Both the position numbers and the translations under genes were made by a program. Below, in pieces: positions 1-64,000 of a DNA stretch of 64,000 bases. The stretch's first letter is position 1, and each line of letters starts with the position of its first letter. A model generated the notes under the pieces. That model saw only the letters and a program-made list of their open reading frames with translations. It was not told where the DNA came from and did not search any database. This DNA is from Nitrospirota bacterium (lineage in GTDB: Bacteria > Nitrospirota > UBA9217), in the NCBI GenBank assembly GCA_963840455.1, contig CAWIYV010000009.1, forward strand, positions 32,001 to 96,000, given 5' to 3'.

Positions 1-1223
1 TGCCCGACGGCAGGACGACCGACGCCGAGGTGCTCGAGATCGACGGCGAGACTGTGCTGGTCGAGGTCTACGGCACCACGCAGGGGATGGACATCGAGAG
101 GACCACGGTCACCTTCACCGACGCCATCAAGAAGGTGCCGCTTTCCCCGGACATCGTGGGCAGGATCTTCAACGGCTCCTTTGTACCAAAGGACAACGCG
201 CCCCTGTTCATCCCGGAAAAGTGGATGCCACTCACCGGAGCACCCATGAACCCCGCGGCCCGCGCGCGGCCCGCTGATTTCATCGAGACCGGCATCACCG
301 CCATCGACGGGTTGAACACCCTCGTGCGGGGGCAGAAGCTCCCGGTCTTTTCCTGCGCCGGGCTCCCGTCGAAGGAGGCCGTGGCCTACATCCTGAGGAA
401 CGCGCGGCTCGCTCAGGCGGACCGCAGCTTCGTCGTCGTATTCGCCGCACTGGGGCTCACCTTCCATGAGTACTCGTTCTACCAGAAGGTGCTGGACGAG
501 ATGCAGACGGGCTTCGTGGCATTCGTGAACATGGCCGACGAACCGGTGATGGAGCGTCTGCTCGCCCCGCGGTTCGCCCTCACCGTAGCGGAGTACCTGG
601 CCTTCGAGAAGAACATGGACGTCCTGGTCATCATCACCGACATGACGAACTACTGCGACGCCCTGCGCGAGATCTCCACAGCGCGCGAGGAACTACCCGG
701 CCGGCGCGGCTACCCCGGCTACATGTACTCGGACCTGGCATCGCTCTACGAGCGGGCGGGCCGCATCCGGGAACGGGAAGGGTCCGTCACCATGCTGCCG
801 GTGGTCACCATGCCCGAGGACGACATCACCCATCCTATCCCGGACCTCACCGGCTACATCACCGAGGGGCAAATCGTTCTATCCCGCGAGCTGCACCAGA
901 AAGGTGTGTTCCCACCCATCGACGTCCTACCAAGCCTGTCGCGGCTCATGCAGAAAGGCATCGGCGAAGGCAGGACGCGCAAGGACCACCGGAACGTTGC
1001 GAATCACCTCTATAAGTACTATGCCAAGGGCAGGGACCTGAGGCGGCTCGAGTCCATCGTGGGCAGGGACGGCATGACCAAGGCCGATGCGCTGATGCTC
1101 GATTTCGCCGACGCCTTCGAACGCGAGGTCATCGGCCAGGGAACATTGCGACGCACCGTGCAGGAAAGTCTGGACGCGGGGCTCACCCTCATGCAGCGGT
1201 TCAAGCTCGAGGTAAAGGCTTGA
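1..1223 (+). CDS. atpB: V/A-type ATP synthase subunit B (5' end outside window)
   Basis: Motifs TGITAIDGLNTLVRGQKLPVFS, PGRRGYPGYMYSDLASLYERAG and THPIPDLTGYITEGQI; the frame is open from the window edge. Confidence 0.95.
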   Translation, partial: PDGRTTDAEVLEIDGETVLVEVYGTTQGMDIERTTVTFTDAIKKVPLSPDIVGRIFNGSFVPKDNAPLFIPEKWMPLTGAPMNPAARARPADFIETGITAIDGLNTLVRGQKLPVFSCAGLPSKEAVAYILRNARLAQADRSFVVVFAALGLTFHEYSFYQKVLDEMQTGFVAFVNMADEPVMERLLAPRFALTVAEYLAFEKNMDVLVIITDMTNYCDALREISTAREELPGRRGYPGYMYSDLASLYERAGRIREREGSVTMLPVVTMPEDDITHPIPDLTGYITEGQIVLSRELHQKGVFPPIDVLPSLSRLMQKGIGEGRTRKDHRNVANHLYKYYAKGRDLRRLESIVGRDGMTKADALMLDFADAFEREVIGQGTLRRTVQESLDAGLTLMQRFKLEVKA

Positions 1224-2491
1224 GGTCTTTGCGTGTCCTTATGCTATTCCTTCTGGCCGCAGTCCTGGCGGGTCCATCCGTACAGGCGGCTCCGGCGGAG
1301 CAGGGGGCGGTCATCACGCTCTTCTGGGGCGAGGGATGTCCGCACTGCGAGCGGGAGAAGGTGTTTCTGAAAGATCTCGGGAAGAAGCATCCCGGCCTCC
1401 GGGTCAGGGACTACGAGGTCTGGAAGAACAAGGGCAACGGCGCACTCTACAAGCAGGTCCTGCGTACGGCCGGCATCAAGCAGGCGGGCGTTCCCACAAC
1501 CGTGGTGGGCACTGCGGTGTTCATGGGATTCAACGATCAAACGAGGAGGAGTATTGAGGAAGCCGTGAGCAGGTGCGTGCGAGACGGATGTCCGGACGGT
1601 GTTGCGGAGCTAAGCAAGCGGGAGTTGGCGCAAAATGCGGAAACAACGGGTATCGTGCGCATTCCATTCCTGGGCAGCATCGACCCAGCATCGGTGTCAC
1701 TGCCGGTCTTCACCATCATCATCGGAGCGCTGGACAGCTTCAATCCCTGCGCCTTCTTCGTCCTGCTGTTCCTGCTGAGCCTGCTGATCCATGCCCGGTC
1801 TCGGAAACGCATGTTCCTGATCGGTGGCATCTTCGTGCTCTTCTCGGGCCTCATCTACTTCTTGTTCATGGCCGCATGGCTCAACGTGTTCCTGGTCGTG
1901 GGCCAGATCGCGGCGATCACAGTAGCCGGCGGAATTGTCGCATTAGCTGTCGGGGGCATCAACGTGAAGGACTTCTTCTTGTTCAAACAGGGAGTATCGC
2001 TGGTGATCCCGGAATCGGCGAAGCCGAAGCTCTTCGAGCGGATGCGGGGTCTTTTGAAGGCCCCGACCATGCCCGCCATGATCGCCGGGACCATTGTCCT
2101 CGCCATCTCGGCGAACGCCTACGAGCTGCTGTGCACGGCCGGGTTCCCCATGGTCTACACCCGCGTGCTGACACTGCACAAACTCTCTTCCTTTCAATAC
2201 TACCAGTACCTCGTTCTGTACAACATCGTCTATGTCGTTCCCCTGGCCGTCATCGTTGCCGTCATCACGGTCACGCTGGGCGTCAGGAAACTGACCGAAT
2301 GGCAGGGGCGGCAGCTAAAGCTCGTATCAGGGCTGATGATGCTGTCGCTGGGGGCGGTGCTCATCGTGAACCCGGCGCTTCTGAACAACGCACTGGCCTC
2401 GGTCGTGATGCTGGCGGGAGTGCTCGCCGCCTCAGCGGTCATCATCATCGCGATGAAGTCGATGAGGCCGGAAATAGTGAAGCAGGTTTAA
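1220..2491 (+). CDS. Exported thioredoxin/glutaredoxin (CPHC) domain fused to a CcdA/DsbD-like multi-TM domain
   Basis: Signal peptide, WGEGCPHC and GVPT cis-Pro motif, then ~7 TM helices containing DSFNPCAF and ELLCTAG; the start overlaps the atpB stop (TTGA). Confidence 0.8.
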   Translation: MRSLRVLMLFLLAAVLAGPSVQAAPAEQGAVITLFWGEGCPHCEREKVFLKDLGKKHPGLRVRDYEVWKNKGNGALYKQVLRTAGIKQAGVPTTVVGTAVFMGFNDQTRRSIEEAVSRCVRDGCPDGVAELSKRELAQNAETTGIVRIPFLGSIDPASVSLPVFTIIIGALDSFNPCAFFVLLFLLSLLIHARSRKRMFLIGGIFVLFSGLIYFLFMAAWLNVFLVVGQIAAITVAGGIVALAVGGINVKDFFLFKQGVSLVIPESAKPKLFERMRGLLKAPTMPAMIAGTIVLAISANAYELLCTAGFPMVYTRVLTLHKLSSFQYYQYLVLYNIVYVVPLAVIVAVITVTLGVRKLTEWQGRQLKLVSGLMMLSLGAVLIVNPALLNNALASVVMLAGVLAASAVIIIAMKSMRPEIVKQV

Positions 2492-2563
2492 TGTTCAAGG
2501 TTTAAAGGTCAAAGAAGCGATGGCAGCATCTTACCTTGAACATTAAACATTGAACTTTGAATT
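2491..2563. repeat. Inverted arrays of degenerate 7-nt units (GTTCAAG-like / TTGAACA-like)
   Basis: aatgttcaaggtttaaaggtcaaag ... cttgaacattaaacattgaactttgaattg; similar units at ~3279-3300. Confidence 0.5.
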
Positions 2564-2574
2564 GAGCGAAGCTT

Positions 2575-3222
2575 ATGATCCATCCCACAAGAACCAACCT
2601 GCTGATGCTGAAGGAGAAGTCACGGTCCATCGTGAACAGCATTGGCATCCTGAAGGCCCGCAAGCAGGCGCTCATCAAGGAGTTCCTGGCTGCCACGCTG
2701 CCCTTCCTGCGCTCGCGCGAAGAGATCAAGAAGTCCTACGGCAGGGCCATCCGGGAGCTGGCCATCTCGCTGGGGCGCGAGGGCAAGGACACGATCGAAT
2801 CCCTCGCCGTTGCCACCGAGCGGGATTTCGGCATCGAGGTGAAGGAAAAGAGCATCTGGGGGCTCCGGTACAAGGACATCGCCTACCACGACACGCCGGT
2901 ACGGCAGCCGGACGAACGGGGATACGACGAGTCCGCCACGACCCCGCACCTCGACGACAGCGTCAATCTCTTCGAGAAGCTGCTGGAGTCCATGCTGACC
3001 ATCGCGGAGTACGAGAGCAAACTCAAGCGGCTGGGGGACGAGATCGTGAAGACCACGCGGAGGATCAAGGTGCTCGAGGAAATGGTTTTGCCGGGCATCA
3101 AGCGCCAGATCAGGTCTATTGGCCAGTACATCGGGGAGCGCGAGCGGGAGGCCTTCTACCGGCTGAAGCGGGTGAAGAGCATCCTGGAGCGGAAGGCGGA
3201 GCTTGTGAAGGCGAGGGGTTGA
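2575..3222 (+). CDS. atpD: V/A-type ATP synthase subunit D
   Basis: N-terminal PTRTNLLMLK and C-terminal TTRRIKVLEEMVLP...IGEREREAFYRLKRVK coiled-coil signature. Confidence 0.93.
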   Translation: MIHPTRTNLLMLKEKSRSIVNSIGILKARKQALIKEFLAATLPFLRSREEIKKSYGRAIRELAISLGREGKDTIESLAVATERDFGIEVKEKSIWGLRYKDIAYHDTPVRQPDERGYDESATTPHLDDSVNLFEKLLESMLTIAEYESKLKRLGDEIVKTTRRIKVLEEMVLPGIKRQIRSIGQYIGEREREAFYRLKRVKSILERKAELVKARG

Positions 3223-3308
3223 AAGGTTCGGAAGGATGACGCCATGAACCCAGTATTTCTGGCCCTTGGCTGTACCACTTGAACGTTGAACTTTGAACGT
3301 TTTTTTCC

Positions 3309-3764
3309 CTACAGCAGCTTTTCATCTACCAGCTCGAACCACCTCACCACCTTGACCTTGCCGTGCTCCGCCGCGAACTTCTCCGCCCGCGCCTTGTCCT
3401 TGAACGCCACGATACCGTAGCCCATGGGTGTTCTGACATCCGATGTGAGAACGAAGAACGCCTTCTCCGCTAATACGGCTTCCTCCGTCACATAATCGTA
3501 AACAACAGCATTGCTGTCGAACGTCATCTGCCGGGTGGCGCACTCGCTGTTCCGCGAGGCAACGGCGCAGCCGATGTCATCATACGACGAGGGACCCATG
3601 CCCGACACGTTCGGCAGAAACACGGAAAATTTCCTGTCCGCCTCGTCGATCATCATGTTGCTTTGACTGCAGACAGCGGCTTTCTTCGGCTCTGCGGCAC
3701 GGGCGGTGAGCGTCGCCAGAAAAAGGACCGGGAGGATGAGAATGAGTGGATGCTTGCTAAACAT
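3309..3764 (-). CDS. NosL-like periplasmic metal-binding protein
   Basis: Signal peptide, CSQSNMMI, DDIGC and TPMGYGIVAF motifs; GGAGG RBS. Confidence 0.7.
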   Translation of the reverse strand: MFSKHPLILILPVLFLATLTARAAEPKKAAVCSQSNMMIDEADRKFSVFLPNVSGMGPSSYDDIGCAVASRNSECATRQMTFDSNAVVYDYVTEEAVLAEKAFFVLTSDVRTPMGYGIVAFKDKARAEKFAAEHGKVKVVRWFELVDEKLL

Positions 3765-4126
3765 GGATGCCTCCGAAAAAGTATGAGCTTTATACCGAGC
3801 TGCCGGGCAGTGAAACGGTAATGACGGATGAGAGGGCCAATGACGAGCTCATACGCCGCACATCCGCCGGCGTGGAACGCCGGGTTAGAATACCATTGTC
3901 AGGTTCCGCTCTGCTCTGTCCGACCAACGCAACGATTGTCAGTGACCGGGTCCCTTTGATCTTTGTGGTCAGCAATGTTGTCGGAGAGACAATTACCCTG
4001 GAATTCTTCGGGGCTATTCGTGGTGATCAACACAGGGATGCGTACGCGGCATCCAGGAAGAAAGTTCTCCCTTATTGGTGCCGAACAACGCTATCAGATA
4101 TCCCTAATAAAATCAAGAAAACATGC

Positions 4127-4155
4127 AAAAAAAGCCCCTCAATCGAGGGGCTTTT
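4127..4155. terminator. Intrinsic terminator (bidirectional form) downstream of the multiheme cytochrome gene
   Basis: AAAAAAA-GCCCCTC-aatc-GAGGGGC-TTTT, a perfect 7-bp stem. Confidence 0.8.
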
Positions 4156-4174
4156 GATCTGGCCTTAGGGATCG

Positions 4175-6593
4175 CTATTCCCATCCGTCTGATACGACCT
4201 TCTGCGCTCTGTTGTACGGGAACTTTTCCATGAGCTTGTTGATGGGCAGTTTCTCGTCTCCCGCCCTCATGAAATGGAGCAGGGCCACCGATGCCCAGTA
4301 ATCATGATAATACTTCGTTCCCTCAAGCTGGACCGGGACTCCCTTGGCATTCACCCGGTGGCATGCTGCGCAGGTGACCGGGCCTGAGTATTTCCCGTCG
4401 GGGCTGAACTGGAGCGCCTGCTGATGAGTCGTGACATCGACCGTCTTGTTCGGGCCTTCATCGCGGACAGGATACAGCCCGTGGATCGACTCATGGCAGG
4501 ACTGGCAGGCGATGGTCCCGTGCGCCTTTGAGTATCGGTAGAGCGAATACTTGTTCGGCTGGTCGATGGGGAAGTAGGCGCCGCCTTCACTCTCGACAAA
4601 GGGTGCAAGGTGGCAGTCGGCGCAGTGCGGCTCGCCTGCGGCAAGCCACCAGTCCTTGCCCGGCAGAGGCGCCGTCGTAGGGCACCGGGTCGCCTTCCTT
4701 CGCGTTCCAGGCGAGGAGTTTGAGCTTACCCGCCGCGTCCTTGGAGGCACGCACGAGCGTCGCGCCCGTGTGCTTTCCATAGAAGGAGAACAGCGGGTCT
4801 CCCTCGGCGCCGACGACGGGGTCGGCGAAGTAGGTCTTGAACTTCTTCTCATCGTTGTTGGCCACGGTCTTCACGATCTCCGCGAGCGGCTTGTTCCGCA
4901 GGGTCTTGCCCTCCTGGGTGGCTACATTCATGAGATCGTCGAAGTTGTACAGCTCATGGGCAAGCTGGTTATGGCAGTTCGAGCAGTACAACCCCCTCAT
5001 CTCTTTAACAGTCTTTCCCATCTCGTCCTTCATGCTCACTTCCCTGAGATACCACTTCCCGAGCTGGTTCAGGAAGAAAGGCGGCTTGACCGCGGGGTTC
5101 GTGTGAGCGTCCCGCCGGAGATAGCAGCCGCCGCCGGCAATGCGCAGATCGGAATTCGTGAAGCTCGGGTTGCCCTCCTCATCGACGATTGCGAAGGGGT
5201 TCCTGCCGGGCGTGTTCATCTCCCGCACCTGCCAGTGCGTGGGATGGCAAGCCTGGCAGCTCTGGGTCCTTCCCGCCTTGTCCGGCATGGGAACGAACGA
5301 GGCATGGGCAGCGTGGATCGCTTCGGTGAGGGGCTTTGCCTTCACTGCCTTGTATCCCGTTGCGCCGGGCCGCGGCATTTGGAGGTTGCCCGATACGTTG
5401 TCGCCGTGGCAGTCAGCGCAGTTGACCGGGCCGTTCGATCCGAGCCGGTTCGATGAGGCCCCAGAGTTATAGGACTTCAGGAACGTGGTGCCGTTGTGCT
5501 TGTCGTGCAGCTCCAGAATGTTTATGGAGGCCTGCGATAGTCTGGCCATGAAATCCGTCATGTCGGCGTAATTCTTCTTCCAGTAGTCGTATTCTTTGTC
5601 GAAGAGTGTGAGGCCTTCCTCGCGGGAGAGCTTTGCAGCCCGTCCTTGTCCCGAATGGCAGGTGTAGCAGTTCGGCATATCAACGGGGTTGGTGCCAAAG
5701 AACTCCACGGGCTTTCCCTTTGTGAGCACAGGCTTGCCCGCCTTGTCGCGGAGCTGTACCTGGGAGTACTGGTAGGGCTGAAAATCGGCTGTGGAGATGC
5801 CGCGCAGCGTGCCTTTCCTCGCGCTGTCGTTGAAGGCAGTGAGCGGCAGGCCGAGGGCGTCCCAGAGGTATGACGAGGTAAGGGTGAGCGGAATGTTCTT
5901 CACTTCGGGTATCAGCGAATCGGTAAAGACCTTGTTCCCGCCGCTGCTACCGGCGTAGGCAAGATATCCTCCCGCGAGGCTTTTGCCTGACGGACCCGAA
6001 TCGACCGGCACCTGGATCTCCTTGCCCACATGCAGTCGCTTGGCCTCGGTCCAGTCTGGCGGGATTGTCCCTTCGAGGTCCTGGTAGATGAAGAGATGGG
6101 TCCAGACGTAGTTCGCCATGTTGTCACCGGGCTTGTCCATTTTGCCGTCGCCGTGGACGTCCTTGGACACTTCCCAATAGCGCATCTTGTTCCCTTCGCT
6201 GTAGCTGTTGTCGCGGACGGTGTAATAGAGCTGCAGCCCGTCATCCGGCGAAAGGAGATGAGGAAGTCCCCCCTTCACTCCGGTCCTAATTGCCTGGGCC
6301 TGGATGCTGTTGTAGGGCGGGATGACGCAGCAGTAGGAGATGTCGAAGCCCACGCAGTGCATGCCGAGTTCGTAGTTGATGAATATGGCGTAGGGGTCCC
6401 GCGGGTCATAGAGCGTCACGGGCGTTCCCGATCGGTCCTTGGCCGGGACCTTCTTCAAGGCTGTAAGTTTGAACAGTGGGCCCTTTGCGTTCGAATCAGC
6501 CTGCTGCGAGCCGGCAAAGGGGGAAGAATAGAGAAGAACAGCGGCGAGCGATAGCAGCAGCAACGCAGTACCGTAAATCCATTTCCTTTTCAT
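4175..6593 (-). pseudogene. Periplasmic multiheme c-type cytochrome (7 CxxCH), frameshifted at ~4660
   Basis: ORF 4587-6593 has a signal peptide, ELGMHC...PPYN and CYTCH, CADCH, CQACH, CSNCH; ORF 4175-4852 continues GKDWWL...CADCH, CQSCH, CAACH. Removing one G from GCC-GGG-CAA joins the frames. Confidence 0.8.
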
Positions 6594-7113
6594 AATTGCA
6601 CCTCCTCAAGGTGGATGACCTGTGGCTCCGTCTGAGGCCACGACAGTATTTACGCTCGACCGGAAAAGAAGTTCTCGATGAATGCCTTGGGGATACAGCT
6701 TGGCACGTCTTCCGGCGGACGATTCTGGCATAAGCAAAGACGTATCATAGGACTGCCATACTATAGTATTCAGTTCGCAAAAGTCGTTATGTGCACGGCA
6801 TTGGGAGATAATATTAAATATAGCAGATATCTGACCGAGAGAGGATCGACGGCTATTATAAAAGTGGCAGGAATGAATTGGCAGCCGGATCAATATCCGG
6901 CTGTCTTTGATACGCGCTGATGCAATGGGGACATTATGGAAGGGGCATGTCGCGCAAACGGATCTCCGCGATCATTTTGTGGGTGTTAGTGATCTTAGAC
7001 GTAGCTTTATTCAGGCGCATACAACTCCTTAATACTCTGCAATTTCCGGAAGACTCAACTGCCGGGACTTTCATAGCAAAAAGGAGTGATCATCGGCACA
7101 CTGCTGGGCCAAC

Positions 7114-7326
7114 TTACTTTTTCATTAATGAGGCGGCCTTCATGATCAGCAATATCCAAGGTATCCCGTGATAGGCGAGGTCGAACCAGTCGATCGGCCG
7201 TTTGAGTGTGCCATCCTTCAGCATCACCAGCTTCTCCCAGATGTGCGGCGGAAAGAAGGGCGCCAGGCCCAGCGTCAGGCAGGCGATGATCAGTAATCCC
7301 CAGGGAATCTTATCCAGAAATTGCAT
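7114..7326 (-). CDS. Small membrane protein (LGLAPF.P.PHI.EKL family, often auto-annotated 'RND transporter')
   Basis: 70 aa, two TM segments, conserved-looking LGLAPFFPPHIWEKL and IDWFDL motifs. Confidence 0.75.
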   Translation of the reverse strand: MQFLDKIPWGLLIIACLTLGLAPFFPPHIWEKLVMLKDGTLKRPIDWFDLAYHGIPWILLIMKAASLMKK

Positions 7327-7393
7327 GGTTTTCCTTTGCGCCCTTTGCGTCTTTGCAAGATACGATGTTGCTTCTAACCGTGTACATCCGTGG

Positions 7394-8629
7394 TTACTTT
7401 GATCCCGTCCGTTCCTCAGCCAGCCTGAAGTACTCTTCCCGGCATCTGCTTTCCACCTCGGCCATCTTCATGAAGGCGTCCCTGAAGTCCTTCTCTCCCG
7501 CGGCGAAGATCCCGTGGCCGTAGACGATGCAGACGCCTTGTTCCTTCATGGCCGCGGGTACTGATTTCGCCATGCCGCCGGCACCGGTCTCGCCCGCAAC
7601 GATGGGCACGCCGCAGACCGTGCGCGCCCGGTTGCAAAGGCGGTTGCAGTCCTTGATGTCGCAGTTCTTCTCGTCGCACAGCATGGACAGGATGATGCTG
7701 AACCTCGGATGACCATGCAGGACCGCCCGGTAGGGCGAATCGAGGTAGATCCCCCGGTGCGTGGGGAGTTCCGACGAGGCTGAAAGCCCGGCAGTCGAGG
7801 AGCCGTCAACGGGCACAGGATCGATGAAGCCTTCAAGCTCATCCAGGGACGAGGTGGTCTGGCTGATGAAGATGGTCGTACCGTCGAAGTAGCTGATGTT
7901 CCCGAAAAAGGAGTCCACGAACCCTTTCTCGACGGTGTAGCGACCCACCCGGCAGATCTCCTTATAGATCCCCTCCCTCGCCCCTTGGGGGAGAGGGTTG
8001 GGGTGAGGGGAAAGATGGGAAGCGGTGCTTCCCTCCAGCGGCCCGGGAGTAAAGGCAAGGCCGCTCAGGTCCGGCGTCCTGTTCCATGCCTGTTTGAACC
8101 CCTTGAAGACCATCCGCTCGCTCGGAAGCTTGAATCCGTCGGTCAGGACATCGAGGAGGTACTTGACGAAGGTGGTGTGGAAGATGGTGGAGAAGCCGAT
8201 GTAGGCCTGCTCTACGGTCACCCCGCCGGTCGAGACGACGCCCAGGCCCTGGATGATCGCGGCCTTGCGCTCTTTCAGACAGCGGACGATCATTGTCGTC
8301 AGGTCGGTCTTTGATGCACTCTCCCATTCCTTTTTCCGGATGATCGGAATATCATGCAGGAAGACCTTGGTCTCGCTGTCCTTGGGCTCGAGCCGGTCCG
8401 TTCCGGGTTCCGCACGTTCCACGAGCAGGTCGGCGAAGGGCAGCGTCAGCCTTGCGAACAGCAGGGCCGTGATATCCAATTCCTGAAAGACCGAACTGAA
8501 CACGGGAAGCCACTCATCCTGCCTGTTCGCAGACACGACATCGTCGAGGCGGTAGAAGCGGATGCTGTCGGGCACCGCGGTCCGGTCGCGCAGGAGCTTC
8601 TGCGTGTATTTCTCTATCTGGTCATGCAT
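7394..8629 (-). CDS. Class II aldolase/adducin family protein with a duplicated fold
   Basis: VDSFFGNIS, ASSELPTHRGIY, VLHGHP and VYGHG metal-binding motifs; start placed at MHDQ after GAAGG. Confidence 0.8.
   Translation of the reverse strand: MHDQIEKYTQKLLRDRTAVPDSIRFYRLDDVVSANRQDEWLPVFSSVFQELDITALLFARLTLPFADLLVERAEPGTDRLEPKDSETKVFLHDIPIIRKKEWESASKTDLTTMIVRCLKERKAAIIQGLGVVSTGGVTVEQAYIGFSTIFHTTFVKYLLDVLTDGFKLPSERMVFKGFKQAWNRTPDLSGLAFTPGPLEGSTASHLSPHPNPLPQGAREGIYKEICRVGRYTVEKGFVDSFFGNISYFDGTTIFISQTTSSLDELEGFIDPVPVDGSSTAGLSASSELPTHRGIYLDSPYRAVLHGHPRFSIILSMLCDEKNCDIKDCNRLCNRARTVCGVPIVAGETGAGGMAKSVPAAMKEQGVCIVYGHGIFAAGEKDFRDAFMKMAEVESRCREEYFRLAEERTGSK
7970..8010 (-). repeat. CCCTCACCC...CTCTCCC...GGG.GAGGG palindromic repeat, in frame inside the aldolase CDS
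   Basis: Minus strand reads CCCCTCACCCCAACCCTCTCCCCCAAGGGGCGAGGGAGGGG; related copies at ~9972-10004 and ~36607-36685. Confidence 0.7.
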
Positions 8630-8740
8630 GGGTGTACCTTCGTTTATATCGGTATTCACGGGATAAGTCAAGGTGGAGCAGCGGCGTGCGTCCTGCGTTC
8701 CCCATGGTCATCAACTCCACAAAGTCACCGAATCTCTCCA

Positions 8741-8815
8741 TTGAAGCTCCCTGCAGCAAGACTTCGGCGAGCTCAGTCGAGTCGCTGCGGGGAATGCGCC
8801 CGCTCCTGGATTCAA
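8741..8815 (-). mobile_element. Short TTGAA...TTCAA hairpin element with a nested 24-nt palindrome
   Basis: Reverse complement TTGAATCCAGGAGCGGGCGCATTCCCCGCAGC[GACTCGACTGAGCTCGCCGAAGTC]TTGCTGCAGGGAGCTTCAA matches the ends of the copies at 16890, 28868 and 40430. Confidence 0.7.
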
Positions 8816-8872
8816 CAAAGATGTACGCATCCTTGCTAAACTTGGACTATTGCATTATAGTAATATGCATTC

Positions 8873-9874
8873 GTGAGCATATCGATTGCCTTGTCGGGTC
8901 ATCCTGAGCTCTCCTCTATGCATGGTGCGATCAAATTGATGCGGGCCTGGGCTGCAGGTCTGACTGTCACGGTGTTTCTTCTATCGGGGACGGCCTTCGG
9001 TCTGACCGCAAATGATGAGATCAGCTCTTCCTTGAACGGTCTCCCTCTTCTGGACCATGCCGGGCATCTGTCCGTCGCTTATCGCATCCTTCCCGACCAC
9101 TTCGATAGTGCGCTCAATACGTCAGAACCCGGCCGGGAGGAGGCACCTGCCGCGCCGGGCGGCGACCGCACTGCCGTACCTTCCATCGGATATTATGCAA
9201 AGGAGTTCTTCCCCGACCTCTGGGGAGGCACGAAGAGGATCTTTTCCCGGGACAATCTTCCGCTCGCGCTGATCGGCGTGGGGCTGACCGGCCTCGCATT
9301 CACCGTGGACCATAAGGTCCAGAATTACTTCCAGGACAGAAAACCCCTGGAAGACGTCGAGAACATCGGGTACATTATCGGAGCCGGCTCCCCCGAAATC
9401 GTGGTCAGCTTTGCGCTTCTGGGAACGGGAGAGTTGATAAACAATAAAAGGCTGGCTGACACCGGCGTCGTGACGCTCCAAGCCTATCTGATCAACGGGA
9501 TCGCCACGTTGGGTCTGAAGTACGCGGTAGGGAGGGAACGCCCGGACGGCAGTGACCACTTGTCGTTCCCCTCCGGCCATGCATCGCTCACAGCCACGAT
9601 GGCTGCTTCCATTTCAGAGATGTACGACTGGGACCTCCGTCTGGCAATACCGCTCTATCTGACCGCGACATTTGTCGGGGCGACGAGGTTCCAGGCCAAT
9701 GAGCACTACCTGTCCGATGTTGTTGCCGGCATTACGCTGGGCACGCTCGTCGGGATAAGCGTTGCAAAATATCATAAGGAAAAAGACGCGAACAACGGCG
9801 CAGGAGCGGTCGTGACCATCATGCCGGTTGTCTCCAGTGACTACAAAGGGATCGTCCTCGACTGGAGATTTTGA
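8873..9874 (+). CDS. PAP2 family phosphatase (start uncertain, possibly 8918 or 8939)
   Basis: KYAVGRERP, SFPSGH and RFQANEHYLSDV catalytic motifs. Confidence 0.88.
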   Translation: MSISIALSGHPELSSMHGAIKLMRAWAAGLTVTVFLLSGTAFGLTANDEISSSLNGLPLLDHAGHLSVAYRILPDHFDSALNTSEPGREEAPAAPGGDRTAVPSIGYYAKEFFPDLWGGTKRIFSRDNLPLALIGVGLTGLAFTVDHKVQNYFQDRKPLEDVENIGYIIGAGSPEIVVSFALLGTGELINNKRLADTGVVTLQAYLINGIATLGLKYAVGRERPDGSDHLSFPSGHASLTATMAASISEMYDWDLRLAIPLYLTATFVGATRFQANEHYLSDVVAGITLGTLVGISVAKYHKEKDANNGAGAVVTIMPVVSSDYKGIVLDWRF

Positions 9875-9931
9875 ACCGCCGGCCGTTCTTGATCGCGCCT
9901 GCGCCTTTTCCCCGCTTCCGGTCCCGCCACA

Positions 9932-9959
9932 TTGACTCTCCCCGCAAAACTGCTACAAT
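9932..9959 (+). promoter_or_regulatory. Sigma-70-type promoter
   Basis: TTGACT-16 nt-TACAAT with extended -10 TG, upstream of ATG 10019. Confidence 0.5.
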
Positions 9960-9971
9960 CTAGCTACGCAA

Positions 9972-10004
9972 CCCTCACCCGACCTCTTCCCTCCCGGGAG
10001 AGGG
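9972..10004 (+). repeat. CCCTCACCC...GGGAGAGGG palindromic repeat in the 5' UTR
   Basis: ccctcacccgacctcttccctcccgggagaggg, same family as 7970-8010. Confidence 0.6.
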
Positions 10005-10018
10005 ATGAAAGGCATACC

Positions 10019-11425
10019 ATGAAAGAATTCGACGTTGTGATCATCGGCTCCGGCGCCGGCGCGAACCTTATCGAGGACGCGCTGTCGCACAACAAGACCG
10101 TGGCGCTTGTGGACAAGGGGCCTTCGGGCGGGACCTGCCTGAACGTGGGCTGCATCCCGACCAAGATGATCGTGGTCCCGGCTGACCGGGTGATGGAGGT
10201 CCGCGAGGCGAAGAAGCTCGGCATCTTCGCGGAGATCAGGGCCGTGGATTTTCCCGCCATCATGGAGCGGATGCGCTCCCATGTGGGGAAGAGCCGGGAC
10301 CAGATCAAGGCGGCGCTGGAGAGCGCCGAGGACTTCGACTATTACGGAGGCGAGGCGCAGTTCACGGACGAACGCACGCTGGAGGTGAACGGGAAGACGG
10401 TGAAGGGAAAGGCCATTTTCATCGCTGCCGGCGTCCGGCCGCTGGTGCCCGCCATCAAGGGCATCGAGAGCGTCGAGTACCTCACGAACGAGAGCGCCCT
10501 ACGGCTGACGGCGCTGCCCGAAAGCTTGGTCATCATCGGCGGGGGATACATCGCCGCGGAGTTCGCCCATTTCTTCGAGGCAATGGGCACCCGGGTGATG
10601 GTCGTCCAGCGGAACAAGCGGCTCGTGCCCGACGAGGAGCCCGAGGTGTCGGAGCTGCTCAGGAGCTCGCTCGCCAAGCGCATGCAGGTGCACGTCGACA
10701 CGGAGGCGATCGAGGTCAAGCAGACCGGCCCGGTCGTCACGGTCACGGCACAGGAGCGGGGCAGCGGCAAACAGAGGGAATTCACGGCAAGCCATCTCCT
10801 GGTCGCCGCGGGCAGAAAGCCGAACACCGACAACCTCATGGTCACGAACACGGGCGTCAAAACGAATGAAAAGGGCTACATCATCGTGGACGAGTTCTTC
10901 GAGACCTCGGCCAAGGGCATCTGGGCCTTCGGCGATATCATCGGCAAGAAGATGTTCCGGCATTCGGCGAACCATGAGGCCGAGCTGGTCTGGCACAACG
11001 CGGTCCACGGCAAAAAATCGCGCATGAACTACCTCACGGTGCCCCACGCGGTCTTCTCGTGGCCCGAGATCGCCTCCGTGGGCCTCGGTGAGGCCGAGGC
11101 GGTGAAGCTGATCGGCAAACAGGAGGTGCTGGTGGGTAAGGCCATGTACACCGATGTGGCGAGGGGCGAGGCCATGCGGGAAGAGGAGGGTTTCACCAAG
11201 GCGATCGTGCACCGGAAGACCGGGAAGGTCCTCGGCTACCACATCATCGGTCCCCACGCGTCCATCCTCATCCAGGAGGTCGTGAACGCCATGGCCGCCG
11301 ATGGGAACGTGTGGTCCGTTGCAAAGGGGATGCACATCCACCCCGCGCTGTCCGAGGTGGTGCTGAAGGCCTTCGGCAAGCTGCAGCCGGTGGACGGGGA
11401 GCACCATCATCACCACGACCAATAG
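10019..11425 (+). CDS. Class I pyridine nucleotide-disulfide oxidoreductase (dihydrolipoyl dehydrogenase/mycothione reductase-like)
   Basis: IGSGAG FAD motif, [11 protein letters not shown] redox disulfide, GGGYIA and HIHPALSE; His5 tail. Confidence 0.9.
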
Positions 11426-11565
11426 CCCGGTCGGTATCACCCGGTCGCAAGCAGGCAGATCCTCTCCCGCCTAACGAGGCAGGGCCTGTTCAGCGGCTGC
11501 GGCCCCGGCAGATGCTTGCCGTGAAGGAGAAACGGCCGCTCACAGCCTGTTTTTCCACAATTTCA

Positions 11566-11595
11566 TTGACTTTCCGCTCCTCCGCATGGTATAAA
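11566..11595 (+). promoter_or_regulatory. Sigma-70-type promoter for typA
   Basis: TTGACT-18 nt-TATAAA with extended -10 TG. Confidence 0.55.
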
Positions 11596-11700
11596 GCCCC
11601 GCTTCGCAAAGATCCCACTTCGATCCACGAAAACCCCAGTCACCAGGAAGTTCTTCCCCTCCGGCCTGATTTTCGCGGTACCCAGAAAAGGAAATGGAAC

Positions 11701-13521
11701 ATGCTGAAAAGAACGGACCTCCGCAACATCGCCATCATCGCCCATGTCGACCACGGCAAGACCACGCTCGTGGACACGCTGCTGCGCCAGAGCGGCACCT
11801 TCCGCGACAACGAGCGCGTGCAGGAACGGGTGATGGACAACATCGACCTGGAGCGCGAGCGCGGCATCACGATCATGGCCAAGAACACGTCGGTGCAGTA
11901 CGGCGACGTGAAGATCAATATCGTTGACACGCCCGGCCACGCGGACTTCGGCGGCGAGGTGGAGCGGACGCTCAAGATGGTGGACGGCGTGCTGCTGCTC
12001 GTGGACGCGTCCGAGGGCCCGCTTCCGCAGACCCGCTTCGTGCTGAAGAAGGCGCTGGAGCTTGGCCTCCCGCCGATCCTCGTGATCAACAAGATCGACC
12101 GGCCCGACGCGCGCATCAGCGAGGTGGTGAACGAGGTCTACGATCTGTTCATCGACCTCGACGCAGATGACCAGCAGCTGGAATTTCCCATCGTCTACAC
12201 CAACGCCCGCGACGGCATCGCGAAGCTCAAGATGGAGGATGAGGGGACGAACCTTCAGCCGCTTTTCGACCTCATCGTGAAGACGGTCCCGCCGGCGGAA
12301 GGCGACGAAACCGCGCCGCTTCAGCTCCTCGTCATGAACATCGATTACAACGACTACGTGGGACGCCTGGCCGTCGGCAAGATCTTCGCCGGCACGGTGA
12401 AGATCACCGATCCCATTGGCGTGGTGCAGCAGGGCGGCAAGATGGTGAAGACCAAGGTCACCTCGCTCTTCGCGTTCCAGGGCCTGAAGCGCGTGGACAC
12501 GGAAACGGCAACAGTGGGCGACATCGTGGCCCTGGCCGGCATCGAGGGCGTGAACATCGGCGATACGATCACCAACCCCGATGACCCCAAACCCCTGCCG
12601 CGCATCGCCGTGGACGAGCCCACGATCTCCATGCTCTTCTCGATCAACAACTCGCCCTTCGCGGGCAAGGAAGGCAAGTACGTCACCTCCCGCCACCTGA
12701 AAGAGCGGCTCGAGAAGGAGCTCCTGTACAACGTGGCCATCAAGGTGGAGGCGGGAGAATCGACCGACACCTTCAAGGTCCTGGGCCGGGGAGAGCTGCA
12801 GCTCGCGATCCTGATCGAGATGATGCGGCGCGAGGGCTACGAGCTCTCGGTCGCCCAGCCCGAGACAGTCACCAAGATCGTTGACGGGAAGACCCACGAA
12901 CCCATGGAGAGCCTGGTCATCGACTGCCCCGAGGAGTTCATCGGCGTGGTCACCCAGAAGCTCGGCTCCCGCAAGGGCCGCATGACCAAGATGGCGAACA
13001 ACGGCCACGGCCGCGTCCGGCTCGAGTTCCGCATCCCGGCGCGGGGACTCATCGGCTTCCGGTCCGAGTTCCTGACCGACACACGCGGCACCGGCCTGTT
13101 GAACCATCTCTTTGACGGCTATGAACCCTGGCAGGGCCCCATCGCGAAGCGGAGCACCGGCGCGCTGGTGGCGGACCGAGCAGGCAAGACCACGACCTAC
13201 GCACTCTACCACATCCAGCCCCGGGGCGAGCTCTTCATCAACGAGAGCACCGCGGTCTACGAGGGCATGATCGTGGGCGAGAACTCGCGCGAGAACGATA
13301 TGGACGTCAACGTGATCAAGGAGAAGAAGCTCACGAACATGCGCGCTTCCGGTGCCGATGAAGCACTTCGGCTCGTCCCCCACCGCCAGCTGTCGCTTGA
13401 GCAGTCGCTGGAGTTCATCAAGGAGGACGAGCTCGTGGAAGTGACGCCGCATTCCATCCGGCTCCGGAAGAAGGTCCTGGAGTCGAACAAGCGGCCGAAG
13501 AGCAGGGAGAAGACGGAGTAG
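11701..13521 (+). CDS. typA: Translational GTPase TypA/BipA
   Basis: [45 protein letters not shown] and [10 protein letters not shown] motifs. Confidence 0.97.
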
Positions 13522-13825
13522 GGGCGCCATCCGCGGGCATCCCAGCCGGGAGCCGGATCATCGTGCATCGTATAACGGGCCGCCTCGCATGAGGCGGCCC
13601 GAGCTGTTTTTGGAGGCTTGACAAGAGTGTTGCTGCTGTCATGCACCTTCTCATATCCTTGTCTGTATTCCGCACGATCCCCTATACATACCCGATCGAT
13701 CGTATTGATCGACAAGCCCACAATAGCTTTTGTACATAATTACTGCTAAAATTACCTACAGAAGCATTCCTTTCGTTTTGATCTCCAAAACCGAAGTCGG
13801 GCTTGTATGTACGGCAGGATAAGAC

Positions 13826-16800
13826 ATGAGGGGAAAAGGGGGCCCTATGGCCGAAAAGAAAAGGCGCGCAAAGGCGAAATCTCTTCAGAAGACCACTGCT
13901 CGCCATAGATCCGGCAGCGCTAAAAAGCCCGGCAACGCTCCACGCCCTGTTTTTCAGCAAGACCCTCTGCGCAAGAACGACAACAAGAGTTTCACCATCG
14001 TCGGTATCGGCGCCTCAGCGGGCGGGTTGGAGGCGTTTGAACAGTTCTTCAGGCACATGCCTGCCGACAGCGGCATGGCCTTCATTTTAGTTTCCCATCT
14101 TGACCCCACTCACAAAAGCATCCTCGGCGATCTCTTAAAGCGCTACACGAACATGGAGATCTTTCAGGCGGAGGACGGGATGGTGGTGGAACCCAACTGC
14201 GTGTACCTCATCCCGCCGAACAAGGACATGTCCATCCTGCACGGGTCGCTCCAGTTGTTTGAGCCTGTCAAGAGCCTTGGGATTCGGCATCCCATTGATT
14301 TCTTTTTCCGGTCTCTGGCGGAAGACCAGGGTGGGAAGGCCATCGGCATCGTCCTCTCCGGAACCGGGACCGAAGGCGCGCTCGGCTTGAAGGCCATTAA
14401 AGGCGAGGGCGGCCTGGTGCTTGCGCAGGAGGTGAAGACCGCCAAGTATGACGGCATGCCGGCGAGCGCCATCGCCACGGGAATTGTTGATTACGTGTTG
14501 TCTCCGGACAAGATGCCGGAACAGCTCCTGAACTATATCCGGCGGCCGTATTCCCGGCCCCTTCTGACGGTTGAAACACCGTCGGGGAAGTCCCAGGAAC
14601 TTCTGCAGAAGATCTATGTGCTGATCCGGGCGCAGACGGGACACGACTTTTCCCTGTACAAGCAGAATACCATTCTGCGCAGGATCGAAAAGCGGATGGC
14701 CATTCATCAGATCGAGCGGCTGACGGATTACGTAACCTATCTTCGCGACAACCCGGCGGAGGTCGATGCGCTGTTCAGGGAGCTGCTCATCCGGGTCACG
14801 AGCTTCTTCCGGGACCCGGAGGCATTCGAGGTCATCGAAGAGAAGGTCCTGCCGCACTTGCTGAAGAACAGGACCTACGATGACCCCATCCGGGTATGGG
14901 TCCCCGGCTGCTCCACCGGTGAGGAAGCCTATTCACTGGCGATCCTGTTCCACCAATATCTGCAGAAAACGAAAAAGAACATCAGGGTCCAGATGTTTGC
15001 GACCGATATCGACAGCGTAGCCATAGATTCGGCCCGCGCCGGTATCTATGAGGAGGGCGTGGCCGCTGACCTCTCGGATGAACAACGGGAAAGGTATTTC
15101 GTAAAAAAGGGTGCGACGTACAAGGTCAGGGAAGATATCCGTGCCATGGTCGTATTCGCGGTACAGAACGTCGTGAAAGACCCGCCGTTCTCCCGGCTCG
15201 ACATGATAAGCTGCAGGAACCTGCTGATCTACCTGAGCGGGGCCCTCCAGAAGAAGGTGCTGCCCCTGTTCAGTTACTCCCTCAGACCCGACGGAGTCCT
15301 CTTCCTCGGGTCCTCCGAGACCATTGGAGACCATGCGGACCTGTTCTCCGTTCTTGACAAGAAATGGAAGGTCTTCAAGGCCAAACGCGGTCCGGGCGTG
15401 CAGGTGCTGGATGGCCGTCGCCCGGCGGCGGAGCGCGACCGGGACGAAAGAACCGTGAAGGAACCCGGTTCCGCAAAGCCCGGAGAACCCGACATCGGCG
15501 TACTGACCGAACAGCTGCTGCTGGACAGCTTTACGCCCCCCTGCGTGATCGTCAATGCGCAAGGCAACATCCTTTACGTGCACGGCAGGACCGGTGCGTA
15601 TCTCGAGCCGGCATCAGGCAAGGCGCGGTTCAATGCCCTCGACATGGCGCGCGAAGGGATCCGGCTTGAGCTCAGGATGGGCCTTCGCAAGATCGTGAGT
15701 CAGAAGAAGAGGCTTCTCTTCTCAGGACTGCACGTCAAGACGAACGGGAATGTCCGGACGGCGGACCTGGAGCTGAAGTACATCAACAAACCGGAGCACC
15801 TCCGGGGCCTGGTCATGATCGTGTTCCACGAGATGCAGCAGGCAAAAGGGACGAAGACAACGAAGGGAAGGGCACACCCTCCCAAAAAGGCCTTGCGGCA
15901 CATCGCCGAGCTGGAGTTGGAGCTCAAATCGACGAAAGAGCATCTCCATTCCACCGTCGAGGAGCTCGAAACCTCCAACGAAGAGCTCAAGTCGACGAAC
16001 GAGGAGCTGCAGTCGTCGAACGAGGAGCTGCAGAGCACCAATGAGGAGATCGAGACCTCGAAAGAAGAGCTCCAATCGGTCAATGAAGAGCTGATGACGG
16101 TGAACGCAGAGCTGCAGACCAAGATCGACGATCTGTCGCAGGCGAACAGCGATATGATCAACCTGCTCGCGGGCACCCAGATCGCCACGGTCTTTCTAGG
16201 CAGCGATCTGCGCATCAAACGGTTCACGCCGATGGCGATCGATCTGATCAACCTGATCCAGACGGACGTGGGGCGCCCGATCAGCGATATCGCCTCGAAA
16301 CTGGAATATCAGGAACTGGTGCAAGACGCACAAGACGTGCTCAGGACCCTGGTCTCGAGAGAGAAGGAAGTGCGCGGCACCAATGGGCGCTGGTATCTGA
16401 TGCGGATCATGCCGTATCGCACCCTGGCGAACGTCATTGACGGTGTTGTCATCACGTTCATCGATATAACCGAGCAGAAAAAAACGCAGGAAACGCTCAG
16501 GGATGCCCTCGAATTCGCCGAGGGCATCGTGGAGACCGTGCGGGAACCGCTCATGGTCCTCGATGCCGGCCTTCGGGTGCTGCGAACGAACGAGGCCTTC
16601 TATACGACCTTCAAGGTCGCTCCCGCGGATACCGAAAAGAAGCTCATCTATGAGCTCGGCAGTCGTCAGTGGGACATTCCGGCGCTCAGGGAACTTCTCG
16701 AAAAGGTCCTTCCCGAGAACACGCAGGTCCGGGATTTCGTGGTGGACCATGAATTCCCGGGTATCGGACGGAAGAAAATGCTGCTCAATGCGCGCAGGGT

Positions 16801-16867
16801 GCTCAGGCGGGACTCGCAGACCCGGACCATACTCCTGGCCATCGAAGACATAAGCGATAAAAGATAA
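13826..16867 (+). CDS. CheB methylesterase-CheR methyltransferase fusion with PAS domains and coiled coil
   Basis: IGASAGG, HLDP, PIDFFF, VTSFFRD, GCSTGEEAYS, SCRNLLIY and ETSNEELKSTNEELQS heptads. Confidence 0.93.
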   Translation: MRGKGGPMAEKKRRAKAKSLQKTTARHRSGSAKKPGNAPRPVFQQDPLRKNDNKSFTIVGIGASAGGLEAFEQFFRHMPADSGMAFILVSHLDPTHKSILGDLLKRYTNMEIFQAEDGMVVEPNCVYLIPPNKDMSILHGSLQLFEPVKSLGIRHPIDFFFRSLAEDQGGKAIGIVLSGTGTEGALGLKAIKGEGGLVLAQEVKTAKYDGMPASAIATGIVDYVLSPDKMPEQLLNYIRRPYSRPLLTVETPSGKSQELLQKIYVLIRAQTGHDFSLYKQNTILRRIEKRMAIHQIERLTDYVTYLRDNPAEVDALFRELLIRVTSFFRDPEAFEVIEEKVLPHLLKNRTYDDPIRVWVPGCSTGEEAYSLAILFHQYLQKTKKNIRVQMFATDIDSVAIDSARAGIYEEGVAADLSDEQRERYFVKKGATYKVREDIRAMVVFAVQNVVKDPPFSRLDMISCRNLLIYLSGALQKKVLPLFSYSLRPDGVLFLGSSETIGDHADLFSVLDKKWKVFKAKRGPGVQVLDGRRPAAERDRDERTVKEPGSAKPGEPDIGVLTEQLLLDSFTPPCVIVNAQGNILYVHGRTGAYLEPASGKARFNALDMAREGIRLELRMGLRKIVSQKKRLLFSGLHVKTNGNVRTADLELKYINKPEHLRGLVMIVFHEMQQAKGTKTTKGRAHPPKKALRHIAELELELKSTKEHLHSTVEELETSNEELKSTNEELQSSNEELQSTNEEIETSKEELQSVNEELMTVNAELQTKIDDLSQANSDMINLLAGTQIATVFLGSDLRIKRFTPMAIDLINLIQTDVGRPISDIASKLEYQELVQDAQDVLRTLVSREKEVRGTNGRWYLMRIMPYRTLANVIDGVVITFIDITEQKKTQETLRDALEFAEGIVETVREPLMVLDAGLRVLRTNEAFYTTFKVAPADTEKKLIYELGSRQWDIPALRELLEKVLPENTQVRDFVVDHEFPGIGRKKMLLNARRVLRRDSQTRTILLAIEDISDKR

Positions 16868-16889
16868 AGCGCCGATTCGAGCTCAGGGT

Positions 16890-17007
16890 TTGAATCCAGG
16901 AGCGAGCGTTTCCCCCGTAGCTTGCTGCGGGGTTAGCGTGCAATGAGAATAACGATAGTTCCTTGAGGATCGAAGATTCCCTGCAGCTTCCTGCAGGAAA
17001 TATTGAT
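16890..17007 (+). mobile_element. Long twin-hairpin TTGAA element (IS200/IS605-like non-autonomous derivative)
   Basis: Co-linear with 28868-28984: TTGAATCCAGGAGCGAGCG..CCCCGTAGCTTGCTGCGGGG..GAGGATCGAAGATTCCCTGCAGCTTCCTGCAGGAAATATTGAT. Confidence 0.7.
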
Positions 17008-17049
17008 CTCGGCCTTAGATGAAAATGAAGGGCGATAAACATCAGTTCT

Positions 17050-17853
17050 ATGAAACGATCCGATTCAAAAAAGAAAAGCCTCACTGCCTTCCGAAGCAAG
17101 GCGGAGAAGAAACTGAAGGAGCAAATGGATAGGTTGGAAAAACTATCCACCCTTGATGTCCGGGACCTTGTTCATGAGCTCGGTACGCACCAGATCGAGC
17201 TGGAAATGCAGAACGAAGAGCTGCGCCGGGCCCAGGAGGAGCTTGAGGCATCGCGCAGCAGGTATGTGGAACTGTACGACTTCGCTCCTGTCGGCTATTT
17301 TACCACTGATGCGCGCGGCCTGATACGGGAGGTGAACCTCACCGGAGCACAGCTTCTGGGAATCGCGAAGGGATCGCTGCTCAACAAATCCTTTGCCGGT
17401 TTTCTTGCAGATGCAGGGGACCGAGGTATATATCATGCGCACCGGAAGGATACGTTCCGGACCCGGGCCCCCCATACCTGCGAGGTCAGGCTCAAGAGAA
17501 GGGATGGCGCATTGTTCTTTTCCCAGCTCCAGAGCGCTGCGGTGGAGAATTTCGATGATAAGGCCGGTCATATCCACACAACGGTGGTCGATATAACGGA
17601 ACGCAAACAGCTCGAGGAAGGGCGGGAGAAGCTCCTCCATGAACTGCAGGATGCATTCGCGAAGATAAAGAAGCTGAAAGAGCTCTTGCCGATCTGTTCA
17701 TACTGCAAGAAGATCCGCAATGACGCAGGCTACTGGCAGCGGGTCGAGTGGTATATCACGGAGCACACGGACACGATGTTCACCCACGGCATATGTCCTG
17801 AATGTTACGAAAAAGTAAAAGAGGAAATGTCACAATTCAGAAAGAAATCATGA
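17050..17853 (+). CDS. PAS domain protein with C-terminal Cys-rich (CxxC...CPEC) domain
   Basis: HELGTHQIELEMQNEEL coiled coil, LYDFAPVGYF PAS and LLPICSYCKKIR...THGICPEC. Confidence 0.85.
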   Translation: MKRSDSKKKSLTAFRSKAEKKLKEQMDRLEKLSTLDVRDLVHELGTHQIELEMQNEELRRAQEELEASRSRYVELYDFAPVGYFTTDARGLIREVNLTGAQLLGIAKGSLLNKSFAGFLADAGDRGIYHAHRKDTFRTRAPHTCEVRLKRRDGALFFSQLQSAAVENFDDKAGHIHTTVVDITERKQLEEGREKLLHELQDAFAKIKKLKELLPICSYCKKIRNDAGYWQRVEWYITEHTDTMFTHGICPECYEKVKEEMSQFRKKS

Positions 17854-18043
17854 CACAAGAAGACCTGGGAACGAGCGACCAAAGAGAAACCGACGTCATC
17901 CTTGGGGTCGTTGAACATACCCGGTCCAGGCTTTTCCATAAGAAAACGTTGAAAGAGCAATGCCATTTGACGTTTAAGGCGTTATGTGAGAAAATGGACA
18001 ACATATTTCGTGTTCCGGTGATAACCCCTCGAAGGGAACCAAC

Positions 18044-19168
18044 ATGGCCGGCATAGAAATCATTGTCGTGGAAGGAGGATCGGACCTCAAGGCTTTCATT
18101 GATCTGCCATGGAGGATCTATGCTCGGTACCCAAACTGGGTCCCTCCCCTTAAAAAGGAGGTTCGCCGGGTGCTGGACACCCGCAAGCATCCGTTCTGGG
18201 AGTTTTCCGAGCGCATCCTCTTTCTGGCACGACGCGGTTCGGAGACGGTGGGAAGGATCGCGGGCATTGTAGATCATCGTTATATCCAATGCCACAACGA
18301 AAAGATGGGCACGTGGGGATTCTTCGAATGTGCCGACGATCCGGAGGCCGCGGCAGCCCTCTTCTCTTCCGTTGAGACGTGGGTCCGCCAGAAGGGGATG
18401 GCCTTCCTGAGAGGCCCGCTCAGCCCGTCGATGAATAACGAGGCGGGGTTGCTCATCGAGGGTTTCGATTATCCGCCTGCTGTGTCGATGACGTACAATC
18501 CGCCGTATTACCTCAGGCTGATCGAATCGTACGGTTTCACCAAAGAGAAGGACCTGCTGGCCTTTCTGCTGGATGGCGGCGATTACCGGCTTCCTGATTG
18601 GATGGACCGTCTTGCCGAGCGGACCGCCCAAAAAAAAGGTGTCTACATCAGGCACGTTGATCCGAAGAATCGGGATGCCGAGTTCGCCCTGATCAGGGAG
18701 ATATACAATAACTCCTGGTCCGGCAACTGGGGTTTCGTCCCCCTGACGGAAAATGAGATGCGGGACATTCAAAAAAGTGTGAAGCCCTTCGCGGACCCGG
18801 ACCTGGTGTTCTTCATCTATTATGAGAATGAACCCGCGGCGGTCTGCGTGATCTTTCCTGACATCAACCCTTTGCTTAAACGCCTCAACGGCCGGATCGG
18901 CCTGCTGGGTCTGCTCAAGGCGCTCATCTATCAGCGTGAGATCAGGGGATTGCGGTTGTTGATGTTCGGGATAAAGGAGAAATATCGACAGCTGGGGTTC
19001 CCCCTGTTGGCATTCCGCCACATCTATAAGATTGCGCGGGAAAATAAGAACTATCAGCATCTGGAGATGGGCTGGACCCTGGAGGACAATGAGTCGATCA
19101 ACGCATTGATAGGGGAAGCCGGCGCAAGAATATACAAGAAATATCGCATATTCAGAAAGGCTTTATGA
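18044..19168 (+). CDS. YghO/bCerS-like tandem GNAT N-acyltransferase
   Basis: FIDLPWRIY..PNWVPPL, HPFW, VGRIAGI, GFFEC, GP.SPSMN.EAGLLIEGF, YNPPYY, NWGFVP and WTLEDN motifs. Confidence 0.8.
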   Translation: MAGIEIIVVEGGSDLKAFIDLPWRIYARYPNWVPPLKKEVRRVLDTRKHPFWEFSERILFLARRGSETVGRIAGIVDHRYIQCHNEKMGTWGFFECADDPEAAAALFSSVETWVRQKGMAFLRGPLSPSMNNEAGLLIEGFDYPPAVSMTYNPPYYLRLIESYGFTKEKDLLAFLLDGGDYRLPDWMDRLAERTAQKKGVYIRHVDPKNRDAEFALIREIYNNSWSGNWGFVPLTENEMRDIQKSVKPFADPDLVFFIYYENEPAAVCVIFPDINPLLKRLNGRIGLLGLLKALIYQREIRGLRLLMFGIKEKYRQLGFPLLAFRHIYKIARENKNYQHLEMGWTLEDNESINALIGEAGARIYKKYRIFRKAL

Positions 19169-19359
19169 TCTAACACCGGGTTCCCAAAATACCTCCAGGA
19201 TTCGACGCGACGGCACAGAGATCGAGCATGCACATGCGCAGGCCCTGTTCGACCCGGCAGACCGCCGGCATTCTGCTTGCGAGGAGCGATCTCGATCATC
19301 AGAATCAGGGATCCGAGAGCCGACCGTTCTGTCGACGACGGCCAAATGGGAAATACCGA

Positions 19360-20196
19360 ATGAATGGGAAAGCAACCGAACGAGAATATCGAGCGCCTAT
19401 CCTCGTCGTGGCGATATTCCTGGCAGGGGTCGCGGCCGGTTGCGCCCACCGGCTCCATGCTCCGATGCAACCCGATGGCTGGAGTGCCCAGCCTATTGTG
19501 AGCGTGTGCCGCTTTGCCCCCGATGCCGACCTGGATCCCGCCACCGGAGCGCCTGTGGGGGACGAGGGGTATTACCTGTATATCCTGACCGAAGCTGCCG
19601 ATTGGGACTTCAGCGATGGGGCGTCGCTGGTCCTCTCAATTTGGCTGCGACCGTGGGCGCATGGTTGGATCATCCTGGAAAGTCCCTGGGATCGTCTGGA
19701 ATTCGGCCACACCGGCGACTTCGGGCAGGAGGCACCGCGTTATCATGAGGAAGTGATGCAGAGGGGTCGGGGTGGGGATCCCAATCCTATCGCGTATTTG
19801 TGGCAGACGAGGTCCGATGGCCAATTCCAGGTCGGCAAACCCAATCGACCACCCACGTTCGTCTGGAGAATGCCGATTACCCGACGACGGCATCAGCTGA
19901 TCAAGGAATACGTGATGCAGCGGAAGTACGACCAGTTCGGCGTGAGGAGCAACAACTGCACCGATTTGGTGGTGGAGGCAGCGGCGCTGGCGGGCATCAA
20001 TCTGAACCACCGCATTCGCCTCACCATGCCGTCAGAAACGAAGTTCTTGGGTCGGACGCTGCGTGTCTGGACGGACCCGCAATACCGCATCCTGGAGTTC
20101 AGCACGCCCGAAGTTTTGGAGATGGATCTGCGCCAGCTTGCCCAGATAGGGATAGGGAGTGATGCCACCGAGTGGTACCTGGCGCTGCAGCACTGA
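19360..20196 (+). CDS. Lipoprotein with putative permuted papain-like (His...Cys) catalytic motifs
   Basis: Lipobox VAAGC; AHGWIILE, EFGHTG and YDQFGVRSNNCTD; start chosen at MNGKAT. Confidence 0.65.
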   Translation: MNGKATEREYRAPILVVAIFLAGVAAGCAHRLHAPMQPDGWSAQPIVSVCRFAPDADLDPATGAPVGDEGYYLYILTEAADWDFSDGASLVLSIWLRPWAHGWIILESPWDRLEFGHTGDFGQEAPRYHEEVMQRGRGGDPNPIAYLWQTRSDGQFQVGKPNRPPTFVWRMPITRRRHQLIKEYVMQRKYDQFGVRSNNCTDLVVEAAALAGINLNHRIRLTMPSETKFLGRTLRVWTDPQYRILEFSTPEVLEMDLRQLAQIGIGSDATEWYLALQH

Positions 20197-20269
20197 CGGT
20201 CGCGCGGATACCCGGCCGTATCGGGTGGGATTGGTCCAACCGGCGAATTGCTATTATTAAGGTGAGTGT

Positions 20270-23200
20270 ATGACGTTGAAGCAGAGGTCTGACATCGTGG
20301 GTGAGCAGCGGGTTCCCATCATCGCTTTCGTCTGGCGGCCTGAGGAGATCACCCCACCGGTGATCCACATGGCTCATCGAACGGGGAGCAGGGCCATCTT
20401 CGATCTTTCCCTGATGGGGGTGGAAGGGTTGCATGCTTCCCTGCGAAAGGCTGACCCTGCCGGCCACGTAAGAGATATCAAGATCCCTGCCTCTGCCTTG
20501 ATGGATCCATCTTTGGGGCGGTTCCTTCGGGAAACAGGGGTCCAAGACATCTGGGTAGAATGCCACCCCCGGTTTTTCGAGGAGGATACCGCCACCGTTC
20601 TCCGGAGATTGAGCGAATTGTCGGAAAACCACCGTTGCTTTCCGATCGTCGGGGACCTGGATCTCCTGACAGCGATCTTGAAGGATAGCCCGGGAATCGG
20701 GCGCATCGTCCTGAAAGGATGCGAGGCCTCCGGATTCGTGAGCGGTGAGACGACCCTGGTGCTCTATTCGGCGGCCAGGGAAATGCTGCGCACCTCCTCG
20801 AAGTCCCTGGACGTCCTCATCTGGGGAGGCGTCTCCACCCCTGAGGCGGCAGCGGCGTTCCTGTCCACCGGGGCTTCCGGGATCGTCTTCGAGAGCGTCC
20901 ATTGGCTGACGGACCTCGTTGTCATTGATGATCTTCAACGCCAGCGGCTCGCCAAACTCCGCATGGATTCTACCGATCTGGTCGGCCTGGACCTGCAGGT
21001 TCCCTGCCGTCTTTTCAACAAGGGAAACTCTCTTGCGGTCAATGAGATCAAAACGTTCGAGAACACGCTGTGCGGAGCGGAGATCGCGGACGAAAGCCGC
21101 CGTTCCTTCGTAAACCACGTGCTTGCCAAAGCACACCACCCGCTGAAGAGCGATTTTACCCAGGATGAGGTCATCCCTCTGGGTGTGGAGGCTGCCTTTG
21201 CCGCCTCGTTCGTAGAGCGTTTCGGGGCTGGAACCGAGCAGGCCGTGAAAGCTTTCACGGACGAGATCCGGAACGCATGCCGCTCGGCCGGGGTGAAAAA
21301 GGACTTCTTCGTGGACAGCCCTGTCGCCAGGGAGATGGGAACCCGCTATCCCTTTATTCAGGGCGCCATGTCCTCCATCACCGATGTCCCGGAGTTTGCC
21401 TCGAAGGTCGCTGCTGCCGGCGGGTTGCCGACCATCGCCCTTGGCCTGATGGACGCGGAGGCCCTTGACCGGAGGCTGGGACGTTTGCCGGAGACCATGG
21501 AAGGGCGACCGTATGCCGTGAATGTCGTCTCTTTGGCGGAGAACCCTTTCCGGGAGACGCATCTTGCCTGGATAAAAAAACACCGACCCCGTTTTGTGGT
21601 GATCGCAGGAGGCGACCTCTCCCCCGTAAGAGAATTATTAGAGCGCGGCATGGAGGTCATGTATATCGCTCCTGATGAGGCCCTGTTGAGGCTCGCCCTT
21701 GAAGCCGGCGTCCGGTACGTGGTCTGCGAGGGATATGAGGCCGGCGGCCACGTCGGGCGACAGAGCACGCTCACCCTTGCTCAGATCGTGCTGGATCTGA
21801 AACGGCGCAATCCATCCCTCTTCCACAACCGTCGCGTGATCCTTGCAGGGGGGATCTGCAATCGGGAGACCGCATTCATGGCCGCCATGCTCGGCGCGGA
21901 CGGCATCCAGATGGGCACTGCCTATCTGACCACCCGGGAGATCGTTGAAACGGGCGCCTTGACTGCGCTCTATCAGCGGATGATCGTGGAATCGTCTCCA
22001 GGGGGGACAGTCGTTTCCGGCCAGAACACCGGACTTCGGGTGCGATCCTTATGGACCCCGAGAGTGGCAGCTCTTTTATCCCTGGAGAGGGAGTTTGCAG
22101 CGGGCCACCAGGACGAGCGTTCCTTCCGGACGAGAATGGAGGAGGTGACCGCGGGGAGCCTCTTCACTGCGGCCCGGGGTCTGGACAGAACGGACGGAAC
22201 GCCTCTGAATGAGCGGGATTGCCTGGAGCGCGGGCAATTCATGAGCGGGGCCTGCGCCGGTCTCATGAGCAAGGTCCAGGATCTGCAGTCCTTTCATCGC
22301 GAGCTGGCCGAAGGCCCTCTGGTGCTGCACGGGGCAGCCCCATCCGCCGAGGCCGGGCATGGACCGACGCGAGTCGCCCCCCGGGGCGGCGCTCATGAAA
22401 GGATCGCCATCACGGGGATGAGCCTCCTGAACGCCCTGGGGAAGAGTCCGGAGGAAGTCTGGGCCGCAAGCCTGGCGATGAAGAGCGGGATCACCCTGGT
22501 TCCGTCTTCCCGATGGGATCATGGGCTTTTTTACGATCCCCAGCCGCACGTTCCGGACAAGACCTACTGCCAGGTGGGCGCCTTCCAGGATTATACTATC
22601 TCCCGTAATGATCTCGGGATCTCCCCCCAGGATTTTCGAAGCATGACCGAGGCCACAAAGATCACCCTGTGGCTGGCAGACAGGGCCATCCGGGCCTCGG
22701 GCATTTTGGAGTCGGACATCCCGCGCGAACGGATCGGGGTCCTCATCGCCCAGAACTCGGGAGAGGCGGCAGGGACCCTCAACAATACCATCATCAGGGC
22801 GTACATTCACGACATCCTTGCCGACATCAAGAAGGCCGTTCACGCCACGCCAGGTCAGTTGAACGCCATCGAAGAGGAGCTGAAGTCCGGACGCATGGCA
22901 CCGGATGACACCACGCTCCTCGGAAGACTCAACTGCGCTGCGGCAGGCTTCATCTGCAACCGGTATGGGTTCACGGGGCCGAGCTTTGCGGTCTCCGCTG
23001 CCTGCGCCACCTCGCTGGTCGCACTCCACAGCGCCGTCCAGATGATCCGAACCGGCATCATCGATGCTGCCATTGTCGGAGGGGGCGAGGAGAATCTCAC
23101 CCATCTGCATTTTCTGGAATTCTCCGCCCTGGGCGCGCTGTTCGGGATGTCCGGACAGGAAAGACCCGCTCGCGAGACATCCCGCCCCTTCGATGCCGAA

Positions 23201-26200
23201 CGGGACGGGATGGTGCTCGGCGAAGGCGGGGGAATGATCGTCATCGAACGGGAAGGCCTGGCCCGCGCACGGGGGGCGCTTGTCCACGCCGTCATCACCG
23301 GCATGGGAGCGAGCAACAACCATCTGGGCATGGTGGAGTCCTCCCATGTCAGCCAGGAGATGGCCATCCGGGCCTCGTTCCGGGGGATGCCCTACGGGCC
23401 CGATGCGGTGGACCTCGTGGAATGCCACGCCACGAGCACCCGGCAGGGAGATGTGGAGGAGATCCGCGCCCTGAAAGCAGTCTTCAATTCCTCCCGGCGA
23501 ACCGCGCTCACCTCATTCAAATCCCAGATCGGACACACCCTGGGCGCCTCAGGGATGAACAGCCTCATTCGGGGGGTCATGGCCATGAAGGCGGGGGTTT
23601 TCCCTCCCACCCTCAATTATCTGCATCCAGACCCGGAAATCGGCTTGAACGGATCGGGTCTCCACATTACCCCGGAGCCGATCGATTGGAAGGGCAGGGA
23701 CAACCAGCCAAGACGGCTTCAGGTCAACGCCTTCGGATTCGGAGGTTCCAACTACGTTGTGCAGGTGGAGCAGGCCATGGATGAAGTGGATACGGTCCTG
23801 GTCTCCGCGGGTGGGGGGGCCCGTCTCGCTGAGGAAAAGAGCGGTGCTTCACCGCCGCCCCAGGGCGTCTCCTTCTTCCGGACCCAGATGGGCCGCCGTA
23901 CCTTCCGGATGGCCGTTGTGTCGCAAACCGAGGAGGAAGCGCTGAATTTCATCGAGAGGTCAGCCTCTCTTGACGAAGCCGGAACCGTTTCACCCAAGGC
24001 GTTGCAGTCCCTGGCGCACCAGGGGATCTTCCTGGGCCCTGAAGATCAGCAGGCGCCACCGCTCGCTTTTGTGTTTCCCGGGCAGGGGTCACAGTATGCA
24101 GGAATGGGGCGGGATCTCTACGTGTCCTTTCCCGTCATCAAGGAGTGGATGGATCGGGCTGCGGCTGCAGCGGACTTCGACCTCCTTCACTTATTGTTCC
24201 ATGATCGGGAGGAAAATCTTCAGAAGACCCGGTGGCAGCAGCCTGCCATGTTCGCCGTTGAACACGCCATGGCTCGATACCTCATCACCCTTGGTATTCA
24301 CCCGGTGGCTATGGCCGGCCACAGTCTGGGCGAGCTGACCGCTTTGTGCCTGGCCGGCGTCTATTCCCTGGAGGACGGATTCCGGATCGTGAACAAGCGT
24401 GCCCTCTGCATGGACAAGGCCGCTGCCATGAACGTGGACCCCGGCGTCATGGCGGCCACGGACGCCCCTCTGGATCTGCTGAAGGAGCTGATCCGGGGAC
24501 GGGAGGATGTCCATATCAGCAATATCAATTCACCGAAGCAGGTCGTCCTGAGCGGCAACACGGAGGCGGTCAAAACTTTTGGAAACAGCCTCAAGGAAAG
24601 GGGATACCGGGCCACGCTGCTGCGGGTCAGCATGGCCTTCCACTCACCTATCATGAGGGTCATCCATGATGAGCTCTCGGCGTACGTTGCCACCATCCCA
24701 TTTTATTCCCCGCGCATTCCCGTCATCTCCAACACGACCATGGCGCCCTATCCGTCGGATCCCGGCGAGATCAGGCGGATCCTGATGGCCCACCTGGAAT
24801 CTCCCGTCCAGTGGATGAATAACGTCCAGACGCTTTGGAACGACTACGGTGTCCGGCTTTTTTTGGAGGCGGGCCCCGGCGACATTTTAAGCGGTCTCAT
24901 CGCAGACACACTGTCTGATCCGGCATGCGTGCAGACCTGCCTTCCCACCGCAGAGAGCCTGACCTACAAGACCGCCCTTGCTCAGCTCTTCGCCCAAGGG
25001 CATCTGAAGATTGCAGGAGAACCGAGGTTTGTTTCCCTCCCTGCGTTCAGGAAGGCTGCCGGATCTCACCCGGTCGCCCAAGCAGCGCCGTCACGACCGT
25101 CGGAGCCCGGGCTCGTCGGTTCCAATCCTGCGGAAAGGATCATTCAAAGAGAGATCAACCGCTTCGTGATGGAGAATTTCGGACGCTTCCTTAAGCCCAC
25201 TATCCTGGACGCCATCCGCCAGGAGCTTGATCCGACATTCCAGGAAGCCGATCTGGCATCCGTTGTGAAATCCATGCTCGGGAGTCCGGGGTACCCTGAA
25301 CGCCGGAAGGAGATCCCGGACGGACAGGTTTCCCCTGCCCCCGGCGAGGCGCCGGAACGCCGGGATCACCTGGAGGCGCTTATTCGCATCATCATGGATG
25401 CCACGGGATTCAACAGGGACGAGATCAAACCCGACATGGACCTCAGGAGGGACCTCTCCATCCGCTCCAGCCGCCTCCCCATAATCATGGATGCTGCGGA
25501 ACGGCAATTCGGGATCACGATAGAATTGGAGGATTTTATCCAGGTCCGTACCGTGAAGGACATCGCGGATAAGATCTCCGAGATAATCGCCAGGCAGGAA
25601 GGCACAAGCCAGCCGCCATCCACCACTGCTGTCGACGCAGGTCCGGCGCGGGATGAAATCCTGAAATCTCCCGAGAACGAGGCCAGTTTAAAGCGGCTCG
25701 TTTTCAACCACGTCACTGCAGATCTGGCGGCCTCCGTCCCTATGGAATTGAGCCCAGGCGAGTCAGTCCTTCTTCTCTCACCTGGGCAGGATGACGGGAC
25801 CGCCGGAAGCGCAGGGGACATCCTCCGGCGGGATTATGGGGCTCACACGGTTCCCCTGCACTTCATGCAGGGGAACCCGGGTTCGGGCGAAGAGTACCAC
25901 GACCTTCTGACCGATGAAGGGTCCACCAGCGCGTCAGAGAACATATCGGCCCTGACGTCCCTCGCCGGGATGGTCATCACCTTGCATCAAGGCGGGTCCG
26001 GAAGGTTACAAGGCATGGCAGAGGTCTCGCGGCTTCTCAGGGGGCTCTTTCTCCTCCTGAAGGCCTTCCTCCGATCACCGGTCAAGAAATTCGTCGTGCT
26101 GATCCATTCCCGGGAGGATACCGCAACTCCCGGCCGGCTGCTGGCAGAGGGGATGCTCGGACTGTTTCTCAGCGCAGCGCAGGAGCATTCATCGGTCCGG

Positions 26201-28099
26201 TTCCGCACCCTGGAAGTCGGACGGGATACCGACCTGCGCGCTGCCTTGCGCGGTGCTCTGGACGGAGGATACGCCGCGGTTGAGATGATCCATCGTGATG
26301 GAAGCGTCTACACCTCTGAGGGGCAGGTAAGCCCGTCGAACTTCAAGGACCTGTCGAGTCTGGATCTGAACCCGGGAGACGTTGTTGTCATGTCCGGGGG
26401 CGCAGCCGGGATTACCGCCCACCTGGCCCGCAGCCTTGTGCCCTTCGCACCCCGCCTGGTGCTTCTGGGGAGGACACCTGCGTCTTGCCCCGAAGAACAC
26501 AGGGCATCGGAGATCGCTCGGACCCTGGCTGATCTGCACGCTGCAGGGATCGAGGCAACGTACCATACCTGCGATGTGACCGATCCCGATGCGGTCCGCG
26601 CTCTCTTGGGCGAGGTGGCAAGCCGTTACGGCAGGATCGACGGGATCATTCACGGCGCCGGGGTCCTCAGGGACGGACCCCTCAGCCAAATGACGCCGGA
26701 TGATTTCTCCATGGTCACGGATGTAAAATTCCTCGGGGCCTGGAATCTCTTCTCGGCCGCAGAAGGGGCCGGCTTGAGGTTTTTCGTGGGCCTCTCCTCG
26801 GCGGCAGCGATCCAGGGGAATCCCGGTCAGGCCAATTACGCTGCCGCCAACCGGATGATGTCCGCGTTGCTCAGGACCCTCCGCCGTAAGAACGGCGCCA
26901 TCCGCTTCAAGGCGTTGATGCTTCCCCCTGTCGATGGAGCGGGCATGGCCGACGATCCGGAGGTCCGGGAGCTGCTGAGGCGGAAGGGCGTGGCGTACAT
27001 CCACGTCAATGAGCTTGCAGGGCTTTTCTGCCGGGAGCTCTTCACCGCCCGCGTGGACGATGATTGGGTGATGTTCATGCGGAGACTGCCATCCGTGAGG
27101 ACGTCACTGCTCAATGATACGATCCGTCCTTCGTTCGGTGGAGAACTGGAGGGAGGCACCGTGTCCTTCAGTCCCGAGGACTTCCCCATGATAGAAAGGG
27201 TCTCTTGCCTGGACCTCCGCCGGCAAGAACTGGAGGCCTTCAGATCCTTTTCCCGGGAAAAGGATCTGTGGATCGCGGATCACCGGCCCTTCAAGTTCGT
27301 CAAGCATCCTCTGGTCTCAGCCGCCATGGTCCTGGAGACATTCATGGAAGCCGCCCGGATCCTCTACCCCCACCTGCAGGTGCGTGGAGTCCGCCAGGTG
27401 CGGCTCATGGACATGATCCAATGTCCTCCCGGGGTTCCACGGCCTTCCCGGATATCCTGCCGCCGGGCCGGCACCGGCGCCGGTCTTCGGGAAGTGGTGT
27501 GCGAGGTCTCTCTGGCAACACAGGAGATCTCCCCCACCGGGAGATTGACCGACCGCTTCATCCCGCACTGCACGGGCCAAGTGATCCTCGATGGCGGGGG
27601 AGGAGATATCGGGGAGGGGCTCCCGGATTTTCCTGTCCGGATGGACGAACTGCGGACGAGGCCCATGGATCATAAAAAGGTGTTAAAATTTTACACAGAC
27701 CATAGCGGCCTCGAAGGCCGGTATCGCGTGATGGAGGCTCTTGACGGCGCAGGTCACGGGGTGGTGCGGGGCCGGACCGCCTACCGGGAGACAAGTGATT
27801 TCGCACATCTGCGGAACGCACGGTACCAATACTCTCCTTATCTGTTCGAGGCTCTTTTACAGCTGGTCGGCTTCCATATCGCTGCAATGGACCCATCGGA
27901 GCGACGATCTCTGATTCCCCTGGAGATCGGGGAGATGAGGTTCTTGCGAACATGCCGGGTGGGGGAACAGATAACCCTGGAGGCCCGAATGCGGGCGCAA
28001 GACGCGGAAGGCCTCGCCTGGGACGCCAGAGGGCTTGACGATCAAGGCCGCACCATCATGCAGGTCCATACGATGCGAATGCACTGGGTTTCGGACTGA
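20270..28099 (+). CDS. Iterative type I PKS/FAS: NMO/FabK-like x2 - KS - AT - ACP - KR - DH, no TE
   Basis: KGCEASG and EGYEAGGH/PFIQGAM/QMGTAYL flavin barrels; KS SAACATS, ECHATST, KSQIGHT; AT FPGQGSQ, GHSLG, MAFHS; ACP DLSIRSS; KR GGAAGI, NYAAAN; C-terminal DH with DHRP. Confidence 0.92.
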   Translation: MTLKQRSDIVGEQRVPIIAFVWRPEEITPPVIHMAHRTGSRAIFDLSLMGVEGLHASLRKADPAGHVRDIKIPASALMDPSLGRFLRETGVQDIWVECHPRFFEEDTATVLRRLSELSENHRCFPIVGDLDLLTAILKDSPGIGRIVLKGCEASGFVSGETTLVLYSAAREMLRTSSKSLDVLIWGGVSTPEAAAAFLSTGASGIVFESVHWLTDLVVIDDLQRQRLAKLRMDSTDLVGLDLQVPCRLFNKGNSLAVNEIKTFENTLCGAEIADESRRSFVNHVLAKAHHPLKSDFTQDEVIPLGVEAAFAASFVERFGAGTEQAVKAFTDEIRNACRSAGVKKDFFVDSPVAREMGTRYPFIQGAMSSITDVPEFASKVAAAGGLPTIALGLMDAEALDRRLGRLPETMEGRPYAVNVVSLAENPFRETHLAWIKKHRPRFVVIAGGDLSPVRELLERGMEVMYIAPDEALLRLALEAGVRYVVCEGYEAGGHVGRQSTLTLAQIVLDLKRRNPSLFHNRRVILAGGICNRETAFMAAMLGADGIQMGTAYLTTREIVETGALTALYQRMIVESSPGGTVVSGQNTGLRVRSLWTPRVAALLSLEREFAAGHQDERSFRTRMEEVTAGSLFTAARGLDRTDGTPLNERDCLERGQFMSGACAGLMSKVQDLQSFHRELAEGPLVLHGAAPSAEAGHGPTRVAPRGGAHERIAITGMSLLNALGKSPEEVWAASLAMKSGITLVPSSRWDHGLFYDPQPHVPDKTYCQVGAFQDYTISRNDLGISPQDFRSMTEATKITLWLADRAIRASGILESDIPRERIGVLIAQNSGEAAGTLNNTIIRAYIHDILADIKKAVHATPGQLNAIEEELKSGRMAPDDTTLLGRLNCAAAGFICNRYGFTGPSFAVSAACATSLVALHSAVQMIRTGIIDAAIVGGGEENLTHLHFLEFSALGALFGMSGQERPARETSRPFDAERDGMVLGEGGGMIVIEREGLARARGALVHAVITGMGASNNHLGMVESSHVSQEMAIRASFRGMPYGPDAVDLVECHATSTRQGDVEEIRALKAVFNSSRRTALTSFKSQIGHTLGASGMNSLIRGVMAMKAGVFPPTLNYLHPDPEIGLNGSGLHITPEPIDWKGRDNQPRRLQVNAFGFGGSNYVVQVEQAMDEVDTVLVSAGGGARLAEEKSGASPPPQGVSFFRTQMGRRTFRMAVVSQTEEEALNFIERSASLDEAGTVSPKALQSLAHQGIFLGPEDQQAPPLAFVFPGQGSQYAGMGRDLYVSFPVIKEWMDRAAAAADFDLLHLLFHDREENLQKTRWQQPAMFAVEHAMARYLITLGIHPVAMAGHSLGELTALCLAGVYSLEDGFRIVNKRALCMDKAAAMNVDPGVMAATDAPLDLLKELIRGREDVHISNINSPKQVVLSGNTEAVKTFGNSLKERGYRATLLRVSMAFHSPIMRVIHDELSAYVATIPFYSPRIPVISNTTMAPYPSDPGEIRRILMAHLESPVQWMNNVQTLWNDYGVRLFLEAGPGDILSGLIADTLSDPACVQTCLPTAESLTYKTALAQLFAQGHLKIAGEPRFVSLPAFRKAAGSHPVAQAAPSRPSEPGLVGSNPAERIIQREINRFVMENFGRFLKPTILDAIRQELDPTFQEADLASVVKSMLGSPGYPERRKEIPDGQVSPAPGEAPERRDHLEALIRIIMDATGFNRDEIKPDMDLRRDLSIRSSRLPIIMDAAERQFGITIELEDFIQVRTVKDIADKISEIIARQEGTSQPPSTTAVDAGPARDEILKSPENEASLKRLVFNHVTADLAASVPMELSPGESVLLLSPGQDDGTAGSAGDILRRDYGAHTVPLHFMQGNPGSGEEYHDLLTDEGSTSASENISALTSLAGMVITLHQGGSGRLQGMAEVSRLLRGLFLLLKAFLRSPVKKFVVLIHSREDTATPGRLLAEGMLGLFLSAAQEHSSVRFRTLEVGRDTDLRAALRGALDGGYAAVEMIHRDGSVYTSEGQVSPSNFKDLSSLDLNPGDVVVMSGGAAGITAHLARSLVPFAPRLVLLGRTPASCPEEHRASEIARTLADLHAAGIEATYHTCDVTDPDAVRALLGEVASRYGRIDGIIHGAGVLRDGPLSQMTPDDFSMVTDVKFLGAWNLFSAAEGAGLRFFVGLSSAAAIQGNPGQANYAAANRMMSALLRTLRRKNGAIRFKALMLPPVDGAGMADDPEVRELLRRKGVAYIHVNELAGLFCRELFTARVDDDWVMFMRRLPSVRTSLLNDTIRPSFGGELEGGTVSFSPEDFPMIERVSCLDLRRQELEAFRSFSREKDLWIADHRPFKFVKHPLVSAAMVLETFMEAARILYPHLQVRGVRQVRLMDMIQCPPGVPRPSRISCRRAGTGAGLREVVCEVSLATQEISPTGRLTDRFIPHCTGQVILDGGGGDIGEGLPDFPVRMDELRTRPMDHKKVLKFYTDHSGLEGRYRVMEALDGAGHGVVRGRTAYRETSDFAHLRNARYQYSPYLFEALLQLVGFHIAAMDPSERRSLIPLEIGEMRFLRTCRVGEQITLEARMRAQDAEGLAWDARGLDDQGRTIMQVHTMRMHWVSD

Positions 28100-28147
28100 G
28101 CCTTGACGGTGGAGTAAGAACGCACCTCGGGCTCGGGAAAGAGGGGA

Positions 28148-28930
28148 GTGGATGTGGCAACGGATCACGAAGGGATAACCGCCCATGCCGTAACGTTCGA
28201 TCATCGAAGGGGACCTGTCTTCTATGCGTCCTTGCCCTGTAGGCCACGTGCCACTGAAACCCTCATCGGATACAGGACGAACGAGGCAGGAGAAAAGCAC
28301 CGCTTAGTCTCCATCCTGTGGGATCACCTTGCGGCGATGGAAGGCCCTCTTGGGAAATTCTGTCAATCCTCCAACAGAGTCGCCAACCCGATTCAGGTGG
28401 TCCGCGGCCCGCTGGGCAAGCCCCATCTCCTGTTGGGTGAGCATCGGGGGCCGGCTGTCTCCTTCAGCGAAGGTGGAGGGAAAGTTTGGGCCGCCCTCTG
28501 TGGGGATGGGTCCGATATCGGCATCGACGTGGCAGGGACCGACGAATTTCGGGGAGAATACCCCTTCCATCGGGTCTTTCATACACAAGAGCTTCAGCAT
28601 GCATCGATGTTGACAGGCGGAGATTTGGCAAAGGCATCAGCCCTGCTCTGGTCCATCAAGGAAGCCGTTGTCAAGGCTCTCGGATGCGGGTTCCATCTCG
28701 TGGATCCGAGGGAAATCTCCATCCATCCTTCAGAAGAAGAGGGCGGCGGGTATGCCTTTTCCGTGTGTCTATCAAAGAAGACCCAGGTGCGGTTCGCCAA
28801 TCGTGCCGGCTCGTCCCTAGGGGTACGTTCATTTCCCCGGCAGAAGACGTGGCTTTCCATCGCCCTCTTGAATCCAGGAGCGAGCGCATTCCCCGCAGCT
28901 TGCTGCGGGGTCAGCGAGCGATTAGAATAA
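28148..28930 (+). CDS. 4'-phosphopantetheinyl transferase (Sfp-like)
   Basis: GKP, IGIDV and WSIKEAVVKALG motifs; directly follows the PKS. Confidence 0.88.
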   Translation: MDVATDHEGITAHAVTFDHRRGPVFYASLPCRPRATETLIGYRTNEAGEKHRLVSILWDHLAAMEGPLGKFCQSSNRVANPIQVVRGPLGKPHLLLGEHRGPAVSFSEGGGKVWAALCGDGSDIGIDVAGTDEFRGEYPFHRVFHTQELQHASMLTGGDLAKASALLWSIKEAVVKALGCGFHLVDPREISIHPSEEEGGGYAFSVCLSKKTQVRFANRAGSSLGVRSFPRQKTWLSIALLNPGASAFPAACCGVSERLE

Positions 28931-28984
28931 ATAATACTACCTAGAGGATCGAGGATTCCTGCAGCCTGCCGCAGGGAGCTTCAA
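28868..28984 (+). mobile_element. Long twin-hairpin TTGAA...TTCAA element overlapping the PPTase 3' end
   Basis: 117 nt; hairpins CCCCGCAGC-TT-GCTGCGGGG and TCCTGCAGCCTGCCGCAGGGA; ends GCTTCAA. Confidence 0.75.
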
Positions 28985-28993
28985 TCGGCAACC

Positions 28994-30175
28994 ATGAATA
29001 ACCTTACCTGGAAGTGCGTGCCACGGCTGGACGGAGCGTCGCCGGCGGATCTGGGACGGCTCTTTCCGGAGCCTTCTTTCACCGCACCGCTCCTTGGTCT
29101 GCTGCAGGAATCGGGTATTGACGGTTTTAACCTGCGGAGCATCGTGGTGTTAAAAGATGATGCCCCTATTCTCTTATTGCCTCTGTTTGAATTCCATTTT
29201 GATCTGTCCACGTTTGCGGAGGGATGGACCAGGAGATCGCTGAAAGCGGCAGCCCGTCTCATCCCCTCAATTTTTCATCCTCGTGTTCTCGGCGTGGGGC
29301 TGTTGGAAGGGGGATGGAGCGAGATCGGCATGGATCCTCAGATCGATGCCGGCACCCTTGAGGCGGCATGGAAAATGGCCCTGGACGCCTTGCAAGCGCT
29401 CGCGATCGGACTGAAAAGCGACGTCGTGGTGTTTTACAACTTTCATGATCATGGCAAACTCCCCGGGGACGTATTCATAAAGTTCAACCGGGTGCCATGG
29501 CTTCCCGGCGGCCGGCTGCCGATTGCTTTTAGCAGCGTGGAAGAATACGTAAGCCGCCTTTCCGGTGCCGCGAGAAAGGATCTGCACCGCAAAATGCGCG
29601 CCTCCCACGAGGTCAGGGTGGTCCGAAGCCGAGACATTGCTCCTTTTCTGGACAGGATCTACAGGCTTTATCGGGAAGCAGTGAAGCGGAGCCCCCTGGC
29701 GTTTGGCGTGCACAACCGTGTATTTTTTGAAAAGATCTGCGAGAGGATCCCGGGCGCCGAGTACACGCTCTATTTTGTGCAGGAAGAACTGGCCGCTTTC
29801 AATCTCCTCATCGTAAGACAAGAAGCGTTGGTGGATAAATATTTCTGCATGGATTACGAGCTCGGCCGCAAATACAACCTGTATGTTCTGTCCTGGCTTG
29901 AGAATGTCCGCTTCTGCGTGGAGCAAAAGATCCCCCTCTATCACGCAGGTCAGGGCGCGGAGAGAACCAAGGCGCACCTCGGTGCGACGTTCATCCCGAA
30001 CCTTATCTTATTCAAGCACCGCTGGTCGGTGTTTGACCGTTTTCTTTTTGAGCGGCCGGCAATGATCGAAAAGGTCCTCAGATACCTCGGGTTCAGGCCC
30101 GTCGTCTCCCCCCTCGCCGCCCCGCAGGCACCGGTTCCGGGGCCGGCAGGAGCACATCCCTGTTCGCCGCCTTGA
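28994..30175 (+). CDS. FemAB-like/BioF2-like GNAT acyltransferase
   Basis: FSSVEEYVSRL...RKDLHRK, FFEKI, AAFNL, YNLY and GQGAERTKAHLGA pattern of the tandem-GNAT family. Confidence 0.8.
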   Translation: MNNLTWKCVPRLDGASPADLGRLFPEPSFTAPLLGLLQESGIDGFNLRSIVVLKDDAPILLLPLFEFHFDLSTFAEGWTRRSLKAAARLIPSIFHPRVLGVGLLEGGWSEIGMDPQIDAGTLEAAWKMALDALQALAIGLKSDVVVFYNFHDHGKLPGDVFIKFNRVPWLPGGRLPIAFSSVEEYVSRLSGAARKDLHRKMRASHEVRVVRSRDIAPFLDRIYRLYREAVKRSPLAFGVHNRVFFEKICERIPGAEYTLYFVQEELAAFNLLIVRQEALVDKYFCMDYELGRKYNLYVLSWLENVRFCVEQKIPLYHAGQGAERTKAHLGATFIPNLILFKHRWSVFDRFLFERPAMIEKVLRYLGFRPVVSPLAAPQAPVPGPAGAHPCSPP

Positions 30176-30286
30176 TCCGACCGCGCAGGCGAATGGACTC
30201 AGGCGGGGCGAGCGTCTTCAGCGCCCGAAAAATGCCGGACGTTACGGCGCTCAATACCGCTGCACCGGAGAGGAAGAATTTGATCC

Positions 30287-31243
30287 ATGATGAAAGAAGC
30301 TGAGCACGCGATCGAAGTCGAGAGGCTGACGAAGCGTTACGGTGATCTGCCGGCGGTCAACGATATATCGTTTACCGTCAGGAAAGGCGAGGTGTTCGCG
30401 TTCCTGGGACCGAACGGCGCCGGCAAGACCACGACCGTCGAGATCATCGAGACGATCCGCACGCCCACATCCGGCAACGTAACCCTTCTGGGAATGGACG
30501 TCACGAAGAAAAAACACGACATCGTCTCCCGCATCGGCGTCCTGCCGCAGGAGTTCAGCTCGTTCGACCGGATAACGGTCAGAGAGACCGTGCAGTACTA
30601 TGCTCGGCTGTTCTGCTCCAGGAACACCGATATCGACGGGCTGATAGAGCTCGTGAACCTCAAGGACAAGACCAAAGAGCAGTACAAGACCCTCTCCGGG
30701 GGATTGCGGCAGCGCTTGGGAATCGCGATCGCGCTCGTGAACGACCCCGAGGTCGTGTTCCTCGACGAACCGACGACAGGGCTCGACCCCCGGGCACGGC
30801 GCGAGGTTTGGGAAGTTCTGCAGGGCCTGAAGAAAAAGGGGAAGACGGTGTTCCTGACCACGCACTACATGGAGGAGGCGGAGCTTCTTGCAGACACGGT
30901 CGCGATCATCTCGAAGGGGAAGATCATCGCGATGGGCTCTCCCGGGGAACTCATCGAAAAGAACGCGAATTACCTGGTCCTCACGCTGCAGTCCGTCGAT
31001 GAACAAGCCTTTGACATCGTCCGGAAGATGGGCTTCGAGCCGGTCCGTAACGACCACAATGTCATCAAGATCAGGGTGGAGCACCAGGACGATGTGCAGA
31101 ATATCCTGAACGCCATCAAGGATGTCGGGGCGTCGTACCTCGGCCTGGACGTCCGGAAGCCCAACCTTGAAGAAGTCTTCCTGAAGCTCACCGGCGAGGC
31201 GCTCAGCAACGTTCCCGTCGGCGGAAGGGGGGGGGCGGAATGA
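30287..31243 (+). CDS. ABC exporter ATP-binding protein (DrrA-like)
   Basis: GPNGAGKTT, LSGG, FLDEPTTGLDP and TTHYMEEAE. Confidence 0.95.
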   Translation: MMKEAEHAIEVERLTKRYGDLPAVNDISFTVRKGEVFAFLGPNGAGKTTTVEIIETIRTPTSGNVTLLGMDVTKKKHDIVSRIGVLPQEFSSFDRITVRETVQYYARLFCSRNTDIDGLIELVNLKDKTKEQYKTLSGGLRQRLGIAIALVNDPEVVFLDEPTTGLDPRARREVWEVLQGLKKKGKTVFLTTHYMEEAELLADTVAIISKGKIIAMGSPGELIEKNANYLVLTLQSVDEQAFDIVRKMGFEPVRNDHNVIKIRVEHQDDVQNILNAIKDVGASYLGLDVRKPNLEEVFLKLTGEALSNVPVGGRGGAE

Positions 31244-32358
31244 ACCTGCGCGTCGTCGCCGCAAATCTCGTCGTGAAACTCAGGTGCTTCTACCGCGAGA
31301 AGACCGCCATGTTCTTCACCCTAGCGTTCCCGATAATCCTGATACTCGTGTTCGGCACGATCTTCATGAGCGAAGACAACGTGAGCTACCATCTTTGCGT
31401 GCAGGACCTCGACCGGACACAGTCGTCTGCAGAGTCCATCAAGACCCTCGAGCTCAACGGGAAATTCAAGATAACCACGGTCGACCCTGCCGTCAACGCC
31501 GCGCAGTACGTCAGGACCAACAGGGTGAACCTTGTCCTCGTTATTCCCGAAGGCTATGAACGGTCCCTCCTGCAGAGGATGATGCTCGACGATATCAAGG
31601 CATCCGTCACCATCACCTATATCTACGACCCCAGCTCATCCTCGGTGGCGACGAAGATGGAGATCCTGAACGCAGTGCTCGCCGGCATGAACCAGAAAAT
31701 GTCCGGGAAACCGCCGTTCATCAAGTCGGTGGAGCGATCGATCCTCACCAAAAAATACCGGTTCATCGAGTTCTTCGTTCCCGGCATCATTGCGATGGCG
31801 GTGATGACGTTGAGCCTGTTCGGAACGGTGGACTCGGACACGGAGCTGCGGCAGAAGGGCATCCTCAGGAAGCTGTCCACCACGCCCATCACCCGCACCG
31901 ACTGGATACTGTCGAACATCCTGTACCAGTTCATCCTCGCGGTCCTATCCACGATCGCGATGCTGCTGGTGAGCTACGCCGTGTTTCATGTCAGCCTGCA
32001 TATAGACGCCTGGCTCCCTGCGTTCATTTTGCTTGACGTCTTCGCGTTCGTCGGAATCGGGATGATCCTCACCCGCTTTGTGAAGGAGGCGCAGAGCGCC
32101 GCCGCCGCGGCAAACGCCATCAGTTACCCGATGATGTTCCTCTCGGGGAGCTTCTTCCCTATCGAATTGATGCCGGGGTTCCTGCAGAAGATCGCCAAGA
32201 CACTGCCGCTGTATTACGTGAACGAGGGGCTCCGGGCATCGATGGTATTTGAAGACAACATGGCCGCGCTGCGTTACGCCGCGGTCATAGGGGTTTTTGC
32301 TGCCGTGGTCTTCATCCTGGGCATACTAGCCAACAAATGGGAAGAGGGCCGATCATAG
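31240..32358 (+). CDS. ABC-2 type exporter permease
   Basis: One N-terminal plus five C-terminal TM helices, FFVPGIIAM and PMMFLSGSFFP; ATGA overlap with the ATPase gene. Confidence 0.92.
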   Translation: MNLRVVAANLVVKLRCFYREKTAMFFTLAFPIILILVFGTIFMSEDNVSYHLCVQDLDRTQSSAESIKTLELNGKFKITTVDPAVNAAQYVRTNRVNLVLVIPEGYERSLLQRMMLDDIKASVTITYIYDPSSSSVATKMEILNAVLAGMNQKMSGKPPFIKSVERSILTKKYRFIEFFVPGIIAMAVMTLSLFGTVDSDTELRQKGILRKLSTTPITRTDWILSNILYQFILAVLSTIAMLLVSYAVFHVSLHIDAWLPAFILLDVFAFVGIGMILTRFVKEAQSAAAAANAISYPMMFLSGSFFPIELMPGFLQKIAKTLPLYYVNEGLRASMVFEDNMAALRYAAVIGVFAAVVFILGILANKWEEGRS

Positions 32359-32453
32359 CGTAGTACTCCCTTCGCACGGTCACGCACGGGAGGAGATTCA
32401 GCAAAACAGGCATTGGTTGATTTTATGGAAAGTAACATTGGAGAGGTGAAAAC

Positions 32454-33806
32454 ATGAAGATAAAACTTATCGCACCCCATGAGAACCGTAAAGATGCTCT
32501 ATCCAGCCCTTTCAAGTTCCAGAGGGTAAATCTGCCTCTTCTGGCGGCGCTCACCCCGCATGGCCATACGATAACCATTGTCGAGGAAGCTCATGCTCCT
32601 GATGACATCGATCAAGATGTGGATCTGGTGGGCATCACCGTCCTGACCGAACTTGCGCTCAGGGCCTATGACATCGCTGACACCTATCGCAAGAAGGGCG
32701 TGAAGGTGGTGATGGGAGGAATGCATCCCACGGTATTGCCTGACGAAGCTTTAAAACATGCAGACGCGGTAGTCGTGGGAGAAGCGGAGGGCGTCTGGCC
32801 GCAACTTGTATCGGATGCCGCATCGGGACAGATGCAAAAAATATATCAGGCCGGTAAAATGACCGATCTCAGAGGTCTGCCGAAGCCACGGAGAGATCTC
32901 TTCCCCGGAACCAACGGCAGAGGTTATATTCCGATCCCGACCGGCGTCGAGACATCCCGAGGGTGTCCGAATGATTGCGAATTCTGTTGCATTGGTTCGA
33001 CCTTGGGGAAGCAATATCGAGTCAGGCCGGTTCACGAGGTGATCGCCGAGATAGAGTCCATTGATTCCCCCCACCTTTTCTTCGTCGATGACGCCCTTGG
33101 ACTGAACCGGGATGTAGCGAAAAAGCTCTTTACGGAAATGATACCTCTTCGGAAGAGATGGCTGGCGCAGGGGACCGTGTCGCTGGCCGAGGACCCGGAG
33201 CTGCTCAGCTTGATGAAACGTTCGGGGTGCCTGGGGCTTTTGATCGGGTTCGAATCGGTGCAGAAAGCAACACAGAATGAGGTGAAGAAAATAAAGAACT
33301 TGAAGATCGATTTTTATGAGGCCATGCGTCGATTCCATGGCGAAGGTTTCGGAATACTCGGCTCCTTTGTTTTCGGATTTGATTACGAGAACAAGGATGT
33401 GTTCGAGCAGACCCTTGAGTTCATCATGGGATCACACATGGATGTCGTCCAGTTGAGGATCCTCACTCCCTATCCGGGAACACGGTTATATACGCGTCTC
33501 TTGAGCGAAGGCAGGTTGTTTGAGCGTGATTGGTGGCTCCGTGGATATCCTCCTGATACACTCCTTTATCAGCCAAAAGGAATGACTGCTGACGAGCTCA
33601 TTAGCGGTTACGCCCGCTTGAACAGACAAGCCTATTCCTGGGGCGCAATGATGAAACGATTCCTTGGCATGACCCCATGGAAGCGGACTCTTTTGGGTTG
33701 CCAGGCGTTCACAGGGGTAAATCTATCCACCCGTAAACGGTATTTCAATGGCCTGAAGAATCCACAACCATATGCCGGGGCTTCTAGACCGATAGGAGCG
33801 CAGTAG
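32454..33806 (+). CDS. B12-binding domain radical SAM protein
   Basis: GGMHPT and VVGEAE (B12 domain), TSRGCPNDCEFC, FFVDD and TPYPGT; GGAGAGG RBS. Confidence 0.92.
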   Translation: MKIKLIAPHENRKDALSSPFKFQRVNLPLLAALTPHGHTITIVEEAHAPDDIDQDVDLVGITVLTELALRAYDIADTYRKKGVKVVMGGMHPTVLPDEALKHADAVVVGEAEGVWPQLVSDAASGQMQKIYQAGKMTDLRGLPKPRRDLFPGTNGRGYIPIPTGVETSRGCPNDCEFCCIGSTLGKQYRVRPVHEVIAEIESIDSPHLFFVDDALGLNRDVAKKLFTEMIPLRKRWLAQGTVSLAEDPELLSLMKRSGCLGLLIGFESVQKATQNEVKKIKNLKIDFYEAMRRFHGEGFGILGSFVFGFDYENKDVFEQTLEFIMGSHMDVVQLRILTPYPGTRLYTRLLSEGRLFERDWWLRGYPPDTLLYQPKGMTADELISGYARLNRQAYSWGAMMKRFLGMTPWKRTLLGCQAFTGVNLSTRKRYFNGLKNPQPYAGASRPIGAQ

Positions 33807-33882
33807 ATAGCAACCATGAAAAAGCAGGAAAAATGTTGTGGTAGTCCATTTAAAAAGGGTATATTTAAAAAAAGACATCATT

Positions 33883-33918
33883 TTAGATTGTTCGTATAAA
33901 TTGGATCGTTCGTATAAA
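33883..33918. repeat. 18-nt tandem direct repeat in AT-rich intergenic DNA
   Basis: ttagattgttcgtataaa / ttggatcgttcgtataaa (16/18 identical). Confidence 0.6.
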
Positions 33919-34355
33919 GAAGTAACCAATCAACCAAAAAAAGAGAGTGTAATAGAACATTACTGACAGTGATAAGTAGTCGCTTCCAAGCGACACAGAT
34001 TCTTGCATAAGCTTAACTCAACATCAATTATCATTCATTGCTTGAGGTTCATCTTTCCTATAAGCTATTGTTTTGATTTGCATTAAACTGTGTTTATTCT
34101 ATCCGTGCGAATTTGTAATACAAATTCCTACATAGAATCCGGCATGATCCTACAGATTAATCAGACGTCGTCCCTTTCCATTTTTTCTGCTGTACAGTAT
34201 ACTATAACAATAACATAGATACTTCAGAGCTTGTTGCACGAAAGCTGACGCAGCCCGGATTATCCTTACAGGTCCTGCAAAGGATCTCGATTTTCTTTTG
34301 TGCAACAGGCTCGCATCGGCATATGATGCTGCATGAGTAATGGGATCCACAGAAC

Positions 34356-36461
<2,106 letters not shown>

Positions 36462-36606
36462 CAAAGGGTTCATTCTGGAAGAGAGCATTTGGACAGGTCT
36501 CCAGAAACTGGGCGCTGCTCAGCGACAGCTGATGAACACGGATTTATAGGGAAAAGTCATTCAGGAACTAACCAATGAGAGAATACCCAAAATTCAAACC
36601 GGCATG

Positions 36607-36685
36607 CCCTCCTCTCCTCAATCCTCTCCCCGAGGGGAAAAGACGCTGATTTCTCTCTCGCCCCATGGGAAAAAGGCTCAGGGTA
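36607..36685. repeat. Degenerate pair of CCCTC...CTCTCCC...GGG palindromic repeats
   Basis: ccctcctctcctcaatcctctccccgagggg ... ctctctcgccccatgggaaaaaggctcagggtag. Confidence 0.45.
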
Positions 36686-36964
36686 GTATTCCAGCACTCA
36701 CTCCATCGGGAGGAGTTTATCAGAACCGCGGACCGCATACCTGCTGCTACGATGCACCCCCGTTATTCCTCGATCACGTTGTTTTTCAGCCCTATCCTCC
36801 TCTTTGCCGGTATTCATGGCGCGAGCGCTGGTAATGCAACCAAACACGGCAGCATCATACGCTCTTCGCTCCGGACATGCACTGCGCTGCCGATGTTCCG
36901 GCTGTTCGGCGGCTGTCTTCATGGAAACCTGCAGCGTACAGAGGTTTGAAATGAGTGTAAATCC

Positions 36965-38407
36965 TTGAACGTGAACAGAGCGCAGAAAATGCTCGAGGAC
37001 CTGCAGGAACACCAGACGAACACGCGCTGGCCTGACGTGAATGTGCCGTGCCCGCGCAATCCCCGCTCCTCTGGAGCGGGAACAAGCGGGCATGGTGAAA
37101 ATACAATGTCTCCTGACACGGGGAAGGATCCTCGCTGCTCTGCTGCGGGATTCTTCAAACATGCTTGCATTCTCTCCAGCTTCTTGATCCTGCTCCTTTC
37201 CGCTCAAGCGACGTTCGCGGACAGTTCTCTCCTCCCCGACCGGCGCAAGGACCAGTTCCCCACCGTGCCCGGCTGGCTCATTGCGCCGTACGTTTTTGAT
37301 TATCCCGGCGTCGGGAAGGGCTACGGCATCGTGGGGGGAGCAGCGAACATCGGCGGCACGTATACGACCGTCGGAGGAACCGTCTTCACCGGCGACGTCA
37401 AGGGCCAGGCCGCCGGCATTTACAGCATCCATCTCATTCCCCGACAGCTGATCCTGGACGCCGGCGCGGTCCATGTGAGCAGCATAACGCAACTAAGCTA
37501 TAGTCAGCGGGGCATGGGAACGGAGAAGCACGATTATACACTGCTTGAATACGGGAACGATACGTTCGGTGGATCACGCCTCACGTCCACCTTCTTTGAA
37601 CGGAGGTTCGAACTCTACGCTGCATTTTACGGCGGCCATGCACAGTTCAAGTCGATCCGTGACGGGGACGGAAATATCATCATCGAGGCCCAGGACGCAG
37701 CCAAGACCCGTACCCTGACCACCGTCTTCGGAACGCGCTTCGACATGACCGACGATTATCTCGATCCCCGCCGGGGTTTCCGCTTCGAGATGAGCCGCTG
37801 GAGTACGCCGCCTATGGATCTAGGGCCCGATTTCTTCTACATGGACTATAGTGCCACGGCCTATGTCCCGCTCGGGAAGGCGAGCACCTGGGCGTTCAAC
37901 TATTTCCGGTCCGATGCCTGCGTGCTGAGCAAGGGAGAAACGAATCCCGACGCGATTGCCCAGCACCTGGGCCTGAACTGCAGCACCATCGCGGATCCAC
38001 AGCAGCAGGCGCAGTGCCAGCAGGTCATTAATAACGAAATTGTTGCGAATACGTACGGCACCGCCAGTTCCCTGGGCGGGCTCAACCGTTTGCGGTCCTA
38101 TCCCGAAGGGCGCTACAAAGGCGCGCACATGCAATTTATCGGGACCGAGATCCGCTGGAACGTCACGGAAGAATACACACCGTTCAATATCGTTGTCATA
38201 AAGGACGTCCGCACGGCCTTCCAGATCGCTCCGTTCTACGAGATCGGGACGGTGGCGGACCTGCGGAGCGAACTCTGGGACACCACCCGTTCTTCCTACG
38301 GCGTCGGGTTCCGCATGGTGACCGCGTCAGGGCTGGTGTACCGGCTCGACCTCGCATCGGGAAACGAAGGCTTCCAATCGAGCATCTTCTTCCAATATCC
38401 CTGGTGA
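36965..38407 (+). CDS. BamA/TamA (Omp85)-like outer membrane beta-barrel protein (start uncertain)
   Basis: Hydrophobic signal-like segment ILSSFLILLLSAQATFA, DDYLDPRRG, LGGLNRLRSYPEGRY, SYGVGFR and terminal FQYPW. Confidence 0.78.
   Translation: MNVNRAQKMLEDLQEHQTNTRWPDVNVPCPRNPRSSGAGTSGHGENTMSPDTGKDPRCSAAGFFKHACILSSFLILLLSAQATFADSSLLPDRRKDQFPTVPGWLIAPYVFDYPGVGKGYGIVGGAANIGGTYTTVGGTVFTGDVKGQAAGIYSIHLIPRQLILDAGAVHVSSITQLSYSQRGMGTEKHDYTLLEYGNDTFGGSRLTSTFFERRFELYAAFYGGHAQFKSIRDGDGNIIIEAQDAAKTRTLTTVFGTRFDMTDDYLDPRRGFRFEMSRWSTPPMDLGPDFFYMDYSATAYVPLGKASTWAFNYFRSDACVLSKGETNPDAIAQHLGLNCSTIADPQQQAQCQQVINNEIVANTYGTASSLGGLNRLRSYPEGRYKGAHMQFIGTEIRWNVTEEYTPFNIVVIKDVRTAFQIAPFYEIGTVADLRSELWDTTRSSYGVGFRMVTASGLVYRLDLASGNEGFQSSIFFQYPW
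37037..37158 (+). mobile_element. Divergent copy of the twin-hairpin ...TTCAA element inside the 5' region of the Omp85-like ORF
   Basis: GTGAA..GCGCAATCCCCGCTCCTCTGGAGCGGG..AGGATCCTCGCTGCTCTGCTGCGGGATTCTTCAA; same layout and similar length to 28868-28984. Confidence 0.45.
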
Positions 38408-38616
38408 TGGTAAGGATCGACCATGATGAGGTATGATTTCCGTCGATGTGTATTGACTATCAATTTATCACGAATGAACCAATCGATTACAACATAAGAC
38501 TTATAAAAGCATATAGCTTCGCGACCCGTCGTATTTGACGGTTCCGTTCCATATGACAGCTGTCTCTGATGGTTTCCCCTTCCTCGCAATCCATCGATCT
38601 CAACATTATTCCAAAC

Positions 38617-38670
38617 AATCAATGCCTTGCTCTTGCAAAGTTCGTGGTTTTTCTTGGCACAAGAGTTGTA
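38617..38670 (+). promoter_or_regulatory. Sigma-54 promoter (-24/-12) with upstream IHF site
   Basis: AATCAAtgccTTG (WATCAANNNNTTR) at 38617-38629; TGGCAC-aagag-TTGTA at 38655-38670. Confidence 0.7.
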
Positions 38671-38822
38671 ATACCTCTTGGCGGAAGCGGTTAGCGGGCT
38701 GATTTTAGGCAGGATTACGGTGTGAAAGGAGGATAAGAAGGTAAGACGTGCAATTCAGCCTGTCCTCATTAAAGAGTCAAAAAGGCAAGAACAAAACGCA
38801 AAAACAAAAAGGAGAAATGACG

Positions 38823-39584
38823 ATGAAGAAAACGATTTATTCTGCAGCTCTGATGGCGGCCGCGTTCGCTCTGCTGGTGTACAGCGTGCCCGTGAACGCG
38901 TCCAAGACGGATGACCGCATCGAGTCATCGGCCAAGAAGTCTTATAATTTTAAAACTTACCTCAAGGACGATGATATTAAGATCCAGTCCAAGGATGGCG
39001 TCGTAACCCTGACGGGGACTGTCGCTGAAGAATCCCACAAATCTTTAGCCAAGGAGACCGTGGCGGGCCTGCCCGGGGTCAAAAGCGTGGACAACAAGCT
39101 GGAGGTCAAAGGCACGCCCCCCCCGGAAAACTCGGATGCGTGGCTAACTACGAAGGTGAAAACCACGCTCTTGTTCCATACGAGCGTGAGTGCCGGGAAG
39201 ACCGAAGTTGAAACCAAAGACGGCATCGTGACCCTGCGAGGCAATGCTACAAGCCAGGCGCAAAAGGAGCTGACGACCGAATACGCCAAGGATGTCGAGG
39301 GGGTCAAAGACGTCAAAAATGAGATGACCGTGTCGAAGACCGGAAAAAAGACACCCGAGACAACGGGTGAAAAGATCGATGACGCGTCCATCACCGCCCA
39401 GGTCAAGACGGCGCTGTTGTTCCATCGCTCGACCAGCGCCTTCCAAACCACGGTCACGACGAAACGCGGCGCGGTAACCGTGGGAGGAAAGGCCAAGAAT
39501 GCTGCCGAAAAGGACCTGGTCACGAAACTCGTCAAAGATATAAACGGTGTGAAGAGTGTCAAGAACCGGATGACCATCGAGTAG
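38823..39584 (+). CDS. BON domain (OsmY-like) periplasmic protein, three BON domains
   Basis: Signal peptide and three repeats of D..I...VK...G.VTL.G....GVKSV.N. Confidence 0.92.
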   Translation: MKKTIYSAALMAAAFALLVYSVPVNASKTDDRIESSAKKSYNFKTYLKDDDIKIQSKDGVVTLTGTVAEESHKSLAKETVAGLPGVKSVDNKLEVKGTPPPENSDAWLTTKVKTTLLFHTSVSAGKTEVETKDGIVTLRGNATSQAQKELTTEYAKDVEGVKDVKNEMTVSKTGKKTPETTGEKIDDASITAQVKTALLFHRSTSAFQTTVTTKRGAVTVGGKAKNAAEKDLVTKLVKDINGVKSVKNRMTIE

Positions 39585-39667
39585 TTTGAGTCAAATACCA
39601 AATAGGCTGCCGGCTCGATGACCCGCAGGGCGGGGCATCGAGCCCGAGCAAGCCAAAGGAGGCTCCA

Positions 39668-39817
39668 ATGTTGTGGACAATTGCTGTGATACTGTTAGTT
39701 CTCTGGGCGTTAGGGTTGGTGAGCAGTTACACCATGGGAGGGTTTGTTCACATCCTGCTGGTTGTTGCCCTGGTCGTGATTGTGATCGGCTTCATTCAAG
39801 GGCGCGGGAGGTCGTAA
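39668..39817 (+). CDS. lmo0937-family small membrane protein
   Basis: Hand-translated MLWTIAVILLVLWALGLVSSYTMGGFVHILLVVALVVIVIGFIQGRGRS; AAGGAGG RBS. Confidence 0.85.
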   Translation: MLWTIAVILLVLWALGLVSSYTMGGFVHILLVVALVVIVIGFIQGRGRS

Positions 39818-39847
39818 GCTGAACTGACGATGTGAAGGAGGTGTGAA

Positions 39848-40069
39848 TTGAAAACGTATGCATGGATAGGCATTATCCTCATTGTAGTGGGGATCGTAGC
39901 CTTTGCATACCATGGCATCAGCATCACGACAAGGGAAAACGTCGTTGATCTCGGTCCCGTCCAAGTGACGGCCGATAAGACGAGAACGCTTCCGCTGACA
40001 CCGATCGCGGGCGGTGTTGCGCTCGTGGGCGGCATCGTGCTGCTGGTCATGGGAAGCAAAAAGGGCTGA
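39848..40069 (+). CDS. DUF3185-like small membrane protein
   Basis: GIILIVVG...TTRENVVDLGPVQVTA...LP..PIAGG; AAGGAGG RBS with TTG start. Confidence 0.8.
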   Translation: MKTYAWIGIILIVVGIVAFAYHGISITTRENVVDLGPVQVTADKTRTLPLTPIAGGVALVGGIVLLVMGSKKG

Positions 40070-40113
40070 TCGGAGGAAATGCGTTTCGATCACCGGGGTT
40101 ATGAAGGACAAAT

Positions 40114-40157
40114 TTGAGGAACGAAGATTCCCTGCAGCTTGCCGCAGGGAGCTTCAA
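40114..40157 (+). mobile_element. Right-end half of the TTCAA hairpin element
   Basis: TTGAGGAACGAAGATTCCCTGCAGCTTGCCGCAGGGAGCTTCAA. Confidence 0.7.
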
Positions 40158-40204
40158 TAGTGTCCATGTGGCTGAACGTTGTCTGATAAAAAGGGAGGAG
40201 CGAT

Positions 40205-40360
40205 ATGCTGGGAACGATCTTGATCGTTGTCGTGGTCTTGATGCTGTTGGGCGCACTGCCCACGTGGCCTCACAGCCGACAGTGGGGCTACGGCCCGACC
40301 GGCGGGTTGAGCTTGGTCCTGGTGATCCTGATCATCCTGCTGCTCCTGGGCCGGCTTTAG
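40205..40360 (+). CDS. DUF3309 family small membrane protein
   Basis: Hand-translated MLGTILIVVVVLMLLGALPTWPHSRQWGYGPTGGLSLVLVILIILLLLGRL; GGAGGAG RBS. Confidence 0.88.
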   Translation: MLGTILIVVVVLMLLGALPTWPHSRQWGYGPTGGLSLVLVILIILLLLGRL

Positions 40361-40429
40361 GCGTCCGGGCACGTCTGGTGCCACGCGCAGAATTTGACAA
40401 CAAATGTCCTTGAAAGCAGAGCGGAGAGT

Positions 40430-40479
40430 TTGAATCCAGGAGCGGGCACATTCCCTGCATCTGCTGCAGGAATATTCAA
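40430..40479 (+). mobile_element. Short single-hairpin TTGAA...TTCAA element
   Basis: TTGAATCCAGGAGCGGGCACATTCCCTGCATCTGCTGCAGGAATATTCAA. Confidence 0.7.
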
Positions 40480-40655
40480 CAGCAAACCGGCTGTGTTCAG
40501 CGGCGCATGACCGGGAGCGGAGCGATGAGGCCTGCGGCAGCAAGAAGAAAGAGCAGCTCGGCGGGAGCCCTGGCCGCGATCTCATTACGGGGACTACCGG
40601 GGGGCCGACATACCGGCGGTCAAACCCCGTAAATACGCAAGGCAGGAGGAATACC

Positions 40656-40835
40656 ATGAAATCCAGCACGAAGGACCAGGCAGAAGGCAAATTTCACAAT
40701 GTAAAGGGTAAGCTCAGGGAGGTCGCCGGGAAACTCAGCGATAATCCCGAACTGGAAGCCGAAGGCAAAGCCGAAAAGATTGCCGGTAAAGTTCAAGAAA
40801 AGTTTGGCCAGGTCAAGAAGGTACTAGGGAAATAG
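40656..40835 (+). CDS. CsbD family stress protein
   Basis: Hand-translated MKSSTKDQAEGKFHNVKGKLREVAGKLSDNPELEAEGKAEKIAGKVQEKFGQVKKVLGK; AGGAGG RBS. Confidence 0.9.
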   Translation: MKSSTKDQAEGKFHNVKGKLREVAGKLSDNPELEAEGKAEKIAGKVQEKFGQVKKVLGK

Positions 40836-40981
40836 CGGCGGTGGGCCACTCTCCAACCGATCCCGAAGCCTGCAACGCAAAGCGCAAGAGATCGATACTG
40901 CTTGCGCTGCTGGACTCAGTCCAGAGAAGTCCATAGGTAACGGGAATAATGAATAATCCCAGAGCAATTGAGGAGGATATT

Positions 40982-41344
40982 ATGAGAAACCTGATAAAAA
41001 TAACAGCAATTTGGTCATTGCTTATCATCGCTGGCTTACTGAGCGGATGCGGGAGCGGTGGCACCGAACAAGTGGCCAGGAACCAGGGTGACGTCGCCAT
41101 TACCGTAACAGACGGTGCCAGTGCGCCGTTGGCGGGAGTGCTAGTTCAAGTAAGACAAACTGCGGGGACAGGGGCATTTACTAACGTCGGAACTACTGAC
41201 ACAGCAGGCAAACTTACCTTCACGGGGGACGCTGGTAAAGATTACTTCTTTACCTTCAGCCTGGCCGGATTCGCGACGCAGACCGATATTCTAAGAACTC
41301 CACAGTTGACCTCGACGGTTGCCCTCAATGTAACAATGATTTAG
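40982..41344 (+). CDS. Lipoprotein with carboxypeptidase-regulatory-like beta-sandwich domain
   Basis: Lipobox LSGC; VTDG..APLAGVLV...TTDTAGKLTF...Y.FTFSLAGF; GAGGAGG RBS. Confidence 0.75.
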   Translation: MRNLIKITAIWSLLIIAGLLSGCGSGGTEQVARNQGDVAITVTDGASAPLAGVLVQVRQTAGTGAFTNVGTTDTAGKLTFTGDAGKDYFFTFSLAGFATQTDILRTPQLTSTVALNVTMI

Positions 41345-41397
41345 AACGTTTCGAGGCTGATCGGATTATGGGATTTACTGTTGAGGAGGTGTGCGAA

Positions 41398-41517
41398 ATG
41401 GCAAAGAAAAGCAGAGGCGGCAGAATGAAAGCAGCTAAAGCGCGTGCTGCAAAGACGCCTGGTGGAAAAGGTCCGGTAAAGGACCGTCCAGCAGGTAAAC
41501 ACATTATGAAGACGTAA
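41398..41517 (+). CDS. Small basic protein (39 aa)
   Basis: GAGGAGGT RBS then MAKKSRGGRMKAAKARAAKTPGGKGPVKDRPAGKHIMKT. Confidence 0.55.
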   Translation: MAKKSRGGRMKAAKARAAKTPGGKGPVKDRPAGKHIMKT

Positions 41518-41732
41518 GAGGCATTCATTCACGCTATCAGGGATTTGGCAGGCTGAGTACATTGCTCCAGTCCACTACGCATGCAACGAAACCAGATATC
41601 CTAACGGGGTACGAAAAAGAAGTGAAGACCGACGTTTGTCGGCCTCCCGATCGTCACCCCCACCTTCGGGCGGACCGGTGGCGGCAAGAGAGACCTGCTG
41701 CAATGGAAAAACAGGAAGAGAGAGGTGACGCA

Positions 41733-41906
41733 ATGTTGCAGAAAGAGAGGAATGAAGAAAATAAGGAAATAAAGAGCAAGGCGTATGAGCTTTACGACAA
41801 GAAACACGGCTTTAAGGACGGGAATGACTTTGTTAAAAAAGCATTGCGCCGGAGAGGATCGCGATCATCAGGTATGGCAGGACAAAACCGGCAGTGTATG
41901 AAGTGA
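41733..41906 (+). CDS. DUF2934-like small protein, possibly degenerate
   Basis: EIKSKAYELYDKK..G.D resembles the family core, but the usual DW..AE ending is absent; GAGGTG RBS. Confidence 0.35.
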   Translation: MLQKERNEENKEIKSKAYELYDKKHGFKDGNDFVKKALRRRGSRSSGMAGQNRQCMK

Positions 41907-42119
41907 AACCCGGTGACATTAACGCAAAAGAGGCAAAAGCGAACATGCGAGTTCTATTTGAGGTTGTTGTTAAATAGAACGTCAGCGCATCATGGTCTGC
42001 CGGGAAAATGAAATGTATGTTGATAGCTTCCATGGCGGCAGTATAGTTGTGACCCGCTGGACAATAGGTAAGGTGTCCCTTCAATTTTTTAACGTGGTAT
42101 CCACGGGGGCAGAAGCGAT

Positions 42120-44249
42120 ATGGCGAATCGAATTTTGATCATCACGTGCGATGCCACCGATGCCAAGGTGCTGGAGGATGTGCTCGTCAATGCAAAAGAC
42201 GGTCCCTTCGCCATCGAGTGGGTGACGCAACTGTCCGACGGGCTCAAACGGCTGAGCGCAGGCGGCATCGACGCGATTATGACGGACCTGTCACTGCCCG
42301 ACAGCCGGGGCATCGAAACATTCGACAAGTTGTTCGCCGTTGCGCCTCACACGCCGATCATGGTGCTCAGTGCGCTGGAAGACGAAACGCCCGCTACGGA
42401 AGCGGTGCAGCGCGGTGCGCAAGGATATCTCGCGAAAGAGCACTTTGGGAGCTACCTGGTGCCGCAAGCGCTGCGCAATATTATCCAGCGCAAGGTGATC
42501 GAGGAAACGTTCTACATAGAAAAAGCGCGCGCCGAGATCACACTCAACTCGATCAGCGATGCGGTCATCGGCACCGATATGTCGGGCAATGTCGACTATC
42601 TGAACGTTGCGGCGGAAAGCATGACCGGATGGTCGCGGGAAGAAGCGCGCGGGCATCCAATCGGCGAGGTGATGCAGATCATCAATGGCACGACACGCAA
42701 ACCCGAGCCCAATCCGGTCGAATTGGTACTGCAGCAAAACGAACCCATGGGATTGACTGCGGGCACGATGCTGGTCCGGCGCGATGGGACCGAAGCTGCG
42801 ATCGAAGATTCCGCCGCGCCGATCCACGACCTGAGCGGTCAGATTACCGGTGCGGTGATCGTGTTCCATGATATCACGACCGCGCAGGCGATGGCCGCGA
42901 AAATGGCACATCTGGCCCAGCACGATTTCCTGACCAATTTGCCGAACCGCGTGCTGTTGAACGACCGCATCACGCAAGCGATCGCCTTGGCGAAACGGCG
43001 CGGCACGCATCTCGCCGCGCTGTTCCTGGACCTGGACAATTTCAAGCACATCAACGATTCGCTCGGACACGAGATTGGCGACAAACTGCTGCAATCCGTC
43101 GCGCAAGTCCTGTGTGCTTGCGTGCGCGGTTCCGACACGGTAAGCCGGCTGGGAGGCGATGAATTCGTGATACTGGTGACGGAGGACAAGTACGCGGAAG
43201 ACGCTGCCCTGACTGCCGATAAGATACTTGCTGCGCTCGCAGCGCCGCATGCCATTGAACAGCATGTGCTGCATGTGACGGCCAGCATCGGCATCAGCGT
43301 TTATCCCGCGGATGGTCACGATGCGGAAACGATGATCAAGAATGCGGATACCGCGATGTACCAGGCCAAGGAGAAGGGCCGCAACAACTACCAGTTTTTC
43401 AAGAGCGACATGAACGTCCGCGCGGTCGAGCGGCAGGTCATCGAAGCCAATTTGCGGCGTGCGCTGGCGCGGCAGGAGTTCGTATTGCATTACCAGCCGA
43501 AGGTCAATATGGATACCGGCAAGATTACCGGTTCCGAGGTATTACTGCGCTGGATGCATCCGGAGTGGGGCATGATGCTGCCCGATCGCTTCGTGCCCAT
43601 CGCGGAAGATTGCGGCCTGATCGTGCCGATCGGACGCTGGGTGCTGCGGGAAGCATGCGCGCAAGCCAAACGCTGGAAAGACGCGGGACTGAAGCCTGTT
43701 TCGGTCGCCGTCAACATCTCTGCACTGGAATTCCGCCACAAGGATTTCGTTGAAGGCGTGCGCGACATCTTGACCGAAACCGGGCTGGATCCATGCTGCC
43801 TGCAGCTTGAAATTACGGAAAGCGCGTTGATGCGTGATGCCGAGTCCAGCACCTCGATACTTCAGCAGCTCAAGAATATCGGGGTGCAGCTTGCGGTTGA
43901 CGATTTCGGCACCGGCTATTCCAGTTTGAGTTATTTGAATCAGTTTCCGATCGATGTCCTCAAAATCGACGGGTCATTCGTCCATGCCATTGGTTCCACG
44001 AACGGCAATGGCATCATCGTCAGAGCCATAATCGCCATGGGCACCAGCCTGAAGCAACGGGTGGTCGCCGAGGGCGTGGAGGAACAGGCGCAGCTGGCCT
44101 TCCTGAAGGCGCAGCATTGCGAAGAGGGGCAGGGCTACTATTTCAGTCTGCCGCTCATTGCAGAGCAGTTCGCCGCGCTGCTGGTTACGGGGATATCCCG
44201 GAACGGCCGGCAATTAATGCCGTTGTTGCTTGAACCGCAGGAGAATTGA
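42120..44249 (+). CDS. REC-PAS-GGDEF-EAL c-di-GMP signalling protein
   Basis: DLSLPDS receiver, PAS, HDFLTNLPNR, RLGGDEF, EVLLRW and DDFGTGYSSL. Confidence 0.95.
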   Translation: MANRILIITCDATDAKVLEDVLVNAKDGPFAIEWVTQLSDGLKRLSAGGIDAIMTDLSLPDSRGIETFDKLFAVAPHTPIMVLSALEDETPATEAVQRGAQGYLAKEHFGSYLVPQALRNIIQRKVIEETFYIEKARAEITLNSISDAVIGTDMSGNVDYLNVAAESMTGWSREEARGHPIGEVMQIINGTTRKPEPNPVELVLQQNEPMGLTAGTMLVRRDGTEAAIEDSAAPIHDLSGQITGAVIVFHDITTAQAMAAKMAHLAQHDFLTNLPNRVLLNDRITQAIALAKRRGTHLAALFLDLDNFKHINDSLGHEIGDKLLQSVAQVLCACVRGSDTVSRLGGDEFVILVTEDKYAEDAALTADKILAALAAPHAIEQHVLHVTASIGISVYPADGHDAETMIKNADTAMYQAKEKGRNNYQFFKSDMNVRAVERQVIEANLRRALARQEFVLHYQPKVNMDTGKITGSEVLLRWMHPEWGMMLPDRFVPIAEDCGLIVPIGRWVLREACAQAKRWKDAGLKPVSVAVNISALEFRHKDFVEGVRDILTETGLDPCCLQLEITESALMRDAESSTSILQQLKNIGVQLAVDDFGTGYSSLSYLNQFPIDVLKIDGSFVHAIGSTNGNGIIVRAIIAMGTSLKQRVVAEGVEEQAQLAFLKAQHCEEGQGYYFSLPLIAEQFAALLVTGISRNGRQLMPLLLEPQEN

Positions 44250-44366
44250 GACTGGAAGAAATTACAGGCGTTTGTCCGTGAATGAATTGAAGCGCGGTGA
44301 CATTAACTCAAAGCAAGCGCATCATGGTCTGGATGGAATAAGGACCATACGGTCAAGGAGTTCGAT

Positions 44367-44843
44367 ATGAGAGAAAAAAATTATGGAGTGTTTGGAATGA
44401 CCATCCTTCTGGGGACGCTGTTTGCCCTTGGAGGAATGAACGAGGCGTTGGCGGAAGTGCAGGTCAATATCAACATCGGGCCCCCACCGATCGTGGTCGC
44501 CGAGCCGCCGGAAGTGGTTTTTATACCAAGATCCCAGGTTTATTTCGTTCCCCATCCGGAGATCGACATATTCTTTTATAACAGCTACTGGTGGTCTCCC
44601 CGGGGGGACGGGTGGTACCGCGCAAAGGCTTACAACGGGCCATGGAGGGTCGTGGATAAACGCTATGTCCCTTCCCCTGTGCACCAGGTCCCCAGGAATT
44701 ACCGAAACCTCTACGAGAAAGAAAAACACATCCCTTATGGGCAGTGGAAGAAGCAAGGAAAGCACCAGGGGGAAGACGAGCGACATGGGGATCGACACGA
44801 GGATAACCAGCGCGGCCATGGACATGGTCATGGTGACAATTAG
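44367..44843 (+). CDS. Exported Pro/aromatic-rich protein with His/Gly-rich tail
   Basis: Signal peptide, VNINIGPPP, FFYNSYWW...WYRA..YNGPW and IPYGQWKK. Confidence 0.75.
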   Translation: MREKNYGVFGMTILLGTLFALGGMNEALAEVQVNINIGPPPIVVAEPPEVVFIPRSQVYFVPHPEIDIFFYNSYWWSPRGDGWYRAKAYNGPWRVVDKRYVPSPVHQVPRNYRNLYEKEKHIPYGQWKKQGKHQGEDERHGDRHEDNQRGHGHGHGDN

Positions 44844-44928
44844 GCAGAACCATATGAACAGTGAACGTTTTTAGCCCGGTTGGGATCGGTGAGCAGTTAC
44901 AACGCCTCACGTCTCAAGGAGGAAGCCC

Positions 44929-45249
44929 ATGTTCGATGCCATCATTAAAATGAAGGTGCCTGCTGAAAAACGGAAAGAGGTCCTTCAAACGCTGAAAGCA
45001 ATACTCGGCCCGATCCGGCGTGAGCGTGGCTGCGTGAGCTGCAATTGCTATGTGGATGTGGAGGATGAAGGTGTATTGCTCTTCGAGGAGGAATGGAAAA
45101 CCCAAGAGGACCTGGAAAATCATCTGCGGTCCGACCATTTCGGTGTTTTGAACGGGGCAATGAAACTGCTCCGCGAAGAGCCGGACATCAGGTTCAACAC
45201 CATTGTATCCACCGCAGGGCGGGAGTCGATAAAAGTGGTGACGGTGTAA
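44929..45249 (+). CDS. ABM-domain (putative quinol monooxygenase-like) protein
   Basis: IRRERGCVSC and FEEEW..EDLENHLRSDHF; AAGGAGG RBS. Confidence 0.85.
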   Translation: MFDAIIKMKVPAEKRKEVLQTLKAILGPIRRERGCVSCNCYVDVEDEGVLLFEEEWKTQEDLENHLRSDHFGVLNGAMKLLREEPDIRFNTIVSTAGRESIKVVTV

Positions 45250-45374
45250 TGGGAGAAAAACGAGCTGAACGGGGCTGGCGGGCAGCGCGATCCCGGGAAT
45301 GCTGACAGGTACGAAAGAGACGCTGCTATTTGAACCGGGCAAACAGGGTGCGCTGCTGAGACAGGGGAGGCCCA

Positions 45375-45707
45375 ATGAAAATACTAATACGAATTACCTT
45401 GACGATCGCTCTCTTGACGGCGGGTTTTGCGGCCGGATTTCCGATCGGCCGGAACAGTGGATTTTCAACAGGCAGCGAATGGGCGTTCGTGCAGGCTAAT
45501 ATCCTCGCTCGAGAGGCCGGACTATTTATGCCGGTGAATTTGGAGGATGGACAATTCAGGGTAATCCTGAAACAGCCGAAACATCTCTATAGAGAAGCAT
45601 GGATGCTTGCCGACAGGTATGAGGACGAGATGGCGTACATGAGCAGAGGCGATAGAACCGTCGACGAACGCATACAGCTGACACGAAATGCGGTCTTGCC
45701 GCAGTAA
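45375..45707 (+). CDS. Hypothetical exported/membrane protein
   Basis: GGAGG RBS and N-terminal hydrophobic segment; no family recognised. Confidence 0.6.
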   Translation: MKILIRITLTIALLTAGFAAGFPIGRNSGFSTGSEWAFVQANILAREAGLFMPVNLEDGQFRVILKQPKHLYREAWMLADRYEDEMAYMSRGDRTVDERIQLTRNAVLPQ

Positions 45708-45880
45708 AGCCTATTGCCGCCAGGGACCGGGCAGGGCGGATCGCGATGATCATGATCTCGAATGAGTGCTGCAGTGACGATGATCGTGGAGTCGTCCCGT
45801 TTCAGGCGCTTAGCATGCAGGGAAGCGGGACATACCGGCGATGGGAATCCGAAAACGCAGTGAAAGAGCAGCGAGGACAA

Positions 45881-46570
45881 ATGGTTAATGCTGACATCGT
45901 CGTCAAGACCACAGAATTACCGCCTCAGAATACGCATATTCCGAAGATGTTCGAGCGAAATGAAACCGTGAGAATTGAGGCGTTCAGCGATGGTGTATTT
46001 GCCATTGCCATAACGCTGCTGGTCCTCGGGATCAAGGTGCCGGCTGCGCGCGACGTTGGTGCGGCAGGAAGTCTCGGCACGGCTTTGATAAAATTGTGGC
46101 CTCATTACCTTGCCTTCGTGACGAGCTTCATCACGATCTTTGCCAAGTGGGTGAACCATCACCGGATGTTCAGTTTTATCCAGAGGACCGATCATCCTTT
46201 TTTATACTGGAACGGTTTATTGCTTTTGTTCATAACGTTCATGCCCTTTCCGACGGCTTTGCTTGCGGAATACCTCCTGCACGCTGAAACCACCATTGCG
46301 GGAGCGGTCTTTGCCGGCACGTTCGTCGCGATCGCATTTGCGTTCAAGGGCATGTGGCACCACGCGTCAAAGAACGGAAGGCTTCTTGCGCCAGGCGTCG
46401 ACCAGAGGGAGATCAGGCAAATCGACATGCAATACCGGTATGGGACGCTTTTGTACCTGGTGGCGTTCGCGATTGCTTTCGTGTCGGTCGGCCTGAGCGT
46501 GGGTGTGTGCCTGTGCCTGTCCGTGTTCTTTGCCTTCAAGGGCTGGCCAATGATGCGAAAGAGGAAATAG
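45881..46570 (+). CDS. TMEM175 (DUF1211) family potassium channel
   Basis: RIEAFSDGVFAIAITLLVL signature, W..HH and PFPT; ~6 TM helices. Confidence 0.9.
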   Translation: MVNADIVVKTTELPPQNTHIPKMFERNETVRIEAFSDGVFAIAITLLVLGIKVPAARDVGAAGSLGTALIKLWPHYLAFVTSFITIFAKWVNHHRMFSFIQRTDHPFLYWNGLLLLFITFMPFPTALLAEYLLHAETTIAGAVFAGTFVAIAFAFKGMWHHASKNGRLLAPGVDQREIRQIDMQYRYGTLLYLVAFAIAFVSVGLSVGVCLCLSVFFAFKGWPMMRKRK

Positions 46571-46635
46571 GAGGTTCACGCTTTGGTCGAGGCCCATTAT
46601 GGGAACTGCGAGGGCGAGGGTACAGGAGGTATCTC

Positions 46636-47016
46636 ATGGGTCTTACGCACCGGATAGACCATGACAACAAGGCGATGTTCGCGACTGCCGACGGGCCCAT
46701 AACCTACAGCGACATCAGGAACCACTTGTTCAAGGAACGCTATGAGAACGGGTTGACGTACGCGGAACTCATCGATGCTCGCACAGCGAGCCCTGAGTTC
46801 TCGTCAGAGGATGTCCGTAATATCGTCTCATTACTGAATGTCTTTGCAAAAGAGCATACACTCGGACCAACGGCAGTGGTCGTCAGCACGGACCTTGGCT
46901 TCGGCGTGATGCGGATGCTCGGGAGCCTCGTAGAAGAAGTATGCGCGATCCAGCCGTTCCGCGACGTCGACACAGCCCTGGAGTGGCTCCGCGAGACGCG
47001 GGTGAAAAGAGCGTAG
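46636..47016 (+). CDS. Hypothetical SpoIIAA/STAS-like protein
   Basis: AGGAGG RBS; LIDAR, TAVVV..DLGFGVMRM and FRDVDTALEWL pattern. Confidence 0.65.
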   Translation: MGLTHRIDHDNKAMFATADGPITYSDIRNHLFKERYENGLTYAELIDARTASPEFSSEDVRNIVSLLNVFAKEHTLGPTAVVVSTDLGFGVMRMLGSLVEEVCAIQPFRDVDTALEWLRETRVKRA

Positions 47017-47241
47017 CATGGGCGGCCCCCTGCGGCCGCTGTTGCTCACGCGAAGGTCGGTACCCGTGAAGAAAAGCAACTGCTCAGATAGTAATTTGAT
47101 CCGGGGCGGGCACGTCGCACTGTTTGAATCCTCATTCGTCGGTTTTAAAGCTTTATCGTGTAAACTTGACAGCATGATGAAAGAAAGAATCTATTGACAT
47201 CGCGATCGGATGATCGCACATCTAAAGACAGGAGGAACGAT

Positions 47242-47556
47242 ATGAAGAAGGTTGTTTTGATCACGGTATCAATGGTTCTTGGGTTTTCCTTAATTTAGGG
47301 CTGCTTCTTTCTTAAGGGGGCATCAACGGGTGAATACATCGACGACTCGACGATCACGACACAAGTTAATGGGAACATCGTTCAAGACCCGGATGCTCAA
47401 TATTACAAGATCAATGTGACGACAACAAAGGGAGATGTTGTTCTTACGGGCTTCGTGAACAGCAGAGACACCGAAGCACGGCTAATAGAAAAGATGAAGG
47501 AACTTAAGGGTGTTAAATCCGTTACGAGCCTCTTGATGCTGGAAGAGAAAAAGTAA
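47242..47556 (+). pseudogene. BON-domain lipoprotein with in-frame TAG in the lipobox
   Basis: MKKVVLITVSMVLGFSLI*GC...GEYIDDSTITTQV...INVTTTKGDVVLTGFV...GVKSV; TAG at 47296-47298; AGGAGG RBS. Confidence 0.8.
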
Positions 47557-47574
47557 GAGGAGAAGGGGTATTCC

Positions 47575-49065
47575 ATGAATGCACTCCTCATATATCCTGA
47601 ATTCCCGGATACCTTCTGGAGTTTCAGACACGCCCTGAAATTCATTAACAGAAAGGCGAGCAGTCCACCCCTCGGCCTGTTGACCATTGCAGCGATGCTT
47701 CCTCAAGCGTGGGAAAAGAGACTGGTCGACCTGAACGTGGAAGGCCTGCATGATGATGCCCTCAGGTGGGCTGATCTGGTCCTGGTAAGCGCGATGTCCG
47801 TCCAGAAGGAATCGGTGAAGGAAGTGGTGGCGCGATGCAAGGAGGCCGGTGTCAGGATCGTGGCCGGTGGTCCTCTTTTCACGACCGATTATGAGGCATA
47901 CGGGGATGTGGACCATCTGGTGCTGAACGAGGCTGAGATCACTCTGCCCCGGTTCCTCGAAGATTTCGGCAATGGCGCTGCCGGCCATATCTATACCACC
48001 GATCAGTGGGCAGACGTAGGTCAGACACCCGTTCCTCTGTGGGAACTCGTCAATATGAAGCACTATGCCTCGATCAATATCCAGTATTCCCGGGGCTGTC
48101 CCTTCAACTGTGAGTTTTGCGACATTACCCTGCTTTGCGGTCGCACGCCGCGTACAAAAGGGAGAGAACAGATCATCAGGGAACTCGAGAGTGTGTACGC
48201 CTATGGTTTCAGGGGCCAGGTCTTCTTTGTTGACGATAATTTTATCGGGAACAAGAAAAAGCTGAGGGAGGAGATCCTTCCTGCCATCGTCGAATGGATG
48301 GAGGGGAAAAAACATCCCTTCTCCTTCAATACACAGGCATCCATAGAATTGTCAGATCATAAAGACCTTATGCACTTGATGGTCAGGGCGGGCTTCAATG
48401 TCGTCTTTATCGGCATCGAGACTCCCCATGAGCAGAGCCTCACGGAATGCAGCAAATTCCAGAACAAGAACCGCGATCTCCTTGCCAGTGTCAAGAAAAT
48501 ACAGAGGTCCGGCCTCGAGGTGCAGGGAGGCTTCATTGTCGGTTTTGACCATGACCCGGTCACCATTTTCGACACCCAGATCAGGTTCATTCAAACGAGC
48601 GGGGTCGCCACGGCCATGGTCGGCGTCCTCATTGCCCTGCCGCGTACCCAGCTCTATGAAAGGCTCAAAAAGGAGCAGCGGCTGCTGAAAGAAACCTCCG
48701 GGAACAATACGGCTTTCGCGACAAACTTCATCCCCAAAATGGACTATGATCAGCTGATCAATGGCTATAAAAAGGTCCTCAAAACCCTCTATTCACCCGG
48801 ACACTGCTATGAAAGGATCAGGACCTTCCTGAGGGAATACAGCCCGCCGCAGAAAAAGAAGAAAGCCATTCGGTTTCGTCCCAACTACATCGCAGCGTTC
48901 TTCAGGTCCCTCGTCGTCCTCGGGATCGTTGGAAAAGGACGCCTCCATTACTGGAGACTCCTGCTCTGGACCATGTTTACCCGTCCCGGCCGTCTTGCGC
49001 AGGCCGTGACCCTCTCGATCTACGGGTTCCATTTCAGAAAGGTATTTGAGAGACACCTTAGCTAA
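47575..49065 (+). CDS. B12-binding radical SAM protein with DUF4070-like C-terminus (HpnP-related family)
   Basis: YPEFPDTFWSF, PPLGLLT, SRGCPFNCEFCDI, FFVDDNFIGN and TNFIP. Confidence 0.92.
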   Translation: MNALLIYPEFPDTFWSFRHALKFINRKASSPPLGLLTIAAMLPQAWEKRLVDLNVEGLHDDALRWADLVLVSAMSVQKESVKEVVARCKEAGVRIVAGGPLFTTDYEAYGDVDHLVLNEAEITLPRFLEDFGNGAAGHIYTTDQWADVGQTPVPLWELVNMKHYASINIQYSRGCPFNCEFCDITLLCGRTPRTKGREQIIRELESVYAYGFRGQVFFVDDNFIGNKKKLREEILPAIVEWMEGKKHPFSFNTQASIELSDHKDLMHLMVRAGFNVVFIGIETPHEQSLTECSKFQNKNRDLLASVKKIQRSGLEVQGGFIVGFDHDPVTIFDTQIRFIQTSGVATAMVGVLIALPRTQLYERLKKEQRLLKETSGNNTAFATNFIPKMDYDQLINGYKKVLKTLYSPGHCYERIRTFLREYSPPQKKKKAIRFRPNYIAAFFRSLVVLGIVGKGRLHYWRLLLWTMFTRPGRLAQAVTLSIYGFHFRKVFERHLS

Positions 49066-49123
49066 AGATAGAAGCGAACGATGGATATAAAGGTGAAAAT
49101 ACATAATAAGAAAGGAGAGAACT

Positions 49124-49315
49124 ATGCCGTTAATTCAATTAGTGATCATTTTGGTTGTCGTTGGGGTGATACTTTGGGTGATTAACAGTTACATACCGAT
49201 GCAATCTACCATAAAGAAAATCCTGAATGTAGTGGTGATTATTGTAGTAATTCTTTGGCTCTTGAGCGTCTTCGGGCTCATAGGGAACCTCTCAACGATT
49301 CACGTTGGGAAGTGA
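49124..49315 (+). CDS. Thivi_2564-family small membrane protein
   Basis: VGVILWVINSYIPM...IKKILNVVV...LWLL..FG; AAGGAG RBS. Confidence 0.85.
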   Translation: MPLIQLVIILVVVGVILWVINSYIPMQSTIKKILNVVVIIVVILWLLSVFGLIGNLSTIHVGK

Positions 49316-49581
49316 AGAGGCAGCGAATATTCAAACGAGAGTGAAGACGGAGTACCTGGCGCCGGCCGGGGGCAGCTACTATGACAAGCTGCCTGCCGGC
49401 GCGTTGCAGACCAGCAACGGCAATAATGTCACGCAGGCCGTTGCGACCTTGACCGTCAAAACCAAATAGCTGGTGGTGATGCTCGGCCCACAAAAAGGAG
49501 CATCGTACACAGGGAGGAGGAAGTCTGATCAATGGTCGTTTGCAGGAACTCTGAATAATTCAGCAGCCGAAGGGAGCGTTG

Positions 49582-50529
49582 ATGAGTGAATGGGAACAGC
49601 AGGACGACAACGTGGCGGTTCTTGAGCTCGCGGCTGAGGAGAACGGGCAGGAGCATGGGGGTGACGGCACCGGCCGACGAAATGATGCCGCCTCACCGAG
49701 TAGTCCGGACGCGGTCAAGTATTACCTGCAGGATATCCGGAAGACCCCGCTTCTTACCTTCGAACAGGAGCAAGGGCTCGCGAAGCGGATTGCGCACGGG
49801 GACGAAGAAGCGCGTACGCGGATGATCGAGGCGAACCTGCGGCTGGTCGTCGGCATCGGCAAGCGGTATATCAACCGGGGATTGCCTTTCCCGGACATCA
49901 TCGAGGAAGGCAATCTGGGACTTATCCGGGCAGTCGAGAAGTTTCAATACCAGCGGGGCTTCAAATTCAGCACGTATGCGGTATGGTGGATCAGGCAGTC
50001 CATCGAGCGGGCGATCGTGAACCAGGTGCGGATGATCCGCCTGCCGGTGCATGTCTCGGAGGTCGTAAATAAATATACACGCACCGTGAAGATGCTGATG
50101 CAGCAGCTCGGGCGCGAACCGGACACCGAAGAGATCGCAGAGGAGATGAAGATAAGCGCCGGCAAGGTGAGGGCCCTATCACAGATTGTAAGGGATGTCT
50201 ATTCGCTCGATGCGCGAATCAGTGATCAAGAAGAAGATACCTTCATGGACACGCTGAGAGACGACAATGTGCGTTCACCCCTTCAATCGTATGATGAGGA
50301 ACGCAGGCAAAAACATATCAACGAGTGGCTTTCTCAGTTGCCGGATACCGAGCGCAAAGTGATCGAGTTGCGATATGGTCTCAACCGAAAAGATCCTCAC
50401 ACGCTTATGAACATCGGCAAACAGGTCGGCCTCACGCGGGAGCGTATCAGGCAGATCGAGCATCAGGCGATCAAAAGACTTAAAATGCTGGTGAAAAAAA
50501 GAAACATGGTATTGTATGACATGCTGTAA
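49582..50529 (+). CDS. RpoS-like sigma-70 family factor
   Basis: YLQDIRKTPLLT, MIEANLRLVV, EEGNLGLIRAVEKF, GFKFSTYAVWWIRQSIERAI and LTRERIRQIE; lacks region 1.1. Confidence 0.88.
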   Translation: MSEWEQQDDNVAVLELAAEENGQEHGGDGTGRRNDAASPSSPDAVKYYLQDIRKTPLLTFEQEQGLAKRIAHGDEEARTRMIEANLRLVVGIGKRYINRGLPFPDIIEEGNLGLIRAVEKFQYQRGFKFSTYAVWWIRQSIERAIVNQVRMIRLPVHVSEVVNKYTRTVKMLMQQLGREPDTEEIAEEMKISAGKVRALSQIVRDVYSLDARISDQEEDTFMDTLRDDNVRSPLQSYDEERRQKHINEWLSQLPDTERKVIELRYGLNRKDPHTLMNIGKQVGLTRERIRQIEHQAIKRLKMLVKKRNMVLYDML

Positions 50530-50663
50530 CCCGGAAAACCATTGTTTTCCCGCGGACGCATGTCCATGAAAAAGAGCCCATAGGATCGTAAGAAACCGCG
50601 ATGTTGCCAAAAGGTTGGACAGGGAAAGCAAAAATGGCTGATTTTCAGAAGAGAGGAACTAAA

Positions 50664-52313
50664 ATGAAGACGACGAATGCAATTCCTGAACGTCTGGCCG
50701 GCAACGTGCCAGGCGAGAGCGGGTCCCGGCATGCCGGCGATGTTCGACAGGCGCTCCTCACCGGCGCCCTCGCACTCGCCCTCATGACACCGAGCGCGGG
50801 CTATGCCGCGGAACCGGTCTCCAACGCATTCGTTCTCCCGTCATTGAAGACCGATTGGGCTCAGGGCTACGCCGCGGAGCCGGCCTCCAGCGAACTCGTT
50901 CTCCCGTCATTGAAGACCATTTGGGCTGCAGGCTATGCCGGGGAGCATGTCTCCGCCGAGCCTGTTTCCCCGGCGTCGAAGGCCGAATGGGGTACGGGCT
51001 CCGGTAAGAGCTACGCCATCCCGGCGATCGAGATCTCGGCCTTCCTCTGGCTCCTCAACAGGTACGACCGCGCTGTCTACGGCAACGACGTCTACGGCAC
51101 GGACTGGAACTCCGGCTGGCAACACGTCACCCATGGCCCCTGGCAGGTGGACACGGACCCCTTCGGCATGAATATGTTCATGCATCCGTACATGGGATCG
51201 ATCAATTACGGCTTCGCACGGTCAGCCGGCCTCAATTTCTGGGAGTCCTTTGGCTATGCCTTTGCGGCAAGCTATGTCTGGGAGACGTACGGAGAGACAG
51301 GAGCGCCGTCCGTCAATGATCAGATCATGACCAGCTTCGGCGGGACGTTCCTCGGCGAGGCGCTCTTTCGGATGGCGAGCTATGCCCTTGAGGGCAACGA
51401 AAAACCGGGGTTCTGGCTAGAACTGGGCGCTGCGGCGATCTCGCCGCCCACCGGCCTCAACCGCCTTGCCTTCGGCAACCGGTTCAAGGCCGTTTGGGTG
51501 AGCAACGAACCGGCCGTCTTCACGCGCCTGCGGCTCGGCGCGAGCCTGTCCAGCCACGTGACGGACCAGGGCGTCGGAAACACCGTTAACAAGGTCGAGG
51601 CGACGGGAGACTTCTCTATGGCCTACGGTCTCCCCGGGAAAGACGGCTATCGATACGAGCGCCCCTTCGACTACTTCCATTTCGAGTTCACCGTCGTCGC
51701 CAGCGACGGCAACTCCTTCGAGAACATCATGACCCGCGGTCTCATCTATGGAACAAAATACTCGTCTGGCGACGCCTATCGCGGGATATGGGGCATCTAC
51801 GGAAGCTACGACTACATATCGCCGGAGATCTTCCGCGTCGCGACCTCGGCCGTCTCGCTCGGTACCACCGCCCAGTGGTGGCTCTCGCGCTCAGTGGCGC
51901 TCCAGGGTTCGGTCCTCGGCGGCATCGGCTACGGCGCGGCCGGCACCATCGCCGCCGTGGGCAGCCCCGCCGAGGGTGAGCGCGACTACCACTTCGGCGT
52001 CGTCCCGCAGGGTCTGCTCGCGCTCCGACTTATATTCGGCGATGTGGCCATGCTCGACCTGACGGCGCGCGAGTACTATGTCAGCGGCGTGGGCTCCGAC
52101 GACCGTCATGGATCGGAGATAATCTTCCGCGGGAACGCGTCGTTCACCGTGCGTGTTTACGGCCGCCACGGCATCGGCATCCAGTACGTCGACTCGCACC
52201 GGGATGCGTACTATGGTGATCTGCCCGATAGGCACCAGACGGTAGGAACCGTCAGCCTCGCCTACAATTTTCTCGGCGACACCAAGTTCGGCGCCGTCCA
52301 GTGGCGCCGCTGA
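50664..52313 (+). CDS. DUF3943-like domain outer membrane/exported protein
   Basis: WQVDTDPF..N.F.HPY.GS..Y..ARS, WE..GE...PSVND; beta-strand-rich C-terminus. Confidence 0.78.
   Translation: MKTTNAIPERLAGNVPGESGSRHAGDVRQALLTGALALALMTPSAGYAAEPVSNAFVLPSLKTDWAQGYAAEPASSELVLPSLKTIWAAGYAGEHVSAEPVSPASKAEWGTGSGKSYAIPAIEISAFLWLLNRYDRAVYGNDVYGTDWNSGWQHVTHGPWQVDTDPFGMNMFMHPYMGSINYGFARSAGLNFWESFGYAFAASYVWETYGETGAPSVNDQIMTSFGGTFLGEALFRMASYALEGNEKPGFWLELGAAAISPPTGLNRLAFGNRFKAVWVSNEPAVFTRLRLGASLSSHVTDQGVGNTVNKVEATGDFSMAYGLPGKDGYRYERPFDYFHFEFTVVASDGNSFENIMTRGLIYGTKYSSGDAYRGIWGIYGSYDYISPEIFRVATSAVSLGTTAQWWLSRSVALQGSVLGGIGYGAAGTIAAVGSPAEGERDYHFGVVPQGLLALRLIFGDVAMLDLTAREYYVSGVGSDDRHGSEIIFRGNASFTVRVYGRHGIGIQYVDSHRDAYYGDLPDRHQTVGTVSLAYNFLGDTKFGAVQWRR
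50799..50960 (+). repeat. 66-nt in-frame tandem repeat (~2.5 units)
   Basis: Units start at 50799, 50865 and 50931: GYAAEPVSNAFVLPSLKTDWAQ / GYAAEPASSELVLPSLKTIWAA / GYAGEHVSAE. Confidence 0.85.
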
Positions 52314-52732
52314 CCTCGACGGCCGCTGAGAGGGTAAACCCCGTTAGAGAGCAAGTTCTCTCAATAATAGATTGTAGCTTTGTACTACAATCTGTAAATG
52401 AACTATGGCAACCACCGATAGGATTCGGCGGCTTTCTCTAGCGGGGTAAAACGGACTCGCGGCCTGGCAGTAGATGCGCCCGTCATAAGCGATGGGCAGG
52501 GACCGCGTGTGGCTTTTGCTGAGATCGGCGGCGCAGAGAAGGATCCTCACCCGGCGGGAAAGCAAATATGTATCACCTGACCAGGTATCGGAAGGAAATG
52601 AGATGGATCAAATAGGAAAGCATCTCGTATACGTGAGCCTTTTCGCGACGCTATTGTTGCCGTCTGAAGTTGCAGCAGCAAAGGATGGTGACATCGTCTG
52701 ACCCCATACGCACATACGCACCTCCGGGAGGC

Positions 52733-53728
52733 ATGGTGAAAAGAATTGCGGTCACGTTATTAACCCTGATATTTTATGCAGGCGATGCCGACGCGGTTGA
52801 TCTTCTTGTCCGAGATGATTCTAAGGAGGTGCATCAAAATACCGGCAGTTCGAGTCAGCCACAGGACGCGAATAACCCTCGCGTCACCGTGCCCGCCGAG
52901 CAGCAACAGACATCTCCCCAAAGCGAGAACGTTGGAAAAAAGGAAGATCGGCCTCTCTCCGCGCACAAGCTGAATTATGCAGCTATAGATAGCTGGCCCG
53001 GGAACAACAATGCACAAGTCAAGTTCCAGATCAGCATGAAGTTCCGGGTGCTAACGCCGAACCTGTATGTCCTCAAGTATAATGTTTTCCCGGCCTATTT
53101 TGCCTACACCCAGAAATCGCTCTGGAATATAAACCAGCCGTCCAGCCCTTTTGAGGAGAACAATTACAACCCGGAGTTCTTTCTGGACTATCCGGTCAAT
53201 GCCGCGATCATCGGCCGGATCAAGCTGCGCAACATCGTTGTAAGTCCCATCGAGCACGAATCCAACGGTCTCGCCGGCGTACAATCACGAAGCTGGAACA
53301 GGCAATACGTTCTGGTAAAGTTCGGACTCGAATCGAAGGAAAAACTGGCAATAACGAATTCCTTCCTGTCGGACAAGGCGTTAGTGTATATCAAACTATG
53401 GAATGCCTCGGGGTATGAGGAGGAGAATGCCTATCTTCAGTCCGTCGGCAAGGACGGCACCTTTCTCGACTATATGGGGAGAGGGGAGATCGGGGTCAGC
53501 GTCAGAAACTTTCTCTGGGGTGGAGCCTTAAAGGACCATCAACTGGATATAAGAACGCCCATATTTCGCGATAGCGACAAAGATTCCTACAAATTCGAGT
53601 TCCGGCAGCAGCTTCCGAATATGAATTTTGCACTGTACCTGCAGTACTGGTATGGATACGGAGAAACCCTGATGCGATTCGATCAGTTCGGACGCAGAGG
53701 GTTTGTCGGGCTCTCATTTTCTTATTAA
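52733..53728 (+). CDS. pldA: Outer membrane phospholipase A
   Basis: VKFQISMK, FAYTQKSLW, SSPFEENNYNPE, EHESNG, SRSWNR and YGYGETL. Confidence 0.85.
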   Translation: MVKRIAVTLLTLIFYAGDADAVDLLVRDDSKEVHQNTGSSSQPQDANNPRVTVPAEQQQTSPQSENVGKKEDRPLSAHKLNYAAIDSWPGNNNAQVKFQISMKFRVLTPNLYVLKYNVFPAYFAYTQKSLWNINQPSSPFEENNYNPEFFLDYPVNAAIIGRIKLRNIVVSPIEHESNGLAGVQSRSWNRQYVLVKFGLESKEKLAITNSFLSDKALVYIKLWNASGYEEENAYLQSVGKDGTFLDYMGRGEIGVSVRNFLWGGALKDHQLDIRTPIFRDSDKDSYKFEFRQQLPNMNFALYLQYWYGYGETLMRFDQFGRRGFVGLSFSY

Positions 53729-53877
53729 GAATATGCCAGTGCAGGGAGTCAGGTCGCGACGGCCTGTCTGCAATCCGGGACGCAAGCATGAAACAGGGAG
53801 CTTTGCTATGCGGAATAAAAAAATGGACGAAAACAAGAAGAGTGAGATCGCCGGGCGCAAGATAAAGGAAATGAGCC

Positions 53878-56800
53878 ATGTCTAAACAAAATCACGATAC
53901 CGACGATAACGATGCGGCCGCCGGCACGGTGGATGTCATTACCGGGAGCAGACAACAAGAGACGCTGCTTACCTCGGATGACCTGCAGAGCGCGATTTTC
54001 AACAGCACCAACTTCTCGAGCATCGCCACGGACGCGAAGGGCGTCATCCAGATCTTCAACGTCGGCGCCGAGCGCATGCTGGGCTACACGGCCGCCGACG
54101 TGATAAACAAGATCACCCCGGCCGATCTGCACGACCCTCAGGAATTGATCGCGCGCGCCAAGGCGCTCTCCGTCGAATTCGGAGCTCCGATCAAGCCCGG
54201 TTTTGAGGCCCTGGTGTTCAAGGCCTCGCGCGGGATCGAAGACATCTATGAATTGACCAAAATCCGCAAGGATGGGAGCCGGTTCCCCGCGGTGGTGTCC
54301 GTCACGGCGCTGCGCGATGCGAAGGACGCCATTATCGGCTATCTGTTTATCGGAACCGACAACACCGCGCGCAAGCAGGGGGAAGAGGCGCTGCGTAAGG
54401 CGGGGGCGCTGCAGACTGCGATCTTCAACAGCGCCAACTTCTCGAGCATCGCCACGGACGCGAAGGGCGTCATCCAGATCTTCAACGTCGGCGCCGAGCG
54501 CATGCTGGGCTACACGGCCGCCGACGTGATGAACAAGATCACGCCGGCCGACATTTCCGATCCCCAGGAAGTGATCGCGCGCGCCAAGGCGCTCTCCGTC
54601 GAACTCGGGACCCCGATCACGCCCGGCTTTGAGGCCCTGGTGTTCAAGGCCTCGCGCGGGATCGAAGACATCTACGAGCTGACCTACATCCGCAAGGGCG
54701 GGGGCCGGTTGCCCGCGGTGGTGTCCGTCACGGCGCTGCGCGACGCGAAGGACGCCATCATCGGCTATCTGCTGATCGGCACCGACAACACCGCGCGCAA
54801 GCAGGCGGAAGAAGCGCTGATGAAGGCAGGGGCCTTGCAGAATGCGATTTTCAAAAGCGCCAATTTCTCAAGCATCGCCACGGACGCGCAGGGCGTCATT
54901 CAAATATACAATGTCGGCGCCGAGCGCATGCTGGGCTACACGGCCGCCGACGTGATGAACAAGATCACTCCTGCCGATATTTCCGATCCCCAGGAAGTGA
55001 TCGCGCGCGCCAAGGCGCTGAGCATTGAATTTGGGACCCCGATCACGCCCGGTTTTGAAGCATTGGTGTACAAGGCCTCGCGCGGGATCGAAGACATCTA
55101 CGAACTGACCTACATCCGCAAGGACGGCAGCCGGTTCCCTGCGGTGGTGTCCGTCACGGCGCTGCGCGACGTGAAGGACGCCATCATCGGATATCTGCTC
55201 ATCGGCACAGACAACACGGCCCGCAAGCAGGTCGAAGAGGAGCGGATGAGGCTTGATCAGCGCCTGCGCGACCAGCAGTTCTACACGCGTTCTCTTATCG
55301 AATCCAATATCGACGCGATCATGACTACCGATCCGCGAGGCATCATCACCGACCTCAACAGGCAGATGGAGGCGCTCACCGGCTGCACGCGCGACGAGCT
55401 GATCGGCGCGCCGTTCAAGAACTTCTTCACCGATCCGGAACGGGCCGAGGCGGCCATCAAGCAGGCACTGGCCGAAGGTACAATCACCAATTACGAGCTC
55501 ACCGCGCGCAGCAGGGACAACGAGGAGACCGTGGTGTCCTACAATGCGACCACGTTCTACGACCGGGATCGGAAGCTGCAGGGCGTGTTCGCCGCCGCGC
55601 GCGACGTCACGGAGAGCAAACGCCTGGACCAGGTGCTGCAGGAGAAGAACGTCGAGCTGCAGAGCGCCAAGGTGGTAGCGGAAAAAGCGAACCTCTCGAA
55701 ATCGGAATTTCTTTCCAGCATGAGCCATGAGCTGCGCTCCCCGCTCAATGCGATCCTCGGTTTCGCGCAGTTAATGGAGTCCGATTCCCCGGAGCCGACG
55801 CCCCGCCAGAAGGAAAACATCGGCCAGATCCTCCAGGCGGGATGGCATCTGCTGAAGCTGATCAACGAAATCCTCGATCTCGCGAAGATCGAATCCGGGA
55901 AGCTGTCGCTGTCGCCGGAATCGGTGTCGCTGGACGAGGTCCTGGTCGAATGCCGGGGCATGATCGAAGGGCAAGCGCAAAAGCGCAGCATCCACATGAC
56001 CTTTCCCCAATTCGACATCCCGTGCTTTATCCATGCCGACCGGACCCGGTTGAAGCAGGTACTCATTAATCTTCTTTCCAACGCGATCAAATACAACCGC
56101 GAACAGGGGACGGTCGAGGTGGCGTACACCGTGAGTTCCCCGGGACGCATTCGTGTCAGCATCAAGGACACCGGCGCGGGATTGCCTCCGGAAAAGCTGG
56201 CGCAGTTGTTCCAGCCGTTCAACCGTCTCGGACAAGAGGCCGGACCCGAGGAAGGCACCGGCATCGGCCTCGTGGTTGCAAAGAAACTGACCGAACTGAT
56301 GGGGGGCGTCATCGGCGTGGAAAGCTCCGGGGGAAAGGGAAGCGTGTTCTGGTTCGAACTGATGGCCGCGGCCAAGCCGCAATTCGGCGTTGAAAGCGGC
56401 AAACCCGAAGCGCATGCCCAATCGGACGTCCGGAGCAGCGCGCGGGTGCGTACCGTGCTCTATGTGGAGGACAACCCGGCCAATATGAAGCTGGTCGAAC
56501 AGATCATCGCGCGCCGCCCCGATCTTCGGCTGCTCTCCGCAACGACCGGGACCCTCGGCATCGAGCTTGCGCACGCGAACCAGCCGGACGTGATCCTGAT
56601 GGACATCAATCTGCCTGACATCAGCGGCATCGATGCCCTTCGGCTTTTGCGTAAAGACCCGGCCACGGAGCATATCCCCCTCGTTGCAATCAGCGCCAAT
56701 GCAATGCCGCACGACATCGAGAAGGGTCTGCAGGCTGGGTTCTTCCGGTATCTCACCAAGCCGATCAAAGTAGATGAATTCATGGTCGCCCTGAACGCCG

Positions 56801-57042
56801 CGCTGGAGTTACAGCTCACCAGGAGCAAGCTGAGCCAGGAAGCGCTGACGGTCCTTCCCGGTGCGCTGGTCAAACTGCTTCGCGAGGCTGCTCTTGCGGC
56901 GGATCTCGACAGGATCATGAAGCTGACCCAGCAGGTAGAGGCCTACGATCGTGATATCGCGAGCGAGCTCCGCGTCCTTGCCTCACGCTTCGCCTACCAG
57001 CGTTTGCTCGATCTGCTGATATCGGCAAAGGACGCATCATGA
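53878..57042 (+). CDS. Hybrid sensor histidine kinase (4 PAS-HisKA-HATPase-REC)
   Basis: SMSHELRSPLNAI, NLLSNAIKYN, DTGAG, GTGIGL, VEDN and LMDINLP. Confidence 0.95.
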   Translation: MSKQNHDTDDNDAAAGTVDVITGSRQQETLLTSDDLQSAIFNSTNFSSIATDAKGVIQIFNVGAERMLGYTAADVINKITPADLHDPQELIARAKALSVEFGAPIKPGFEALVFKASRGIEDIYELTKIRKDGSRFPAVVSVTALRDAKDAIIGYLFIGTDNTARKQGEEALRKAGALQTAIFNSANFSSIATDAKGVIQIFNVGAERMLGYTAADVMNKITPADISDPQEVIARAKALSVELGTPITPGFEALVFKASRGIEDIYELTYIRKGGGRLPAVVSVTALRDAKDAIIGYLLIGTDNTARKQAEEALMKAGALQNAIFKSANFSSIATDAQGVIQIYNVGAERMLGYTAADVMNKITPADISDPQEVIARAKALSIEFGTPITPGFEALVYKASRGIEDIYELTYIRKDGSRFPAVVSVTALRDVKDAIIGYLLIGTDNTARKQVEEERMRLDQRLRDQQFYTRSLIESNIDAIMTTDPRGIITDLNRQMEALTGCTRDELIGAPFKNFFTDPERAEAAIKQALAEGTITNYELTARSRDNEETVVSYNATTFYDRDRKLQGVFAAARDVTESKRLDQVLQEKNVELQSAKVVAEKANLSKSEFLSSMSHELRSPLNAILGFAQLMESDSPEPTPRQKENIGQILQAGWHLLKLINEILDLAKIESGKLSLSPESVSLDEVLVECRGMIEGQAQKRSIHMTFPQFDIPCFIHADRTRLKQVLINLLSNAIKYNREQGTVEVAYTVSSPGRIRVSIKDTGAGLPPEKLAQLFQPFNRLGQEAGPEEGTGIGLVVAKKLTELMGGVIGVESSGGKGSVFWFELMAAAKPQFGVESGKPEAHAQSDVRSSARVRTVLYVEDNPANMKLVEQIIARRPDLRLLSATTGTLGIELAHANQPDVILMDINLPDISGIDALRLLRKDPATEHIPLVAISANAMPHDIEKGLQAGFFRYLTKPIKVDEFMVALNAALELQLTRSKLSQEALTVLPGALVKLLREAALAADLDRIMKLTQQVEAYDRDIASELRVLASRFAYQRLLDLLISAKDAS
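53983..55260 (+). repeat. Triple 426-nt tandem duplication encoding near-identical PAS domains
   Basis: Units start at 53983, 54409 and 54835, each LQ.AIF.S.NFSSIATDA.GVIQI.NVGAERMLGY...IGTDNTARKQ. Confidence 0.95.
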
Positions 57043-57126
57043 ACCGCATTCGAAGAGGCTTACGAAACGTATTAAAAGTAACACGAGGCGACCCTGTATG
57101 CTGACTCCGACGGATGCCCGGGAAGG

Positions 57127-58017
57127 ATGACGGGGAACATGATGAGCCCGATGAATCTATTCCTTTGGTATAATAAAAAGAGACGATCGATCGCCGTATG
57201 CTCCCTCGCCTTCTGCTTCATGCTTGTTCTCGGCGCGCTCAGCGCGGAAGACCCGGCGATTGCCGCGAAACCGTCACGCGTTATGCCGTTTAGGCCGGGA
57301 GAAACACTGATGTACGATGTCAGCTGGTCCAATATCGTCACGGCAGGTACCGCGGTCATGGAGGTCAAAGAGGGAACGATGCCGGATGGGAAACGGGTCC
57401 TCAGGTTCATCGTGACGACACATTCCGCCGGTCTGGTCAACGCGTTCTACCGTGTGAACGACAGGCTGGAGAGCGTCTTTGACCCGGAGATCATGCAAAG
57501 TCTCTCGCTCAGCCTCAATGTGAACCACGGCAAGAAAAAGAGGCGCCGCGAGCTGGTCTTCGACCACGCGGGTCGAACGGTCGTCAGCAGGCTGAATGAC
57601 GATCCGCCGGAGACACTGACCATACCGGACCCGGTACAGGACGCCTTGTCCTCGCTCTACTATCTCCGGACGAGGGATGACTTCATGGTCGGCAAACCCA
57701 TCACCATCGAAGTCCACGACAGCGGCAAGAACTGGTCCGTCGAGGTCCAAACCCTCGGCAGGGAAAAGGTGAAGACGCCTGCCGGGGAATTCGCCACGAT
57801 CAAGGTCAGGACCTTTCCCAAGTACGAAGGGGTCTTCATGAACAAGGGGGAGATCTTCGTATGGCTCACGGACGACAACCGGAAGGTCCCCGTGATCATG
57901 AAGAGCACGATCTCCATCGGGTCCATCGTGACCACCCTGACGAGCATGAAGATGGACGATGTGAAGCCTCCCGCAAAGAAGCCGGCGCCGTCGCCTGATA
58001 CCGATGCGACGAAATAA
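57127..58017 (+). CDS. DUF3108-like exported protein
   Basis: PFRPGETLMY, QDALSSLYYLR, EKVKTPAGEF and WLTDDNRKVPV. Confidence 0.85.
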   Translation: MTGNMMSPMNLFLWYNKKRRSIAVCSLAFCFMLVLGALSAEDPAIAAKPSRVMPFRPGETLMYDVSWSNIVTAGTAVMEVKEGTMPDGKRVLRFIVTTHSAGLVNAFYRVNDRLESVFDPEIMQSLSLSLNVNHGKKKRRRELVFDHAGRTVVSRLNDDPPETLTIPDPVQDALSSLYYLRTRDDFMVGKPITIEVHDSGKNWSVEVQTLGREKVKTPAGEFATIKVRTFPKYEGVFMNKGEIFVWLTDDNRKVPVIMKSTISIGSIVTTLTSMKMDDVKPPAKKPAPSPDTDATK

Positions 58018-58390
58018 CGGTTGAGAAGGCATGTTCAACCGACTTGCGAAAATATGAGAAGAACGGCAAGCCTCATTCTGAAGAGGGAAGGGAATAAAAT
58101 GAAGAGCAGAAGAGATTTCCGGGCACGAGATCCTTGGCGAAGATGCCGGGACGCCGGACTATCACACCCGGGATCGTCATGGACGAGGTGCCGGCGTTCG
58201 TAAGGTTCGACGGACCGCTCTGCACACCACGGGGCCGGAGCCTGGGGGATCGAGCTGATGAGCCCCAGTTGGCCCGAGTAAGCGGTACGGGCCTGCCGGG
58301 TGGGGCGTCGTTACCCTTGCCAAGGTTATGTGATGGTATGAAAGGATTCTTCTTCACGAACGCCAGCTTGTATGGGGACAGGAGGTAGCG

Positions 58391-59620
58391 TTGCCAAGCC
58401 CAAGGTCAAATCAACGAACGCGGACCGTGCGCTTTGATCTTGCACCCTCGACGATAATCACCACGGTGCTCGTTATCGCCGCTTTGTGGGTGCTGGTCCA
58501 GCTCATGCCGGTCGTTCTCGTTCTCGTCGCGGCGCTCATCATCGTTGGTACGCTGAGCCCGGCGGTCTCGTGGCTCGAAGCGCACCGTGTGGGAAGAGGA
58601 TTGAGCATAGCGATCGTCTTCACAACGCTCCTGGTCGTCACCCTCGCCATCGTCACCCTGACGCTCCCGGAGTTCCTGGCCCAGGTGACGAGCCTCATCG
58701 ATCAAGAACCGGCGCTGCGTGCGCGTCTCATCGCCCGTCTCGCCCGTTCTCACCTGACAGCCCCCCTCGCGGAGGCCCTGCGCACCATGAAGTACGATGT
58801 GTTGCTGCAATCCTTCGGTGCGACGGCATTCGCATTATCGACACGGATTCTCGAGGTCTTCGCATACAGCGTAGGCGCCATCTTCCTGGCGCTGTATATG
58901 ATGATCGACCGGGACCGTCTGCGCGGAGGGCTGTTCGCGATCGTGCCCCGCACACACCATATCCGGCTTTCCCGCGTCATGATGAATCTGGAGACGATCG
59001 TCGGCGGTTATATCCGCGGACAGGTCATAACGTGCGCGCTCATGGGTGTCTTCATGTTCATTCTCCTGGCGGCGTGCGGCGTGCCGAACGCATTGGCGAT
59101 CTCGGTGTTCGGCGGCGTCGCGGACGTTCTGCCGTATATCGGCACATTCCTGACGATGGGCCCCGCCGTCGTAGCGGCGCTGGCCCGCGGCCCGGTCGTC
59201 ACCGTGATCGTTCTCGTGCTGATGCTCGCCTACGAAGAGCTCGAAAGCCGCCTCATCTTGCCCGTAGTCTACGGTCGCGCGATGCGCCTCCCATCTTCCG
59301 TCGTGCTTTTCTCGCTTATCACGGGCGTAACACTGCTGGGGATCGTAGGGGCGCTCCTCGCACTGCCGGTCGCGGCGGCGATACTGATGCTCATTGATGA
59401 GCTGCGTGTGGAGCTGCCCGGCGAGACAGAAGGCATCGAGAATGCGGCGCTGCGAAAGAAGGACGACCGGGGCGAAAAGGAGTATGAGCGCCGCACGGAA
59501 GGCATGCCGGCCGAGCAGGCTGCGGCCATTGCCGTGGAAATGTCGGACGATCGAAAAAGGGAAGAGGCCAGACCCCATGCGCCCCCGGTGGCGTCCCTTC
59601 CCGACAAGAAGGGTGAATGA
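58391..59620 (+). CDS. AI-2E family transporter
   Basis: GGYIRGQV, LPYIG, P..YGRAM.L and GIVGALLALPVAA; ~8 TM helices. Confidence 0.9.
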   Translation: MPSPRSNQRTRTVRFDLAPSTIITTVLVIAALWVLVQLMPVVLVLVAALIIVGTLSPAVSWLEAHRVGRGLSIAIVFTTLLVVTLAIVTLTLPEFLAQVTSLIDQEPALRARLIARLARSHLTAPLAEALRTMKYDVLLQSFGATAFALSTRILEVFAYSVGAIFLALYMMIDRDRLRGGLFAIVPRTHHIRLSRVMMNLETIVGGYIRGQVITCALMGVFMFILLAACGVPNALAISVFGGVADVLPYIGTFLTMGPAVVAALARGPVVTVIVLVLMLAYEELESRLILPVVYGRAMRLPSSVVLFSLITGVTLLGIVGALLALPVAAAILMLIDELRVELPGETEGIENAALRKKDDRGEKEYERRTEGMPAEQAAAIAVEMSDDRKREEARPHAPPVASLPDKKGE

Positions 59621-59840
59621 GTGGCCGATGATCCGAACCGGTTGCTATCTTGTCTGCTCGGCATGTTCGTCGGGATGACGGCGGTGTCCTGAACACAAAT
59701 ACGGCATTCGGCAAGAATGAAAAATGAGCATGACCAGAAGCGGTCGAAGAGCGGGTGACCATCATCGTCGAATGAGGATTGCAGGGTGCATAATCGTGCT
59801 TCCCATTGATACGGTGATGAAATGAATAAGGAGGAAGAAG

Positions 59841-60035
59841 ATGAAAAGCTTAATGGTTGTTTTAACGGTTTTGTTTGTTTTTAGCAGCCTAGCATTTGGC
59901 CAGATGGGCACCGGTCAAGGCGGCGGCATGATGGATCATGGTTGGGGATGGGGAATGGGCTATGGAGGGGGTTTCGGGATCATTATCGTGATTCTCGTTA
60001 TTGTGGGTGTCGTGTATATGATGAAACGAAAATAA
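59841..60035 (+). CDS. Small Gly/Met-rich membrane protein
   Basis: AAGGAGG RBS, signal-like N-terminus, GGGMMDHGWGWGMG and one TM helix. Confidence 0.7.
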   Translation: MKSLMVVLTVLFVFSSLAFGQMGTGQGGGMMDHGWGWGMGYGGGFGIIIVILVIVGVVYMMKRK

Positions 60036-60037
60036 AT

Positions 60038-61069
60038 ATGCAGACCGTTATAAGCTCTTGCCTCCAAACCGGGCAGATCACCTGCCACGATGCGGGGGGC
60101 TGCATGATCGATTGCACCGGGAGCGGACAGGACGCGGAGCTTAAACGCGGGGTGTCCTGGCCTGCGCCACGATTCGAGGTCCTTGACGGTGCGGTCCTCG
60201 ATCGCCTGACAGGGCTCGTTTGGACAAGAAACGCCAATATGGCTGAATTCCCGCTGGCGTGGCAGGAAGCCCTCGATCACATCGCAACGATGAATCGTGA
60301 CAAGGTATTGGGTTCGATCGACTGGCGTCTTCCCAACCGCCGAGAGCTCCGAAGCCTTATGAGCCACCAGACCAGGAAACCGGCCTTGCCGGAGGCGCAT
60401 CCTTTTGTCAATGTATTCAGCGGATGGTACTGGACGTCCACGACTGCGGCGATCAACACTGCCTATGCGTGGTATGTCCATATGGAGGGCGCTCGAATGT
60501 TCTACGGCCGGAAGGAGCAGTTTTTCCTGCTCTGGCCTGTTCGAGGAACGGGGGACGCAATTCTCCCTGCTACAGGCCAGACCCGGTGTTATGACGCACA
60601 GGGACAGGTCATCTCCTGCGCGGGATCGGGACAGGATGGCGAATTCCGATCAGGGGTGCGATGGCCTGACCCCCGCTTTGAAGAGGCGGGAAGTATGGTC
60701 GTCGACCGGCTCACGAACCTCTGCTGGCGCTCATCGGCCGACCTCTTCGGAAGACCGTCGTCCTGGGAGGAAGCGCTTAATGCAGTGGCAGTCCTCAACC
60801 AACAGCGGGGAGGGGTTTCTTCATGGCGGCTGCCGAACATCAATGAACTGGAATCGCTCGTGGATTGCAGCGCGCACAGCCCGGCGCTACCTCCTGGTCA
60901 TCCCTTCAGGGATGTCAGGGAAGGATACTGGTCTTCAACGACGAGCATGTTCGAACCTGACTGGGCGTGGGCGCTCTATCTCACCAAAGGCGCGGTCGGC
61001 GTCGGACAGAAAAGGGGCGCGCATTTCTCGGTTTGGGCGGTGTGCGATCTCCCTTCGAGGGAAGGATGA
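60038..61069 (+). CDS. Tandem DUF1566 (Lcl C-terminal) domain protein
   Basis: Two copies of TGQ..C.D..G..I.C.GSGQD...WP.PRF...DRLT.L.W...WRLPN..EL.SL...YW.STT. Confidence 0.88.
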   Translation: MQTVISSCLQTGQITCHDAGGCMIDCTGSGQDAELKRGVSWPAPRFEVLDGAVLDRLTGLVWTRNANMAEFPLAWQEALDHIATMNRDKVLGSIDWRLPNRRELRSLMSHQTRKPALPEAHPFVNVFSGWYWTSTTAAINTAYAWYVHMEGARMFYGRKEQFFLLWPVRGTGDAILPATGQTRCYDAQGQVISCAGSGQDGEFRSGVRWPDPRFEEAGSMVVDRLTNLCWRSSADLFGRPSSWEEALNAVAVLNQQRGGVSSWRLPNINELESLVDCSAHSPALPPGHPFRDVREGYWSSTTSMFEPDWAWALYLTKGAVGVGQKRGAHFSVWAVCDLPSREG

Positions 61070-61132
61070 ACTGTTCGGAGAGGGCCCTCAAGGACCGATC
61101 CGCATAAACAGTAGGCGACAGAGGAGGTTGTT

Positions 61133-61522
61133 ATGAGCTATTATTTCAGCAAGACATTGATTCTGTCCTTTGACAGGGCGCTCTCCCGAGTGACGGAAGA
61201 ACTTAAGAAGGAAGGATTCGGTATCCTGACCGACATAGACGTGAAGGCGACGTTGAAGAAGAAGCTCGATGTCGAGTTTAGGAACTATAGGATCCTTGGC
61301 GCCTGCAACCCGCCTTTTGCATACAAGGCATTGCAGGCGGAGGATAAGATAGGCACCATGCTTCCCTGCAACGTGATTGTGCAGGAGCTTTCAGAGGGGC
61401 AGGTCGAGGTCACGGCCATCGACCCCATGGCTTCCATGCAGGCCGTCGAAAATCCTGCGTTAAGGTCAATCGCTGCCGAGATCAGCAATAAGCTGAGAAC
61501 AGTCATCGACAGAGTATGCTGA
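61133..61522 (+). CDS. DUF302 domain protein
   Basis: GFGILTDID, YRILGACNP and IGTMLPCNV. Confidence 0.92.
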   Translation: MSYYFSKTLILSFDRALSRVTEELKKEGFGILTDIDVKATLKKKLDVEFRNYRILGACNPPFAYKALQAEDKIGTMLPCNVIVQELSEGQVEVTAIDPMASMQAVENPALRSIAAEISNKLRTVIDRVC

Positions 61523-61769
61523 CAGTACAAAGATAACGGTGAGGGTAAACATGACTCCCGATCACAGGAAAGAACAGAATGCGTCCCGCGAGAGGCCGCG
61601 ATACGGGTATCCGCTCGCGGCAAGGGTATTATTCTCGTCGATAGACCTGATCGCCGGAAGAGCAATATCGCTTCCCTCGGTCAAGCTCATAGCAAGAGTC
61701 GAGTGAAAATGTATCACCGGGCAGAACACTGAGCGAACGCTTAAGGTCACTAGCAAGGAGGTTGTATTC

Positions 61770-64000
61770 ATGAAGCGTATTGCCGTTCTCTATTTGATGA
61801 TGGCCGTGTTCCTTGCAGGATGCGTCGCAAAAGCGCTGCCGCCGGTCCAGGTAAAGATACCGACCAGAACAATTGATTATCTGAAGGAGGTAAAACCGCT
61901 GCTCGACAAACGATGCGCTATATGCCATTCTTGCTACAATTCTCCCTGCCAGCTGAAGCTCGACTCCTTTGAGGGCGCGGACCGCGGCGCTACGAAACAG
62001 GCCGTTTATAATGCCTCGCGACTGACCTCCATGGACCCGACCCGCCTCTTTATTGATGCGCAGTCGACCGGGGAGTGGCGCGCAAAGAAATTCATCAGCG
62101 TTACCGAGAGTACTGCTGCGGACGGATGGAATGACTCGATCATGATTCAACTGCTGTCTCATAAGATGAAGAACCCGAAGAGCGAGGGAGAGTACAGTCC
62201 TGAAACGGACGATCTGACCTGCTCGGAAAACCGGAAAGAGGTGGGCGGGTACCTGAAAAAGCACCCGAACCGAGGCATGCCCTATGGTTTTCCTCCGCTC
62301 AAGCAGGAAGAGTTCGAGATCATTGCCGGCTGGCTGGTGCAGGGCGCGAAAGGCCCCACTGCAGCCCAGCAGGCTGAACTGACCACGCCGAAAGCACAGG
62401 ACGCTCTTGCCATCCAGCAATGGGAGGCATTTCTGAATCAGGACGATGCCAAGCACGCCATGACGGCCCGCTACCTCTATGAGCATCTGTTCCTGGCGCA
62501 TCTGAAATTCGGGACCCCGACCAATGAGTATTATGAATTGGTCCGTTCGAAGACCGCACCTGGCCGGCCCCTTGAGCTGATCCCCACCGTGCGCCCCTAC
62601 GACGATCCCGGTGTCGAGCAGGTCTACTATCGTTTCAGAAAGATCCACTCCACCATCGTCCATAAGACCCATATGGTCTTTGACCTTGATGATGCCCAAC
62701 TGCGGCGCTTCGAAGAACTTTTTATTCAACCGGAGTGGCTGCAACCTCCGCACCGGACAGGCTATGCCCCGAAATTGAGCGCCAATCCATTTGCGACATT
62801 CGAGCAGATCCCGCCGCGATCACGCTATCAGTTTCTGCTGGATAATTCGCTCTACATGCTCATGACCTTTATCCACGGCCCGGTCTGCAAAGGACAGATC
62901 GCCCTGAATGTGATCGATGATCACTTCTGGATCCTGTTCCTGGACCCTGATCACGATCTCAGCGTGAAGTATCCCGGTTTTCTGAAGCTGTACAACGACA
63001 AGCTGAGGATGCCCATTGAAATGGGAAGTAACCAGGGCATCTTCTCGGCGCTGACCGATGAACACAGAAAAGCGGCGGTCGAGTTTTACCGGACCCGGCA
63101 GGATTACTACGCATCGCACAACTATACCGGGCTCGGCTATGATTTTATCTGGAAGGGCGGACGTGCCTCGGATGCGCCGGTCCTCACCGTCTATCGCCAC
63201 TTTGACAGCGCCTCTGTACACAGGGGGGTGCTGGGAAATCTGCCGAAAACCCTGTGGGTCCTCGATTATCCCCTGTTGGAACGCATCTATTATGCGCTCG
63301 TTGCGGGATTCGACGTGTACGGCACGGCCGGTCATCAGTTGGCCATCCGTCATTATATGGATGAGCTGCGCGTCGAAGGAGAGAGCTACTTCCTTGATTT
63401 CCTGCCCCCGGAAAAGCGGCAGGAGTTCATGCAGTCATGGTATAAGGGTGTCGATCTTAAGGAGATGAGCTATTATCCGTCCGCCCTGCCGGCGAAAATA
63501 CCCTTCGCAACAGACGAGCCGAAACGCGAGTTCATGGAACGTCTTGTGAACGAGCACCTGTTGCCCGCAGCAAAGATCAGGTTCGATCCCATAAACTATC
63601 TGCGTGCCGGAGCTGCTTATTCACGCGTACTGGAAAAATACGAAACAAGAGACGATTATCTCCGGGCGATGACCCCCCTGTTCCAGCCTGGCGCACCCTT
63701 CCTCTCCCTGATGAATGAGCAAAATGCCAATCTCGCCTATGTGAGAATACGCCTGAAGAACGGAAAGGATGTTGCGGGTTCCATTGTCGTTAATCGCTGG
63801 CACGACAATGTCGCTTTCATGCTTGGCGAAGAGAGCCGGCTCAATCCGGCAAATGACATTGCCGACATTATTCCCGGTCTCATCGGATCCTACCCGAACT
63901 ACTTTGTTGACGTCCGGGAGGAGGACCTGCCGGACTTCTTTGAACTCCTGGCGAATTTCAAGAAAAGTCCGAAGGATCTGGAGCGGTTCGCCAAGTACGG
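61770..64000 (+). CDS. cti: Fatty acid cis/trans isomerase (heme c), 3' end outside window
   Basis: Hand-translated: AAGGAGG RBS, lipobox LAGC, CAICHSCYNSPCQLKL, RYLYEHLFLAH, IVHKTHM, GPVCKGQIALNVI and YPLLERIYY; absent from the ORF track, consistent with no stop before the window end. Confidence 0.92.
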   Translation, partial: MKRIAVLYLMMAVFLAGCVAKALPPVQVKIPTRTIDYLKEVKPLLDKRCAICHSCYNSPCQLKLDSFEGADRGATKQAVYNASRLTSMDPTRLFIDAQSTGEWRAKKFISVTESTAADGWNDSIMIQLLSHKMKNPKSEGEYSPETDDLTCSENRKEVGGYLKKHPNRGMPYGFPPLKQEEFEIIAGWLVQGAKGPTAAQQAELTTPKAQDALAIQQWEAFLNQDDAKHAMTARYLYEHLFLAHLKFGTPTNEYYELVRSKTAPGRPLELIPTVRPYDDPGVEQVYYRFRKIHSTIVHKTHMVFDLDDAQLRRFEELFIQPEWLQPPHRTGYAPKLSANPFATFEQIPPRSRYQFLLDNSLYMLMTFIHGPVCKGQIALNVIDDHFWILFLDPDHDLSVKYPGFLKLYNDKLRMPIEMGSNQGIFSALTDEHRKAAVEFYRTRQDYYASHNYTGLGYDFIWKGGRASDAPVLTVYRHFDSASVHRGVLGNLPKTLWVLDYPLLERIYYALVAGFDVYGTAGHQLAIRHYMDELRVEGESYFLDFLPPEKRQEFMQSWYKGVDLKEMSYYPSALPAKIPFATDEPKREFMERLVNEHLLPAAKIRFDPINYLRAGAAYSRVLEKYETRDDYLRAMTPLFQPGAPFLSLMNEQNANLAYVRIRLKNGKDVAGSIVVNRWHDNVAFMLGEESRLNPANDIADIIPGLIGSYPNYFVDVREEDLPDFFELLANFKKSPKDLERFAKY

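Follow-up and report, generated by a model that had tools for sequence, protein, structure and literature searches.

Eight consecutive genes, all read from the plus strand, occupy positions 18044–33806 of the window, by which we mean the whole 64-kb stretch of DNA analysed. The list of open reading frames agrees in this respect with the sequence-only reading, which had described eight co-oriented genes separated by short gaps. The features are as follows.

17967..17995, + strand: candidate promoter, a sigma-70-like hexamer pair about 50 nt 5' of gene 1 (9/12 matches plus TG)
18044..19168, + strand: gene 1, predicted 374-aa tandem-GNAT N-acyltransferase, a PKS-linked paralogue of the ceramide-synthase-type GNAT
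19360..20196, + strand: gene 2, predicted lipoprotein of about 278 aa from a family without a name; frame open from 19228
20270..28099, + strand: gene 3, type I PKS/FAS-like synthase of 2609 aa with one fully reducing module and without a thioesterase
28148..28930, + strand: gene 4, 4'-phosphopantetheinyl transferase (PPTase)
28994..30175, + strand: gene 5, FemAB-like / Acetyltransf_6 GNAT
30287..31243, + strand: gene 6, ABC ATPase of DrrA/NodI type
31240..32358, + strand: gene 7, ABC-2 permease, with a 4-nt overlap with gene 6
32454..33806, + strand: gene 8, cobalamin-binding (class B) radical SAM enzyme outside every curated family

With the frame of gene 2 counted from 19228, the successive gaps are 59, 73, 48, 63, 111, −4 and 95 nt. 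Pfam families were recognised above the curated cut-offs in all but two of the genes, the families being PKS domains, ACPS, Acetyltransf_6, ABC_tran, ABC2_membrane_3 and Radical_SAM with B12-binding; genes 1 and 2 have no such match, although they have conserved homologues in number (3344 and 590 matches, respectively). The promoter candidate is weak, since the region near gene 1 is no richer in sigma-70-like sites than shuffled sequence (6 found, 7.0 expected), and no promoter or terminator pattern at the locus rose above shuffles.

Gene 3 encodes a single module with the domain order ER-KS-AT-ACP-KR-DH, preceded by an additional N-terminal domain.

20270..21319, + strand: N-terminal domain (residues 1–350), no Pfam match even at E ≤ 10
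21335..22303, + strand: ER of the FMN-dependent FabK/NMO type (PF03060 at 4e-19; PDB FabK 5gvh at 1.5e-24)
22397..23620, + strand: KS (PF00109, PF02801), with conserved Cys (AACATS), His (CHATST) and His (IGHTLG)
24068..24949, + strand: AT (PF00698; FabD model 228 bits), with GHSLGE and MAFHS motifs
25376..25570, + strand: single ACP (PF00550), with the Ser of ...DLSIRSSRL... conserved
26384..26890, + strand: KR (PF08659 at 5e-38), with the Tyr of YAAAN conserved
27242..28090, + strand: DH, a double hot-dog domain of PKS type (PF14765 at 1e-11; PF21089 weak)

In an alignment of 19 sequences (gene 3 and 18 orthologues), the KS, AT, ACP, KR and DH motifs are intact throughout, and the ER motif EAGGH/ESGGH is kept in 18, the remaining protein (L106) lacking the ER region. 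The DH retains its His, with Glu where Asp is usual, and its DH... and FEALxQ-type motifs are conserved; the AT motifs are of a kind that we take to be malonyl-type. The N-terminal domain gave no significant BLASTP match to the ER domain (E 4.7), and the best 120 of its listed "shorter" homologues (62–96% identity) all resemble fragments of the same PKS. Scores against the NCBIfam PfaA, PKS_plus_SDR and FabK models were far under the cut-offs. The earlier description of a reductive PKS without a thioesterase was thus borne out, with all domains and catalytic motifs retained, and gene 3 has in one module the complete set of catalytic residues of a fully reducing type I PKS/FAS; the single module suggests iterative use.

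Part of this architecture recalls the Pfa synthases, in which PfaD supplies the FabK/NMO-type ER and PfaA has the order KS-AT-ACPn-KR-DH. However, gene 3 has a single ACP where those synthases have several in tandem, its ER is fused N-terminally behind the extra 350-aa domain and matches FabK far better than PfaD in the PDB (1.5e-24 and 0.008), and the cluster contains neither a KS-CLF nor a FabA-type DH subunit. A PUFA (Pfa) synthase was therefore rejected on the grounds of the single ACP, the missing partner genes and a score of 422 bits against the PfaA model TIGR02813, whose cut-off is 1010.

Pfam matches and a CxxxCxxC motif likewise confirm the PPTase, second GNAT, ABC-2 pair and B12-radical SAM enzyme named in the sequence-only reading. 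Gene 4 matches PF01648 at 2.8e-12. Gene 5 matches PF13480, with PF04339 under its cut-off; its nearest Atlas clusters also carry both families, and its relatedness to gene 1 was not detectable by hhalign (probability 0.2%). Gene 6 (PF00005) has Walker A and LSGG motifs and scores best with the drrA model TIGR01188 (282.8 bits, cut-off 312), while gene 7 matches PF12698 and PF01061. Gene 8 combines an N-terminal B12-binding domain (PF02310, 42.1 bits, cut-off 32.1) with a radical SAM core (PF04055, 58.2 bits, cut-off 29.5; CPNDCEFC at residue 171), as in class B (cobalamin) enzymes, and falls in no curated subfamily, since its best NCBIfam model, HpnJ, gave 98.6 bits against a cut-off of 577.6. 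In relatives, a sulfatase-family membrane enzyme is encoded between the permease and gene 8.

The start of gene 2 probably lies at 19360 rather than 19228, because its homologues begin at the Met encoded there, which widens the gap to gene 1 to 191 nt. The product carries a predicted lipobox (...LAGVAAGC...), the Cys of which is conserved in at least 90% of 27 aligned sequences, five of them locus fragments, and is probably located outside the cytoplasm. None of its 590 homologues (258 representative clusters) is named. Among 49 members at 23–57% identity, His102 and Cys201 are invariant and His118 nearly so, an order resembling the His...His...Cys of permuted papain-like Cys/His enzymes (PPPDE, NlpC/P60, LRAT/PLAAT). 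The window's own protein has no Pfam match, and a Foldseek search of the PDB and BFVD with a model of pLDDT 72 returned nothing at E ≤ 0.001. Weak PF05903 (PPPDE) matches occur in three of the 49 members (best E 0.079), the family profile touches the NlpC/P60-type TseH (PDB 6v98) around the Cys without significance (E 1), and an Atlas lead to the TseH cluster, with a score of 0.89, is sub-threshold. The papain-like label is accordingly unproven, drawn as it is from an invariant His...Cys pair and sub-threshold matches.

Gene 1 encodes a soluble GNAT-superfamily protein of about 370 aa without a signal peptide, which has no match in Pfam or NCBIfam. Its AF2 model (pLDDT 92.8) finds tandem GNATs first in the PDB (5kf1 at E 1.5e-14, then 2wpw, 7q3a and MshD 1ozp; TM 0.6–0.7), so that size and fold are those of the bacterial ceramide synthase bCerS. 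Stankeviciute et al. are said to have described in 2022 a bacterial ceramide pathway of Spt, bCerS and CerR in Caulobacter crescentus. As the sequence-only reading had stated, the window holds no serine palmitoyltransferase; neither an Spt-like nor a CerR-like gene was found by tblastn in the whole 64 kb (E ≤ 1e-3). The genome search that it had proposed located both on another contig (G000:C7), in an operon where an NAD-epimerase-family CerR-like reductase and an Spt-like AOS are followed directly by a GNAT 40% identical to gene 1, with a PAP2_3 gene alongside. The top NCBIfam model for this AOS is serine palmitoyltransferase NF047600 (580 bits, runner-up 445), and the operon has the Spt/bCerS/CerR layout given for the Caulobacter ceramide genes in the available portion of the published account (PMC11087976). 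Fold and paralogy therefore uphold the naming of gene 1 as bCerS-like. Membership in the bCerS family is suggested by synteny, and the comparison is with Spt-linked GNATs rather than with Caulobacter bCerS itself.

A tree of 81 relatives, including gene 1, splits into two clans, each with an SH-aLRT support of 100. In clan A (28 rows), 19 GNATs have an Spt-type AOS no more than 8 kb away and none has an adjacent PKS. In clan B (53 rows), to which gene 1 belongs, 43 have an adjacent PKS orthologous to gene 3; at least four of the other ten lie on contigs ending less than 1 kb from the gene, and no PKS was found in the available flanking sequence of the deep-branching members L061, L062 and L079. 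An AOS occurs within 8 kb of the gene 1 homologue at 6 of the 43 PKS-linked loci. Gene 1 is 37–46% identical to the Spt-adjacent clan over its full length, and 37 columns are invariant and 46 near-invariant in an alignment of both clans, which argues for the same chemistry. An spt/cerR linkage of its own, as expected of bCerS, is absent, with neither gene in the window and gene 1 placed in the sister clan. Gene 1 and the PKS diverge in step: PKS identity is 65–82% at the 29 loci where gene 1 identity is at least 66%, and 45–57% at six loci where it is 49–54%.

The sequence-only reading was to be refuted if the genes did not co-occur in other genomes; it was not, as the same genes do recur in the same order. 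Gene 1, the PKS, the PPTase and the ABC-2 pair are present in all 11 extended loci, which come from MAGs with labels of many phyla, and their proteins are 50–90% identical, the PPTase lying beside the PKS in each; genes 5 and 8 each occur in eight of the 11 loci and the lipoprotein in seven. All five close genomes have an orthologue of gene 8 (78–83% identity) downstream of the cluster, and a gene 7 orthologue was found in seven of ten more distant cluster genomes and not in the other three. The core of the cluster is thus gene 1, the PKS and the PPTase, usually with the ABC pair; the lipoprotein, second GNAT and radical SAM enzyme are frequent but optional members. Only one of 40 relatives of the source genome carries the cluster, there again as a block.

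Sphingolipid genes lie close to several of these loci. In L024 and L032, CerR, Spt, a canonical GNAT, gene 1, gene 2 and the PKS follow one another on one strand; the L026 sequence is cut within Spt and has the same order from there on. Of these three, only L032 was found to have a PAP2_3 gene on the minus strand between the canonical GNAT and gene 1. G050 has Spt, CerR and a canonical GNAT no more than 6 kb away from its gene 1 homologue. G049 has a CerR-Spt-PAP2_3 set at a distance of 4 kb from its cluster; this set includes no GNAT, and the gene 1 homologue is the sole bCerS-like gene found in that genome, as it is in G047, G053, G046, G051, G043 and G055. In G053 and G047, the immediate neighbours of the cluster include FAAL-ACP-AOS fusion genes. 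Altogether, 11 of 16 cluster-bearing genomes have an Spt-like gene (43–85% identity) and two more an AOS fusion; no clear Spt was found in the other three, all MAGs that may be incomplete (none at 1e-30 in G043, only 35% identity in G046 and G051).

The locus is best read as a cassette, spread by horizontal transfer, that makes a lipid of ceramide type, that is, an N-acylated sphingoid or related amino lipid. We favour, with moderate confidence, the view that the PKS supplies the N-acyl chain, which gene 1 releases before the lipid is exported. The gene 4 PPTase would prime the single ACP, and the PKS would iterate with malonyl extender units to give a fatty-type chain, expected to be saturated because KR, DH and ER are all present and to stay ACP-bound because there is no thioesterase. 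Cytoplasmic gene 1 would then move this chain onto the amine of a sphingoid base, presumably straight from the ACP and without a CoA thioester as intermediate. The base, of 3-ketosphinganine type, would come from an Spt-like enzyme encoded elsewhere in the genome, a CerR-like reductase would finish the molecule, and the DrrAB-like pair of genes 6 and 7 would carry it out of the inner membrane. Genes 5, 8 and 2 could be optional tailoring enzymes, the roles of genes 5 and 8 being purely conjectural. Gene content, folds, motifs, synteny, the split of the family and the linkage to Spt/CerR genes are observed; the donor, acceptor, chain length, each tailoring step and the transport direction are inferred. 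Offloading had earlier been assigned to a GNAT or to the papain-like enzyme; gene 1 remains likely in this role, while gene 2 is an unlikely candidate, since its lipobox would probably place it outside the cytoplasm.

Chance proximity of the genes could appeal to the lack of regulatory patterns above shuffles, yet it has next to no probability and was ruled out by the recurrent synteny, as the same set and order recur across MAGs labelled as many phyla and the one related carrier has it as a block. We also regard as very improbable an ordinary secreted polyketide cluster with no tie to sphingolipids, in which gene 1 would be a starter-unit or self-resistance GNAT and the ABC-2 pair a drug efflux system. 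Some PKSs do contain GNAT loading domains, and the best NCBIfam match of gene 6 is a DrrA-type ATPase model; however, the other clan of the gene 1 family is Spt-linked, Spt, CerR and PAP2 genes repeatedly abut the cluster, and a plain fatty chain is what a single, fully reducing module whose AT is of malonyl type would give. A non-sphingoid acceptor seems rather unlikely. Gene 1 would in that case acylate another amine or hydroxyl, for example of an amino acid, a finished ceramide or a head-group amine as in ceramide phosphoethanolamine, so that either an N-acyl amino lipid or a lipid with three chains would result. The canonical GNAT and gene 1 share an operon in L024, L026 and L032, which suggests non-redundant jobs and hence possibly another acceptor for gene 1; the three genomes without a clear Spt agree with this, and the frequent FemAB-like transferase, from a superfamily with aminoacyl-transfer chemistry, and the sulfatase-family enzyme of relatives hint at head-group modification. 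Against it stand the invariant and near-invariant columns common to both clans and the seven genomes in which gene 1 is the sole bCerS-like gene, at least one of which (G049) has Spt, CerR and PAP2 and no other ceramide synthase candidate.

It is quite unlikely that the PKS product instead becomes the base, an Spt-type AOS condensing the acyl thioester with serine or alanine into an unusual, e.g., very long, sphingoid base, which gene 1 would N-acylate with ordinary acyl-CoA or acyl-ACP; in that case, gene 1 would have diverged from the canonical enzyme on account of its acceptor and not its donor. A precedent is PfSgaAB(C) of Pseudomonas fluorescens MYb115, where, according to the available part of the description, the iterative type I PKS SgaA and the Spt SgaB (with KDSR) make very-long-chain (C24–C28) sphinganines (PMC12134224). 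The six PKS-linked loci with an AOS less than 8 kb from gene 1 fit this scheme, as do G049 and G053, where it lies slightly further away. However, the gene that consistently neighbours the PKS is gene 1, and at 37 of the 43 loci no AOS lies closer to it than 8 kb; the 64-kb window lacks one altogether, an AOS adjoining the PKS occurring only in some relatives; and the AOS genes of G053 and G047 carry their own FAAL-ACP acyl-loading domains and would not need the PKS.

For the preferred reading, a PKS-derived N-acyl chain, a literature search returned no paper on this gene composition, SgaAB being the closest system. As far as that partial description goes, and without a comparison of PKS domain order, both systems would feed sphingolipid synthesis from a dedicated iterative PKS with no thioesterase-type release. 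The partner of SgaA is an AOS, so that its chain becomes the long-chain base, whereas the constant partner here is a bCerS-type GNAT; the portion available describes no ceramide synthase (PMC12134224), and the PPTase, ABC-2 exporter, radical SAM enzyme and second GNAT are additions of the present cluster, to which an AOS is usually not adjacent. From the bCerS pathway, which gene 1 resembles in size, tandem-GNAT fold and proposed reaction (N-acylation of the Spt product), it differs in that its clan is wired to a PKS, PPTase and ABC-2 exporter instead of Spt/CerR, and in a proposed donor that is the ACP of a megasynthase, not the general pool. Few producers of sphingolipid-like lipids are known from oxygen-free habitats; the eight genes probably direct the synthesis of such a lipid there, of an unusual and exported kind. 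A likeness in kind exists to mycobacterial PDIM, with its PKSs, the acyltransferase PapA5, DrrABC and the lipoprotein LppX: both combine a thioesterase-less PKS, a stand-alone releasing acyltransferase, a DrrAB-type ABC-2 exporter and a lipoprotein, although PapA5 is of condensation type and gene 1 a tandem GNAT, and product class and organisms differ.

The cluster consists of eight consecutive ORFs on the + strand between positions 18044 and 33806, as the sequence-only reading had proposed, with intergenic gaps ranging from -4 to 111 nt; the homologues of gene 2 begin at 19360, and with that start the gap behind gene 1 would be 191 nt. The PPTase, GNAT, ABC exporter and B12-radical SAM enzyme named in that reading were each matched by Pfam domains: gene 4 is a phosphopantetheinyl transferase, gene 5 an Acetyltransf_6/FemAB-like GNAT, genes 6 and 7, overlapping by 4 nt, an ABC ATPase and an ABC-2 permease, and gene 8 a radical SAM enzyme with a B12-binding domain and the motif CPNDCEFC at residue 171. 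No match in Pfam and NCBIfam was found for gene 1, the tandem GNAT, and gene 2, the predicted lipoprotein.

Gene 3 encodes a PKS of 2609 amino acids with a single ACP. Its earlier description as a TE-less reductive PKS agrees with Pfam, which finds the domains listed below and no thioesterase.

Domains of the PKS found by Pfam (gene 3, + strand)
Residues 356-613, ER of the NMO/FabK type
Residues 710-1117, KS
Residues 1267-1560, AT
Residues 1703-1767, ACP, one copy
Residues 2039-2207, KR
Ending at residue 2607, PKS-type DH

In an alignment of this PKS with 18 orthologues (19 sequences), the catalytic motifs are kept, including the KS Cys/His/His, the ACP serine and the KR tyrosine; the AT motifs GHSLGE and MAFHS, which we take to indicate a malonyl-type domain, are also kept, and the DH retains its histidine, with Glu at the position usually occupied by Asp. 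The ER motif EAGGH is present in all aligned sequences except that of locus L106, which has no ER region. This orthologue (L106:2232-7994, from a MAG labelled Binatia) begins at window residue 686 and thus has neither the N-terminal domain nor the ER, and no separate ER turned up when the 20 kb examined were searched by tblastn with the PKS of the window. The ER of the window's PKS is far nearer to FabK (PDB 5gvh, E 1.5e-24) than to PfaD (E 0.008), and the NCBIfam models PfaA, PKS_plus_SDR and FabK all score far under their cut-offs on the PKS. For the first 350 residues neither a Pfam match nor a family was found, and the best 120 'shorter' homologues listed for this region seemed without exception to be pieces of the same PKS. 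A degenerate second ER barrel was considered here and rejected as having no statistical support (BLASTP E 4.7). Since the PKS carries one complete reducing module and no release domain, it is predicted to work iteratively and to produce a saturated chain whose release would depend on another enzyme.

Gene 1 is the candidate for this enzyme. Its AlphaFold model (44 sequences, pLDDT 92.8) matches tandem GNATs, namely the glucosamine N-acetyltransferase 5kf1, the clavulanate tandem GNAT 2wpw, MAB_4324 and MshD, with FemX as a lower-ranked structural match; PDB sequence searches with genes 1, 2 and 5 gave no usable match. A second gene 1-like copy, 40% identical to gene 1, is located on contig C7 of the same genome (G000). 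The C7 copy is the vertically shared one, C7-type copies being found in 20 of 40 relatives, with 37-42% identity to gene 1. It belongs to the following locus.

Canonical sphingolipid-type locus on contig C7
G000:C7:404081-409067 (L114:5582-10568), CerR-like NAD-epimerase, Spt-like AOS (alpha-oxoamine synthase) and tandem GNAT
Same locus, further genes, a 233-aa ORF (unnamed) and, on the opposite strand, a PAP2_3 gene

Of the NCBIfam models, serine palmitoyltransferase NF047600 best fits the C7 AOS, a protein of the aminotransferase class: it scores 580 bits (cut-off 640), and Kbl and BioF trail it by over 140 bits. The neighbourhood is the same set as that of Caulobacter, which comprises Spt, the acyltransferase bCerS and the NDUFA9-like reductase CerR (PMC11087976). 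Candidates for spt and cerR, for which a genome search had been proposed, are thus present in G000 outside the window. Because the C7 copy lies amid a reductase, an Spt-like AOS and a PAP2_3 gene, the earlier designation of gene 1 as bCerS-like holds, the comparison being with the 40% identical copy of its own genome. A complex prediction for the gene 1 family and the PKS ACP domain, run without controls, scored 0.00 and is evidence neither way.

A quick maximum-likelihood tree of 81 GNATs was constructed, from which rows with fewer than 330 aligned residues were dropped and L027, a probable duplicate of a contig already included, was omitted. The tree resolved two clans, each with an SH-aLRT of 100. 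The Spt-linked clan has 28 rows, 19 with an Spt-like gene within 8 kb, nine with neither partner and none with a PKS. The PKS-linked clan has 53 rows including the window, 43 with a PKS in the locus and 10 with neither; an AOS lies within 8 kb of gene 1 in six of the 43 PKS-bearing loci. Among these 10 rows, four loci (L029, L051, L054 and L055) break off no more than 1 kb from the gene, L065 has a PKS fragment at its edge, and in L061, L062 and L079 no PKS was found within the surrounding sequence examined. Across both clans, 37 columns are invariant. Gene 1 and PKS identities drop together across loci, in a comparison where related rows are non-independent and L077 is mis-scored, the canonical paralogue being the longer match. 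On deep branches of the PKS-linked clan, the gene of L079 (7838-12209) neighbours two radical SAM genes, one of the B12 and one of the SPASM type, and L062 (10001-11119) has the GNAT among unrelated genes.

Physical ties to sphingolipid genes were found in several genomes. In loci L024 and L032, the CerR-like gene, the Spt-like gene, the canonical GNAT, gene 1, gene 2 and the PKS follow one another on one strand, and in L032 a PAP2_3 gene on the minus strand was identified between the GNATs; L026, whose contig begins within Spt, has the same order from there on. In genome G050, Spt-like, CerR-like and canonical GNAT genes are located within 6 kb of gene 1. Genome G049 carries a row of CerR-like, Spt-like and PAP2_3 genes without a GNAT about 4 kb beyond gene 8, and gene 1 is the sole bCerS-like gene found in that genome. 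Among 16 cluster genomes searched, an Spt-like gene (43-85% identity) occurs in 11 and an AOS fusion in two more; the best match is only 35% identical in G046 and G051, and G043 yields none at 1e-30. A second bCerS-like gene is present in nine of the 16. The AOS fusions combine a fatty acyl-AMP ligase (FAAL), an ACP and an AOS in 1137-1174 aa and abut the cluster in two distant genomes, G053 and G047.

FAAL-ACP-AOS fusions beside the PKS cluster
L110:14845-18369, - strand
L036:5123-8536, + strand

In L110, a SPASM radical SAM gene and an MMPL-family gene also lie beside the fusion.

On balance, these data make it probable that the PPTase, PKS, gene 1 and ABC-2 system form one route, in which the PKS chain is put on the amine of the Spt product and the lipid is exported. 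The PPTase would prime the PKS ACP, the PKS would build a saturated chain, gene 1 would release this chain by transferring it to the amino group of the Spt product, enzymes encoded elsewhere (the reductase and head-group enzymes) would complete the lipid, and the ABC-2 pair would export it. The closest published system found is SgaAB, the iterative PKS and Spt system of Pseudomonas fluorescens (PMC12134224). A similar route here, with the PKS chain becoming the long-chain base, is distinctly unlikely: the constant neighbour of the PKS is gene 1 and not an AOS, and the adjacent AOS fusions carry self-loading FAAL-ACP domains, both of which favour transfer of the chain by gene 1 to the Spt product. 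It is also unlikely, though less so, that gene 1 uses a different acceptor, as the operons with both GNATs and the cluster genomes without a clear Spt would allow.

Sphingolipids were long thought to be rare in bacteria. Bacterial sphingolipid synthesis as such is known; in the full-text literature searched (PKS, bCerS/ceramide synthase, Spt, radical SAM, Nitrospirota, anaerobes), no description of a bCerS-type gene wired to a PKS was found. As a tentative wider reading, gene 1 could be a ceramide synthase switched from the general acyl pool to the private carrier domain of a megasynthase. This would be a new release of TE-less PKS chains and an entry to undescribed exported sphingolipids, very-long-chain and/or radical-SAM-modified (e.g., methyl-branched) and further decorated in the periplasm, with anaerobes of many phyla trading a cassette of about 16 kb. 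The cluster is a concrete, testable candidate source whose parts are highly conserved. If the reading is true, it would provide a second route, after SgaAB, from polyketide machinery into sphingolipid synthesis, a new mode of PKS chain release, and marker genes for reading sedimentary lipid records.

The PKS was found in only one of 40 relatives of G000, G009 (same family, other genus; 77% identity), and was absent from all five same-genus genomes. A scan for gene 1, with one genome per species, yielded 585 confirmed stretches, and 80 loci were retained from these, nearly all of them from MAGs; the window's proteins were compared by tblastn with these loci and then with 11 chosen extended loci, the five closest and six more distant ones where the permease had already been found. 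Co-occurrence of the cluster genes in other genomes, on which the sequence-only reading had staked its case, was borne out: gene 1, the PKS, the PPTase and the ABC pair occur in 11/11, gene 5 and gene 8 in 8/11 each, and gene 2 in 7/11 genomes, L028 being counted for G043. In all five close genomes a gene 8 orthologue (78-83% identity) lies downstream of the cluster. Two observations speak against a fixed core: among 10 more remote cluster genomes, three (G048, G054 and G055) yielded no permease orthologue, and in the deep-branch loci L067, L072 and L076 the PKS is upstream of gene 1. In G043 the permease and the radical SAM orthologue are about 10 kb apart, and this stretch contains type I restriction enzyme R-subunit genes (L112:3654-6714, - strand), apparently inserted into the cluster.

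The 39 closest of the kept loci have gene 1 at 70-90% identity; their MAGs are labelled Nitrospirota, Desulfobacterota, Binatia, Verrucomicrobiota, Phycisphaerae, Acidobacteriota and Aminicenantes. The carrier labels comprise Nitrospiraceae/Nitrospira, Thermodesulfovibrionales, delta proteobacteria, Geobacter, Desulfuromonadales, Syntrophales, Desulfobaccales, Desulfotignum, Binatia, Verrucomicrobiota, Phycisphaerae, Acidobacteria/Holophagae, Aminicenantes and Riflebacteria, with protein identities of 50% to 90%. The cluster is so similar under such different labels, and so unevenly distributed among close kin, that horizontal spread is indicated. Its GC content (0.51-0.63 per 2 kb) is not distinct from that of the remaining window, and composition therefore carries no transfer signal. 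In two DNA runs (labelled wetland and freshwater metagenome), contigs at least 90% alike reached a summed depth of about 150-2900 over most cluster bins and only 12-90 over flank bins, which fits many carriers of near-identical cassettes, summed contig depth being a crude measure. In RNA-seq library X19, contigs at least 90% alike fell on 29 of 30 bins; this is no more than a hint of transcription, which contigs are unable to demonstrate, and the matches may stem from DNA carried over.

On its flanks the cluster has genes for chemotaxis, PAS proteins and sigma-54 activators as well as one Omp85 gene. Upstream of gene 1, a sigma-54 promoter motif was absent on the + strand, and sigma-70-like sites were not commoner than in shuffles; Rfam gave no match across 16800-34600. 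The bracketing genes (window 17050-17853 and 34356-35000) are paralogous PAS genes, both matching one stretch of G005:C18 with 70-72% DNA identity, where PAS/sigma-54-activator pairs are tandemly repeated. L027, apparently a G009 contig, has homologues of the sigma-54 activator and Omp85 genes upstream of gene 1; the window has these genes downstream of gene 8. The interval between a CheB/CheR-PAS gene and a PAS gene contains a dispersed repeat (window 16890-16997, about 107 nt); the repeat has no Rfam match, has 42 matches in G000 among those listed (85-91% identity, both strands; 273 first-look candidates, 40 scored), and dozens of copies in the five same-genus genomes. Because both flanks belong to large paralogous PAS/sigma-54-activator families and contain this repeat, no syntenic empty site could be defined in those five genomes.

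As for genes 5, 2 and 8, the optional members of the cluster, a relationship of gene 5 to gene 1 was considered and rejected as not detectable (hhalign probability 0.2%). The lipobox of gene 2 is conserved, and His102 and Cys201 are invariant in 49 family members (23-57% identity). All leads to a permuted papain-like fold for gene 2 are sub-threshold: three of the 49 members match PPPDE (best E 0.079), the family profile touches TseH 6v98 at E 1, and an Atlas lead scored 0.89. Pfam found nothing in 27 close members, and Foldseek with the pLDDT-72 model gave no match at E<=0.001 in PDB or BFVD. None of the curated B12 radical SAM families in NCBIfam fits gene 8; our guess is that it methylates or otherwise alters the chain in an oxygen-independent manner. 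Between the permease and gene 8, some loci have genes absent in the window. One encodes a membrane protein of the sulfatase family, about 600 aa in length and with an extended N-terminal region (L103:14672-16456; L107:5828-7633, - strand), an architecture which resembles phosphoethanolamine or phosphoglycerol transferases; the other, at L103:17973-19253, is a second B12 radical SAM gene in tandem.
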